Origin: an uncultured Parabacteroides sp.
GTDB taxonomy: Bacteria > Bacteroidota > Bacteroidia > Bacteroidales > Tannerellaceae
Direction: 5' to 3'
NCBI RefSeq assembly: GCF_947855115.1
Contig: NZ_CANTZW010000017.1
Location: forward strand, 13,355 to 77,354
DNA length: 64,000 nt
This document shows positions 1-64,000 of this stretch, in pieces (positions within the stretch are counted from its first letter, which is position 1; the number at the start of each line of letters is the position of its first letter). The translations under genes and the position numbers were made by a program. The notes under the pieces were generated by a model. The model searched no databases. It was given only the letters and a program-made list of their open reading frames with translations, and had not been told where the DNA came from.

Positions 1-516
1 GTCCGGAGAGCAACGATCGTATCGTTTATCACGTTAATGGTTTTTACTTTTTCCGGGCAGTTCCTGTTCAAGTTCTTTGGTATTTCCTCGAACGGCTTTC
101 GTATAGCCGGCGGCTTTATTATTTTCAAGATCGGGTTTGATATGCTTCAAGCCCGTTATTCCAATGCGAAGTTGAAAGAGGAGGAAGTGAAAACTTATGC
201 CGACGATATTTCTATAACTCCTTTGGCGATCCCGATGCTGTGTGGCCCGGGAGCGATCGCCAATGCCATCATGCTTATGGACGATGCCTCGACACTACCC
301 TTGAAAGGTACGTTGATCGGGATAATCGCTTTCGTTTATTTTATCACGTTCTTGATCTTGCGAGCTTCTACCCGTCTGGTGCGGTTATTGGGAGAGACGG
401 GGAATAACGTGATGATGCGTTTGATGGGGTTGATCCTGATGGTTATTGCCGTGGAATGTTTTGTGAGTGGATTGAAACCTATCTTGATCGATATATTGCG
501 TGAGGCGATAGGTTAA
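1..516 (+). CDS. MarC family integral membrane protein, 5' end outside the window
   Basis: Frame is open from base 1; MarC-like motifs GFRIAGGFIIFKIGFDML, ITPLAIPMLCGPGAI, RLMGLILMVIAVE. Confidence 0.88.
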   Translation, partial: VRRATIVSFITLMVFTFSGQFLFKFFGISSNGFRIAGGFIIFKIGFDMLQARYSNAKLKEEEVKTYADDISITPLAIPMLCGPGAIANAIMLMDDASTLPLKGTLIGIIAFVYFITFLILRASTRLVRLLGETGNNVMMRLMGLILMVIAVECFVSGLKPILIDILREAIG

Positions 517-546
517 GCCGGCTACATAATTCATTTATTATTATTT

Positions 547-590
547 ATCCCCTTTATCTTGCGTCAAATTTGAGGCTGGGTAAAGGGGAT
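547..590 (+). terminator. Likely intrinsic terminator after MarC
   Basis: Stem ATCCCCTTTATC/GGTAAAGGGGAT (one G-U) followed by ATTTTATT. Confidence 0.6.
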
Positions 591-689
591 ATTTTATTGT
601 GAGGCAACTTTTTGGGAAAGTTTTGTGTTTAAATGCCATCTAACTATTGACATTCAAGGTTGATTGGTATAAAATTAGCTTAAAAAAGT

Positions 690-1910
690 ATGGCTACAAT
701 AAAAGTAAAGTTCCGTCCATCGACAGTGAGAGGTAAGGCTGGAGTCGTTTGTTATCAACTTTGTCACAGACAAGAGAATAGACAAATTACTACCGATATG
801 CGGATATTTCCTCATTGGTGGGATGGGGAACGACGGGAATTGGTCGTTACGCCTGGTAATGAAAGTACGATTTTCTCTTACCGGAAACGGATAGATGCGG
901 ATTTAGCTGCGGTTCGGCAAATTATTAGGGAATTAGATAGTATAGGGAACGAATACACCTTGTCTGAAGTTATCGAGAGGTTTCAGGCTCCCAAAAGCGA
1001 AATTGGAATGTTGGACTATCTGAGAAAAGAGATAGGCATCCTTCGTCAGAATGGCCAATTCAGTACCTCACGGAATTATTTGCGTACATTGAATAGCTTT
1101 TCCTCTTTTTTAGATAATTATGATATCCCTCTTTCTGTGTTAGATACTGAGACGATCTGTAAGTATGAGAAATGGTTATGGGGAAGAAAAGTAAGCCGGA
1201 ACAGTAGTTCGTTTTATATGAGAATTCTGCGTGCCGCCTATAATAAGGCAGTACACGAACAGCTTGTGGCGCAAGCCTTTCCCTTTCATGAAGTATATAC
1301 CGGAATCGCCAAGACTTCTAAGCGGGCTGTTAGTGAAAAGACTATTTTGAAATTACAGAGGCTTGATCTGTCTCGTTCATCAGCTCTAGCACTCTCTCGT
1401 GATCTGTTCGTGTTCAGTTATTGTACTCGTGGTATGGCATTTGTGGATATGGCTTATCTGAAAAAAGAAAATATAGGTAAGGGGGTGATTTCCTATTGCC
1501 GTCATAAGACCGGCCAAAGCTTGACATTACGTATTGAGCCTTGCATGGAGGCGATTTTGAGACGGTATATACCAGTCACCTCCAAGTCTCCTTATGTCTT
1601 TCCTATCATTACCGCTGAAAATCCGGATCGGGCTTATCTGCAATACCAAACAGGATTGAACTACCATAATCAGAAACTCAAGCGATTGGGCAGATTGATT
1701 GGCGAGGCGTTACCTCTATCCTCATATACTCCCCGCCATAGTTGGGCTACCGCCGCACGTAATCATAATATCCCTGTTGCGGTCATCAGCGCAGGAATGG
1801 GACATACATCTGAGAAAACTACTCTTATTTATCTGGATTCTTTGGATAATTCCGTGATAGACAATGCGAATAATGGAATTTTAAAGGATTTGAACTCTAC
1901 TGTCTCTTGA
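690..1910 (+). CDS. Tyrosine recombinase/integrase, Bacteroidales type (arm-binding, SAM-like and catalytic domains)
   Basis: 406 aa; YKWLWGRKVSRNSSSFYMRILRAAYN core-binding region, SRDLFVFSYCTRGMAFVD, RHKTGQ, YTPRHSWAT, MGHTSEKTTLIY with terminal Tyr. Confidence 0.93.
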   Translation: MATIKVKFRPSTVRGKAGVVCYQLCHRQENRQITTDMRIFPHWWDGERRELVVTPGNESTIFSYRKRIDADLAAVRQIIRELDSIGNEYTLSEVIERFQAPKSEIGMLDYLRKEIGILRQNGQFSTSRNYLRTLNSFSSFLDNYDIPLSVLDTETICKYEKWLWGRKVSRNSSSFYMRILRAAYNKAVHEQLVAQAFPFHEVYTGIAKTSKRAVSEKTILKLQRLDLSRSSALALSRDLFVFSYCTRGMAFVDMAYLKKENIGKGVISYCRHKTGQSLTLRIEPCMEAILRRYIPVTSKSPYVFPIITAENPDRAYLQYQTGLNYHNQKLKRLGRLIGEALPLSSYTPRHSWATAARNHNIPVAVISAGMGHTSEKTTLIYLDSLDNSVIDNANNGILKDLNSTVS

Positions 1911-2027
1911 GATGATTACCGTGGCTATTTGAATAATGAGCGCAATATCTGTGTTCTAAAATCGAGTAATCCATATCATTTCATGACTATTCATATATCC
2001 CGCTTGGCGGGAAGATTCTGTACACAT

Positions 2028-2110
2028 AAAATATGTACGTGTTTTCAAGAATTCTCGTACATGTTTCCGAAAAAACATGTACATGTTTTCCCGAAAACAT
2101 TGTATGCTTT
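2028..2110. repeat. Degenerate 22-bp-period tandem array of palindromic units
   Basis: GTAC cores at 2035, 2057, 2079 and a degenerate one near 2102; perfect 18-bp palindrome AAAACATGTACATGTTTT at 2072-2089. Confidence 0.75.
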
Positions 2111-2178
2111 TTATTGTATTGATTATGAGAATATTACGAGATGCCCTATTTTTAGTACTTACTGTATTCTTGGTTTCT

Positions 2179-3204
2179 TTATCGCCTATCCTTTATTGCC
2201 TTGAATGTTTTTTCCCCTTTTAGATAAAATGCCAGGATTAAGCTATCTCGTTTCAGTTCCGGAATAGTATTAAGTGTCCTTTTCTCTTGGTTCTCTTTGC
2301 GTTTAGGCGCATATTCAGGTTTGAGTTGGTGATAAGCTTTCCTTGCCTTATAAACAGCCTTCGCGTTAGCGAAATGTCCGGTTAGCAGGAACTTTATAGC
2401 AGCTATATAGTCCAGCCAGAAGCGGATACGCATCACATGCCTTAAGTCTTCTTCTCGGGAATTCTTATAAAGCATCAATAAACTATTCCGGAAATTCAAG
2501 AAGGTCTTACGTGGACTTTCCGCGTTCAAGGTAGCCCCACCCACGTGGTAGACGATGGATTGTGGGACACATACCAACCGATATCCCCGGGAACGCAAAC
2601 GCCAACACATATCGACTTCTTCTTGATGAGCGAAGAATCCGGCATCCAATCCTCCCACTTCCTTGTAAATGGCTGTACGAACGAACAAGCAAGCTCCTGT
2701 CGCCCATAGGATATCTGCGGGAGTATCGTATTGTCCTTCATCTTTCTCAACGATATGTAAGATCCTTCCCCGGCAGAATGGATAGCCATATTTATCAATG
2801 TATCCTCCGGCCGCTCCCGCATATTCGAAGTATTCCTTATTTCGTTGAGCCCGTATTTTGGGTTGGACACATGCGATGCTGGGATCGGAATCAAGAGTTG
2901 CTATCGGAGCGTTCAGCCAATTTGGAGTCACCTCTACATCGCTGTTCAGCAAAACACAATACTCGTGATCAAGCCTGTTGAGCGCTTGATTATACCCTTC
3001 GGCAAAGCCGTAATTCTGGTCGAAGGAAATAACGCTAACGGCCGGGAATTTTTCCTTTAGCATCTTAATCGAGTCGTCGGTGGAACCATTATCAGCTACG
3101 ATAACTTCTGCCCATGCCGGGGTATTGGTTACGACTGAAGGAAGGAATTCCTCCATCAATTTTCGTCCGTTCCAGTTTAAGATGACAATCGCTACCTTTT
3201 TCAT
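2179..3204 (-). CDS. Glycosyltransferase family 2
   Basis: AIVILNWNG, ADNGSTD, NYGFAEGYN, LLNSDVEV, ATGACL, EEVDMCWR. Confidence 0.93.
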   Translation of the reverse strand: MKKVAIVILNWNGRKLMEEFLPSVVTNTPAWAEVIVADNGSTDDSIKMLKEKFPAVSVISFDQNYGFAEGYNQALNRLDHEYCVLLNSDVEVTPNWLNAPIATLDSDPSIACVQPKIRAQRNKEYFEYAGAAGGYIDKYGYPFCRGRILHIVEKDEGQYDTPADILWATGACLFVRTAIYKEVGGLDAGFFAHQEEVDMCWRLRSRGYRLVCVPQSIVYHVGGATLNAESPRKTFLNFRNSLLMLYKNSREEDLRHVMRIRFWLDYIAAIKFLLTGHFANAKAVYKARKAYHQLKPEYAPKRKENQEKRTLNTIPELKRDSLILAFYLKGEKTFKAIKDRR

Positions 3205-4091
3205 CCTTGTTGTTCGTGTTTATGTTTCCAACGTTTATGGGTCCATAACCAGTAGGCCGGATCACGTAAGATCATTTTCTCTAAAAGCCGTGCGTATCGC
3301 TCGGTGATATAATTCTCAGGCGTTTCTTTCGGTGCCTCTGTAATGAGTTTCATATCTACCGTATAATAACCTCTTTTTACCTTTTGTGTATCAAGGAAGA
3401 TGACAGGTAGGTTCAGCTTACGTGCAATACGCTCCGGACCGGTTAATATAGCCGTATCTTGATGAAGGAACTCGGTCCAATAATGCAGGTTCGCCTTACT
3501 CGGGGTCTGGTCTGCCAGAAAGATTACGACAGACCGGGTCTTGTCTTGTTTTAACTTGATAATATCTCGTATCGTGTCGTTTTTCTTGATACCGTAAGAG
3601 CCGAACTGTGTCCTGAGATTTGCGAATAATTTATCAAAGGCTTTGTTTTTTAGCGGACGGTATATCTGATAAATCCGCGAGTCCTCGAAACGGCTGGTCG
3701 ATCCTGAAAACCATTCCCAGTTACCGTAATGCCCCATCGTAAGGATGAAGCAAGTGTGCCCTTTTTCCATAAGCCGGTCTACTAATTCCGGGTTCTTCAG
3801 GTAAGCGCGCTGTTGTATCTCGTCTAGGGATATATGGGCCAGTTTGATCGTTTCCACGATATAATCGGCGAAATGATGATAGAACCGATGTTCCAACCTT
3901 CGCAATTCAGCCTTAGATTTATCAGGAAAGGAGGAGGTTATATTACGACGAACTACCTTTACCCGATATCTTGCTATTTTATAGATGAGGACATATAGAA
4001 TGTCTGATAACACGTATAAAACCCGCATGGGAAGTAAAGCGTGTATTTTTACCCAGTTGTAAAGAACGGCATATTGTATTTTATCCCACAT
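3201..4091 (-). CDS. Lipid A lauroyl/myristoyl acyltransferase family (LpxL/HtrB-like)
   Basis: MGHYGNWE catalytic-type motif, FLADQTP, YWLWTHKRWK C-terminal motif; 4-bp overlap with GT2. Confidence 0.85.
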   Translation of the reverse strand: MWDKIQYAVLYNWVKIHALLPMRVLYVLSDILYVLIYKIARYRVKVVRRNITSSFPDKSKAELRRLEHRFYHHFADYIVETIKLAHISLDEIQQRAYLKNPELVDRLMEKGHTCFILTMGHYGNWEWFSGSTSRFEDSRIYQIYRPLKNKAFDKLFANLRTQFGSYGIKKNDTIRDIIKLKQDKTRSVVIFLADQTPSKANLHYWTEFLHQDTAILTGPERIARKLNLPVIFLDTQKVKRGYYTVDMKLITEAPKETPENYITERYARLLEKMILRDPAYWLWTHKRWKHKHEQQG

Positions 4092-5427
4092 GATCGTTTA
4101 TGGTTGATAGTTGACAATCGATAGTAAGGGCGGTATGATCCTCATTCCAGTCTCCTAGTATGACTTCGCAGGTCTGGTTGACCAAGGTCGCGTCATAAGG
4201 AATCTCCACCTTGATGTAATTTTCGGTGAAACCGTGCATCTTACCATCTTTCTTGGTTTGTTCGAATAATACATTCGCTTCTTTTCCGCAATGAGCCTCG
4301 TAAAAGGCATGCAGTTTCTGGTCCGAGATATCCAGCAGTTGTTGACTGCGCGCGTGTTTGGTTTTCGGATCTACTACATAGTCGATCTTCAACGCTTGGG
4401 TGCCCGGGCGTTCGGAGTAACTGAATACGTGTAATTGACTTATATCTAGGCTCTCGATGAATTGGCGTGCCTCTTCAAAATACTCGTCGGTCTCGCCGCG
4501 GGTTCCTACGATTACGTCTACCCCGATAAATGCGTGCGGCATTATTTCCTTGATCTTTTCGATCTTATGGCGAAAGAGAGAGGTGTCGTAACGGCGGCGC
4601 ATTAGTTTCAAGACGGCATCGCTACCGCTTTGTAAGGGGATATGGAAATGAGGGGCGAAACGTTTACTATGGGCCACGAAATCTATGGCTTCGTCGGTAA
4701 TCAAATTCGGTTCGATAGAAGAGATTCGATAACGTACGATTCCTTCTACCTCATCCAAGGCCCGGATTAAGTCAATAAAGGTCTCGTTGGTACTTTTACC
4801 GAAGTCTCCGATGTTCACGCCTGTCAATACAATCTCTTTACCTCCTTTACTCGCTACTTCTTGAGCTTGTTCTACCATACTGGCGATCGTACCGTTCCGG
4901 CTTCTTCCGCGGGCGAAAGGAATGGTACAATAAGAACAATAATAATCGCATCCATCTTGTACTTTCAAAAAATGACGCGTACGGTCATCGGCCGAGCAAG
5001 AAGGAGAAAAGGAACGTATATCCTTACTGTGTGAGGCGATAACCGCTCCTCCGTTTTCTTTTTTCTCCAGATTCTCCAGGTATTGAAGGATTTGTAGTTT
5101 CTGTTCGGCGCCAAGGACTAGGTCGACACCTTCTATATGGGAGACTTCCTCCGGCTTCAACTGTGCGTAGCATCCGGTCACCACGATAAAAGCACCGGGG
5201 TGTTGCTTACCGATCCGGCGAATCGCTTGCCTGCATTTCTTGTCGGCTAATTCCGTTACAGAGCAGGTATTTACCACGCATATATCTGCTTTTTCACCGG
5301 GCCGTACCTTACGGATACCTCGTTCGGCTAATAGTTTTCCGATGGTGGAGGTCTCCGCGAAATTAAGTTTGCAACCCAAGGTGTAATAAGCGGCCTTTTT
5401 ATTGTTAAATACGGTCTGATCTATCAT
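4081..5427 (-). CDS. mtaB: tRNA t6A37 methylthiotransferase (radical SAM)
   Basis: TLGCKLNFAET, VNTCSVT, QDGCDYYCSYC (CxxxCxxC), HIPLQSGSD, FSYSERPGT. Confidence 0.9.
   Translation of the reverse strand: MIDQTVFNNKKAAYYTLGCKLNFAETSTIGKLLAERGIRKVRPGEKADICVVNTCSVTELADKKCRQAIRRIGKQHPGAFIVVTGCYAQLKPEEVSHIEGVDLVLGAEQKLQILQYLENLEKKENGGAVIASHSKDIRSFSPSCSADDRTRHFLKVQDGCDYYCSYCTIPFARGRSRNGTIASMVEQAQEVASKGGKEIVLTGVNIGDFGKSTNETFIDLIRALDEVEGIVRYRISSIEPNLITDEAIDFVAHSKRFAPHFHIPLQSGSDAVLKLMRRRYDTSLFRHKIEKIKEIMPHAFIGVDVIVGTRGETDEYFEEARQFIESLDISQLHVFSYSERPGTQALKIDYVVDPKTKHARSQQLLDISDQKLHAFYEAHCGKEANVLFEQTKKDGKMHGFTENYIKVEIPYDATLVNQTCEVILGDWNEDHTALTIDCQLSTINDHVG
4103..4124. repeat. Heptamer array (TTGATAG-TTGACAA-TCGATAG)
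   Basis: Three degenerate 7-mers inside the mtaB 3' end, ending 11 nt before the acyltransferase ATG. Confidence 0.55.
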
Positions 5428-5446
5428 TTTCGATTTTGTTAGGACG

Positions 5447-5454
5447 CAAAGGTA
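5447..5454 (-). promoter_or_regulatory. Bacteroidetes -7 promoter box for mtaB operon
   Basis: TACCTTTG on minus strand matches TAnnTTTG, 19 nt upstream of ATG. Confidence 0.6.
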
Positions 5455-5616
5455 CTAATTCCGGTTGAAGCGACGATTACTATCTATAGGATTTTGAGTA
5501 GCTGTTGATCGTATAAATGTTTGTCTTTTCATTCTTAATTGTAAATTTATTAGGGTGTATCATGGTGAAAGTAAGGATTTGTTTTTACTTTTACGCAAAT
5601 TTCACAAAAGTCTGCT

Positions 5617-7281
5617 ATGATCAAGGAGAATTTCATTAAGATTTACGAGGAGAGTTTCAAGGAAAACTGGGCCTTGCCCGCATTAACGGATTATGGGAAA
5701 AGTAAAACCTTTACATTCGGAGATGTAGCGACGGAGATCGCGCGTATTCATCTATTATTTCATGAGTGCCAGATTCGTCGTGGCGATAAGATCGCGTTGA
5801 TCGGTAAGGATTGCTCTCGCTGGTGTATCGCTTATATGGCGGCTATAACTTATGGGGCGATTATCGTGCCTATTCTCCAAGACTTTAGCCCGAATGATGT
5901 ACATCATATCATAAATCACTCGGAATCAGTCTTTTTGTTTGTTAGCGACCGTATTTGGGATTCTTTGGAGGAAGATAAGATAGAGGAAGTACGCGGTGTG
6001 TTTTCTCTTTCCGATTATCGTTGTTTGCATCAACGGGATGGAGAGAATATCCAGAAACTGATGAAATCGCTGGATGAGAAGATGGTCGAGAAGTATCCGG
6101 ATGGTTTCACCAAGGAGGATATCAAGTATGCGGAGTTGGATAATGACAAGGTGGTAGAGATCAACTATACGTCGGGTACGACCGGGTTTAGCAAGGGAGT
6201 TATGTTGACTGGTAATAATTTGGCCGGAAACGTGACTTATGCCCGGACGCTGGATTTATTGTTCCGGGGCGAACGGGAACTATGTTTCTTGCCCTTGGCC
6301 CACGCTTATAGTTGCGCTTTCAATTTATTGGTTCCTATGGCATTTGGCGTACATGTCTATTTATTAGGGAAGGTGCCGTCTCCTAAAATCTTATTGAAGG
6401 CTTTCGAGGAGGTGAAACCGAACTTAATCTTGATGGTTCCCCTGATTTTGGAGAAAATCTATAAGAAAATGATCCTTCCTCAGTTGAATAAACGTACCTT
6501 GAGGTTGGCCTTGAATATTCCGTTGTTGGATACTCGTATTTATGCCCAGATCCGCAAGCATCTGGTAGATGCTTTGGGAGGACGTTTCCGTGAAGTGATC
6601 GTGGGAGGTGCCGCCATGAATCAAGAAGTAACGGATTTCTTGTATAAGATCAAATTCCCGTTCACGATCGGTTATGGCATGACGGAATGCGGCCCGTTAA
6701 TCAGTTATGATCATAACGATGAATATATACCCGGTTCTTGCGGCCAGGTCTTGAAAGGTATCATGAAGGTTCGTATAGATTCGGATGATCCTTATAATAA
6801 GGTAGGGGAGATTCAAGTATCGGGTGAGAACGTGATGAAAGGATATTATAAGAATGAGGAGGCAACCCGGAATATATTCACGGAAGACGGCTGGTTAAAA
6901 ACGGGCGATTTGGGTACGATCGATCACGATAACCGTATCTTTATCCGAGGACGTAGCAAGACGATGATCTTAGGCCCTAGCGGACAAAATATATATCCGG
7001 AAGAAATAGAGTCTAAGCTTAATAACTTGCCTTTCGTTATGGAAAGCCTTGTAGTTGAGAGAGGTGGGAAATTGATCGGTATGGTTTATCCGGATTACGA
7101 TACGGTAGATAGTACCGGTATCTCACATACGGATCTCCCTGTTATCATGGAGCAAAACAGGGTTGAATTGAATAAGCTTCTGGCACCGTATGAAGCGGTC
7201 TCCGAGATACAGTTGTATCCGACGGAATTCGAGAAAACACCGAAGAAAAGTATTAAACGTTACCTGTACAGTAATTATTAA
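5617..7281 (+). CDS. Long-chain fatty acid-CoA ligase (AMP-binding family)
   Basis: YTSGTTGFSKG, GYGMTE, WLKTGDLG, GQNIYPEEIE. Confidence 0.92.
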   Translation: MIKENFIKIYEESFKENWALPALTDYGKSKTFTFGDVATEIARIHLLFHECQIRRGDKIALIGKDCSRWCIAYMAAITYGAIIVPILQDFSPNDVHHIINHSESVFLFVSDRIWDSLEEDKIEEVRGVFSLSDYRCLHQRDGENIQKLMKSLDEKMVEKYPDGFTKEDIKYAELDNDKVVEINYTSGTTGFSKGVMLTGNNLAGNVTYARTLDLLFRGERELCFLPLAHAYSCAFNLLVPMAFGVHVYLLGKVPSPKILLKAFEEVKPNLILMVPLILEKIYKKMILPQLNKRTLRLALNIPLLDTRIYAQIRKHLVDALGGRFREVIVGGAAMNQEVTDFLYKIKFPFTIGYGMTECGPLISYDHNDEYIPGSCGQVLKGIMKVRIDSDDPYNKVGEIQVSGENVMKGYYKNEEATRNIFTEDGWLKTGDLGTIDHDNRIFIRGRSKTMILGPSGQNIYPEEIESKLNNLPFVMESLVVERGGKLIGMVYPDYDTVDSTGISHTDLPVIMEQNRVELNKLLAPYEAVSEIQLYPTEFEKTPKKSIKRYLYSNY

Positions 7282-7360
7282 TAAATTAAGTAAAGAGCGA
7301 ATGCGATTAATAATCAGCCCGTTGTAAAGGATGCCGAAAATAAATTTAAAAAAAATGTCT

Positions 7361-7397
7361 TATGTTGTACAACATATATAATTAATACATACATTTG
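7361..7397 (+). promoter_or_regulatory. Perfect 16-bp palindrome plus -7 promoter box upstream of small lipoprotein
   Basis: TATGTTGTACAACATA at 7361-7376; TACATTTG at 7390-7397. Confidence 0.55.
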
Positions 7398-7447
7398 CAT
7401 CGTTTTACAACAACAAGATATTATAGACCGTTTAATTTAAGGACAAA

Positions 7448-7663
7448 ATGAAAAAGTTAGTTGCATTTGCTGCTGTTATCGCAGCTGTTTCATTCGCATC
7501 TTGTGGTAACAAGTCTGCGGAATCTACTGAATCTGTCGCAGAAGCAGAAGGGGCTGCTGTAGTTGAGAGTGCTCCTGTGGTAGAAGAGGATGCCGCCGCT
7601 ACTGATTCTGTAGCCGTTGAGAGTGTAGACTCTGTTGCCGTAGAAGCTGCTCCTGCTGAGTGA
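7448..7663 (+). CDS. Small acidic Ala/Glu/Val-rich lipoprotein
   Basis: Signal peptide II with FASC lipobox; low-complexity tail with two DSVAVE repeats; own promoter and terminator. Confidence 0.85.
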   Translation: MKKLVAFAAVIAAVSFASCGNKSAESTESVAEAEGAAVVESAPVVEEDAAATDSVAVESVDSVAVEAAPAE

Positions 7664-7688
7664 TAATCAGTAAACGAGTTTTGAGGAC

Positions 7689-7720
7689 AGTCTGTATGCG
7701 TTGAACATACAGACTTTTTT
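7689..7720 (+). terminator. Intrinsic terminator
   Basis: Perfect 10-bp stem AGTCTGTATG/CATACAGACT followed by T run. Confidence 0.85.
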
Positions 7721-7743
7721 GTTTATAAACCATAGATAATGAT

Positions 7744-9849
7744 ATGAGACAAATTTTACTTCTTCCATTAGCAGTTCTATTAACTGTGCCGGTCTTATCG
7801 CAAACTCCTGCCGATACGACACTTACCATACGGAATATCGAGGTACAAGGAGCTCGTTTCGCCGGATTAAGTGAGAGAGACGGAATGAGGTTCCTGCGGG
7901 TAGAGAACAATTTGAGTAGCATAACAAATACGGCTGCTGAGGCTTTCCGTCAGCTACCTTCCGTCGTGACGGATATAGAGGGGGCGGTTATTTATCGGGG
8001 ATCTAATAACGTAGGGATGCTGATCAACAATGTTCCTTATGGCTTGTTGGAGGAAAATAGTGGCGATGTATTGATTCAATTGCCTGCTACGTTTTTTAAT
8101 CAGGTCACGGTCGGATCGTTTCCTTCTATGATGACTGTTCCGGATGGAGAGTCCGGTATTATCAATTTAGTACCCCGGATGTATGGAAAGACAGATTCGC
8201 CTCTTTATGTTACATTGGGTGCGGGATGGAACGAACGTTATAACGCTGGTGCCGTATTGAATTTGCATCCGGGAAAATTCCATATTAACGCTAAGTATAA
8301 TTATCGTAAAGAGTATCGTGAACGTACGTATAGTAAACATACCCGGAACGCGAAAAACCAGACCCTCATGGATAATAATGCCACGGCTCGCCCGGATGTG
8401 CATGTCGCGGACGTGAAAGTGGATTATGATCTTTCTCCTAAGGATGTGATAACCGTACATGGCCTGTATCACCTGATGGATTATAGCCGCTATGGTCGTA
8501 TCAATAATCGGGTACTCAATACGAGTGGCGAGCAAATGAAGTATGTTATCCGAAATCGGTATAATGATCAGCGTCAGGAGGCATATGCCGCTGAGGCCTA
8601 TTGGAATCATAAGATATCGGATAATCAGGTTTTTTATACCGTATTTAATTATAATAACTTCTCGTATGATGAGGATAACGATTTCAAGAATGAGAATCCT
8701 CAAAACGGGAATATTGTAGCGGAGGATAATCAGTTTATCGATCAAAAGAAGCATAATTATTTCTGGGGATTCGGTTATGGCCAATATTTCGACGGGTGGA
8801 ATTTTAGTGTTGGTTACATTGGACGTGCCCGGAAAGAGGATTATCTTACGACTGCCTCAGACAAGAGCGATGATCTTTTTGTGCTGAACAAGTCGAAGTC
8901 TTATAATTATAATTTCAATCGGTATCTGAATTTGATTTACGCTACGGTAGAAAAGAGTTGGGGGAATCTAAATGTGGATTTAGGTGTACAAGCTGAGTTC
9001 AGTCATTTCAATTTGGATGAGTTCAGCCCTTCATGGGAGAATGATCCTTATTGGTCCGACGTGAAAGGCCGCTTAAATGAGAACTCCCGTTTCCATTTAT
9101 ATCCTCGTGCCCGTTTTACTTATGAGGTGAATAAAAATAATCATTTGAGTTTGAGCTATCAACAACGTGTGATTCGCCCGACTGGGGCTTATTTATGTTC
9201 TTTCTTGAATAATAGCGACGCTACGCACATTATCCAGGGTAATCCGGATTTAAAAGATGAGTTTATTCATCTGGTAGAATTAGGATATCAGTTTTCCGCT
9301 CCCCGTTTTCGCCTGACTCCGGCAATTTATTACCGAAATCGTACGAATCGTATTATGGAGGTCGCTAGTCAGATTAATGATGAGACGGTTTGGAAGAGAG
9401 AAAACATCGGGCATAGCCAAGCGGTAGGAGCCGACCTGTCCGGTAGTTGGAATCCGGTGCGAATCTTGACAATCGGTTTCTCCGGTGATGTCTACCGCGA
9501 TGAGATCGACGGGCGTACGATCGGCTATGACGAGAAGAAATCTTTGGTGTGTTGGGATGTCAAAGGAAATGTAAACGTAAGTATTACGCCGACTACGGAT
9601 TTCCAGATCGATGGTTTCTACATTTCCGACCAGCTTACGCCTCAAGGTAAGATCAAAAGCCGTTATAGCGTAAATGCCGGCCTTTCTCAGTATTTCCTCA
9701 ATCGGAAGTTGTGCGCGAATTTAAGTATCAATAATATATTCGATAGTTTGGAAGAAACTACGATTATTGATACCCCGAATTTGGAAATGACACAAAAGCG
9801 TAATCGTGATGCTAGGGTGGCTTGGCTTACGCTGACTTATTCTTTATAA
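7744..9849 (+). CDS. TonB-dependent-like outer membrane beta-barrel protein
   Basis: Signal peptide, plug-like N-terminus (AAEAFRQLPSVVTD..RG..NVGMLINN), GNPDLKDE motif, amphipathic strands, C-terminal LTLTYSL. Confidence 0.82.
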   Translation: MRQILLLPLAVLLTVPVLSQTPADTTLTIRNIEVQGARFAGLSERDGMRFLRVENNLSSITNTAAEAFRQLPSVVTDIEGAVIYRGSNNVGMLINNVPYGLLEENSGDVLIQLPATFFNQVTVGSFPSMMTVPDGESGIINLVPRMYGKTDSPLYVTLGAGWNERYNAGAVLNLHPGKFHINAKYNYRKEYRERTYSKHTRNAKNQTLMDNNATARPDVHVADVKVDYDLSPKDVITVHGLYHLMDYSRYGRINNRVLNTSGEQMKYVIRNRYNDQRQEAYAAEAYWNHKISDNQVFYTVFNYNNFSYDEDNDFKNENPQNGNIVAEDNQFIDQKKHNYFWGFGYGQYFDGWNFSVGYIGRARKEDYLTTASDKSDDLFVLNKSKSYNYNFNRYLNLIYATVEKSWGNLNVDLGVQAEFSHFNLDEFSPSWENDPYWSDVKGRLNENSRFHLYPRARFTYEVNKNNHLSLSYQQRVIRPTGAYLCSFLNNSDATHIIQGNPDLKDEFIHLVELGYQFSAPRFRLTPAIYYRNRTNRIMEVASQINDETVWKRENIGHSQAVGADLSGSWNPVRILTIGFSGDVYRDEIDGRTIGYDEKKSLVCWDVKGNVNVSITPTTDFQIDGFYISDQLTPQGKIKSRYSVNAGLSQYFLNRKLCANLSINNIFDSLEETTIIDTPNLEMTQKRNRDARVAWLTLTYSL

Positions 9850-9867
9850 AATAGGGCCTGTACCTGT

Positions 9868-9907
9868 GTTTCATCTTGTTCATCCAAAAGCATAAACAAG
9901 ATGAAAC
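9868..9907. terminator. Hairpin between convergent genes
   Basis: 13-bp perfect stem GTTTCATCTTGTT/AACAAGATGAAAC, 14-nt loop. Confidence 0.6.
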
Positions 9908-9972
9908 GCACGGAACGGTTGTACGTGAATAATTTCCTTTAATAATCAATGTATATCGAAGAATAGAGGTTC

Positions 9973-10197
9973 TTATTTGCGAGGTGTTTTTTCTTGTTTC
10001 TGGAAAATACGTTTTTTTAATTTCCGCTTTAATCGCAAAAACTGTAGTATAGAAAGTATACGTGTCAAGATCACGAATAAGATAACCCCTAACAAAATAT
10101 AGCGAATTATTGGCGATGTCATTTTACTCTCTTGTTCACTAATTTTATCCCAGTTCTTATTTAGGAATAACAAAATATAGAAAAATACTGTGGTCAT
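9973..10197 (-). CDS. Putative small membrane protein; start uncertain (MTSPIIRY alternative)
   Basis: Hydrophobic stretch YILLGVILFVILTRILSILQFL followed by a basic tail; downstream of AraC gene on same strand. Confidence 0.4.
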   Translation of the reverse strand: MTTVFFYILLFLNKNWDKISEQESKMTSPIIRYILLGVILFVILTRILSILQFLRLKRKLKKRIFQKQEKTPRK

Positions 10198-10328
10198 TAT
10201 ATATTATCGTTTACTAGATCATCCATATGGAAAGGTGTCTAAAATCAACAAGACAAAGATAAATGGGCATGACTTATTTGGAGTTATACAACTTAATAAA
10301 TTAAATGTATATTTTGATAGGGGAATAT

Positions 10329-11174
10329 TCACAATGACTTGAACTTTTTTCTTAGTTCCGTAGGGCTATACCCAAAACGTGCCTTGCAAAATTTGTAGAA
10401 ATGCGAATGCGACGAAAAGTCGAATTCATCAATTATATTCTTAAAGCTATCCTTGCAGTTTGCCATAGAGACTAATAGACGTTTGGATTTTTCTTGCATC
10501 AGCCATTCATAGGCTGGGATGCCAAAAGCCTTTTTAAACTTCATACGGAAGGAATTTACTCCGCAACCTACCAATTGAGCTAGATCAGTCACTGTTTTAG
10601 CTTTCATGTAATTTTCGGCGATTAGTCTCTCGAACTCTGATGAATGTGTACTTGATAAATAGAAAAAGTAGTCTAATTCTTCTTTCTTATAAAGAGTCTT
10701 CAATAAATAGAATAACTCTGTTCTTTTTAATTCATACAAGGAGTAGTCCGGTAGATTTTTTTCGAGATATTGTCCGATGAGTTCTAGAAAGGCATACAAT
10801 GGTTCCTCTATTTTCAGTTCTATCCATTTGGAGATGGGTTGGGGCAGTATTCCGTATGGGTGTTGGTAATACGGTAACTCGTTCATGGATAAACTGTCAA
10901 AAAAGAAGATAATGACTTTTGATCCCAGTGTGATATCATACGTATAATTCTCGAATGATCTTAAAAAGATCATATATCGTTCATCAATTGTCCTTTTTTC
11001 TTCTTTATTGGAATATATGGTTATAGATCCGGTTAGGATAAAAATAATCATATCACTGGATAGACCGGATAAGGTTTGTCTTATTTCCTCTGTCATCGAT
11101 ATTAAGCTAAAACCGGCATGTAGGATTCGTTTTTCAGATGTTTCTGGAGAAATTCTGTTGATTAGTTTGTTCAT
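10329..11174 (-). CDS. AraC family transcriptional regulator
   Basis: C-terminal double HTH: TVTDLAQLVG..FRMKFKKAFG..FDFSSHSHFYKFCKARFGYSPTELR. Confidence 0.88.
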   Translation of the reverse strand: MNKLINRISPETSEKRILHAGFSLISMTEEIRQTLSGLSSDMIIFILTGSITIYSNKEEKRTIDERYMIFLRSFENYTYDITLGSKVIIFFFDSLSMNELPYYQHPYGILPQPISKWIELKIEEPLYAFLELIGQYLEKNLPDYSLYELKRTELFYLLKTLYKKEELDYFFYLSSTHSSEFERLIAENYMKAKTVTDLAQLVGCGVNSFRMKFKKAFGIPAYEWLMQEKSKRLLVSMANCKDSFKNIIDEFDFSSHSHFYKFCKARFGYSPTELRKKFKSL

Positions 11175-11315
11175 GAAAATATTGGTATTTAGTTTATTAT
11201 AAGAATCTTGCTCCCTTCGGTAAATCTAAATGCAAAAGAAGCGCAATGTACGAGTATGGTCTGTATACAAACTATCATTTTTTGTATACAATGTGATATG
11301 AATGAAAAATAAATA

Positions 11316-11340
11316 GGAATCAGAGTGATTCTCTGATTCC
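11316..11340 (-). terminator. Terminator of the mannan operon
   Basis: Perfect 10-bp stem GGAATCAGAG/CTCTGATTCC followed on the minus strand by TATTTATTTTT. Confidence 0.7.
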
Positions 11341-11522
11341 TTGTAAAATAAGATCTCCCATATTTTTGAGAGAAAAATTAAGTGAACTAATACCTTAAGA
11401 GCAATTTCTATTATCACAATAGAATGAAGTCAAACTAAATACTTCTTATGAATAAAAATAGGGTGTAATGTGCGAACAAGCTTGAATATTATAACGTATT
11501 GAATATCCCCTTGTGATTCGTT

Positions 11523-12944
11523 TTATTTATCCGTACGGAAAGGAAACATCGGCAACCCGTGTATATTTTGTAAGTTTCCTATTTGAAAGTTCCGGAAAGC
11601 GTAGCGGACAGCAATCGGAGCTTTTACACCCGGAGCGGAAATGATAACCGTTTTCTTGTTGGGGTCTATAGCTGCGTTTGCTTTGTGGAAACGCATGTCT
11701 TTCCCGGCGATCTCGAAGCCTATGATCCCGTTATCACGGTTGAAACCTTCTTCTGCGTTCTTGAAAGAAAGGATGATTTTATCCTTGTCGATTTCCATAT
11801 GGTCGTATTCAGGCCCCTCACAGGCGATGGTCGTGTAGCCATATGTTTTGTTTAGGGCCATATAGCAAAGACGTTCGCCGATCTTTTGTTTCTCTTTCGG
11901 ATGTATTTGCCGTTTTTCGTAATCTTGTACTAAATCGTTTGTGGAGACGATACCACTGTTTGGGATCAAGCGTGTGGCATTGTATTGTTCCTCGCGGAGG
12001 TATGCGGCTTGGTCACCCTCTCCATATTCATAGGGGGCTATTTCTACAAGATAGAAAGGTAATTCTCCTTGTCCCCATAATCCTCTCCAATGTTCTACCA
12101 TTGTCACCAGGCGTTTAGCGTAGTCGGGATGTCCGACGTTCGATTCTCCTTGATACCACAAAAAGCCTTTGATCGTATATTTACTGGCAGGTTCCAGCAT
12201 TCCATTATACATAATCATGGGTTGTAGCATTGGATGGATTTTCTTGTCGTTACCCGCTAGAGATAGATCGATGTCGCTATAATTTTGCAGGATATCTTTG
12301 GGCAGCCAACCTTCAACCGTGGAACCACCCCAACTACAGTTGATGATACCTACCGGGACATTCAGTACTTCAGTCAGCAGGGTCGCGAAGAAATAGGCTG
12401 TAGCTCCAAAGTCAGGGGCATTTTGCGGATCGCATATTTTCCATTCTCCACCTACCGGGTAATCTCTTGGCTCCAGTGCGCCTACTCGTTGGATTGTAGC
12501 GTAACGAATCGAGTTCTTGTATTTCCCGGAGGTAGCGATGGCGTGATTGCCTCCCTCGATAGGACAGTGCCAGAAACCTCTTAATGGCATTTCCATGTTA
12601 GACTGGCCGGAGCCGAACCATACCTCTCCGATCAAAAGATCGTGCAAGACGATCTTGTCTTGTCCATTCTCTAATGTGATTTGTTGCTTCTCAAAACTGG
12701 CTGAAGGTGTTTGAAGCCAAATTTCCCATGCGCCTTGCTCGTTTACTTGGGCGGTGTATTCTGTATTATCCCAAGAGCTACGGACTTTCATGATTGATTT
12801 TGGGGTGGCGTTTCCCCAGAGCCTTACTTTAGTGGCTTGTTGTAGTACCATATTGTCGCCTACTAAAGCCGGAAGCTTGATCTCGGCAAGCAAATGGGCG
12901 CTGCAAATGAATAAAGCGATTAGTAGAAGATTGATCTTATTCAT
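11523..12944 (-). CDS. Sialate O-acetylesterase (SASA/SGNH) family carbohydrate esterase
   Basis: Signal peptide, VGDNMVLQQ, GQSNME, WYQGESN, IHPKEK. Confidence 0.88.
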   Translation of the reverse strand: MNKINLLLIALFICSAHLLAEIKLPALVGDNMVLQQATKVRLWGNATPKSIMKVRSSWDNTEYTAQVNEQGAWEIWLQTPSASFEKQQITLENGQDKIVLHDLLIGEVWFGSGQSNMEMPLRGFWHCPIEGGNHAIATSGKYKNSIRYATIQRVGALEPRDYPVGGEWKICDPQNAPDFGATAYFFATLLTEVLNVPVGIINCSWGGSTVEGWLPKDILQNYSDIDLSLAGNDKKIHPMLQPMIMYNGMLEPASKYTIKGFLWYQGESNVGHPDYAKRLVTMVEHWRGLWGQGELPFYLVEIAPYEYGEGDQAAYLREEQYNATRLIPNSGIVSTNDLVQDYEKRQIHPKEKQKIGERLCYMALNKTYGYTTIACEGPEYDHMEIDKDKIILSFKNAEEGFNRDNGIIGFEIAGKDMRFHKANAAIDPNKKTVIISAPGVKAPIAVRYAFRNFQIGNLQNIHGLPMFPFRTDK

Positions 12945-12974
12945 ATTTAATAGTTGTTTAAATAAAAATCCTGG

Positions 12975-14171
12975 TTATGAGATCTTGCGCTCGATAATCT
13001 CCATGCACATACGTCCGTTGTGGTAGGGGCATTTCCAGAAACCCGCCTTATCATCCTTGCGGTTGATCTCGTGGTTGAGTGATACACTCCAATGCCATTC
13101 CCCTTGTTCCCTGTCAATTAAATAGCGTTGGATGAATTTCCAGCATTTATAGGCAGTGTCTAAAGCAGGCTCATCTCCGAAATGCTGGTACAGGTTGAGG
13201 TGGCCGATTACGTTCTCAGCCTGTACCCACCAATGCAAGTCCGTATCGGCTTTCCGCTCATTCGGATGATACTCGTAAATAAGGCTGCCGTTTGCCAATA
13301 ATCCCTCTTCGGCCGCTATCGCTATCTTTTGTGTCAAAGGTTCTACTTTTTGAAGAATCTCATTGTCTCCCAATTCTATAGCGGCCTCGTGTAGTAACCA
13401 AGAAGCCTCTATGTCATGTCCGTAAGAGATGATACGATATTTACTTTCCCAGTCCTCGTTGAAGAAGAGGTTTAGATGATAGGTCTGATGATCCAAGATC
13501 TTGTCGGTGAAAATCAGGATCAAGTTACGGAGTTGTTTTTTTAGACGTTCGTCTTTCCATACCCGGTACAGATTGGTATAAGGTTCGAGGATATGCAGAT
13601 GGGTATTCATCGTCTTTTTTTCATTCTCGTCCTTATCACTTAGCCGCATGTCCTCTATCTGTCGCCACTCTTTCGTAAAGGCTTCCATATAACCGTTCTT
13701 TTCCGGGTCGAAGCTATATCGCTCGATCGTATTGAATAGGTGGATCGCGTAATCCAACGCCTCCTTGTCTCCGGTAGCCCGGTTGTATTCGCTGAATCCA
13801 TAGATTGCGAATCCTAGGGCATAAATTTGTTTTTTCGTTTGTACAGGCTGTCCGGTATAGTCTAATTCCCAGTAAATACCCTCGAATTCTTGGTCATAGA
13901 ATTGATCGATAAGATAGCGTTTGGCACGGGTTGCCGTTTCTAGGTATTCCGGTTTCCGCAATAAACGGTATGCGGCAGAAAAAGTCCATAAGATACGGGC
14001 ATTTAAGATAGCACCTTTATTGGCATACGCTACTAGCTGGTTATTTCCCGTGATTTGTCCGTGGAAACCGCCATGCTCGTTATCGGTCATTTTATTTATC
14101 CAGAAAGGGAGGATATTATTCTCTAATTCCCGTTGAACCTCATTTTGCAGTGTCTCTATTATTTTACTCAT
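12975..14171 (-). CDS. Cellobiose/mannobiose 2-epimerase (AGE family)
   Basis: NARILWTFS, KTMNTHLHILE, SYGHDIEASW, WWVQAE, WKCPYHNGR. Confidence 0.92.
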   Translation of the reverse strand: MSKIIETLQNEVQRELENNILPFWINKMTDNEHGGFHGQITGNNQLVAYANKGAILNARILWTFSAAYRLLRKPEYLETATRAKRYLIDQFYDQEFEGIYWELDYTGQPVQTKKQIYALGFAIYGFSEYNRATGDKEALDYAIHLFNTIERYSFDPEKNGYMEAFTKEWRQIEDMRLSDKDENEKKTMNTHLHILEPYTNLYRVWKDERLKKQLRNLILIFTDKILDHQTYHLNLFFNEDWESKYRIISYGHDIEASWLLHEAAIELGDNEILQKVEPLTQKIAIAAEEGLLANGSLIYEYHPNERKADTDLHWWVQAENVIGHLNLYQHFGDEPALDTAYKCWKFIQRYLIDREQGEWHWSVSLNHEINRKDDKAGFWKCPYHNGRMCMEIIERKIS

Positions 14172-15556
14172 TTGTTTTCTTGTCTTTTGGTTTCTAATGT
14201 AGCGGTAATTTCCTTCATTTTTATTTCGCTAAGTGGATAGAAGGCGATAAATATAACGGAAAGGATCGTACCTATGGCTGGTAAGAAACTGAGGAACATC
14301 TTGATTCCGCTGATCGTTTCCTCGCTTTGTACGGTATTTGCCTGGAATCCGAAGAAAGCGAGTAACCAGCCTGTGATAGCCGTACCGATCGCCCATCCGA
14401 ACTTCTGGCTCATCGACGAGGAGCTGAATATCAATCCTGTGGCACGATTCCCTGTTTTTAATTCTGAGTAGTCTGTACAATCGGCGTACATAGACCAAAG
14501 TAGGGGGAAAATACTGCCGGCGCAAATACTGATCAGTACTTGGAACGTGAAGATCAGGGCCAGATCCGTCTTGTCGAGCCAGAAGAAGATAATACTTAAG
14601 ACCGAGGCGATTAACATGGAGCCCATATAAGTTCTTTTCTTTCCGATCCGGTTACTTAATGGGGCGGCTAAAATTACGCCGACGATATTGGCCGCTTGCC
14701 CTACCGCCAGATATAATCCGCTTAGGACGAAGGAGACTCCGAAAAGGGATACGTTGGCATATGCTTCCTCTACGATAAAATATTTGAAATAATATACGGT
14801 AGCTCCGTCACGGATGGAATTGAAGACTAATGCGGAGACTCCCGCTCCCAGTAAAATCCACCAAGGCTTGTTGTGCAATAGGTCTTTCAAGTCTTCTTTT
14901 AACGAGCCTTGTTGCTCCTTGATCGGTTTCACCCGTTCTTTTGTCCATGCGAAACATCCATAAAAGAGAATGGCGCACATTATGGCGATAACTACGACCG
15001 CCATGGTCCACCCATGTTGTTGGTCGGCCAATTCATCGCTATTTCCGCTAAAGAAGTGTACCATCGGCATAAATAGCAATAAGGCTATGAAACTACCGAT
15101 ATAAGCGAATACCATGCGATACGTAGAAAGGGTATTACGGTCTTGTGGCAACGGGCTCATTACCCCAAGTAGGGACGCATAAGGCACGTTTATGGCAGAG
15201 TACACCATCATCATTAAAGAATAGGTGATATAGGCATAGATCAAATTACCTGTTTGTCCGAAAGAAGGAGTCATAAAAGTTAACACCCCGATTGCCGCAA
15301 ACGGGATCGCTAGCCAAAGCAAGTAAGGACGGAATTTTCCCCAGCGTGTTTGCGTACGATCTGCCACGACACCGACAATCGGGTCGAAGACCGAGTCCCA
15401 TACACGGGTTATCAGGAACATCGTACCTACGGCGGCAGCCGGCAACCCGAATACATCTGTGTAGAAAATCATCAAATAAGCGCCAAACAGTTTCCAGAAC
15501 ATAGACGATGCCATATCGCCGAAACCGTAGCCTATCTTCTCTGTGAGTTTGATCAT
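14168..15556 (-). CDS. GPH-family sugar:cation symporter (MFS)
   Basis: GYGFGDMASS, DPIVGVVADRTQTRWGKFRPY, about 12 hydrophobic segments. Confidence 0.92.
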   Translation of the reverse strand: MIKLTEKIGYGFGDMASSMFWKLFGAYLMIFYTDVFGLPAAAVGTMFLITRVWDSVFDPIVGVVADRTQTRWGKFRPYLLWLAIPFAAIGVLTFMTPSFGQTGNLIYAYITYSLMMMVYSAINVPYASLLGVMSPLPQDRNTLSTYRMVFAYIGSFIALLLFMPMVHFFSGNSDELADQQHGWTMAVVVIAIMCAILFYGCFAWTKERVKPIKEQQGSLKEDLKDLLHNKPWWILLGAGVSALVFNSIRDGATVYYFKYFIVEEAYANVSLFGVSFVLSGLYLAVGQAANIVGVILAAPLSNRIGKKRTYMGSMLIASVLSIIFFWLDKTDLALIFTFQVLISICAGSIFPLLWSMYADCTDYSELKTGNRATGLIFSSSSMSQKFGWAIGTAITGWLLAFFGFQANTVQSEETISGIKMFLSFLPAIGTILSVIFIAFYPLSEIKMKEITATLETKRQENK

Positions 15557-15574
15557 ATTAGTGGTTTTTGTATA

Positions 15575-16747
15575 TTATTTTACAAGTGAGAGATTCCGAT
15601 CGATAAGCTTTTTCAACGTCTCGACAGATGCGGATGTAGTCAGTCCATCGGCAGGAGTGTTCATACAATAATCTACCAGTTTATCGATTGTGGATACAGC
15701 CACGTGCATGCGGGTATCGGAAGATGCGTAGTAAATATATACGGTTCCATCCTCATCGGCGATCCATCCGTTGGAGAATAACACGTTGGATACATCGCCA
15801 ACTCGCTCTCCTTCTTCCGGAGCCATGAAATAACCGGCTGGCGTGGCGATGGGTTTCGCGGGATCTTCCAGCGAGGTCATGTACATATAAAGTACATAAC
15901 GTAATCCGGCGGCACAGCCCCGTACGCCATGAGCCAGATGCAACCAACCTTTCGGGGTCTTGATCGGATGGGGGCCTTCGCCATTCTTTACTTCCTTGAT
16001 CGTATGGTAGTAACGTTGGTCGATAATGGTTTCCTCCTCGACTTCGGCATGTGTGATATCATCAATCAAAGCCCATCCGATACCACCGCCACTTCCGGCA
16101 TTGATAAATCCGTCTTGCGGGCGGGTATAAAGGGCATATTTACCATTTACGAATTCCGGATGTAAGACAACGTTACGTTGTTGGCTCTTACTTTTTAAGT
16201 CAGGAAGACGTTCCCAGTTTTTCAAGTCTTTTGTCCGGGCGATAGCGGCAGTGGCGGTTGCCGAGGACAAATCGCCGGGGGCCGCGTCCGGGTCGTGACG
16301 CTCGGCGCAAAAGATACCGTAAACCCAACCATCCTCATGGGCGGTCAGGCGCATGTCGTAAATATTTGTAGCCGGGACGAGATCATCCGGCATGGTTACC
16401 GGGTAATCCCAGAATCGGAAATTGTCTATCCCGTTCGGGCTTTCGGCTACGGCGAAGAAGGATTTACGGTCGTTTCCTTCTACACGTACCATTAATATAT
16501 ATTTGCCGTTCCATTTGATCGCGCCGGAGTTCATGGTAGCGTTCATGCCGATACGTTCCATCAAGTAGGGATTTGTCTTTTCATTTAAGTCGTATCTCCA
16601 GAAGATCGGGGTATGCGCGGCTGTCAGTACAGGGTATTGATAACGGGTGAAGATTCCGTTTCCGTCTTCTAAAGGGATGTTTTTTCGGCTTAACAAGGTT
16701 TCGTGTTTGGCGAAGAGCTTGTTTACTTTTTCTTGAAATTGTTCCAT
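15575..16747 (-). CDS. mgp: 4-O-beta-D-mannosyl-D-glucose phosphorylase (GH130)
   Basis: [55 protein letters not shown]; gene order matches the Bacteroides fragilis manA-mgp-symporter-epimerase operon. Confidence 0.88.
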
Positions 16748-16784
16748 GATGTTGCTGTTTTGAAATGGTATTATCAGATGGTGG

Positions 16785-16809
16785 GAGACGGGGCACGCCC
16801 CGTCTCTAC
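16785..16809 (-). repeat. REP-like GC-rich hairpin with GTAG foot
   Basis: Minus strand reads GTAGAGACGGGGC-GT-GCCCCGTCTC; perfect 10-bp stem between GH26 and GH130. Confidence 0.7.
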
Positions 16810-16848
16810 AACTGGATATGATGTGAGTTATTTGGTTTATGTGTGATG

Positions 16849-17955
16849 TTATTTATATAGGTTAATGTCGGAGGCGAACAGTGTTTTCGGATTTTTATAG
16901 AAATTCTTGAAATCCTCGGCGGAGGCTTGTCCGGGATAAGGGCCAAAGAAATGGGAGATTTTCTCGCGGGCGTTTCTCCATACCAATACGTAAGCGACCG
17001 GATATTTTTCGATGGCGGGCAACAAGGTTCCCGTCCACCACGCGGAGTCTGGTATTCCTTCGTAACCGGTCTCTGTGATCGCTATGATCTTGTCGTTGGC
17101 TTTGCCTATGCTGTCTATTACGGAAAGGCAGGTATCCATGCTTTTCAAGAAGAAGTCTTTATCTTCCCGTTGGTAAGCGTCGAAACCTAGTACATCGATC
17201 AAGTCGTGTCCGGGGTAACGTTCCAGATAAGACGCTTGATCCTGTGGTTCTGTCCCCGTGGAATAAGCGTATACGATCTGATCTGTCGCTCCGTGAGCGT
17301 TTAGGTAATCGGCAGTCATTCGCCATAACGCTTTGTATTCGTCGGTGGTACATAAATTCTGTCCCCACCAGAACCAACTTCCGGTATGTTCGTGCCAAGG
17401 ACGGAACAGGACAGGGATCTTAGTGCCATCGCTTGTTTTCAGGGAAAGGATGAAATCATTCACCTTTCCTAGCCAACCTTGGAATTTAGTATAGTTCTCC
17501 CCTTCCGGAAGGATTGATTTTACGACGGTACTGTCTGATACATCCCATGCGTCTCCTCCGGTTTTAGGATTACGAGGATGCCAGCTTAAGGATACCAAAC
17601 CTCCCCGGTTATATTGGTTGATGATTTCTTGCCGTATCTTCTCGAAGGGAACTTTATCAAGGCTCTTATCTCCCCCAAGCTCGATCTCTCCAAGATCAAA
17701 ACTGATAACAGCCGGATAATCACCGCATACTTTTTGTACATCCGAGCCCCCTTCCTCAAATTCCCATCCGATACCATAAACCGTATCATCATGATGTCCG
17801 AACATGATTCCTTTTTGTGGAATCGCACGCAGGTTCTCTATTAAACGTTCTTTCGGCAAAACCTGTCCGGTGGTTGACTCTTGGCCTTTCTTCGATGGAG
17901 AACAGGCTATTAGTGCTCCTAAGCATAACATGGTGATTAATTTTGTGTTCTTCAT
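16849..17955 (-). CDS. GH26 beta-mannanase/mannobiohydrolase, lipoprotein
   Basis: LIAC lipobox, [19 protein letters not shown] (acid/base Glu), AITETG (nucleophile); start placed at MKNTK. Confidence 0.92.
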
Positions 17956-17980
17956 GATAATTGTCATTTCTTTATGAATA

Positions 17981-18045
17981 CAAATGTAAGAGGTCTTGTA
18001 TATATAATCTAGTATTATTTTATCAGATAACGATATTATATTAAT
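17981..18045 (-). promoter_or_regulatory. -7 promoter box and putative activator site of the mannan operon
   Basis: TACATTTG (17981-17988, minus); + strand TATTATTTTATC at 18013 and degenerate copy at 18034 (21-bp period); same layout as upstream of susC. Confidence 0.65.
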
Positions 18046-18103
18046 TTATCTTATTCTTGGTAATCATCTGGATTTTTTTAGATACAGACTGCGAACAGAT
18101 CAT

Positions 18104-18145
18104 GCACGAACCTAATGGATTCATAAAGAAACATTAGATCCGTGC
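18104..18145 (-). terminator. Hairpin at the end of the DUF6057/propeller cluster
   Basis: 14-bp stem GCACGGAUCUAAUG/CAUUAGGUUCGUGC pairs fully on the minus strand with two G-U; no clear U tract. Confidence 0.45.
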
Positions 18146-18169
18146 GCTACATTTTGTAAATGTTACTTT

Positions 18170-27334: not shown

Positions 27335-28530
27335 ATCTCTTCATCTTTATGGTTCGTATAATAAACACGTAACGGAGTGGAAAGAACCTTGATGAAGCCC
27401 TTAGCGTCTTCGGCGGTCCAACCTTTCTGCATCTCTCCGTACTCACCGAATTTCGTCTTCACCAAATCATCCTCAGACTCTACGCCAACGGTAGAGAAGG
27501 ACAACGGACGAAGCTCTAGGATGGCTGTACCGTTCACGTTGCGCTGAGATTCTTGCAACATCGCCTCGATATCGCGCATTACCGGTTCCAGATATTGGCT
27601 CTCGTGCAAGAACATACCATACCAGTTCGCTACCTGGTCTTTCCAGTATTGTTGCCATTTGCTCAACGTATATTTCTCCAAGAAGCGGTGTGCCCCGATA
27701 ATCAACATAGGAGCGGCAGCCTCGAAACCAACACGTCCCTTGATACCGATGATCGTATCACCTACGTGCATATCCCGACCGATACCGTAAGCGGCCCCGA
27801 TCTCCTCGATCTTCTGGATAGCGGCGATCTTATCCTCGAATACCTCACCGTTCACGGCATGAACCTCACCGTTCTTGAACTCAATGCGTAATTGCTCGCT
27901 ACCCGTCTTTTTCACTTGTTTCAAGTAAGCGCTCTCGGGCAATCCTTGTGCGGAATCAAGAATCTCACCACCGCAGATAGAGGTTCCCCAAAGACCTACG
28001 TTATAAGAATATTTCAACTTCGTGAAATCAGCCTCGAAACCATGCTCCTTCAAGTAGTTGATCTCAAACTCACGGCTCAAGGCCATGTCGCGGGTCAAGG
28101 TGATAATCTCCACGTTCGGAGCCAATACCAAGAAAGTCATATCGAAACGAATCTGGTCATTGCCCGCTCCGGTAGAACCATGGGCGATAGCGTCGGCACC
28201 GATCTCGTTTGCGTAGCGGGCGATTGCCAAGGCTTGGAAAATACGCTCGGAACTTACGGAGATAGGATATGTGCCATTACGCAGCACGTTCCCGAAAATC
28301 ATGTATTTCAAGCTCTTCTCGTAATATTCTTTCGTAACGTCGATCGTTACATATTTCGTGGCGCCTAGCTTATAGGCGTTCTCCTCGTTTTGCTTCAATT
28401 GTTCCTCACTAAAACCACCTGTGTTAGCGCAAGCAGCGTATACCTCGTATCCTTTTTCCTTGGCCAGATACATTACCGTGAAAGAGGTATCCAAACCTCC
28501 GCTGAACGCTACTACTACTTTCTTCTTCAT
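27331..28530 (-). CDS. argG: Argininosuccinate synthase
   Basis: AFSGGLDTS, AHGSTGAGNDQIRF, IGIKGRVGFEA. Confidence 0.95.
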   Translation of the reverse strand: MKKKVVVAFSGGLDTSFTVMYLAKEKGYEVYAACANTGGFSEEQLKQNEENAYKLGATKYVTIDVTKEYYEKSLKYMIFGNVLRNGTYPISVSSERIFQALAIARYANEIGADAIAHGSTGAGNDQIRFDMTFLVLAPNVEIITLTRDMALSREFEINYLKEHGFEADFTKLKYSYNVGLWGTSICGGEILDSAQGLPESAYLKQVKKTGSEQLRIEFKNGEVHAVNGEVFEDKIAAIQKIEEIGAAYGIGRDMHVGDTIIGIKGRVGFEAAAPMLIIGAHRFLEKYTLSKWQQYWKDQVANWYGMFLHESQYLEPVMRDIEAMLQESQRNVNGTAILELRPLSFSTVGVESEDDLVKTKFGEYGEMQKGWTAEDAKGFIKVLSTPLRVYYTNHKDEEI

Positions 28531-28568
28531 TGTTTCTTTATTTTATGTTGTTTTTCTATCGTATTAAT

Positions 28569-29162
28569 TTAATCTCTTTTAGCTTGGTCGCGGGCATCCC
28601 GTTCTCGTTGCGCGCGATGTGGATCGGCCGGGTCGAACAACATGGCTGTACAAATGCAATACCTACGCTCGGTACGCTCCAAGATATCATGGTTCACGCA
28701 ACCGTTGCAACCCCGCCAGAAAGCCTCGTCGTCCGTCAGATCTGCAAACGTGACCGGTACATATCCCAGCTCGGTATTCATCTTCATCACGGCGGCACCG
28801 GAGGTAAGGCTGAATATCTTCGCCTTCGGCCAGCGCATACGGGCAAGCTGGAAAGTCATGTCCTTGATGCGTTTGGCGATACCCAACCCCCGGAAATCCG
28901 GATGAACGATCAGGCCGGAGGTGGTTACATACTGCTTGTTCCCCCATGACTCGATATAGCTGAATCCGGCGAATACGTCTCCCGCCAAGGCGATCACCGC
29001 TTTTCCCTCTTTCATCTTCTGGACCACATACTCGTGTGTACGTTTGGCGATGCCTGTGCCCCGGACTTTAGCGGCAGACTCGATCGTTTCTAGGATCGTA
29101 TCTACATATACCTCGTGAGAGGCATCAGCGATCATAACATCAATCTCTGTTTCTTGTTCCAT
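28569..29162 (-). CDS. GNAT N-acetyltransferase, putative N-acetylglutamate synthase
   Basis: LIVHPDFRGLGIA acetyl-CoA motif; between argR and argG. Confidence 0.8.
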   Translation of the reverse strand: MEQETEIDVMIADASHEVYVDTILETIESAAKVRGTGIAKRTHEYVVQKMKEGKAVIALAGDVFAGFSYIESWGNKQYVTTSGLIVHPDFRGLGIAKRIKDMTFQLARMRWPKAKIFSLTSGAAVMKMNTELGYVPVTFADLTDDEAFWRGCNGCVNHDILERTERRYCICTAMLFDPADPHRAQRERDARDQAKRD

Positions 29163-29190
29163 TTTATCGTTTGTTCTTAATTTTTCCCTG

Positions 29191-29631
29191 TTATATGAAA
29201 TGTGATAAAGCGGCGATCACTTTCTCTTGGCTTACACCGTTGCGGGGGATCACCAAGATCGTATCGTCTCCGGCTATGGTAGCCAGTATCTCGTTGGGGG
29301 CATGCGTATCTATGTCCGAGGCGATCCCCATGGCGTAGCCCGGACGTGTTTTTACCACCGCCAAGTTGCCGGAAAACTCGATATTCGGCTTTTTTTTGCC
29401 TTCAGGTTGTGCTTGCTTGCTTATACTCGTTTCGGGAAGACGATATACATAGTCTCCGTTTCCGTCGTGTACCTTGGCTACTTTCAGTTGCTTGATGTCG
29501 CGGGATAGCGTAGCTTGCGTAACCGAGAATCCGCTATCTTCCAGTTCTTTAAGCAGCTCTTCTTGGTTACTTATCGCCTTCGTCCGTATAATACCGCAAA
29601 TGGCATCCAATCGTTCCTTCTTTGTACTCAT
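29191..29631 (-). CDS. argR: Arginine repressor
   Basis: NQEEL, TQATLSRDIKQL, ATIAGDDT. Confidence 0.95.
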   Translation of the reverse strand: MSTKKERLDAICGIIRTKAISNQEELLKELEDSGFSVTQATLSRDIKQLKVAKVHDGNGDYVYRLPETSISKQAQPEGKKKPNIEFSGNLAVVKTRPGYAMGIASDIDTHAPNEILATIAGDDTILVIPRNGVSQEKVIAALSHFI

Positions 29632-29633
29632 GT

Positions 29634-29690
29634 TGTATATTTATGCAAAACAGGCTGCAAATATAAAGAGTATTGTTGAATAAATATACA
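29634..29690 (-). promoter_or_regulatory. Two ARG-box-like sites flanking the arg operon -7 box
   Basis: TGTATATTTATGCA (29634-29647), TGAATAAATATACA (29677-29690), TATATTTG on minus strand (29658-29665). Confidence 0.7.
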
Positions 29691-30012
29691 ATTGAGGGCT
29701 TTTTTTTCTATTATGGATAGGAGGTTGCGGATTTTTTCGCTTAGCTTAAGTTCAATCTTCGTAAGTGTTCGGTGTTTTGTCGGTTTATATTCGTCTTCTA
29801 TCAGTTGTTGGAGGAGCGTGTGCCAAGTGGTGGAAGATCATCCAATAGTTGGGAGATGGTCGTGCAACGGATGTTGGATGATGAATGTCTTTAAATGAAA
29901 AGGCGAATACTTTCTGTAGAAAGAACGAAAAGGCATGATCGTTTTGAGCAAAATGGTAGTATCTTTGCGTTATAAAGAAGAGAGTATAGGGTTTAATTTC
30001 AAGTAAAAGGAT

Positions 30013-30804
30013 ATGGAAAAAATAGCAAGTTTATTCGTGGCCTTGCTTTTATTGGCAGGCTGTTCCAGCGTACCGTTGACAGGACGTAAGCAAATGCTGT
30101 TAGTTTCGGATCAAGAGGTGTTGTCGTCTAGCCTTACCCAATATAACGATTATATAAAGACGGCAAAGAAATCGACGAACGCAAGCAAGAGTGCCATGGT
30201 AGCCCGGGTCGGGCAGAAGATAGCTGCTGCCACGGAGGAATATTTGCGGGCGAACGGTATGGCGAATGAGGTGAAAAACTTCTCTTGGGAATTTAATTTG
30301 GTGGATGATCCGCAGGTGAACGCCTTCTGTATGCCGGGAGGCAAGATTGTGGTATACGAGGGGTTATTGCCTTTAGTCTCCTCGGACGATGAGTTGGCTG
30401 TGGTCGTCGGGCATGAGGTCGCCCATGCCGTGGCCAAGCATAGCAATGAGCGTATGAGCCAGCAGCTCATGGCCCAATATGGGGCGGCTATTTTAGGCGT
30501 GGCGGTAAGCAATAAGAGCGCGGCGGTACGGCAAGCGGCCAATGCGGTATATGGTGTGGGAGCACAGTACGGCGTAATGCTTCCATTTTCCCGCAAGCAC
30601 GAATCGGAAGCGGATTATATGGGTTTGGTATTCATGACCATGGCGGGATACAATCCGGACGTGGCGGTTAACTTCTGGAAAAAGATGTCTGCCGGAAAAA
30701 GTGGCTCTACACCGGAATTCATGAGTACGCATCCCAGTGATGCCACCCGTATAGCGGAAATACAAAAAGCTCTTCCCGCTATTAAAACCAAATACAAAAA
30801 ATAA
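30013..30804 (+). CDS. M48 family metallopeptidase, lipoprotein
   Basis: LAGC lipobox, NAFCMPGGKI, GHEVAH (HExxH), SRKHESEAD, THPS; -7 box TATCTTTG at 29960-29967. Confidence 0.9.
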   Translation: MEKIASLFVALLLLAGCSSVPLTGRKQMLLVSDQEVLSSSLTQYNDYIKTAKKSTNASKSAMVARVGQKIAAATEEYLRANGMANEVKNFSWEFNLVDDPQVNAFCMPGGKIVVYEGLLPLVSSDDELAVVVGHEVAHAVAKHSNERMSQQLMAQYGAAILGVAVSNKSAAVRQAANAVYGVGAQYGVMLPFSRKHESEADYMGLVFMTMAGYNPDVAVNFWKKMSAGKSGSTPEFMSTHPSDATRIAEIQKALPAIKTKYKK

Positions 30805-30852
30805 TTAACACTTACCAGCTGCTCACTTCCCGCATGCCGCAATTTTCAATTC

Positions 30853-32661
30853 TCAATTAAAAAAGATTCCCATCTTTTTCATCAGGAAGTAAGCGTTCAT
30901 ATTCTGGGCTATCCCTTCCCTTAATTGATAAGAGAAGGATAGCTCCTCGTCTTTTATATCTGCCTCGAAGCGATAATTCTTTATTTGTTCCGGAAACTCT
31001 TCCTCCAAAGTACCTAATACTAAATCGTGAGTGGCGATAATGCCACAAGCTTTATAAGCGACCAGTTGTTTCATAAGGGCCAGAGAACCTTTCTGCTTGT
31101 CGATAGAATTTGTTCCCTTCAATATCTCATCTAGGATGATAAATAACTTCTCCCCGTTTTGCAATCTGTCGATAATCATTTTCAGACGCTTCAACTCCGC
31201 GAAGAAATAAGACTCGTTACTTGCCAAGGAATCCGAGGTACGTAAGCTGGTAACCATCCGGGCTGGATAAACCGTTAGAGAGGCGGCGCAGACCGGAGCG
31301 CCTACGCAAGCCAGTAAATAATTGACACCGACTGTCCGGAGGTACGTACTCTTACCGGCCATGTTCGCTCCGGTGATAATCAGGAACCAAGGGCTTTTGC
31401 GGATATCGATATCGTTCTTTACGCAGACTTTCCGGTTCAAAAGAGGATGGCCCAAAGCCTTGCCTTCCATCCGGAAATAAGTGTCGGCTATCTCCGGATA
31501 GATATATTCCGGATGGTTGAAAGCGAAACCGCCCAACGAGTTAAGTGCATCGAACCGAGCTAACGCGTCGAACCAAAGCGGAAGCTTATCGGCGTATGTC
31601 TGAATCCAGCGCTCCAAAAGGATGGCATGGCGTGTATCCCGTAAGTAGAAAAGATTGAAAATGATACCTGCCAAGCTGAATCGTTGGTCTAATCCTCCGA
31701 TATACGATGACAAACGCTTGATGGCGTGCGAAGCCAGCTCCTTCTCGTTCGCCAGTTGTCTACTGATCTCTTTCAGTTCCTCAGACTGGAAATTATCTTC
31801 TTCCACGCATCTCATCAGCTTTGAGTACCGATTGAAAATAGACTCCATCTTATTGACAGTCGCATAAAGCGAGTTGATTTCCTTAGCACGCCCGTAAGCG
31901 ATCACTAACGTGATCAAGAAATAAATATTCAATACACTTCCACCGATCCAGTCTAGAAAGTAAGCGGTGCCCAGTATGATCCATAATATGGGAACTGTCC
32001 AGACCAGCAGTTTCCAAGACAGGCTATCTGCGAATTTATTCTTACGCTGAGTGAGTCTGTCCATAAAGTTGACATCGTTGTCTCTCGTATCTTGCGTGTC
32101 CTGCCGGATGATTCCCGTTACATAGAAATGCTGCCGTAAGGTAGATAAAGCTGCTAATTCCTTGATTGCCTCTTGGCGTTTGACGATCTCCTTCTTATCT
32201 GTCAGAGGATTCAAGAACCAATCGGCCAGTCGTTCCCGTCCGAATCCGGTTACGGTGCGGTTGAGCGATTGAAACAAGGAGTGGTCTCCGAATACATCCA
32301 GATCCAAGCAGAAAGAGTGCTCGCCCGAGATCTTATCGGCCGCCCCGTCGAATGCGCTGAAGTCATAGTCCAATCCTTTCAGCTCATCCTCGTTCAGCTT
32401 GATCAGGGTCTCGGCGTATATTTTTCGTGCGTACATTTTATTATGGTACCACATCAGGAGCGCAAACGGAATGATATAGACGAACGTGATCCCCGTCAGC
32501 CATTGCCAACTCTCATCCCTAAATATCCATAAGGAGAGGATCGCTCCCGCCACTAAAGCCAACCGGATACTCCCCATCAAATGGATCTTCTTTTTCAAAT
32601 TACCCAAACGCCGTGTATAAGCGTCGATATTTTCTCTGTAATGACTATAGACTTCTTCCAT
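30853..32661 (-). CDS. Membrane-anchored MutS-related protein (domain V ATPase only)
   Basis: N-terminal TM pairs; TGANMAGKST Walker A, LDEILKGTNS, ATHDL. Confidence 0.85.
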   Translation of the reverse strand: MEEVYSHYRENIDAYTRRLGNLKKKIHLMGSIRLALVAGAILSLWIFRDESWQWLTGITFVYIIPFALLMWYHNKMYARKIYAETLIKLNEDELKGLDYDFSAFDGAADKISGEHSFCLDLDVFGDHSLFQSLNRTVTGFGRERLADWFLNPLTDKKEIVKRQEAIKELAALSTLRQHFYVTGIIRQDTQDTRDNDVNFMDRLTQRKNKFADSLSWKLLVWTVPILWIILGTAYFLDWIGGSVLNIYFLITLVIAYGRAKEINSLYATVNKMESIFNRYSKLMRCVEEDNFQSEELKEISRQLANEKELASHAIKRLSSYIGGLDQRFSLAGIIFNLFYLRDTRHAILLERWIQTYADKLPLWFDALARFDALNSLGGFAFNHPEYIYPEIADTYFRMEGKALGHPLLNRKVCVKNDIDIRKSPWFLIITGANMAGKSTYLRTVGVNYLLACVGAPVCAASLTVYPARMVTSLRTSDSLASNESYFFAELKRLKMIIDRLQNGEKLFIILDEILKGTNSIDKQKGSLALMKQLVAYKACGIIATHDLVLGTLEEEFPEQIKNYRFEADIKDEELSFSYQLREGIAQNMNAYFLMKKMGIFFN

Positions 32662-32815
32662 GCCCGCGAATATAGGAAAAATGAACTAACCTCTTGAATT
32701 TTGGTTTATATATTATATTCATAGGAGAAATGACCAGTATTCATGTAATTGGGGCGATAAAGCCAATTATCGTTTCTCCTATATTTGCAAACACTGCTAT
32801 AATTTAAGATCATTT

Positions 32816-33649
32816 ATGAGAAAAACGATTATATCCTTTCTTCTTCTCTTGGTTTGCGCCATGGCCCACTCGCAGGTCTTGGCGAAAGGACCGGAGGAAA
32901 GTTATAATGCGGATAGTATTCGTGAGATTTTGGATAAGTCTCCTTATTTTACCTTATTCAAAGACAACTATTTCATCGGTGGAATCCCTGTCGGCAACAA
33001 GCCTACGGCGAGAAACTCCGATGTTAAATTTCAGTTGAGTATTGCTCAGCGTCTTACGAAAAGTAAACTCCCCTTTGATACCTATCTTTTCTTACAATAT
33101 ACGCAGAAGGCCTTTTGGAATGTTTTTCAAGAGTCTTTGCCGATGCGCGACTTAAATTTTAATCCGGGTATCGGTCTGGGGCATCTTATCGTACATAAGA
33201 ATAAATACATCGGGAAAGGTTATTTGATGGTCGAGCATGAGTCGAACGGGAAAGACAGCATCTTCTCCCGAAGCTGGAACAAGATTACCTTGGCGGCTGC
33301 CGTTTTACTGAATAAGAACTGGGAAGTGCAGTTCAAGGGCTGGATACCGATCGTAGACGGTAAGGAAAATAAAGACATCCTTAAGTACAATGGTATATTC
33401 CAAGTCGCTGCCAATTACCGGACAAACAACAGGCGCTTTAATTGCGGGGTTATCTTGACCAAACGAAAGACTTGGTTCAGTTTCAATACCCAGATTGAAT
33501 TGAGCTATAAATTTAATAATAACGAGAACCAATATTTCTTCTTGCAATATTATAATGGTTACGGAGAGAACCTTCTGGAATACAACCAATACAAAAGTAT
33601 GCTACGGATCGGTTTTGTGATCAAGCCGCAAGATTTCAGTATTTATTGA
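32816..33649 (+). CDS. pldA: Outer membrane phospholipase A1
   Basis: KFQLS, YTQKAFW, MRDLNFNP, EHESNG catalytic motif, YYNGYGENLLEYN. Confidence 0.85.
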   Translation: MRKTIISFLLLLVCAMAHSQVLAKGPEESYNADSIREILDKSPYFTLFKDNYFIGGIPVGNKPTARNSDVKFQLSIAQRLTKSKLPFDTYLFLQYTQKAFWNVFQESLPMRDLNFNPGIGLGHLIVHKNKYIGKGYLMVEHESNGKDSIFSRSWNKITLAAAVLLNKNWEVQFKGWIPIVDGKENKDILKYNGIFQVAANYRTNNRRFNCGVILTKRKTWFSFNTQIELSYKFNNNENQYFFLQYYNGYGENLLEYNQYKSMLRIGFVIKPQDFSIY

Positions 33650-33782
33650 GAAATTCCGAGGTGAGGTGCCTTCTTCTTTTAGTATGTTTTGTAAAATTAG
33701 CTTAAAAAACATATCGTTTTTCTACTGTATCAAAAAGTTATTATTTCTACATTTGTAGCGTTTAATCCTAAATCAAGAAATT

Positions 33783-35210
33783 ATGTTAACAGCTATGATC
33801 GTTGTGTTCCTTGTAGGTTATTTAATGATCGCATTGGAACATCCTCTAAAGATAAATAAGGCAGGTACGGCTTTACTTATCGGTACGGTATTGTGGGTAA
33901 TGTATGCGTATGCGGCCCCGTTTTTCATTCCAAGGGCCTCGGCAGAGGAATTCAGCTTGTTCTTGGAGTCGTTTCCCTCGTTGGGTTCATTGACGTTCAA
34001 GGAGCAATGCCTTCATTTTGTCGTGGAGCACCAGGTATTGAGCAGTATCGGGGAGATTGCCGAGACACTTATATTCCTCATCGGTGCGATGATAACCGTG
34101 GAGTTGATCGATGCCCATGGCGGTTTCATGTTTATCACGAATCATATTACCACGAAGAAAAAGAAAAAATTGCTGGCGCTGATTGCCGTGATCACGTTCT
34201 TTATGTCGGCCGTATTGGATAACCTCACGACCTCGATCGTCATGATCATGTTGATCCGTAAGTTGCTCGGGAACTATAAAGAGCGATGGGTATTCGGCAG
34301 TATCATCATTATAGCGGCTAATAGCGGTGGCGCTTGGTCGCCGATCGGCGATGTTACAACGATCATGCTTTGGGTAAGGGGAAACATATCCACTTCGTCT
34401 ACGATCCCGCATTTGATCTTGCCGAGTATCGTATCGGCATTGATCCCGATCTTGATCGCTATGCGCTTCCTACATGGAAACGTAACGCCTCCCAGCGCCT
34501 TCTCGCAATTGGAGGCAGACAACGAGTTATTGAAGAAGCTGGAAGACAAGGAGAAATTATCTATTTTGATAATAGGCGTGTTATGCTTGCTGTTTGTTCC
34601 TGTATTCAAAACGGTTACCCATCTTCCCCCGTTTATGGGAATCTTGATGGGAGTGGGTGTCCTCTGGTTCTATACAGAGATGATGTATGCCCGTAAGCCG
34701 ATTGATGAAGATTTGAAGTTGCGTTTGTCTAAAGTCGTTCGCCGTATAGATGGGGCGACCCTGTTGTTTTTCCTCGGAATCCTTCTGGCGGTGGATGCCT
34801 TGCGTTGCAGCGGCGTATTATCGGATTTCGCATATTGGCTGGATGATACAGTAGGCAACGTATATGCGGTGAACCTGATTGTCGGCGCTTTGTCGTCGAT
34901 CGTAGATAATGTGCCGCTGGTAGCGGGGGCTATCGGTATGTATCCGGTCGCTACGGATGCGATGGTGGCTGCGGCGACTGATCCGGCTTATATGGCGAAC
35001 TTTATGCAAGACGGTATTTTTTGGCAGTTCTTGGCCTATTGCGCCGGGGTGGGAGGCAGTATGTTGATCATCGGTTCTGCGGCCGGGGTAGTTGTCATGG
35101 GCTTGGAACGGATCAATTTTATTTGGTACTTGAAGAATATTTCCTTGATGGCTTTGGCGGGATATCTGTCTGGCGCAGCGGTATATATTCTTCAGAATAT
35201 ACTTATTTGA
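33783..35210 (+). CDS. NhaD-like ion transporter (IT superfamily)
   Basis: SAVLDNLTT, AANSGGAWSPIGDVTT, SSIVDNVPLV, GGSMLIIGSAAG. Confidence 0.85.
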   Translation: MLTAMIVVFLVGYLMIALEHPLKINKAGTALLIGTVLWVMYAYAAPFFIPRASAEEFSLFLESFPSLGSLTFKEQCLHFVVEHQVLSSIGEIAETLIFLIGAMITVELIDAHGGFMFITNHITTKKKKKLLALIAVITFFMSAVLDNLTTSIVMIMLIRKLLGNYKERWVFGSIIIIAANSGGAWSPIGDVTTIMLWVRGNISTSSTIPHLILPSIVSALIPILIAMRFLHGNVTPPSAFSQLEADNELLKKLEDKEKLSILIIGVLCLLFVPVFKTVTHLPPFMGILMGVGVLWFYTEMMYARKPIDEDLKLRLSKVVRRIDGATLLFFLGILLAVDALRCSGVLSDFAYWLDDTVGNVYAVNLIVGALSSIVDNVPLVAGAIGMYPVATDAMVAAATDPAYMANFMQDGIFWQFLAYCAGVGGSMLIIGSAAGVVVMGLERINFIWYLKNISLMALAGYLSGAAVYILQNILI

Positions 35211-35213
35211 ATT

Positions 35214-36053
35214 ATGTTATTAATTGCGGATAGTGGCTCGACAAAGACGGAATGGTGCTTGGCAGATCAAGGCAAGCCTGTCCGGACGGTCGTGACAGCT
35301 GGTACCAATCCCTATTTCCAGACCAAGGAAGGGATTGCGGGTGAGATCCGGGATGTATTGCTGCCTGCATTGAAAGGAGAGCGGATCGATGCCGTCTACT
35401 TTTATGGAGCTGGCTGTGCCTTCCCGGAGAAGAACCGGATCGTGGAGGAGGCGATCACATCTTATATACCAGCTCCTATTGAGGTGTATAGCGACTTGAT
35501 GGCGGCAGCTCGTGCCTTATGCGGAACTAGTCCGGGAATCGCTTGTATACTGGGAACGGGATCGAATTCTTGCCTGTATGACGGAGTGGAGATAACGGAG
35601 CACATCTCTCCTTTGGGATTCATTCTGGGGGATGAAGGCAGCGGTGCCGTACTAGGGAAACTATTGGTAGGGGATTGCTTGAAACGTCAGTTGCCGGAGC
35701 CTCTGGTTCGAAAGTTTATGGACCAGTATGAGTTGACTCCCGCCTTATTGCTGGAGCGGGTGTATAAACAGCCTTTCCCGAATCGCTTCTTGGCTACTTT
35801 ATCCCGTTTCTTGTTGGAGAATATCACGGAGCAACCGATCTATAATCTGGTCTATAATAGTTTTCGTAGTTTTTTCCTCCGTAATGTGGCGCTATATCCG
35901 GGGGCTGATACGTACCCGATTCATTTTGTAGGCTCTATCGCTTATTATTATCAGGAGGTATTGAAAGCGGCGGCCTTATCTTTGGACTTAGAAGTCGGTA
36001 CTGTTGTGCAGGCTCCCATGGACGGACTGATCCGATATCATTTTACAAACTAA
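35214..36053 (+). CDS. BadF/BadG-type sugar kinase, probable N-acetylmuramic acid/GlcNAc kinase
   Basis: IADSGSTKT, ILGTGSN, LGDEGSG; directly upstream of murQ. Confidence 0.8.
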   Translation: MLLIADSGSTKTEWCLADQGKPVRTVVTAGTNPYFQTKEGIAGEIRDVLLPALKGERIDAVYFYGAGCAFPEKNRIVEEAITSYIPAPIEVYSDLMAAARALCGTSPGIACILGTGSNSCLYDGVEITEHISPLGFILGDEGSGAVLGKLLVGDCLKRQLPEPLVRKFMDQYELTPALLLERVYKQPFPNRFLATLSRFLLENITEQPIYNLVYNSFRSFFLRNVALYPGADTYPIHFVGSIAYYYQEVLKAAALSLDLEVGTVVQAPMDGLIRYHFTN

Positions 36054-36065
36054 AACGAGAGCATT

Positions 36066-36896
36066 ATGGCATTCCAAAAGATAACCGAGTCGGAGTCGTT
36101 GTACGATAATCTGGACCAGATGTCTGTCCGGGAGTTGCTGGAAGGTATCAATAACGAAGACCGGAAAGTGGCGATCGCCGTTGGTAGGGAGATCCCGGAG
36201 ATCGAGAAGCTGGTTACCCGTATTGTGGAGCGGATGCGAAGGGGCGGTCGCCTCTTCTATATCGGGGCGGGTACGAGTGGTCGCTTGGGGGTTTTAGACG
36301 CTTCCGAGATACCTCCCACGTTCGGCATACCGAATACCTTGGTGATCGGTTTGATCGCCGGCGGTGACCGGGCGCTCCGGAATCCTGTTGAGTCGGCAGA
36401 AGACGATCCGGATAAAGCTTGGGAAGAACTTCAACAGTATCATATTAATATAAACGATACCTTGGTGGGGATCGCTGCCTCGGGTACTACTCCCTATGTG
36501 ATCGGCGCTCTCCGTAAGGCACGCTTAGAGGGTATCTTGACGGCCTCTATCTCCTGTAACCCGGATTCGCCGATGGCGGCTGAGGCAGAGATCGCCATCG
36601 AGCCGGTCGTAGGCCCGGAGTTCGTCAGCGGGAGTACGAGGATGAAGAGCGGCACGGCTCAGAAAATGGTGCTGAATATGATCACGACTTCCGTGATGAT
36701 CAAGCTTGGCCGGGTAAAAGGGAATCGGATGGTGAATATGCAACTGACCAATCAAAAGCTGGTAGACCGTGGTACCCATATGATCATGGAAGAACTTCAT
36801 CTGGATTATGAACAGAGCAAAAACCTCCTGCTCTTGCATGGCTCTGTCCGGGAGGCGATTGATTCTTATCACCGCGAATGGCGGCTGAATCAATAA
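36066..36896 (+). CDS. murQ: N-acetylmuramic acid 6-phosphate etherase
   Basis: GAGTSGRLGVLDASE, AVESAED-like SAEDD, GPEFVSGSTRMKSGTAQK, NQKL. Confidence 0.93.
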   Translation: MAFQKITESESLYDNLDQMSVRELLEGINNEDRKVAIAVGREIPEIEKLVTRIVERMRRGGRLFYIGAGTSGRLGVLDASEIPPTFGIPNTLVIGLIAGGDRALRNPVESAEDDPDKAWEELQQYHININDTLVGIAASGTTPYVIGALRKARLEGILTASISCNPDSPMAAEAEIAIEPVVGPEFVSGSTRMKSGTAQKMVLNMITTSVMIKLGRVKGNRMVNMQLTNQKLVDRGTHMIMEELHLDYEQSKNLLLLHGSVREAIDSYHREWRLNQ

Positions 36897-36960
36897 AGCG
36901 TTGTGCCTTGCGGTAAGTTTTCGTATATTTGCGGCTTAAAACTATTTAATAATCCGTACG

Positions 36961-37602
36961 ATGAATTTTATTTCTAAACTATTTAAGAAGAACGTGTCCG
37001 AGACGGAAGAGGCCGGCAAGGGGTCCGTGGAGGAGTTCGTATCTTTAATCCGTGTATATTATCAGGCTGTTATGGCCGTGAACTTGGGTATCACCAATTT
37101 GAACATGCTTGCTGATATGGCTTTGTTCAAGCGTATGCTGAAGATACCGACCCAGAACAACAAATTGGGGGTTGCCGAGAAATCCCGTGTGCGCAAGGTA
37201 TTGATGGATGATTACGGATTGAGTGAGGCTTTCTTCAAGGAGATCGACAGCTCCGTGAAGAAGAACTGCAAGAACCAGAATGATATCAAGACGTATTTCT
37301 TCATGTTCCAAGGTTTCTGCAATGATTTGTTCAACCTGCTAGGTAACCTGATGCAATGGAAATTCCGCTTCTCTATGCTGGTGAAGAAGTTGTTATATAA
37401 TATGACGACAAAGACGGTTCATGAGATCTTGACCAAATCCGAATGGAAAGACATTAGTGTGCAGAAGGCCGCATGGAGCGTGCGTAAGTATGCCGAGAAG
37501 TTGGGATACTCCGAGCAATGGATCACGGATTTCGTGTATAATGTCGTGCTTCTGGCGAAAGAGGATCAGAAGAAGGAACTTAAGAAGAACAAGGAGTCAT
37601 GA
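36961..37602 (+). CDS. Hypothetical protein, predicted helical
   Basis: 213-aa ORF with -7 box TATATTTG at 36924-36931; ATGA overlap with next gene; no motif recognised. Confidence 0.75.
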   Translation: MNFISKLFKKNVSETEEAGKGSVEEFVSLIRVYYQAVMAVNLGITNLNMLADMALFKRMLKIPTQNNKLGVAEKSRVRKVLMDDYGLSEAFFKEIDSSVKKNCKNQNDIKTYFFMFQGFCNDLFNLLGNLMQWKFRFSMLVKKLLYNMTTKTVHEILTKSEWKDISVQKAAWSVRKYAEKLGYSEQWITDFVYNVVLLAKEDQKKELKKNKES

Positions 37603-38177
37603 CCACTGAATTGCATCCGCTGGGCTTTTTCCTCCCGGAGAACGCTAGATTGCTGATGTTGGGAAGTTTCCCTCCACCCCGGGTGCGTTGGTCGATGAAT
37701 TTCTATTACCCGAATATTCAGAATGACATGTGGCGTATCCTTGGTTTGATTTTCTATGGAAACAAGGATGCGTTCTTACGAGACAAGAAGGCGTTCAGCG
37801 AGGAGAAAGCGAAGGCTTTTTGCCGGGAAAAAGGAATCGGGATCGGCGATACCGCCATGGAAGTGATTCGCTTGAAGGCGAACGCCTCCGATAAGTTTCT
37901 TGAGGTAGTACGACCGATCGATCTGGAAAAGGTATTGTCTCAAATACCGGAATGCGTGGCGATCGTGGTAACCGGACAGAAAGCGATGGATATCCTTCTC
38001 TCCGTATTGCCCGGCACGGAGGAGCCGAAAGTTGGTTCTTTCACGGAGTTCACTTGTTTGGGAAGGCAGATGAAACTGTTCCGTATGCCTTCTTCCTCCC
38101 GTGCCTACCCGAAACCCCTAGAGGAGAAAGCCGCTGTTTACCGGGGGATGTTTGAGATGTTGGGGATGGTGGTGTAA
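37599..38177 (+). CDS. Uracil-DNA glycosylase superfamily protein
   Basis: LGSFPP, FYYPN..NDMW, MPSSS motifs. Confidence 0.8.
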   Translation: MTTELHPLGFFLPENARLLMLGSFPPPRVRWSMNFYYPNIQNDMWRILGLIFYGNKDAFLRDKKAFSEEKAKAFCREKGIGIGDTAMEVIRLKANASDKFLEVVRPIDLEKVLSQIPECVAIVVTGQKAMDILLSVLPGTEEPKVGSFTEFTCLGRQMKLFRMPSSSRAYPKPLEEKAAVYRGMFEMLGMVV

Positions 38178-38236
38178 GATAAATATTCTTATGGGAGATG
38201 AGAGAAGATGAGATATCTTTTGGGAATAAAAAATAA

Positions 38237-38265
38237 AGGGCAAGCCATCTGTTATGGTTTGCCCT
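38237..38265. terminator. Bidirectional terminator
   Basis: Stem AGGGCAAGCCAT/ATGGTTTGCCCT between convergent genes, A run on the left. Confidence 0.7.
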
Positions 38266-38285
38266 CCTTGCTTTATGGTTTCAAT

Positions 38286-39161
38286 TTATTCTTTTACTTT
38301 GAATGCCCAGAAAGTAGCCTCGCCCCATTGTGCCGTACCAGAGGCGGCATAGGTTAAGACAAGGTTTTTGTCGTTCAAGAGCATGATATCGAACTCCGTT
38401 GGTTTATAGCCGTTTCCGTTGATCATGTAAGGGAACAAAATCGCCCCTTCGGATGTGTATAACTTGCCGATTTCCCAAGATTCATTGGCCGTCATGTCAA
38501 AGGAGAAAGTACCTTCGTTGATTGTTTTAGACCCTGTATTCTTCACGATTTTCTTTCCGCTTAGGATAAAAGTCATGTAAGCGTCCGGGGTTTCCTCTCC
38601 TGTGGCTGAAACTTTTAGGCCCTCTAATTGTCCGGTAAGATCTGCGGGTGCGCAAGTCCACCAGATGCCGTTCTTGTTCGTAATGAAATCTTCGGCGCTA
38701 GAAGCGGCTTTATAGCCAAGGTTACCCCAGCAGCCTCCTAGAACCTCGGAGTCGTATGTCCAGACCTTCTCTCCATCTCCGCAGAGATATGCCCATGCAG
38801 GGTCTACGTCTACGTAAGTTGTGATAGTAAAAGTCTTTTGCACAGAGGTAATACTACCATCTTGGTTGATGGTGCGGATCGTAAACGTCTGCGACTCATC
38901 TCCTCCGGGGGTCAAGTCGAACGATCCGCTTGTCCCCGAGGTCAGAATATTCCCTGAAGGATCAAGGATCTGCACGATTGTGGATGGATTTGTAGCGTAC
39001 GTAAATTTATTCTGGCCTTCTACCGTTTGCGTCAGAGTAGCGGCTTGTTCCAATTGCGCTTCGGTCATGCTCACCGCAATGATGCCTTCTTCCTCTATCG
39101 TAGGATCGCAAGCGGTAAAGAACATTGCGAGTAGCGGTATAACTATACTATATTTCTTCAT
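38286..39161 (-). CDS. Lipoprotein in SusE-like position (putative surface glycan-binding protein)
   Basis: FTAC lipobox followed by acidic DPTIEEE; directly after susD; Trp/Tyr-rich. Confidence 0.75.
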   Translation of the reverse strand: MKKYSIVIPLLAMFFTACDPTIEEEGIIAVSMTEAQLEQAATLTQTVEGQNKFTYATNPSTIVQILDPSGNILTSGTSGSFDLTPGGDESQTFTIRTINQDGSITSVQKTFTITTYVDVDPAWAYLCGDGEKVWTYDSEVLGGCWGNLGYKAASSAEDFITNKNGIWWTCAPADLTGQLEGLKVSATGEETPDAYMTFILSGKKIVKNTGSKTINEGTFSFDMTANESWEIGKLYTSEGAILFPYMINGNGYKPTEFDIMLLNDKNLVLTYAASGTAQWGEATFWAFKVKE

Positions 39162-39199
39162 GATTTTCTATTTAAAAGTTTGACTTTGTTGAAATCGTT

Positions 39200-40960
39200 T
39201 TACCAGCGGTTGTATTGGCTGTCCGAACCTTCCCAACCAGCATTCTGGACGATATTACCGTTTGACATATCCACCTCACTTTCCGGTATCTTGAAGAATC
39301 CGGCGGTAGCGTTATATCGGGTAGCGTAACCACCTCCGTGGGCTTTGTTAGAATCCTCTTGACCATTGGTGTAAATTTTCACGTTGGTTTGTTTTTCCAA
39401 TGCGGCGGCAGCTATGTGCCAGCGACGGATATCATTCCAGCGGATACTCTCAAATGCGAGTTCCCAACGACGTTCGTTTTGCAAGGCTTGGAGTGAGTAA
39501 GACGAAATTGGGCTCAAGCCGGCTCTCTCACGAACCCGGTTGATTCCATCCGTGTTCTCTTTCAACTCAGATTGCATTAGTAATACATCGGCGAAACGGA
39601 TAAGAACGAGATCGTGGATATTGTTTAACTGTAAGTTCTCTGACCCCGATGCCCAGCCATCGGTCCCATACATCAGGTTCTCGAAGCATACAGAGTATGT
39701 ATCACCGTTTTTTGCGGCAACAGGAAGCCATTTCTTGGAGAGGTATCCTGTCTCTTGGATGTACTCACCTCCTCCTCCAAGTGCCCATCCTTGTTCTGTC
39801 CAGGAGGTACAATCCGAAATGGAGGCATCGCGACGTTTGTCGTTAGGCTCAGAGTTTTTCCAGTCATTTATGAGATTTGGGGCAACAGGTCCGGCTCCCC
39901 AACCTTGGCCAAAGGGAAACGATTCGGCTACACCAGCCATACCACGTACGCCAAAGTGCAGGGCGAAGTTATTCGCATACCCGATGCTTGTGCTCCAGTC
40001 TGCTAATTTGTTGTATTTGATAGCGAACAATGTCTCTGGATTTACGGCGTTATCATCTTCTACCCATTTCAGGCCCTGTCCGCTAGTATAATCATAATCT
40101 TCTACCGTAAACCGATTTGTATAAGCCCAAAGATTGCGGAAATCCGACGTAACCAATGAGTATCCTGAATTGTTTACGCAATCATCGATGTAGCTGATTA
40201 CTTGATCTTTCGTCAGAGTGGAACCATCGGGCAAAGCCACGGAAGTCAAAGGTGAGTAAGTGGTACTGGTAAGTGCAGCCAAGTCCTCTCCATTACAATA
40301 CATACCTGTATAGAATAACCAAGCACGGGCTAGCATGGCCTCGGCGGTGTATTTATCGACATGCCCATCTGTCTTGCGAGTGTCGGGCATTATTTCTGCG
40401 GCATCACGTAAGTCTTGCAGGATTTGTCCCCATAGCTCAGCGGCGGTCGGTTGGCTTGGCTCTACGGATTGTGAGGTGATTGTCAGAGGGACACACCCAT
40501 ACATGGAAGCTAACTCATAATAGTAGAAAGCACGAAGGAATTTCGCTTCTCCTTCAATCTGGTTCTTGTCGGATTCAGCCAATTCGATATTTCCGATACC
40601 ATCCAATAAAGAGTTCGCACGGTTGATACCCTGGTAACGGTCTTTCCAGAATTGTTGGGTCATGTCCTGCTTGGAGTTCATCAACATATCCAGAGATTGC
40701 ATATGCAAGTCGTTCGGGCCTCCGCCTCCTAAACAATCGTCGCTAGCCAACATGGCTGCATAAAGGAAAGAGCACTCCGGCGTGGCAGACACTTGGTTCA
40801 AGTTCTGATAGATACCGGCTAACGCTTGTGTGGCATCCTCGGCCGTAATGGGAAAGTTCTCACTACTTTTTGTTACGTAATCCTCGGCATCCAGCGTACA
40901 AGAGGTGATTCCACCCATGATCGAAGCTGCGATACCGATTAAATATATTGTTTTTTTCAT
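39200..40960 (-). CDS. RagB/SusD family lipoprotein
   Basis: TSC lipobox, LASDD, YQGINRAN, EAKFLRAFYYYEL, LIRFADVLL, ERRWELAFESIRWNDIRRW; start placed at MKKTI. Confidence 0.95.
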   Translation of the reverse strand: MKKTIYLIGIAASIMGGITSCTLDAEDYVTKSSENFPITAEDATQALAGIYQNLNQVSATPECSFLYAAMLASDDCLGGGGPNDLHMQSLDMLMNSKQDMTQQFWKDRYQGINRANSLLDGIGNIELAESDKNQIEGEAKFLRAFYYYELASMYGCVPLTITSQSVEPSQPTAAELWGQILQDLRDAAEIMPDTRKTDGHVDKYTAEAMLARAWLFYTGMYCNGEDLAALTSTTYSPLTSVALPDGSTLTKDQVISYIDDCVNNSGYSLVTSDFRNLWAYTNRFTVEDYDYTSGQGLKWVEDDNAVNPETLFAIKYNKLADWSTSIGYANNFALHFGVRGMAGVAESFPFGQGWGAGPVAPNLINDWKNSEPNDKRRDASISDCTSWTEQGWALGGGGEYIQETGYLSKKWLPVAAKNGDTYSVCFENLMYGTDGWASGSENLQLNNIHDLVLIRFADVLLMQSELKENTDGINRVRERAGLSPISSYSLQALQNERRWELAFESIRWNDIRRWHIAAAALEKQTNVKIYTNGQEDSNKAHGGGYATRYNATAGFFKIPESEVDMSNGNIVQNAGWEGSDSQYNRW

Positions 40961-40975
40961 CTTGATAATCAATTA

Positions 40976-43900
40976 TTAGAATTTGACATTAACACCTACC
41001 ATATAGGTTCTCGCTTGAGGGTAATTACCTACATCCACGCCTGTTACCCAGCTCTCTTTATCGTTGAGGGCGGTTCCACACTCAGGATCCATTCCCTTAT
41101 AGCCGGTGAATGTAAAGAGATTTTGAGCAGAGATGTACAAGCGAAGTTGCTGGAACTTACAGTTCTTCCATAAACGCTTGATATCATAACCTAATGTTAC
41201 GTTCTGGATGCGGAAATAATCTGCGTTGTCCACGTAAATATCGGAAATGTTGATATGGTTCACAGTGTTACCGGGCAACAGGATCGGGTATCGGTTGGAT
41301 GTTCCTTCACCATGCCAGTAATTGTAGACGTTGCTGCTATAGTTATCGAACTGTCCGTTACCAAATTTACGATATGTGTGGGCTACCTGCATACCGAACG
41401 CTCCGTAAGTAGAGATGTTCAAGTCGAAACCTTTCCAGCTAAAATCTAGATTTAGACCCATCGTGAGGTCCGGATGAGGATTACCTATTTCTGTCTTATC
41501 GTTGTCGTTGATCACGCCATCGCCATTGACATCGACGAATTTCAAGTCACCCGGAGCAATTGAGGTTCCTTGCAAGGAGTTGGCTGCGTCTCCTTTACAA
41601 TTCTGATCCAGATAAGCCTGTATGTCTGCTTCGTTTTGCATTACGCCATCGGTCTTATATCCCCAGAAGTAACCGATAGGGTGTCCTTCTTCCATGCGAG
41701 ACATATAGGTGGTTCCTTCGGATAAGAGGGCGTTACCTCCATTCACGTAATGGGTACCGTTATTGACTTCTGTTACCTCGTTCTTGTTATGTGCGAGGTT
41801 CAAACCGATTCCGTAGCTGAAGTCCGAACCTACCTCATCTCTCCAATTGAGGGCAAGCTCAATACCGGTGTTCTTTACCGTACCGGCGTTTGCAATCATA
41901 GAAGAGAAACCGTTGATTGAAGATACGGGTACATCTATTAGCAGATCTTTTGTTTTCTTGTTATACCAATCAAAGTTCGCACTTAACCGGCCACCTAAGA
42001 AACGTGCGTCTAAACCGATGTTTGTCTGCTCGGATGTTTCCCAAGTGATCTCGTTGTTAGGTAACAAGGAAGGATAAGCTCCTTGGGTTCCTCCATTTTT
42101 ATTGTTGTTGAAAGAATAAAGTCCCAAATCACCGAATGCGTATGTGGAGGCGTATTTGTATGCTCCAATATTCTCGTTACCATTTTGTCCCCAACTGGCG
42201 CGAACCTTCAAGAAATCCATCCAGTTTTTCGTGTTTTCCATCCAGCTCTCGTTACTTATCACCCAACCTGCGGAGAATGAAGGGAAGTAACCCCAACGAT
42301 GACCGCTGGAGAAATTAGAGGAACCATCGGCACGGACAATCGCACTAAACATATAAGTTTCCTTGAGGTCGTAGTTGATACGGCCGAAATAGGATAGGAT
42401 GGAGTGATCATCCGCAGGATATCCTCCCACTATACCAGCAGTACGACCGGAGAAGTTGTCGAAGTAAGCATGTGAGAAATCTCCGAAGATGCTGGTCGTG
42501 GCGTGTCCTTCGATGGTTTCCGACATATTATTACCTTCTCTGGAATACTCTGTACCGACCAATACGTCGAAGTGGTTCTCTTTGATGTCGAAAGCGTAGC
42601 TCAATGTATGCGTCATACCCCAATTCCAACCGATGGTCATATTCTCATCCAGATAATCATCCGTATTCTGGTCGTTGTTATTATTTTTATAGATACCGTT
42701 GTATGCTTTGTAGAGGCTGGAGTTCTGTTTGTAGTAGACTTGGCCTTTATATTTCAAATCCTTTAATGGCTGTATCTCTATGTAACCGATGGCGCTAAGA
42801 TTGTGGTTCCGGCTTTTATTATTTCCACTGGTGGTATTTAGCAAGGTGTTCATCGGGTTATTAATATATTGGTTGAGTCCGAGTAATCCCATTGCTCCGG
42901 ATCCTTGCGCGATCAAGTCGTCATAGTCGAATAACTCTCCTTGGCTATTATATAGTGGAACCAATGGATTAGCTCCCATCATACTGTAGATGCTGTTGGA
43001 GTATTGGTTACCGATTTGGATACCTTGGTTGGATGTGTGCTGGTAATATACGTTCTCACCGAATTTGATGATATCCAAGTCATCCTTTTTCCAAAGGATA
43101 TGTTCGGAGTTTAAACGAATGGTGAAACGGCTGTAGTCAGATTTAACCGGACCACCGAAAATACCGTCTTGATACTGATAACCTACTCCGGTAGAGAACT
43201 TGGAGAGTTCGGAACCTCCGGTTATATTCACGGAATGAGAAGTGGTGATCGCATTTTTGTTGCGAAGTAACTCCAGCCAGTTCGTACCTGGATTAGAACC
43301 GTTTTGATAGGATTCCAGTAAATCTGCGTCTAGATATTGTGACCAATCGAAAGGTGCTATGCCAGCATTGAAGTTGATCTGGTCTTGAACAGCCATGTAT
43401 TCTTTGGCGGTAAGCATATCTGGCATCTTTACTACGTTCTGCCAACCGATGTTTCCATCATAAGATACTTGTACTTTTCCTTCTTTACCTTGTTTTGTGG
43501 TAACCAAGATAACACCATTTGCTGCACGGGCACCATAGATAGCGGAGGAAGCGGCATCTTTTAATACATCGATACGTTCGATATCGGCAGGATTCAGGGA
43601 GTTGATATCACCTCCGGCTACACCATCGATAACATAAATAGGAGCCGTATCTCCATTTGTACCGGCACCGCGGATGTTTACTTTGAATCCGTCACCCGGC
43701 TGACCGGAGGAAGCCACGATATTGACACCCGGGCTTTGATTTTGCAATGCGCTTAGTGGGCTGATCGTATTACGTTTTGCGACTTCATCTCCTTTTACCT
43801 CTACGGTAGCTCCTGTCACTAACTTTTTCTTTTGTACACCGTAACCTACTACCACAACCTCGTCCAGGCTCTGTGAGTCTTCTTTCAAGGTGATTTGTAA

Positions 43901-44221
43901 GTTGGATGTCTGGGCGGTTACAGGAATCTCTTGAGTCATGTAGCCGATGTAGGAGATCTCGATGATGGAGCCTGGGGCGGCTTCTAAGCTGAACTTTCCG
44001 TCCAAATCGGTTATCACTCCGTTTGTCGTTCCCTTTACGATAACATTGGCACCGATGACTTCCATTCCTGTTGCGTCTTTCACGATACCAGTGATTCTTT
44101 TTGTTTGTTGCATGACTTCCGTCGAAGTACTAGGGGCGGCTAATATTTGTGGTATGCCACCTAGCTGGAAAGCCATACATGCGCCTAAAAACAGCGTTGT
44201 TTTCTTAATTCTTGAATTCAT
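40976..44221 (-). CDS. SusC/RagA family TonB-dependent transporter
   Basis: LDEVVVVGYG, IERIDVLKDAASSAIYGARAANGVILVTTK, WETSEQTNIGLD, YPQARTYMVGVNVKF. Confidence 0.97.
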   Translation of the reverse strand: MNSRIKKTTLFLGACMAFQLGGIPQILAAPSTSTEVMQQTKRITGIVKDATGMEVIGANVIVKGTTNGVITDLDGKFSLEAAPGSIIEISYIGYMTQEIPVTAQTSNLQITLKEDSQSLDEVVVVGYGVQKKKLVTGATVEVKGDEVAKRNTISPLSALQNQSPGVNIVASSGQPGDGFKVNIRGAGTNGDTAPIYVIDGVAGGDINSLNPADIERIDVLKDAASSAIYGARAANGVILVTTKQGKEGKVQVSYDGNIGWQNVVKMPDMLTAKEYMAVQDQINFNAGIAPFDWSQYLDADLLESYQNGSNPGTNWLELLRNKNAITTSHSVNITGGSELSKFSTGVGYQYQDGIFGGPVKSDYSRFTIRLNSEHILWKKDDLDIIKFGENVYYQHTSNQGIQIGNQYSNSIYSMMGANPLVPLYNSQGELFDYDDLIAQGSGAMGLLGLNQYINNPMNTLLNTTSGNNKSRNHNLSAIGYIEIQPLKDLKYKGQVYYKQNSSLYKAYNGIYKNNNNDQNTDDYLDENMTIGWNWGMTHTLSYAFDIKENHFDVLVGTEYSREGNNMSETIEGHATTSIFGDFSHAYFDNFSGRTAGIVGGYPADDHSILSYFGRINYDLKETYMFSAIVRADGSSNFSSGHRWGYFPSFSAGWVISNESWMENTKNWMDFLKVRASWGQNGNENIGAYKYASTYAFGDLGLYSFNNNKNGGTQGAYPSLLPNNEITWETSEQTNIGLDARFLGGRLSANFDWYNKKTKDLLIDVPVSSINGFSSMIANAGTVKNTGIELALNWRDEVGSDFSYGIGLNLAHNKNEVTEVNNGTHYVNGGNALLSEGTTYMSRMEEGHPIGYFWGYKTDGVMQNEADIQAYLDQNCKGDAANSLQGTSIAPGDLKFVDVNGDGVINDNDKTEIGNPHPDLTMGLNLDFSWKGFDLNISTYGAFGMQVAHTYRKFGNGQFDNYSSNVYNYWHGEGTSNRYPILLPGNTVNHINISDIYVDNADYFRIQNVTLGYDIKRLWKNCKFQQLRLYISAQNLFTFTGYKGMDPECGTALNDKESWVTGVDVGNYPQARTYMVGVNVKF

Positions 44222-44371
44222 TATTTTTTACATTAAATCATATAAGGCTAAACTAAATTTTATTTACCCATTAGGGTCATTAGCGGCTAACTGCTAAAAA
44301 CATTAGATTTTAGGTTCCTTCCTCATAGGCGATTATTTTTAATTGTTAATATGAATTGTTAATTTTTGTCG

Positions 44372-44436
44372 CAAAATTACATCGGACCCCAAATGTGTTC
44401 AAATACTATTTTATCTAAGAATAATACTTTTTTGTT
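44372..44436 (-). promoter_or_regulatory. susC promoter and putative activator site
   Basis: TAATTTTG -7 (44372-44379), TTTG -33 candidate (44400-44403), + strand TACTATTTTATC at 44404 and degenerate copy at 44425. Confidence 0.65.
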
Positions 44437-44585
44437 GAGGTGTATTTTTAACACAACAATGGGAGACCGCAGATATGAAAGTCCTTGTGACTGATTACAA
44501 AGATAGACGTGTGAAAGAAAAGAGAAGGGGGAATTTTGTATAGAAATAGGGGGATTTATGTATTTATATCTAGTAAAAATGTCTA

Positions 44586-45464
44586 TTATACAATGATTTT
44601 TGTCTTTTTGTAGTTCTCTCTGAACTCTTTGGGTGAACAGTTTTTCTTTTTCTTGAAAATACGGTTGAAGTTCGAAAGATTATTGAAACCACAGTTGTAG
44701 CAAATCTCGGCGATGGATTGCTGGGTATCTACCAACATGCGAGCGGCGTAACCGATACGGAGATCCGTGATATAGTCGGAAAGGTTTTTTCCTGTTCTCA
44801 GCTTGAAAAAACGGCTGAATGCGGAAGGGGTCATACCTACGAGTTCGGCCAGTTGGTTCAAGCGGATGTCTTGCTGGTATCTCTCGTTGATATAATTTTG
44901 TACTTTCTGGATACGGCGGCTTTCGGAATGTATATCCGTTATTTTAGCGAACGAGGAACTTGCTAATACTTTATAGTTCTCTTCGGTGGAAAGCTCATAC
45001 AAGATGGTCAAAAAGTTGATTACCGCATAAAAACTTTGCTCCTCGCAGACTAGCTTTTCCATTAAATGGTAAACCTTCAGGATGGAAGACATCGGGAAAC
45101 TGATGCCGCATTGGGCTTTCTCTAACATTTTCCGGATACTGTTGAATTGGTTTTTCTCTAGCAGGTTATCCCCTAATAAATCGGGAGAGAACTGGATCGT
45201 GATCTCGTGGATCAGAGGCGATTTACATGTGTTCTGTTCCCATACATGCTCCAGCTCTTTCCCGGTTATCAATACCAACTCGTATTCTCCGATCACTTCC
45301 GCGGAATCACCCACTACACGCTTTACCCCCGGAGCGTGCTCAATGAAATTGAGCTCGTACTCCGAGTGGCAATGTATCGGATAGGTAAATTCTGTCTTGC
45401 AGCGGTCTACGATGTAAAAACAGTCTTTTTCCGATAGTGGTGTTATTTCACGGATGATGTCCAT
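44586..45464 (-). CDS. AraC family regulator with cupin sensor domain
   Basis: PIHCHSEYELNFI cupin, LAELVGMTPSAFSRFFK, CGFNNLSNFNRIFKK. Confidence 0.92.
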   Translation of the reverse strand: MDIIREITPLSEKDCFYIVDRCKTEFTYPIHCHSEYELNFIEHAPGVKRVVGDSAEVIGEYELVLITGKELEHVWEQNTCKSPLIHEITIQFSPDLLGDNLLEKNQFNSIRKMLEKAQCGISFPMSSILKVYHLMEKLVCEEQSFYAVINFLTILYELSTEENYKVLASSSFAKITDIHSESRRIQKVQNYINERYQQDIRLNQLAELVGMTPSAFSRFFKLRTGKNLSDYITDLRIGYAARMLVDTQQSIAEICYNCGFNNLSNFNRIFKKKKNCSPKEFRENYKKTKIIV

Positions 45465-45469
45465 GTTTA

Positions 45470-45491
45470 GTTGATAGTCGACAATTAACAG
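45470..45491. repeat. Heptamer array (TTGATAG-TCGACAA-TTAACAG)
   Basis: Fills the GH36-AraC intergenic gap, 5 nt before the AraC ATG. Confidence 0.55.
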
Positions 45492-47690
45492 TTAATGAAC
45501 CTCAGTCAGCTCTATGACCTTACTACAGGTATGGGCCGTAGTGAATACACTCAGGCCTATTTTCATCAAGAAATCTCCGCTGAAAGTTCCTCCATCGGTA
45601 GCCAAGGTGGATTTCTTGCCTGGCATAAGATTTATTTCCTGTACTTTATATTTCTTATCCGGATCTAATCCTTGTAGCTTTACGGAGAAAATCTTTTCTC
45701 CGAAACGGGGATGGATATCGTAAGCGAATAAGACGGACTTACTTTTTGCTTTATCCACATACATCACGGATAAATGGTTGGTCTCATAAGGAGAGACCAG
45801 ACGGTAAAGATCGCCATCGAGGATAGTGCCTTTTAGACGTTTGTAGTTGGCTACTGCGTCTTGGCAATATTTCATCTCATCGTTGTTCATCTCTTTCAGG
45901 CTGATATCGAAGCCCATCTTGCACATCATAGCCACGTCTGTACGGAATTTGATAGAGGTATTCTTGTTCCAGCTAGTCACGTGGGCACACATCGCCTTCG
46001 CCGGGAAGAACTGGGAGAATCCCCATTGGATATACAAACGCTCGATTGGATCGGTATTATCGCTACACCAAAATTCCGTGAAATATTTCAATGCCTCGTA
46101 ATCACAGCGGGCACCGCCTCCGGAACAAAGCATAATCGGCAGGTGAGGATATTTCTCGGCTACCCGTTTGAATACGTTATAGACTCCTCGTACATGGTCA
46201 ATATATAATTGGTTCTGTTTCTCCTTGAGGTAGGGGGAATATACATTGGTGATCGGGCTATTGCAATCCCATTTGAAAAAAGCCAGATCCGGATTCTCTG
46301 TCATGATATTATCCACCACGCTGAATACATAGTCCTGTACTTCCGGGTTACTCAAGTCCAAGACAAGCTGGTTACGGAAATAGTAAGTTTCTCGATTCGG
46401 TAGACGAATCGCCCAATCCGGATGTTTCTCGAAAAGTTCGCTCTTCGGATTAACCATCTCCGGCTCGATCCAGATACCGAATTTTACGCCTGTGTTTTTA
46501 GCGGCCTGTACCAGGTGAGGAATGCCGTTTGGTAATTTATCATGGGTAACATCCCAATCACCCAATCCGGCTTTATCGTTTTGACGAGGGTATTTATTCG
46601 CGAACCAGCCATCGTCCAGCAAGAACATATCCACTCCTAGGTGCTTGGCTTCTTTCATTAATTCTTCCAGCTTCTCCTCATTGAAATTACAACCGGTAGC
46701 TTCCCAGTTATTCAATAAGGTTAGGCGGTCTCCTTTACCATCCTTGATCTGGTAATTACGTGCCCAGTCATGAAGATCACGACTGGCTTTTCCGGTTCCT
46801 TGGTTACTTAGTGTAAAGATAAACTCGGGGGTAACAAACCATTCGCCCGGTTTCAATTCATAGGCAGATGCATAAGGATTGATGCCGGAGATAACACGAA
46901 GATTGCCGGCGTTGTCTACCTCGAACGTGAAGCGGTAATTGCCTGTCCAACCAATTGTCCCCATTAAGACATCTCCGGTATTCTCGCAGGCAGGGGCACC
47001 TAATCCGATCTCAAAAAACGGATAAGCGTGCATGGCCGCACGAGAACCTAGTTTCGTATCGATGATCTTCTTCCCGAATTTCAAGTCTTGGCTGCTCATC
47101 TGTACTTCCTTGGCCCAGTCTCCGCTAAACTCGGTCAATACATAGCGTGGACTCTCGAAATAAAGCATGTTGGAGGCGTACCGGGTGATCGTGACCGGTT
47201 TCTTTTCCATATGACGAATCTCGGTCCAAGCCTTGATCACGTTTTCTTTGGCGAAAGTAACATAATGTAATTTTGCCTCTACCGGGTATACATCGTCCTT
47301 CAAAGAGATGATTGTCTCCGTAACGTTGTCGTCTAGTTTCTTGGATTCACTGGAAACATATTTGAATATACTGGTCATGTTCCCATCGTTGTGCTGGATG
47401 GCAAAAGCCGGTTCGAAATAATCTTCCGTTCCAGAGCAAGGGTATACTTCCCAACCGCGGGCTGATACGCTACCATCCGTTCCTGCTTGGATATTCCATG
47501 ATAGATTCCTGAATTCGGACTCGTCCGCTAGTTTATTCCCCAAATAAGTTTGATAAAGCCGTCCGTTGGGGGCTACTTGTAAAATCAGGCCAGTCTCATT
47601 GGTTGAGATTGAGATTGTCTTTTGATTTGTCGCTTTTACTAATGGTAAACAAAAACACAAAAGGATAATTGTAAATACTAGGTTCTTCAT
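45492..47690 (-). CDS. GH36 alpha-galactosidase
   Basis: Signal peptide, LNNWEAT, FLLDDGWF, FGIWIEPEMVN, FFKWDCN, CSGGGAR, WCSDNTD; start placed at MKNLV. Confidence 0.93.
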   Translation of the reverse strand: MKNLVFTIILLCFCLPLVKATNQKTISISTNETGLILQVAPNGRLYQTYLGNKLADESEFRNLSWNIQAGTDGSVSARGWEVYPCSGTEDYFEPAFAIQHNDGNMTSIFKYVSSESKKLDDNVTETIISLKDDVYPVEAKLHYVTFAKENVIKAWTEIRHMEKKPVTITRYASNMLYFESPRYVLTEFSGDWAKEVQMSSQDLKFGKKIIDTKLGSRAAMHAYPFFEIGLGAPACENTGDVLMGTIGWTGNYRFTFEVDNAGNLRVISGINPYASAYELKPGEWFVTPEFIFTLSNQGTGKASRDLHDWARNYQIKDGKGDRLTLLNNWEATGCNFNEEKLEELMKEAKHLGVDMFLLDDGWFANKYPRQNDKAGLGDWDVTHDKLPNGIPHLVQAAKNTGVKFGIWIEPEMVNPKSELFEKHPDWAIRLPNRETYYFRNQLVLDLSNPEVQDYVFSVVDNIMTENPDLAFFKWDCNSPITNVYSPYLKEKQNQLYIDHVRGVYNVFKRVAEKYPHLPIMLCSGGGARCDYEALKYFTEFWCSDNTDPIERLYIQWGFSQFFPAKAMCAHVTSWNKNTSIKFRTDVAMMCKMGFDISLKEMNNDEMKYCQDAVANYKRLKGTILDGDLYRLVSPYETNHLSVMYVDKAKSKSVLFAYDIHPRFGEKIFSVKLQGLDPDKKYKVQEINLMPGKKSTLATDGGTFSGDFLMKIGLSVFTTAHTCSKVIELTEVH

Positions 47691-47695
47691 GTTAG

Positions 47696-47767
47696 TTAAC
47701 AATTGACAGTCGATAGCTGACAAATGGCAGTAAATACGCTATGCGCAACTGTCATTTGTCAACTGTC
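47696..47767. repeat. Heptamer array plus complementary arm forming a hairpin after guaB
   Basis: TTAACAA-TTGACAG-TCGATAG-CTGACAA; GACAAATGGCAG pairs with CTGTCATTTGTC. Confidence 0.55.
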
Positions 47768-47774
47768 TACTAAA

Positions 47775-49268
47775 TTAATTCTGCTCTTTTAGGATCACGT
47801 CGTGAGCGCCCCCTTCAACGATACTCGTAGAGGAGACAAGCGTGATCTTGGCATGCTGCTGCAACTCTTGGATAGAGATGGAACCGCAGCTACACATCGT
47901 AGCGATTATCTTGCCTAAAGTCACGTTTAAATTGTCTTTCAATTTACCGGCATACGGTACATAGCTGTCCACGCCTTCCTCAAATTTTAAGGACTCGTTT
48001 CCGCCCATGTCGTAACGTTGCCAGTTCTTCGCACGGTTAGAGCCTTCGCCCCAATACTCCTTAACAAAGTTGTTCCCGATTTTCATCTTCTTCGTTGGAG
48101 ACTCGTCGAAACGGGCGAAATAACGGCCCATCATCAGGAAGTCGGCACCCATAGCCAAGGCCAATACCATGTGATAATCGTGTACCAAACCGCCATCGCT
48201 ACAGATTGGGATGTAAACACCGTGTCTCTTGAAATACTCGTCACGAGCTTTCGCCACGTCGATCAAGGCGGTAGCCTGTCCGCGACCGATACCTTTCTGT
48301 TCGCGAGTGATACAAATGGAGCCACCGCCGATGCCTACCTTGATGAAATCCGCTCCGGCATCAGCCAAATAATTGAAACCGTCTTGGTCAACCACGTTTC
48401 CGGCGCCTACCAGAACATTGTCTCCATAGGTATCTTTGATCCAACGTAAAGTCTCGTACTGCCATTCGGAATAACCATCGGAAGAATCGATACACAATAC
48501 GTCTACTCCAGCCTCTACCAATGCCGGAACACGTTCTTTATAGTCGCGGGTGTTGATACCGGCGCCTACCAATAATTTTTTATCTCCACCGGATAATTCT
48601 TTCGGATTTTCACGGTGACTGTCGTAATCCTTGCGGAATACGAAATATTGGAGTTTCTGATCCTTGTCAATGATCGGCAATGTATTCAATTTATGATCCC
48701 AGATAATCTGGTTCGCCTCCTTCAAGGTCATACCTAGCTCACCGACGATTAGTTTGGAGAACGGGGTCATGAAATCTTTCACTTTCATGTCAATCGGGTC
48801 TTTACCCTCACGGTAATCGCGGCTGGTTACCATACCTAACAATTTCCCGTTTGGCGTACCATCGTCTGTTACACCGATCGTAGAATGTTCTGTCCGGCGA
48901 ACCAACTCTAGCACGTCGGCCAAGGTATTCTCGGGCATAAGGTTAGAGTCGCTGATAACAAATCCTGCCTTGAACTTCTTTACCTTGCGAACCATATCGG
49001 CTTGGCTGTCGATCGGTTGTGAGCCGAAAATGAAGGAAAGTCCTCCATTGCGAGCTAACTCAATCGCTAGTTTAGGACCGGAAACCGATTGCATGATCGC
49101 AGAAACGAAAGGAATATTTAATTCAATAGCGGATTTCTCGCCAGACTTGAATTTCACAAGCGGCGTTTTCAATGAAACGTTTGCGGGAATACATTCTTTG
49201 GTGGTTAAACCGGGAATAAGTAAATACTCACCAAATGTTCTCGATACATCGTTTAAGTAGATTGCCAT
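47775..49268 (-). CDS. guaB: IMP dehydrogenase with CBS domains
   Basis: [30 protein letters not shown] (catalytic Cys), SDGG, YWGEGS; -7 box TACTTTTG at 49307-49314. Confidence 0.93.
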
Positions 49269-49428
49269 AAGATTTTATATTTACAGGATGAGTTTTTTTA
49301 ATTGCGCAAAAGTAGCGATTTCTCTTCATATATGAATCACTTGTTTATATGAAATATTCGAAATATACGTTCCGCAACTTTTATAGTTGCGGATTTGTTA
49401 TTGATGTAGACTTAAAAAGGAGGGAAAT

Positions 49429-50142
49429 ATGAGAGTTGTAGTTGATAAGGCTCGATCCAGAGGGTATGCGAATCACGGTTGGTTAAAAACACATCATACG
49501 TTTAGCTTTGCTAATTATTATAATCCGGAAAGGGTTCATTTCGGGATGCTACGTGTATTGAATGATGATTCCGTAGCGCCGGGTGAGGGTTTCGATATGC
49601 ATCCACATAAGAATATGGAGGTTATCTCCATCCCGTTAAAGGGATATTTACGTCATGGGGATAGTATAAAGAATAGCGAGGTGATCACGCCGGGAGATAT
49701 TCAGGTGATGAGCGCCGGTACCGGTATCGTACATAGTGAGTTCAATGATAGCAGTAATGAGCAATTGGAGTTCTTGCAGATATGGGTATTTCCCCGTGAG
49801 GAGAATACCAAGCCTCATTATGCTAGTTATGATGTGCGTCCGGTCATTTCGGAGAAGAATAAGTTGGCTTTGATCATCGCCCCGGATGGTAGCGCTCCCG
49901 CATCGATCAACCAGGATGCTTGGTTCTCTTTAGGGAACTTAGATGCCGGTCAAGTAAAAGAATATAAGCTACATGATGAAAATAATGGAGTTTATTTATT
50001 CGTGATTGATGGAGAGGTAGAGGTTAGCAATGCGATTCTGTCTAAGCGTGATGGCGCCGGGTTCTGGGAAACCGCTAGCATTACGATAGAGGTTTTGAAG
50101 CATGCTAAAATTCTTTTGATAGAAGTTCCGATGATGAAATAA
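49429..50142 (+). CDS. Pirin family protein
   Basis: HTFSFANYY, LRVLNDD, HPHKNME, MSAGTGIVHSE, LQIW. Confidence 0.93.
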   Translation: MRVVVDKARSRGYANHGWLKTHHTFSFANYYNPERVHFGMLRVLNDDSVAPGEGFDMHPHKNMEVISIPLKGYLRHGDSIKNSEVITPGDIQVMSAGTGIVHSEFNDSSNEQLEFLQIWVFPREENTKPHYASYDVRPVISEKNKLALIIAPDGSAPASINQDAWFSLGNLDAGQVKEYKLHDENNGVYLFVIDGEVEVSNAILSKRDGAGFWETASITIEVLKHAKILLIEVPMMK

Positions 50143-50157
50143 TGGTAATAGGTTCGT

Positions 50158-50210
50158 ATGAGCGGGTATCTTAAAGTGAATGTGATAAAACGCTAAGGAT
50201 ACCCGCTCAT
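50158..50210. terminator. Bidirectional terminator
   Basis: 13-bp stem ATGAGCGGGTATC/GATACCCGCTCAT followed by TATTTTTT. Confidence 0.75.
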
Positions 50211-50216
50211 TATTTT

Positions 50217-51509
50217 TTAATGTTTTATCGGCTTATCCGTGAAGTAATCAATCATTTTTAAGATCGCACGGCTGCAAGCCGGGCAAAAAGGAGCGTAATC
50301 ACGCATCATACAATGATCCATCGGGCGATAAATACCTTTTGCGATATAGCCACCTCCCTCAAATACTCCGGGTTTGTCCTTATGAACGTTATCTAGCGGA
50401 GTCGGTATTGGTGTATTGGCCGGTAAGAGATCTTTCCATTTAGAGTCGAAGTTTACTAAGGTCGTGATATTCGGCTCCCAAGGTTCGTACTTTAAGTTGT
50501 AAAAATCTTGATAAGCAACCTCAGAACTGAAGTATTCATCGGCGAGACCGGCAAAACTATGTCCAAATTCGTGAACGAACACAACCGGAGTTCGTGGATT
50601 GTCGGCAGTTCCCATTGCATAAAAATTATACATTCCTCCACCACCGTAAGCGTCGGTATTTACCAAGATAAAGATTGCGTCACAAGGAGCGTTCCATACC
50701 GCATCACGTATGGACTTCATATCCGGGGTGGTTAAATAGCGATCTACCCCGAAAGTATAATAACCTGAATTCAATGCGGTATTCTTGAATATACCTTTGC
50801 CGGATATATCTGTTCCGGATTCTTCCGATACTACTTCTACCGCCCATACGTTGAAATCTTCCCGGCGGGTGTCGTAAGGCGGGGTCTTAAACAAAGCTTC
50901 TGTAAAACGCTTGGCATCGGTTACGAATTTCTCTTGCTCATTGGCCGTATAACCTTCCGCAAGGAATACAAGGTCTACTTTCTGAGAGGAATCCCCCTTA
51001 TATTGGATTTTTGTTATCCGGTTTTCTTTAAGTTTCCCCCGGTCAATAAAAATACTGGTTGGATCAACTTCTTGTTTTAATAGGGGGTGGAATTGCATAT
51101 CGGCCTTGTCTCTTGCCATAATCTCGATAATGACAGTTTTTTGGGGGTAAGGGATAGATACGCTGTTTGTCCATGATTGTGTCTCTGTCTTCGCTTGCTC
51201 CGTACTTCTCCATTCTTCGAATAGCGTATTGAATCCTCGTGAGTAGATTAACTCATTGTCGGTTTTATCGTATACATTAATATAATAACCTCCATAGCCA
51301 AACGGGTCGATCAGATTTTTAACTGGTCCGCTCCAGACGGGTTCTTCCCGGAGTTGTTGTATGGCGGCGGCTTGGAAATCCTTGTTTCCGCTCAGTGCGA
51401 AATCAATCCGGAGGCTTTTCTTTGTGAAGTATTTTTCAAAACCTGTTTGTGCCAAACAGGTGAAGCTGAAAAGAATGGCGAATAATAATAAGGTTATTCT
51501 TGTTCTCAT
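50217..51509 (-). CDS. Peptidase M64 (IgA peptidase-like)
   Basis: Signal peptide, VFLAEGYT, YGGGG, HEFGHSFAGLADEY, GIYRPMDHCMM..FCPAC; start placed at MRTRI. Confidence 0.9.
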   Translation of the reverse strand: MRTRITLLLFAILFSFTCLAQTGFEKYFTKKSLRIDFALSGNKDFQAAAIQQLREEPVWSGPVKNLIDPFGYGGYYINVYDKTDNELIYSRGFNTLFEEWRSTEQAKTETQSWTNSVSIPYPQKTVIIEIMARDKADMQFHPLLKQEVDPTSIFIDRGKLKENRITKIQYKGDSSQKVDLVFLAEGYTANEQEKFVTDAKRFTEALFKTPPYDTRREDFNVWAVEVVSEESGTDISGKGIFKNTALNSGYYTFGVDRYLTTPDMKSIRDAVWNAPCDAIFILVNTDAYGGGGMYNFYAMGTADNPRTPVVFVHEFGHSFAGLADEYFSSEVAYQDFYNLKYEPWEPNITTLVNFDSKWKDLLPANTPIPTPLDNVHKDKPGVFEGGGYIAKGIYRPMDHCMMRDYAPFCPACSRAILKMIDYFTDKPIKH

Positions 51510-51618
51510 AAATTTATAATGTTTATCATGTGTCAACTTTATGACACAAATGTATATTATTTTTTAATAGATTTGCCACGATTAGTACATTTTACTCGTT
51601 TATAAATAAATTAGACTT

Positions 51619-52089
51619 ATGTTTAGAGAAATCAGACGAAAAGACCGGGTTTTGGATAATGAGTTGGCGATTCGCTTATTGGAAGAGTCAGAATATGGTT
51701 TCTTGGCTATGTCGGGAACGAATGGGTATGGATATGGGATCCCGATCAATTATGTGAAAGATGGAAATTCTATTTATTTCCATTGTGCTCCGGAAGGGTA
51801 TAAGCTGGAATGTTTGCGAGAGAACCCGAAGGTGAGTTTCACGGTTGTTGGCGCTACGCAAGTCGTACCGGGAAATTTTACGACAGGCTACGAGAGCGCT
51901 ATCGCTTTTGGAGAGATGTGCTTGGATTTATCGGAAGATGAACGTCGGTATGCTTTGCGGTTGCTTGTAAATAAATATTCCCCGGAATTTAAAGAGATTG
52001 GCGAAAAATATATTGAAAAATCTTTTTATCGGACTCATATTTTACGTTTAGACATCGTGCATATAGCGGGGAAGTGCAAACGGTTGTAA
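51619..52089 (+). CDS. Pyridoxamine 5'-phosphate oxidase-like (NimA-related) flavin-binding protein
   Basis: MFREIRRKDR, YGIPINY, IYFHCAPEGYK, YESAIAFG. Confidence 0.85.
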   Translation: MFREIRRKDRVLDNELAIRLLEESEYGFLAMSGTNGYGYGIPINYVKDGNSIYFHCAPEGYKLECLRENPKVSFTVVGATQVVPGNFTTGYESAIAFGEMCLDLSEDERRYALRLLVNKYSPEFKEIGEKYIEKSFYRTHILRLDIVHIAGKCKRL

Positions 52090-52137
52090 ATTGGGGGGGA
52101 AAGAACTTTTTTCGTATACCGGTCCGGATTGTATAAG

Positions 52138-52158
52138 GAAGGGGGCACGCCCCCCTTC
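52138..52158. terminator. Hairpin between convergent genes
   Basis: GAAGGGGG-CACGC-CCCCCTTC followed by TTTG. Confidence 0.65.
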
Positions 52159-52169
52159 TTTGTAATATA

Positions 52170-52802
52170 TCAATGGTGGCTTAAATAATTGGAGACACCT
52201 GCGTTTGTCGCTTTCATCGCATCTTTCCCTTTAGACCAGTTTGCCGGGCAGACCTCGCCATATTCCTCGAAATGCTGTAAAGCATCGACCATACGGAGAG
52301 CTTCGTCTACGTTACGGCCTAATGGTAAGTCGTTGATTACATAATGGCGGATCAAGCCATCTTTGTCTATAAGAAACAATCCCCGGTAAGCTACCGGATT
52401 TCCCTTAGAGATAAGTTCTCCTTTCTCATTCGTAATATAATCAGCGGCTAATACGCCAAAGTTTTCTGCGATGGTTTTGGAAAAATCGGATACGAGCGGA
52501 TAAGTCACCCCGTGGATACCTCCTTTATCTTTGTCTTGGTTTAACCAAGCGAAATGAGAGAATTGAGAATCGACAGAGCAGCCAACCACCGCTACGTTAC
52601 GTTGCTCGAATTCTTGTAGTTTTTGCTGGAACGCATGTAATTCCGTCGGGCAAACAAATGTGAAATCCATCGGATAGAAAAACATGACTACATACTTTTT
52701 CCCTACATATTGTTCCAAAGAGAAATCCTCGATGATCTCATTTCCATTAATTACTGCCGGAGCGTGAAACTCCGGTGCTTTCTTACCTATTAATGCTTTC
52801 AT
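52170..52802 (-). CDS. 2-Cys peroxiredoxin (AhpC/TSA family)
   Basis: FYPMDFTFVCPTE, RGLFLID, GRNVDEALR, EVCPANW. Confidence 0.95.
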   Translation of the reverse strand: MKALIGKKAPEFHAPAVINGNEIIEDFSLEQYVGKKYVVMFFYPMDFTFVCPTELHAFQQKLQEFEQRNVAVVGCSVDSQFSHFAWLNQDKDKGGIHGVTYPLVSDFSKTIAENFGVLAADYITNEKGELISKGNPVAYRGLFLIDKDGLIRHYVINDLPLGRNVDEALRMVDALQHFEEYGEVCPANWSKGKDAMKATNAGVSNYLSHH

Positions 52803-52973
52803 ATTGTATTTAATTTATTTGCTAAGTAACAAGCGCAGGTAGGGATTTGTTGTTGTCTTGGTAAATAGGCTGATTTTCTTGTAAAATAGGCTTAAAGTTT
52901 ATGCTTTAAAATTTCTTTGATTTTCAAAGATTTTATTCCTTTGTAACTTATTGATATTAATAAAGGAAAACAT

Positions 52974-54842
52974 ATGGAGATTGCCGAGGTAAAACAACGT
53001 TTGTTGACAGATTTTTTTACATATTATCCAATGGGAGGTGCTCTGTATGGTAAAGACGGTGTGCTAATTGATATTAATAAGTCTTTACAAGAGAAGTTTC
53101 CTTTTACGAATAAGACTGACTTCTTATTATATAATCTTTTTCAGGCAGATTTGTTGACCGATCTTCAAAAGCGGTATCTACGTGAAGGAAGCGTGGTGTC
53201 GGGCTCTTTGCCTATACCGTATTCCATCATCCCTTCGATGAATGAGGATAAGGAGATTCTTGGATATACCTTATTATTAACGGGTAACCCTTCTACAGAA
53301 CAGGAAACTGCGCATTGTGGCCAAGTATTGGAAGAGTTGACGGATATGTCTCGGAAAATGGTAGAAGCAATTCCCGATACAATTCTTTTAGTAAACAAGC
53401 AACTGGTTGTAGAGCGGATTATCGCATATGCTACAGAGACTTGTATAACATCGGAGTCGATCAATCGGCGTATCGATGACCTTCCGGGTTTTATTTATCC
53501 GGAAGAGACAAAACGCCGTGTGGCGGCGATCGTGCAGAGTTGTTTGAATAAGTCGGAGATTATCAATTTGGATTTATCAATCCCGGGGCATGATATTCCG
53601 ATCATTTATTTTAAATTGCGGTTGGTGCCGGTAAGTGGGCGGTATGTGATTATCTATATCCGGAATGTATCGGACCTAGTTGAGCAGGAGAAAGCGAATG
53701 AAGCGCTAAGTAGCAAGTTGTCCGAAAGCCGGATGATGATGGAACTTGCTTTGCAAAATAGTAAGATTACGACTTATTCTTTTAATTTCAATCGATTTAG
53801 GTCTTGCGATAAAGTACATTGTAATCATTGTTTCCAGTTCTACGGCGCAACTAATAGTTTATTGAAACGTAATCAGTTTATTTGCCAGGCCTTATCTCAG
53901 CTTCGTCATCCGGATGACTCAGGAGACTTCTTCTATCTATTCGATACGATCCGTACCAATAAGTTGGATGAGTATAAGATTGATTTTCGTCTAAAAGGAG
54001 ATGATAATACGTTTCGTATCTATGAGGTGATCGGTAAGACACACGAGAAGGATGAGAATGGCTTCCCTAATTTAATCGTTGGCTGTATGATCGATGATCA
54101 GGAACGGTTGGAGTTTGAGGAAGACCTGATCAGTGCCAAGGAAAAAGCGGAGGAGGCTGATAGACTTAAATCAACATTCTTGGCGAATATGACCCATGAA
54201 GTCCGTACCCCTTTGAATGCTATTGTCGGTTTCTCTGATTTGTTGGGAGTAGAGGAGGATCCGGATTTACGTCAAAATTATATTGGCTTGATCAAGATGA
54301 ATAATGATTTACTTTTAAGTATAGTAAATGATGTCTTAGACATTTCCAGAATCGAGTCTGATATGATGACATTTACTTATATGGATGTTTATTTACCCTC
54401 CTTTATGAAAGATATCTATAATTCCATACGATTACGTAAACCGAAAGGTGTGGAGATTATCCTAGAAGCATCTTCCGATATCATATTTAATATAGATCGG
54501 AATCGATTATGGCAAATTTGTATGAATTTATTGACAAATGCGGTTAAGCATACCAAGAAAGGTAGTATCAGGTTTGGATACACGCTTGAACCTGAAGAGA
54601 AAATGATAAAATTTTATGTATCCGATACAGGCTGTGGCATACCCAAGGATGAATTGGATAATATCTTTGCCCGTTTTGTGCAATTAAGCGATTTTGAGCA
54701 AGGAGTCGGTTTAGGATTGGCTATCTGTAAAGGGCTTGTATTAAAGATGGGTGGTACTATTTCTGTGATCTCCGAGGAAGGATCTGGTTCTACGTTTATT
54801 TTTACTTTACCGATGAGAAGACCCAATAGTTGGAAAAACTAG
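52974..54842 (+). CDS. Soluble orphan sensor histidine kinase with PAS-like N-terminal domains
   Basis: H box ANMTHEVRTPLNAI, N box NLLTNAVKHT, DTGCGI, GLGLAIC; no obvious TM segment or receiver domain. Confidence 0.9.
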   Translation: MEIAEVKQRLLTDFFTYYPMGGALYGKDGVLIDINKSLQEKFPFTNKTDFLLYNLFQADLLTDLQKRYLREGSVVSGSLPIPYSIIPSMNEDKEILGYTLLLTGNPSTEQETAHCGQVLEELTDMSRKMVEAIPDTILLVNKQLVVERIIAYATETCITSESINRRIDDLPGFIYPEETKRRVAAIVQSCLNKSEIINLDLSIPGHDIPIIYFKLRLVPVSGRYVIIYIRNVSDLVEQEKANEALSSKLSESRMMMELALQNSKITTYSFNFNRFRSCDKVHCNHCFQFYGATNSLLKRNQFICQALSQLRHPDDSGDFFYLFDTIRTNKLDEYKIDFRLKGDDNTFRIYEVIGKTHEKDENGFPNLIVGCMIDDQERLEFEEDLISAKEKAEEADRLKSTFLANMTHEVRTPLNAIVGFSDLLGVEEDPDLRQNYIGLIKMNNDLLLSIVNDVLDISRIESDMMTFTYMDVYLPSFMKDIYNSIRLRKPKGVEIILEASSDIIFNIDRNRLWQICMNLLTNAVKHTKKGSIRFGYTLEPEEKMIKFYVSDTGCGIPKDELDNIFARFVQLSDFEQGVGLGLAICKGLVLKMGGTISVISEEGSGSTFIFTLPMRRPNSWKN

Positions 54843-55038
54843 TGAAGGGTTGTCTGTTTTTTCAAGTTTATTGAACAATATGCCTTAAATCTCAGTTATC
54901 TATATAAACGATGATTTAGGTTGTAGCCAATTTTCATAAGAAGCATTTACTTATATATGCTTTTGATTTGTGCTTTGCCATAAGAATTTCTGGACTTATG
55001 GCCTAATCTTTATGTATCATAAATAATCAAGATTTCAT

Positions 55039-56265
55039 ATGACGAAAATAGAAATAAAGAACTTATCTATTCTTTTCGGCTCGGAGAAAATGCGTGCGAA
55101 AAGAATGTTGGTGGAAGGAAAAAGCAAACAAGATATTTTGAAGGAGACGGGCTGTACGGTGGCGGTACGCAATGCGAACCTGAAAATCGAGGAAGGAGAG
55201 CTATTTGTGATAATGGGACTTTCTGGCAGTGGAAAATCAACGTTATTACGTTGTATTAACCGCTTAAATGAGCCTACTTTAGGTGAAATATTTATTAATG
55301 GAAAAAATATAACAACTTCCTCAGATAAAGAATTATTGGATATACGACGTAAGGAAATGGCTATGGTTTTCCAGCATTTTGGGTTGTTGCCCCATCGTAC
55401 GGTGTTGAGTAATATCGCTTTTGGATTGGAGTTGCAGGGTGTTTCTAAAAAAGAGAGAGAACGGAAAGCGGTAGAAAGTGTAGCTCTGGTAGGTTTAAAA
55501 GGATTCGAGAACCAGAGAGTTAGCGAGTTGTCCGGAGGGATGCGGCAGCGTGTCGGGTTAGCTCGTGCGATCGCGAATGATCCAGAGGTTCTTTTGATGG
55601 ATGAGGCTTTCTCGGCCTTGGATCCGTTGATTCGTGTACAAATGCAGGATGAGCTGTTAAAACTGCAAGAAAAAATGCGAAAAACGATCATTTTTATTAC
55701 GCATGACCTTGATGAGGCGATTAAGTTGGGAGATCGTATCGCCATAATGAAAGATGGAGAGATCGTACAGGTTGGTACACCCGAGGAGGTCTTGACTGAT
55801 CCGGCTAATCATTATGTTTCTAGATTTACGGAAAATGTAGATCGCGGACGTATCGTCACAGCCTCATCAATCATGATTACTCAGCCGGTTGTGGCCCGTG
55901 TCCGTAAAGATGGTCCGGAAACTGTGTTGAGGAAGATGAGAGAGAAAAACTTGTATGTCTTGCCGGTCGTGGATGGAAGCTGGCAATTTCTGGGTGAGGT
56001 CCGCTTGAAAGATGTCTTGGCTCTACGAAAATCAGGGAATCATGATCTTTCACCGATTGTGATCAAAGAGGTTCCTTCGGTATTAGAAAATACGACGGTC
56101 GAGGATATGCTTCCTTTGTTGCCGGAAATCCGTCAGGCCTTGCCGGTCGTTAATGAGTCGAATCAATTGGTGGGGTTGGTTTCTACTTCATCAATTATAA
56201 TTGAGATGACTGGGAAAGATAAAGAGGAGATTGATCAAATTGTTCAAAATGCGATAGAATTATGA
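55039..56265 (+). CDS. Glycine betaine/proline ABC transporter ATPase with CBS domains (OpuAA/ProV)
   Basis: GLSGSGKS, LSGGMRQRVGLARA, LMDEAFSALDPLIR, THDLDEA; CBS-like C-terminus. Confidence 0.93.
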   Translation: MTKIEIKNLSILFGSEKMRAKRMLVEGKSKQDILKETGCTVAVRNANLKIEEGELFVIMGLSGSGKSTLLRCINRLNEPTLGEIFINGKNITTSSDKELLDIRRKEMAMVFQHFGLLPHRTVLSNIAFGLELQGVSKKERERKAVESVALVGLKGFENQRVSELSGGMRQRVGLARAIANDPEVLLMDEAFSALDPLIRVQMQDELLKLQEKMRKTIIFITHDLDEAIKLGDRIAIMKDGEIVQVGTPEEVLTDPANHYVSRFTENVDRGRIVTASSIMITQPVVARVRKDGPETVLRKMREKNLYVLPVVDGSWQFLGEVRLKDVLALRKSGNHDLSPIVIKEVPSVLENTTVEDMLPLLPEIRQALPVVNESNQLVGLVSTSSIIIEMTGKDKEEIDQIVQNAIEL

Positions 56266-57086
56266 TAAATATAGGAAAATACATAGAAATTGCCATCAAT
56301 TGGCTGACAGAGCATTTCGCTCGTTTTTTTGATGTGATAAATGATGGAGTCGGAGGGTTTATCGATGCTTTCCAAGATGGGTTGACTTGGATTCCGTTTT
56401 ATGTGATGATTTTGGCTTTGGCTTTATTGGCTTGGTTTAAGGCTGGAAAAGGAGTTGGTGTGTTCACTGCCTTGGGGTTGTTGTTGATTTATGGGATGGG
56501 GTTTTGGGTTGAGACGATGCAGACTTTGACATTGGTACTGTCTTCTACCATTATCGCCTTGATTATCGGAGTTCCGGTAGGGATTTGGACTGCACGTAGT
56601 GATCGGGCAGATAAGATCGTTCATCCGGTCTTGGATTTGATGCAAACGATGCCCGCTTTCGTCTATTTGATACCCGCTGTTTTGTTTTTTGGTTTAGGGC
56701 CGGTACCTGGTGCTTTCGCTACGGTAATCTTCGCCATGCCTCCGGTTGTGCGATTAACCGATTTGGGAATTCGCCAAGTCCCCGCAGATATTGTAGAGGC
56801 TACCCGTTCATTTGGAGCTACTTCCGCTCAATTACTCTATAAGGTACAATTGCCATTGGCTTTGCCGACGATCATGACCGGAGTGAATCAAACGATCATG
56901 CTTTCGCTTTCTATGGTGGTGATAGCGGCCATGATCTCGGCGGGAGGATTAGGCGAGATAGTCTTGCGAGGAATTACCCAGATGAAAATTGGTTTAGGCT
57001 TTGAAGGAGGGATAGCGGTGGTTATTTTGGCTATTGTTTTAGACCGTATTACACAAGGCTGGGCAAGAGGTAAAGTGAATAAATAA
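56262..57086 (+). CDS. Glycine betaine/proline ABC transporter permease (OpuAB/ProW)
   Basis: DLMQTMPAFVYLIP, VQLPLALPTIMTGVNQTIMLSLSMVV. Confidence 0.93.
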   Translation: MINIGKYIEIAINWLTEHFARFFDVINDGVGGFIDAFQDGLTWIPFYVMILALALLAWFKAGKGVGVFTALGLLLIYGMGFWVETMQTLTLVLSSTIIALIIGVPVGIWTARSDRADKIVHPVLDLMQTMPAFVYLIPAVLFFGLGPVPGAFATVIFAMPPVVRLTDLGIRQVPADIVEATRSFGATSAQLLYKVQLPLALPTIMTGVNQTIMLSLSMVVIAAMISAGGLGEIVLRGITQMKIGLGFEGGIAVVILAIVLDRITQGWARGKVNK

Positions 57087-57123
57087 ATAGAGATAGGGAA
57101 CATGAGAAAATAAAGGAATATAT

Positions 57124-58017
57124 ATGAGAGGATTTACGATTATTATTAAGTGCTGTGTATGTTTAGGGATATTATTATCTATTTCCGGTTGTGTGAATAA
57201 CAAGGATCGAAAGAAAATATCGATAGCATATGCTAATTGGGCAGAAGGTATCGCCATGACTAATTTAGCTAAAGTGATATTAGAAGATCAAGGTTACCGG
57301 GTGACATTAAAAAATGCGGATATCGCTCCGATCTTTACTTCCGTTGCCTCTGGAAAAGCGGATGTGTTCATGGACGCATGGCTTCCGGTGACCCATGCGG
57401 ATTATATGGAACGATACGGTGACCGTCTAGAGACGCTAGGAACGGTTTATGACCATGCGAAATTGGGTTTGGTAGTCCCGGAATATGTAACAATTCGTTC
57501 GATCGAGGATTTGAATGCTCATAAAGATCAATTTAAGGGTGAGATTATTGGGATCGATGCCGGCGCAGGTCTGATGAATTCGACGGATAAGGCGGTTCAA
57601 AAGTATTCTTTGGATTTTGACTTGAAATCTTCCAGTGGAGCTACGATGGTCGCTTTCTTGAAGAAGTCGATCGACGCGAATGAATGGATCGTAGTTACCG
57701 GATGGACACCCCATTGGATGTTCTCACGTTATCCGTTAAAATTCTTGGAAGACCCAAAAGGGGAATTCGGGGATTCTGAACATATAGAGGTTATTGCGAC
57801 GAAAGGATTCTCGGAGAAAGATCCGTATGCGGCCTCTTTTTTCAAGAACTTTAAATTAACCGATGAGCAACTAAGCGAATTGATGTACTATATGGAGGAC
57901 GGAACACGTACGGAATCGCGGTCGGCCCGTGCTTGGCTGGAGAAACATTCCGAGATAATCAATTTATTCTTACCTTCGCAGGATAATCAATTGAATAAGA
58001 ACCATGAGACGAATTAG
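57124..58017 (+). CDS. Glycine betaine ABC transporter substrate-binding lipoprotein (OpuAC/ProX)
   Basis: ISGC lipobox, YANWAEG, DAWLPVTH, IIGIDAGAG, GWTPHWMF. Confidence 0.92.
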   Translation: MRGFTIIIKCCVCLGILLSISGCVNNKDRKKISIAYANWAEGIAMTNLAKVILEDQGYRVTLKNADIAPIFTSVASGKADVFMDAWLPVTHADYMERYGDRLETLGTVYDHAKLGLVVPEYVTIRSIEDLNAHKDQFKGEIIGIDAGAGLMNSTDKAVQKYSLDFDLKSSSGATMVAFLKKSIDANEWIVVTGWTPHWMFSRYPLKFLEDPKGEFGDSEHIEVIATKGFSEKDPYAASFFKNFKLTDEQLSELMYYMEDGTRTESRSARAWLEKHSEIINLFLPSQDNQLNKNHETN

Positions 58018-58783
58018 GGTAGTCGTTTGTATTTTAATAGGAGTTATTATGTGTTGGTCCGCTTCGGTCGCCAACGATAAGCGTTACGTGAACATCGTGT
58101 TTATCGGAAATAGTATTACATTTGGTGCCGGGTTATCGAAACCAACCCATGACGCGCCTCCCGTAAAGGCTGCGTTGTTTTTAAGTAAATGTCCGGAAAT
58201 CGCTTCGGTCAGATATTCCAATAGAGGACAAAGTGGTTGTACTACCGTGGATTATTTGCCGGAGACGAATACACTCTTCCCCTGGGCCGTACATGCAGCC
58301 GATAAGTTTAAGGACGAGACATGGGCAGATTTAGTGTTCTCCATTATGTTGGGAACGAATGATAGCGCGATAGAAGGAACGAACGGTTGCCCGGTAGCGC
58401 CAGAGCGATATTATGAGAATCTGAAAACGATAATCAATCGTTTGCTGGCTTTATACCCAGATTGCCGTGTCGTGGTACATCGTCCTCTGTGGTATAGCCC
58501 GAATACATATAATGGAGCTAAATATATGGAGGAAGGTCTACAGAGGCTTCAAGAGTATTATCCGCAAATACAGAGATTGGTCGATTATTATGCGTCTCGT
58601 TTTCCCGGGCAAGTCTTTCTGGGAGATACGAAGGGATTCGATTACTTTAAGGAAAATCATTTAACGGATTTCCAAGCGGAAAAGGGTAATGCGGGGATAT
58701 TTTATCTTCATCCGAATGAGAAAGGCGCCGCCCGGTTAGGAGAGCTTTGGGGGGAGGCGATTCGTAAGGTTTTAAGCTTTTAG
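58004..58783 (+). CDS. Secreted SGNH/GDSL esterase
   Basis: Signal peptide, IGNSIT, GQSG, LGTND, LHPN. Confidence 0.87.
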   Translation: MRRIRVVVCILIGVIMCWSASVANDKRYVNIVFIGNSITFGAGLSKPTHDAPPVKAALFLSKCPEIASVRYSNRGQSGCTTVDYLPETNTLFPWAVHAADKFKDETWADLVFSIMLGTNDSAIEGTNGCPVAPERYYENLKTIINRLLALYPDCRVVVHRPLWYSPNTYNGAKYMEEGLQRLQEYYPQIQRLVDYYASRFPGQVFLGDTKGFDYFKENHLTDFQAEKGNAGIFYLHPNEKGAARLGELWGEAIRKVLSF

Positions 58784-58812
58784 TCTCAACGAGAAACACG
58801 CTATCCGAAAGA

Positions 58813-58851
58813 AAGGCGGGGTATCTCCGCAAAAGGGGACAAGCCCGCCTT
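58813..58851. terminator. Hairpin between convergent genes
   Basis: AAGGCGGG ... CCCGCCTT stem. Confidence 0.55.
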
Positions 58852-58867
58852 GTTCAGCTTGGTGTAT

Positions 58868-59386
58868 TTACAATAGATTCATGATTTCTCTCCAGTTGTC
58901 AACCCTTTCTATTGAGGTATTATGTATAAGGACATTATGTGGCTGGGTGAAAAGGATTTTACGTCCTTTGAAAAAATTAAGGTTCTTGATATGGTCATCA
59001 ATCATGATATCACCGCAGATATTATCCTTGCTACCGCAGAAAATCATTTGTTTCCACGATATGAAAGGGTAATTTTCATTTAGCCAATCGTGTTTTTCTT
59101 TTAGACTGTTGGGAAATTCGGTTGCGGAAGAGACTATTAATAGGTCGTATTTATTGTTTAAATAATTCAAGCCTTCTACACTTTCTTGGATTACAGGAGC
59201 GGTACGGAAAAAACCTTTGCTTTTGATAAATTGGGGGAATGAAGGAAAAGCCTCTTCTTCTAATAGTCCATACATATCCTGTTTGTTTAGCATTATACCT
59301 GATTCCTTGTATTCATAGTCTAGCATATGTGGATAGATATCCGCTAAAACTCCGTCCATGTCTACTAATACTCGTTGCATACTCAA
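58868..59386 (-). CDS. 5'(3')-deoxyribonucleotidase (NT5C, HAD superfamily)
   Basis: LVDMDGVLAD, EKHDWL..YPFI, MIDDH, LFTQPHN. Confidence 0.88.
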   Translation of the reverse strand: MSMQRVLVDMDGVLADIYPHMLDYEYKESGIMLNKQDMYGLLEEEAFPSFPQFIKSKGFFRTAPVIQESVEGLNYLNNKYDLLIVSSATEFPNSLKEKHDWLNENYPFISWKQMIFCGSKDNICGDIMIDDHIKNLNFFKGRKILFTQPHNVLIHNTSIERVDNWREIMNLL

Positions 59387-59596
59387 ATTTGTTTAATTAT
59401 TATTATTTAACAATCTTAAGAAAAATCTCTTCGGCATATGCGATGCGTTTTTTTCCAGCGCTTATTATTCCTATTGATTATCTAATTAGAAAAACTGAAT
59501 AAAACCGCATATGGGTTTATAAAACCGCAAAAAATATATCTTTTCTTGATGAATATCTGTATTTTTGCGGAATAATGCAAATAAATATGCGTAGTT

Positions 59597-60346
59597 ATGC
59601 TGAAAGAAGAGAGACACGAATACATACTAAACCAGATAAGTAAAGGAAACCGTATTTATGTTACGGCCCTTAGCATAGAACTTGGTGTTTCTGATGATAC
59701 TCTGAGAAGAGATCTAACAGAGTTGGATAATAAAGGTTTACTGACCAAAGTGCATGGAGGTGCGATTGCTAAATCCGGTATTTCGATAAAATATACCGAA
59801 AGGTTGAATACGGCTATTTCTGTGAAACAACGTATAGCGGCGAAAGTAATACCTCTGTTTAAAGAAGGGGATATTATATTGATGGACGGTGGAACATCCA
59901 ATCTTGAAGTGGCTCGTCAAATACCACAAGACTTTGAGCTTACGATCTTTACGAATAGTTTCCCTATTGTTAACGAGCTTGTTAACCACCCCAAAGTAGA
60001 TCTTAATTTTTTAGGAGGTAAAGTATTCCAGTCCTCTCAAGTGACAGTCGGATTGTCTGTTTACCAAGCCTTGCAAAATATTACTCCGGATTGGGTCGTT
60101 TTGGGTATAAGTGATATTCATCCAGAGAAAGGGCTGACATGCCCCGACAGAGAAGAGGCTATGATAAAACGGGCTATGATTGAACGAGGCATTAAAAGTA
60201 TAATTCTTGCGGATGGGTATAAGTTAAATACGGCAAGGGCTTATCGAGTTGTTTCCTTGGGGGAGATAGATTACATTGTTACAGAAGATGATAAAGTTGA
60301 TTATATCGAGCAAAATTGGCCTAAATATTCATATAAGGTATTATAA
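59597..60346 (+). CDS. DeoR/GlpR family transcriptional regulator
   Basis: VSDDTLRRDL HTH, VHGGA, MDGGTSN, FTNS; -7 box TATTTTTG at 59560-59567. Confidence 0.93.
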   Translation: MLKEERHEYILNQISKGNRIYVTALSIELGVSDDTLRRDLTELDNKGLLTKVHGGAIAKSGISIKYTERLNTAISVKQRIAAKVIPLFKEGDIILMDGGTSNLEVARQIPQDFELTIFTNSFPIVNELVNHPKVDLNFLGGKVFQSSQVTVGLSVYQALQNITPDWVVLGISDIHPEKGLTCPDREEAMIKRAMIERGIKSIILADGYKLNTARAYRVVSLGEIDYIVTEDDKVDYIEQNWPKYSYKVL

Positions 60347-60470
60347 ATGAAGAGGCAGTATCCAAGGATTGTGTTCGTTTTTTCTTAAAATCATAATGGC
60401 TTGTTCTATTTGCAAACGGTACGCATATAGAACAAGCCATTAAGTATTTACTCAAGGATGTACATCGAGA

Positions 60471-60899
60471 TTATTTGATCTCGATTACTTTCTCGGCCAT
60501 TTTTGTCTCTTCCTCGGTTCTCTTCGGTATGCTGATACTCAAGACGCCATTCTCAACTTTCGCCTCGATCCTGTCTTTCTCTACGTTATCGGGCAAGACC
60601 ATGGTTTGTTGGAATTTGCTATAAGAGAATTCGCGTCTTAGATAACGTCCTTCTTTCCGATCTTCATTCTTTTCTTCTTTTTTCTCCATAGATACGACCA
60701 AGTTATTGTTCTCATCGATCTTGATGTTGAAATCGTTCTTTGTCATACCGGGAGCGGCTACCTCAACTCGATAATCCCTATCGGATTCTATCACGTTGAT
60801 GGCTGGAGCTGTAGAGTTTGCTTTTATCATCCAGTCGTTGTCAAATAAATCATTGAATACATACGGTAACCAATTTTGACTTCTTCTCATCGGTGTCAT
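60471..60899 (-). CDS. Hsp20/alpha-crystallin small heat shock protein
   Basis: PAINVIE, APGMTK, RREFSYSKFQQTMVLPDNV, AKVENGVLSISIPK; start placed at MTPMR. Confidence 0.93.
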   Translation of the reverse strand: MTPMRRSQNWLPYVFNDLFDNDWMIKANSTAPAINVIESDRDYRVEVAAPGMTKNDFNIKIDENNNLVVSMEKKEEKNEDRKEGRYLRREFSYSKFQQTMVLPDNVEKDRIEAKVENGVLSISIPKRTEEETKMAEKVIEIK

Positions 60900-61243
60900 A
60901 ATACAGTCCTCCAATTATTAGTTAAACATTCTATTTATTATTCTCATTCTTGAATCCGTCTTTTTTATTTCGGATTCACTTAGCATATTTCAAATGGTGT
61001 GCCAATCTGATAATGTGCGTGTTAACTCGGATAAAAGAATTTGAATAAGGTTTAACCCATGTATGAATAGCCTGTATTTCGGAGGGTAAGAAAGAGAGGA
61101 GTGCTATCTGATAAAAGCAAGATCAAATACCGTGAAATGATAATCTGTAATATTGGCATAATTTACGTTATATTGGCACGATAGAATGGCGGGTAGAATA
61201 ATAACTTTTATCTTTAAGCGTTTTATAGTAAATCGGTTATTCT

Positions 61244-62707
61244 ATGAAAAAGAAGATAGTAGTATTTGGTTTGCGGATGAAGGCGGCGGTACGGAGCCAT
61301 CCGGTAGAAGTGTTACTTTCGGTTTTAGCTTGTGTGATGGGATGCTATGACTATGAGAGTAAGAGCGGTTATTTCGATATGGTATTACAGTATATGCCGG
61401 TTGTATTTCTATTGGCTTATGCCTTGGGCGGATGTTGCTCGGAGATGAAGAAGCGCTTCTTGTATTTCTTTTCGGTGTTATTGTGGCTTCCTTTTTTGGC
61501 GGTACCCCTAGAACCGTTGTTATCTTCCAGGCATCTGGTTTCGTTGATCATAGCGTTGCTCGTTTATTTGGGGAGCGGGTGGATGAAAGACAACAAGCGT
61601 TTTGTAGAGAATACGCTCTTTTTCGTTCGGTCACTTCTATATGCGGGCGGGCTTTCTGTGGTTATTTATCTATTATCGGGATCAATCTATAAGTCGATCC
61701 AATATATATTTGAAATTTGGCAAGATGAGGCAGAACGAATAATCACTTATACGGCTATTGTTGTGTTTAGCGTTATTTTCCCATTATTGTTCTTGATGTT
61801 TAACGAGCGAAGGGAGAGACCGGGATTTCCTTCCAAGAGTAAGCTGTTTGATATTTTGTTGAATTATGTGCTTTCTCCGGCATTGCTTATCTATGCGGTG
61901 ATCTTGTATTTATATTTTGTCAAGATCGTTGTTTTGTGGTCGTTACCGAAGGGAGCGGTCGCCTCTATAGTAGTAAGTTTTACGTTTGCGGTGTTTGTAT
62001 TGAAAGGATGTCAAGTCTTTCTATCCCGGAGGTATTACGATTGGTTTTATGACCATGCCAGTCTTGCCGTACTTCCGGCACTTGCGATGTTTTGGGTAGG
62101 TACGCTTTACCGGATCCGCGAATATGGATTTACCGAACCAAGGGTCTATTTGGTGGTCGTGGGGTTGATATTGACCGGGACTGTCGTTTTATTCCTCGTG
62201 AGGCGTTGGGCTTCTTATTTATATGCGGTTTGTTGGGCAATCCTTTTATTGGCTAGCGTAACTTATATTCCAGGGATAACGGCCAAGGATATTGAACGTA
62301 TCTCTCAGACGTCACGGGGGAATTATCCGATGAGAAAAGATTTGGGCGTGGAATATATTCACATCTCCTCGGATAAGCCGGTCAACATCCGGGGATATAA
62401 TACGATGGAGAGCTTACAGAGTTATAAGACGAATGATACTGCGCTGTTACGGGCCGAGAATGATACGATAACGATTTATGACAAAGAGGGAAGTTTGGTC
62501 TATCAGAGATCGTATGATGAGTTTTTAGACGGGCAATTACGGAAAGTCGGGCTTTCACGACTTGACTCGATCCCAGAATCCGTGTACCCCGATCTTCTTC
62601 GGATTGATCTGGACTCATCCGCTGTCATTCTGGAGGCGATAAATATACGGAGAGATTCCGTCGATCATATTAGTTATATATTGGGTGCGTATTATTTAAA
62701 ACAATAG
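61244..62707 (+). CDS. DUF4153-like polytopic membrane protein
   Basis: Many TM segments, YVLSPALLIYAVILYLY, RIREYGFTEPRVY; family name from recall. Confidence 0.7.
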   Translation: MKKKIVVFGLRMKAAVRSHPVEVLLSVLACVMGCYDYESKSGYFDMVLQYMPVVFLLAYALGGCCSEMKKRFLYFFSVLLWLPFLAVPLEPLLSSRHLVSLIIALLVYLGSGWMKDNKRFVENTLFFVRSLLYAGGLSVVIYLLSGSIYKSIQYIFEIWQDEAERIITYTAIVVFSVIFPLLFLMFNERRERPGFPSKSKLFDILLNYVLSPALLIYAVILYLYFVKIVVLWSLPKGAVASIVVSFTFAVFVLKGCQVFLSRRYYDWFYDHASLAVLPALAMFWVGTLYRIREYGFTEPRVYLVVVGLILTGTVVLFLVRRWASYLYAVCWAILLLASVTYIPGITAKDIERISQTSRGNYPMRKDLGVEYIHISSDKPVNIRGYNTMESLQSYKTNDTALLRAENDTITIYDKEGSLVYQRSYDEFLDGQLRKVGLSRLDSIPESVYPDLLRIDLDSSAVILEAINIRRDSVDHISYILGAYYLKQ

Positions 62708-62717
62708 AATAAGTTAT

Positions 62718-63344
62718 ATGTCAAGGAGCAAAGAATTGATTTTATTGGCCCAGCGTATACGGGCCTTGTCGCAGACCGGGTTGGTTTATTCATTAAGCGA
62801 GTACGATACGGAACGTTATGAGGAATTAAGTCGTTTAAGCGATGAAATAACGGCTTTGGCTGCCGGGTTAAAGCCAGAGGATGTGGCGAGTGGTTATCGC
62901 CCGGCTAAAGAATACGTGACCCCGAAAGTAGATATCCGTGCCGTGGTCTTTAACGAGAAAGACGAGATCTTACTAGTCCGTGAGAAAGCGGACGGATGTT
63001 GGTCGTTGCCCGGAGGATGGAGCGATGTGGGATATTCCCCGAAAGAGGTGGCGGCAAAAGAGGTGAAGGAGGAGACGGGTTTGGATGTGCTCCCGGTTCG
63101 CTTGTTGGCTGTAATGGATATGAGCAAGCATCCGCATCCCGCTATACCTTATTATGTATATAAGTTTTTTATCCTTTGCGAGTTAAAGGGCGGGTCGTTT
63201 ACCGAGACTTTCGATATCTTGGGGAAAGGCTTCTTTAAATTGGAGGAGTTGCCTCTGTTGTCCTTGGAGCGTGTGCTGCCGGAGCAACTTCGACAAATGT
63301 ATACGTATTATAAACATCCGGGAGGGGATGTTTATCTGGATTAA
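62718..63344 (+). CDS. NUDIX hydrolase with N-terminal helical extension
   Basis: YVTPKVDIRAVV, WSLPGGWSDVGYSPKEVAAKEVKEETG Nudix box. Confidence 0.92.
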   Translation: MSRSKELILLAQRIRALSQTGLVYSLSEYDTERYEELSRLSDEITALAAGLKPEDVASGYRPAKEYVTPKVDIRAVVFNEKDEILLVREKADGCWSLPGGWSDVGYSPKEVAAKEVKEETGLDVLPVRLLAVMDMSKHPHPAIPYYVYKFFILCELKGGSFTETFDILGKGFFKLEELPLLSLERVLPEQLRQMYTYYKHPGGDVYLD

Positions 63345-63387
63345 GGATACTTTGTGTACCTTTACGACCTTATTAAAAAACAATGTT

Positions 63388-63738
63388 ATGAAAAGATATT
63401 GTCAGACCTTGGATCTGAAAGAGGATGAGCAGTTGATAAAAGAGTATTGCTATTGGCATTCGCCGGAACATATCTGGCCGGAGATACCGGAAGGAATCCG
63501 TGCGGTAGGGATCTTGAATATGGAGATTTACCGTTTGGGAACCCGGTTGTTCATGATCGTGGAGACACCGGATGATTTTGATTGGGACACGGCGTTCGCC
63601 CGTTTGGCGACAATGAATAGACAAGCGGAATGGGAGGACTTCGTGGCGAAGTACCAGAAGGCCGCTCCGGGAAGCTCCTCGTCCGAGAAATGGCAGTTGA
63701 TGGAATGTATGTTTAAATTGCCGGGAGCAAGTAAATAA
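63388..63738 (+). CDS. L-rhamnose/L-fucose mutarotase family
   Basis: YCYWH..IWPEI..GIRAVGILNMEIY, RQAEWEDFV, KWQLM..F; start placed at MKRYC. Confidence 0.85.
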   Translation: MKRYCQTLDLKEDEQLIKEYCYWHSPEHIWPEIPEGIRAVGILNMEIYRLGTRLFMIVETPDDFDWDTAFARLATMNRQAEWEDFVAKYQKAAPGSSSSEKWQLMECMFKLPGASK

Positions 63739-63746
63739 ACGGAAGG

Positions 63747-64000
63747 ATGGAAAAACAAAAGAAACAATCGCTGGTTGCTGCCCCGGGAGGGAAATCTTAT
63801 TTGATCCCGTTTATCTTGATCACGAGTTTGTTTTTGCTTTGGGGATTCGCCCACGGACTCTTGGATGTGTTGAACAAACATTTTCAAGGAGTCTTCACGA
63901 TGACCAAGGCGGAGAGCGGCTTGGTACAATTCTCTACCTATATCGCTTATTTCTTGATGGCATTGCCGGCGGGGGCGTTCATGAGACGTTACGGATACCG
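63747..64000 (+). CDS. FucP-family sugar:H+ symporter, 3' end outside the window (absent from ORF track)
   Basis: Hand translation MEKQKKQSLVAAPGGKSYLIPFILITSLFLLWGFAHGLLDVLNKHFQ..AESGLVQFSTYIAYFLMALPAG. Confidence 0.85.
   Translation, partial: MEKQKKQSLVAAPGGKSYLIPFILITSLFLLWGFAHGLLDVLNKHFQGVFTMTKAESGLVQFSTYIAYFLMALPAGAFMRRYGY

What the first reader, a model, noticed from the sequence alone, without database searches (positions are those of the whole stretch)
17981..44436. Shared operator-like motif links the mannan operon to a distant susC promoter (split PUL)
Seen: TATTATTTTATC (18013) and TACTATTTTATC (44404) both start exactly 32 bp from the first base of their -7 boxes (17981 and 44372). 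Each has a degenerate second copy 21 bp further on (18034, 44425). At susC the motif abuts a TTTG -33 candidate. Established: AraC-family activators commonly bind direct repeats about 21 bp apart next to the upstream promoter element. Inference: one regulator, most simply the cupin-AraC at 44586-45464, co-activates catabolic genes and the SusC/D importer about 26 kb away. The region is AT-rich, so chance is not excluded, but the identical spacing argues against it.
Basis: partly seen in the sequence, partly recalled or inferred. Interest (0 to 1): 0.72.

Follow-up and report, generated by a model that had tools for sequence, protein, structure and literature searches.

The report
Shared AraC operator links split mannan genes
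Two promoters 26 kb apart in a Parabacteroides genome, one for a beta-mannan breakdown operon and one for a SusC/D importer, carry the same conserved two-part DNA site, which most likely lets one AraC-type regulator switch both on together.

Summary
On the minus strand, GATAAAATAATA (18024..18013) and GATAAAATAGTA (44415..44404) each lie 24 nt upstream of a TAnnTTTG -7 box. Each has a weaker copy 21 bp further upstream.

- **Genome scan.** GATAAAANNNTA-N24-TANNTTYG hits only these two promoters in the 4.44-Mb genome.
- **Conservation.** The 12+9+12 layout and its register hold in all seven Parabacteroides species with these genes, while the -33/-7 spacer diverges.
- **Cross-prediction.** A matrix built from the mannan promoters of six other species ranks the susC promoter second of 7,073 candidate boxes.
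- **The regulator.** Orthologues of the AraC at 44586-45464 (61-71% identical in Phocaeicola, Prevotella, Marseilla, Dysgonomonas) often sit beside GH26-GH130-MFS, susC, GH36 or GH5 genes carrying the same site in the same register: 41 sites in 0.66 Mb, against 3 in the whole genome.
- **The other AraC.** The one at 10329-11174 is missing from most of these species.
- **Fold.** The regulator is predicted to be a cupin plus an AraC DNA-binding domain.

DNA binding, the inducer and activation are untested. This is a new regulon of a familiar kind, with moderate interest.

The parts
18013..18024 (-). Proximal half-site of the mannan-operon operator (minus strand GATAAAATAATA)
   Evidence: Conserved as GAyAAAATAATA / GCCAAAAAAGTA / GATAACATTGTA in 7 species, always 24 nt before the -7 box.
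18034..18045 (-). Distal half-site of the mannan-operon operator (minus strand ATTAATATAATA), 21 bp upstream of the proximal one
   Evidence: The ..AATAATA / ..AAATA ending stays in the same register in 7 species. Synteny with relatives begins at about this point.
18009..18012 (-). -33 position of the mannan promoter (CTAG here, TTAG in most relatives), a poor match to TTTG
17981..17988 (-). -7 box of the mannan promoter (TACATTTG)
   Evidence: Conserved as TAnnTT[TC]G in 7 species.
11523..17955 (-). Mannan catabolic operon: GH26 (16849-17955), GH130 (15575-16747), MFS_2 symporter (14168-15556), 2-epimerase (12975-14171), SASA-type esterase (11523-12944)
   Evidence: Pfam. ORFs. Start codon revised.
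44404..44415 (-). Proximal half-site of the susC operator (minus strand GATAAAATAGTA)
   Evidence: Identical in 6 of 7 species; GCTAAAATACTA in the seventh.
44425..44436 (-). Distal half-site of the susC operator (minus strand AACAAAAAAGTA), 21 bp upstream
   Evidence: The ..AAAGTA ending is conserved in register.
44400..44403 (-). -33 element TTTG of the susC promoter, directly abutting the proximal half-site
   Evidence: Invariant in 7 species.
44372..44379 (-). -7 box of the susC promoter (TAATTTTG), followed by a leader of about 145 nt
38286..44221 (-). susC (40976-44221), susD (39200-40972) and a 291-aa protein without a clear Pfam family (38286-39161)
44586..45464 (-). Candidate regulator: one-component AraC-family protein with an N-terminal cupin-like barrel and a C-terminal double-HTH domain
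   Evidence: Pfam HTH_18 / HTH_AraC. PDB sequence hits to the DNA-binding domain. Invariant H31, H33, E37, H73. Model pLDDT 83, with fold matches to ToxT, Rns and the RhaR regulatory domain.
45492..47690 (-). GH36 alpha-galactosidase just upstream of the AraC gene (28-nt gap). No operator in front of it in this genome.

Best explanation
The window comes from a Parabacteroides of the P. distasonis group. Its beta-mannan system is split into two parts. A cytoplasmic and periplasmic catabolic operon (GH26-GH130-symporter-epimerase-esterase) sits about 26 kb from a GH36-AraC-susC-susD cluster.

Both the GH26 promoter and the susC promoter carry one operator type. It consists of two 12-bp half-sites (consensus nnnAAAAWARTA; the proximal one is GATAAAATArTA) in direct repeat with a 9-bp spacer, so the centres are 21 bp apart. 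The proximal half-site ends exactly at the -33 position, 24 nt before the TAnnTTTG -7 box.

The most likely mechanism is as follows. A dimer of the cupin-AraC protein encoded at 44586-45464 binds both half-sites on one face of the helix and contacts RNA polymerase at the -33 region, as class II AraC/XylS activators do. This would switch on import and catabolism together when a cytoplasmic manno-oligosaccharide signal is present, such as mannobiose or mannosyl-glucose.

Shown here: the sites, their register, their genome-wide uniqueness, their conservation, and their co-location with orthologues of this AraC in several families of Bacteroidales.

Inferred: binding, activation rather than repression, dimer stoichiometry, and the inducer.
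For: **Uniqueness**
- GATAAAANNNTA-N24-TANNTTYG hits only these two promoters in G000, and only the same two in G001 and G079. Across 14 genomes there are 26 hits, against 1 for the reversed control pattern.
- The extra P. distasonis-like (G028) hit at 515 kb lies in front of a second GH36 alpha-galactosidase.

**Cross-prediction**
- A matrix from the mannan promoters of six other species, applied in register to 7,073 boxes, ranks the mannan promoter first (41.1 bits) and susC second (22.4). The next site scores 8.3.
- Without the register constraint, susC is 3rd of 8.87 million positions.

**Footprint**
- The majority-base fraction is 0.90-0.98 for the proximal half-site, 0.89-1.0 for the -33 element and 0.88-0.89 for the -7 box.
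- It is 0.62-0.66 for the 20-nt spacer between them.

**21-bp register**
- It is conserved in 7 species.
- In 37 sites from other genera, TA falls at offset 21 in 20, against a mean of 3.8 elsewhere (binomial p 5e-11, relatedness not removed).

**Regulator**
- AraC orthologues and GH26 orthologues co-occur: 6 of 6 against 1 of 72, Fisher p 2.7e-8.
- In Phocaeicola, Prevotella and Marseilla the orthologue sits directly upstream of GH26-GH130-MFS with the site 24 nt before the -7 box.
- There are 41 in-register sites in 23 of 80 orthologue loci (0.66 Mb), against 3 in the whole 4.44-Mb genome.
- A paralogous AraC elsewhere in the genome is followed by a near-twin operator.

**Architecture**
- It matches AraC-type DNA-binding domains in Bacteroides, which are predicted to bind direct repeats about 21 bp apart, for example 12-bp sites with a 9-bp spacer (PMC3878776).
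- The poor -33 element (CTAG/TTAG) at the mannan promoter fits dependence on an activator.
Against: - No experiment supports binding, induction or the transcription starts.
- The reciprocal test is weaker. The full susC-derived matrix does not place the mannan promoter in the top 15 genome-wide, and places it 7th with the spacer masked. In register it ranks 3rd, or 2nd with the spacer and -33 element masked.
- The distal half-sites are degenerate (9/12) and AT-rich.
- The seven Parabacteroides species form one clade, so the co-occurrence statistic overstates independence.
- Many Prevotella and Muribaculaceae orthologues of the AraC sit among housekeeping genes with no site nearby. Pattern searches in those genomes gave mostly chance-looking hits.
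- No site precedes GH36 or the AraC gene in this genome.
Confidence: 0.75

Rival explanations
1. The operator is real and shared, but a different protein binds it. Candidates are the paralogous cupin-AraC encoded at G000:C12:13341-14237, whose own adjacent site is very similar, or an unlinked factor.
For: The promoter beside the paralogue is the second-best match to the susC matrix at 22-24 bits. It shares GTATTATT...AATAGTATTTG with the susC site. Co-location is only circumstantial evidence for the AraC at 44586-45464.
Against: The GATAAAAT part is specific to mannan-linked sites in all genera, whereas the paralogue's site reads GCACAAAT. The paralogue and its RNA occur in 55 of 79 genus genomes regardless of mannan genes. 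The sites follow the orthologues of 44586-45464 instead.
Confidence: 0.1
2. The AraC at 44586-45464 binds the sites but represses, or both represses and activates (looping as in E. coli AraC), rather than simply activating.
For: AraC-family proteins can do both. The susC promoter already has a perfect, invariant TTTG -33 element and a good -7 box, so it may not need an activator.
Against: The sites lie wholly upstream of the -33 position and do not cover the -7 box or the start. The mannan promoter has a defective -33 element. No second distant operator for looping was found in the scans.
Confidence: 0.1
3. The resemblance is a chance or generic feature of AT-rich Bacteroidales promoters, such as an UP-like element, with no specific regulator.
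For: Both regions are AT-rich: 18% and 30% GC in the 60 nt upstream.
Against: Only 3 of 7,077 boxes in the genome carry the site in register, and 2 of those are these promoters. The reversed-pattern control gave 1 hit against 26. The site stays conserved while neighbouring bases diverge. It recurs in front of mannan genes in other families.
Confidence: 0.03

Closest known systems
Predicted operators of Bacteroides hybrid two-component systems, which have AraC-type DNA-binding domains (Ravcheev et al. 2013, PMC3878776)
   Same: Direct repeats with centres about 21 bp apart in front of susC and CAZyme operons. One described case is 12-bp sites with a 9-bp spacer, the layout seen here. Regulons can include distant genes.
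   Different: Here the candidate regulator is a soluble one-component cupin-AraC protein, not a membrane sensor kinase fusion. The sequence motif differs. Beta-mannan was not covered in that study.
Classical AraC/XylS class II activators of Enterobacteria (AraC, RhaS/RhaR, XylS, MelR); my knowledge of the literature
   Same: A cupin-type sugar-binding and dimerisation domain plus a double helix-turn-helix domain. Two half-sites in direct repeat, with the promoter-proximal one abutting or overlapping the upstream promoter hexamer. The fold search matches the RhaR regulatory domain and the AraC domains.
   Different: The promoter is the Bacteroidetes -33/-7 type. Sequence identity is low: 13-16% over the full-length fold matches and 21-30% in the DNA-binding domain. 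The N-terminal domain is not recognised by Pfam and keeps a full HxH..E..H set.
BoManPUL of Bacteroides ovatus (bacova_02087-97; PMC5217682)
   Same: Same gene content for galacto- and glucomannan use: GH26, GH36, GH130 phosphorylase, epimerase/isomerase, symporter and SusC/D.
   Different: BoManPUL is one contiguous locus controlled by a periplasm-sensing HTCS. Here the genes are split over 26 kb and the candidate regulator is a cytoplasmic AraC.
Beta-mannan PUL of Muricauda sp. MAR_2010_75, which has an AraC-type factor FG28_RS02325 (PMC9860051)
   Same: An AraC-type transcription factor encoded within a mannan-induced PUL.
   Different: No operator or regulon was defined there. Homology to the present AraC was not tested here.

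Membership tests
AraC/XylS family transcription factor (the protein at 44586-45464) | C-terminal domain with two helix-turn-helix motifs | tested here: met
   PF12833 E 5e-23 and PF00165 E 7e-16. PDB sequence hits to RamA, AraC, XylR and SoxS over residues about 180-285. Fold matches at rmsd 1.4-2.7 A.
AraC/XylS family transcription factor (the protein at 44586-45464) | N-terminal cupin-type regulatory and dimerisation domain | tested here: met
   No Pfam hit. The model (pLDDT 83) shows a beta-barrel followed by helices. Foldseek matches full-length ToxT, Rns and CsvR, the RhaR regulatory domain (TM 0.61-0.66) and the AraC dimerisation domain. H31, H33, E37 and H73 are invariant in 42 sequences. 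This rests on a prediction, not a solved structure.
AraC/XylS family transcription factor (the protein at 44586-45464) | Binds two half-sites about 21 bp apart next to the upstream promoter element and activates on ligand binding | not testable with these tools
   Only the DNA side is shown: conserved 12+9+12 repeats ending at the -33 position. Binding and ligand response need EMSA or footprinting and genetics.
Bacteroidetes housekeeping promoter (-33 TTTG / -7 TAnnTTTG; Bayley et al. 2000, from memory) | TAnnTTTG -7 box with TTTG 19-21 nt upstream | tested here: met
   The susC promoter has TTTG, 20 nt, then TAATTTTG. The mannan promoter has TACATTTG but CTAG/TTAG at the -33 position. Transcription starts could not be checked.
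Polysaccharide utilization locus (PUL) | Adjacent susC/susD pair with co-located, co-regulated CAZymes and a regulator | tested here: inconclusive
   susC/susD, GH36 and the AraC are adjacent. The GH26/GH130 genes lie 26 kb away, and 16-33 kb away in relatives. Co-regulation is inferred from the shared operator only.
Bacteroides fragilis-type mannan pathway operon (GH26 ManA, GH130 mannosylglucose phosphorylase, symporter, cellobiose 2-epimerase; Senoura 2011, from memory) | The four gene families in one operon | tested here: met
   Pfam GH26, GH130, MFS_2 and GlcNAc_2-epim in that order, 12975-17967. Enzyme activities were not tested.

The most novel reading that the evidence does not exclude
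The cupin-AraC is a Bacteroidales-wide cytoplasmic sensor of beta-manno-oligosaccharides, using a metal-bound cupin site. Its fixed-register operator holds together a regulon that has been scattered repeatedly: two loci 16-33 kb apart in Parabacteroides, a third member more than 400 kb away in the P. distasonis-like genome, and remote susC or esterase genes elsewhere. Its paralogue uses a near-identical operator to drive a genus-wide conserved small RNA, which could tie glycan sensing to post-transcriptional control or allow cross-talk at the susC promoter.
Probability: 0.25. Interest if true: 0.65.

Novelty: new member of a known kind. Interest (0 to 1): 0.5.

Why it matters
Regulation of beta-mannan use in gut Bacteroidales has so far been tied to a hybrid two-component sensor in B. 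ovatus. This analysis points to a second solution, widespread across several Bacteroidales families: a soluble AraC-type regulator with a simple, recognisable operator.

That operator allows regulon members to be predicted from sequence even when they are not adjacent. PUL predictors based on gene neighbourhood would miss such 'split' loci. The operator also gives concrete targets (two promoters, one protein) for testing how Parabacteroides responds to dietary gluco- and galactomannan.

I found no paper in the searchable library describing this regulator or its operator.

Tried and rejected
- **Second AraC (10329-11174) as the regulator: rejected.** Among the mannan-positive species its orthologue occurs only in G028. 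It is absent from G001, G079, G095, G012 and G093, which keep both operators.
- **Operator in front of GH36 or the AraC gene in this genome: none.** There is only a hairpin after guaB and a 28-nt gap.
- **Third in-register match (C45:8559, GATAAAATAGAA): judged chance.** It precedes a 255-aa secreted protein of unidentified family, an oxidoreductase-like ORF and a large outer-membrane-receptor-like ORF. It lacks the GTA ending and has no link to mannan.
- **G028 hit at 102178: judged chance.** No ORF follows it.
- **Rfam scans of the window and of the C12 region: nothing**.
- **Unconstrained susC-matrix scan:** it did not recover the mannan promoter in the top 15. Only the register-constrained or spacer-masked versions did.
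- **Prevotella and Muribaculaceae orthologues in housekeeping context:** no nearby site. A relaxed pattern search gave mostly implausible hits, apart from a remote susC in G112 and an AXE1 esterase in G114.
- **Literature searches:** no description of this regulator's operator.
Full report
**1. What is in the sequence**

All genes concerned are on the minus strand.

- **Cluster A.** GH26 (16849-17967, probable true start 17955), GH130 (15575-16747), MFS_2 symporter (14168-15556), 2-epimerase (12975-14171) and a SASA-type esterase (11523-12944). After a 348-bp gap comes an AraC-family gene (10329-11174).
- **Cluster B.** GH36 (45492-47690), an AraC-family gene (44586-45464), susC (40976-44221), susD (39200-40972) and a 291-aa protein (38286-39161).
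- **Between them.** Unrelated DUF6057 and beta-propeller genes.

Read on the minus strand, the two promoters are:

- Mannan: ATTAATATAATA-tcgttatct-GATAAAATAATA-ctag-(20 nt)-TACATTTG
- susC: AACAAAAAAGTA-ttattctta-GATAAAATAGTA-tttg-(20 nt)-TAATTTTG

**2. Is it more than chance?**

- **Pairwise null.** Random pairs of TAnnTTTG boxes from this genome share an in-register 11/12 match between -20 and -80 with p = 1.5e-4 (5e-4 for AT-rich upstream regions).
- **Exact motif.** GATAAAATARTA occurs 8 times in the 4.44-Mb genome. Only these two copies have a -7 box in register.
- **Loose motif.** Allowing one mismatch in ten fixed positions, with the box in register, matches 3 of 7,077 boxes, two of them these.
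- **Pattern search.** GATAAAANNNTA-N24-TANNTTYG hits exactly these two places in G000, and the same two promoters and nothing else in G001 and G079. Across 14 genomes it gave 26 hits, against 1 for the reversed control.

**3. Phylogenetic footprint**

The genus is Parabacteroides (record titles). GH26 orthologues (69-94% identity) exist in six other species of the genus. Orthologues of the AraC at 44586-45464 (70-95%) exist in those six plus one incomplete MAG.

In all seven species, counting G000, both promoters keep the same 12+9+12 layout, the same 24-nt distance to the -7 box and the same 21-bp register.

| Element | Majority-base fraction |
|---|---|
| Proximal half-site | 0.90-0.98 |
| -33 element | 0.89-1.0 |
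| -7 box | 0.88-0.89 |
| Distal half-site | 0.77-0.80 |
| 20-nt spacer between -33 and -7 | 0.62-0.66 |

Upstream of the mannan promoter, the neighbouring gene differs between species. Similarity begins at about the distal half-site.

**4. Cross-prediction**

- A matrix built only from the mannan promoters of the six other species was applied in register to 7,073 TAnnTT[TC]G boxes of G000. The mannan promoter ranks first (41.1 bits) and the susC promoter second (22.4). The next site scores 8.3.
- Without any register constraint, susC is third of 8.87 million positions, or second with the spacer masked.
- The reciprocal test is weaker. The susC matrix puts the mannan promoter third in register (second with the spacer and -33 element masked). 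Unconstrained, it is outside the top 15, or seventh with the spacer masked.
- The other high scorer for the susC matrix is a promoter directly after a paralogous AraC gene on contig C12.

**5. Which regulator?**

- **The AraC at 10329-11174.** Among the mannan-positive species it has an orthologue only in G028, so it cannot explain the conserved sites.
- **The AraC at 44586-45464.** It co-occurs with GH26 in 6 of 6 genomes, against 1 of 72 without GH26 (Fisher p 2.7e-8). The species form one clade, so this overstates independence.
- **The one exception, G033.** There the AraC is followed by the motif and an AXE1-type acetyl esterase.
- **Other genera.** This AraC has orthologues at 61-71% identity across Phocaeicola, Prevotella, Marseilla, Dysgonomonas, Muribaculaceae and others.
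  - In several, the gene lies directly upstream of GH26-GH130-MFS, with GH36 divergent.
  - There GTTAAAATAGTA or GATAAAATTGTA sits exactly 24 nt before the -7 box.
  - In the 80 orthologue loci (0.66 Mb) there are 41 in-register sites in 23 loci, against 3 in the whole G000 genome.
  - These sites precede GH26, susC, GH36, a GH5 and a 436-aa TIM-barrel hydrolase.
- **Blind genome-wide hits outside the AraC locus.**
  - A second GH36 at 515 kb in the P. distasonis-like genome G028; this gene is absent from G000.
  - A GH36 on another contig in P. coprocola.
  - A remote susC in a Dysgonomonadaceae genome, and an AXE1 esterase in a Prevotella.
- **21-bp repeat beyond Parabacteroides.** In 37 unique sites, TA in the register of the distal half-site occurs in 20, against a mean of 3.8 (maximum 11) at other offsets.

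**6. The protein**

- Pfam finds only the C-terminal AraC-type domain. PDB sequence hits cover residues about 180-285.
- An alignment of 42 orthologues shows invariant H31, H33, E37 and H73, a cupin-like metal motif.
- The AlphaFold model (pLDDT 83.3, pTM 0.70) has an N-terminal beta-barrel, three long helices and the DNA-binding domain.
- Foldseek matches full-length ToxT, Rns and CsvR, the RhaR regulatory domain (TM 0.61-0.66) and the AraC dimerisation domain.
- 'Cupin-AraC' is therefore reasonable, on predicted structure.

**7. Mechanism**

- The layout is two half-sites on one helix face, with the proximal one ending at the upstream promoter element. This is the standard arrangement for AraC/XylS activators (my knowledge).
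- It is also what was predicted for AraC-type domains of Bacteroides HTCS regulators: mean spacing 21 bp, including a case of 12-bp sites with a 9-bp spacer (PMC3878776).
- The defective -33 element of the mannan promoter fits activator dependence.
- A soluble regulator should sense a cytoplasmic product of the pathway, such as mannobiose or mannosyl-glucose. That is inference only.
- In Parabacteroides the two loci are 16-33 kb apart in every species examined, whereas in Phocaeicola they are contiguous. The shared operator would preserve co-regulation after the split.

**8. Comparison and novelty**

- B. ovatus uses an HTCS for an equivalent, contiguous locus (PMC5217682).
- A marine Muricauda mannan PUL contains an AraC-type factor with no defined operator (PMC9860051).
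- I found no paper describing this regulator or site.
- The result is a new regulon of a well-known regulatory type: solid and testable, but not surprising in kind.

**9. Limits**

- No binding, expression or transcription-start data are available.
- Many distant orthologues have no site nearby.
- The distal half-sites are weak.
- The statistics do not remove relatedness between genomes.

Noticed in passing
G000 contig C12:13341-14545 (outside the window; locus L044 1042-2250): A paralogous cupin-AraC (38% identical to 44586-45464) is followed by a near-twin operator (ATAGTATT-N13-AATAGTATTTGG, then 20 nt, then a TAyTTTTG box). This promoter drives no ORF. It drives a conserved RNA of about 160 nt with a 5' hairpin, an invariant 45-nt stretch, and a terminator hairpin showing compensatory changes. 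DNA matches occur in 55 of 79 Parabacteroides genomes, and there is no Rfam family. It is a candidate AraC-controlled small RNA.
   Followed up: partly
window 44222-44371 (minus strand): The susC leader is about 145 nt long, and parts of it are strongly conserved among species...ctaatgtttttagcagttaaccgctaatgaccc... and ...tttagtttagccttatatgatttaatgtaaaaaataATG. G012 has a shorter leader that keeps only the last block. This may be a post-transcriptional control region. There is no Rfam hit.
   Followed up: no
window 45465-45500 and 47691-47775 (minus strand): Similar short sequences precede the start codons of GH36 (..ctatcgactgtcaattgttaactaacATG) and of the AraC gene (..ctgttaattgtcgactatcaactaaacATG). 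An inverted repeat (gacaaatgacagt...actgccatttgtc) follows the guaB stop. No -7 box or operator is evident, so how GH36 and the AraC are transcribed is unclear.
   Followed up: no
G028:C1:515483-515526 (locus L156): In the P. distasonis-like complete genome, the operator pattern also precedes a second GH36 alpha-galactosidase more than 400 kb from the other two sites. This gene is absent from the window's genome.
   Followed up: partly
window 16849-17967: The annotated first ATG of GH26 (17967) is not conserved in relatives. The second ATG (17955, MKNTKLI..., a lipoprotein-like signal) is the likely start.
   Followed up: partly
window 10329-11174: A second AraC-family gene with an ExsA_N-like N-terminal domain lies at the end of the mannan operon. 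Its orthologues are found only in G028 and in a few large-genome species at 44-55% identity. Its target is unknown.
   Followed up: partly
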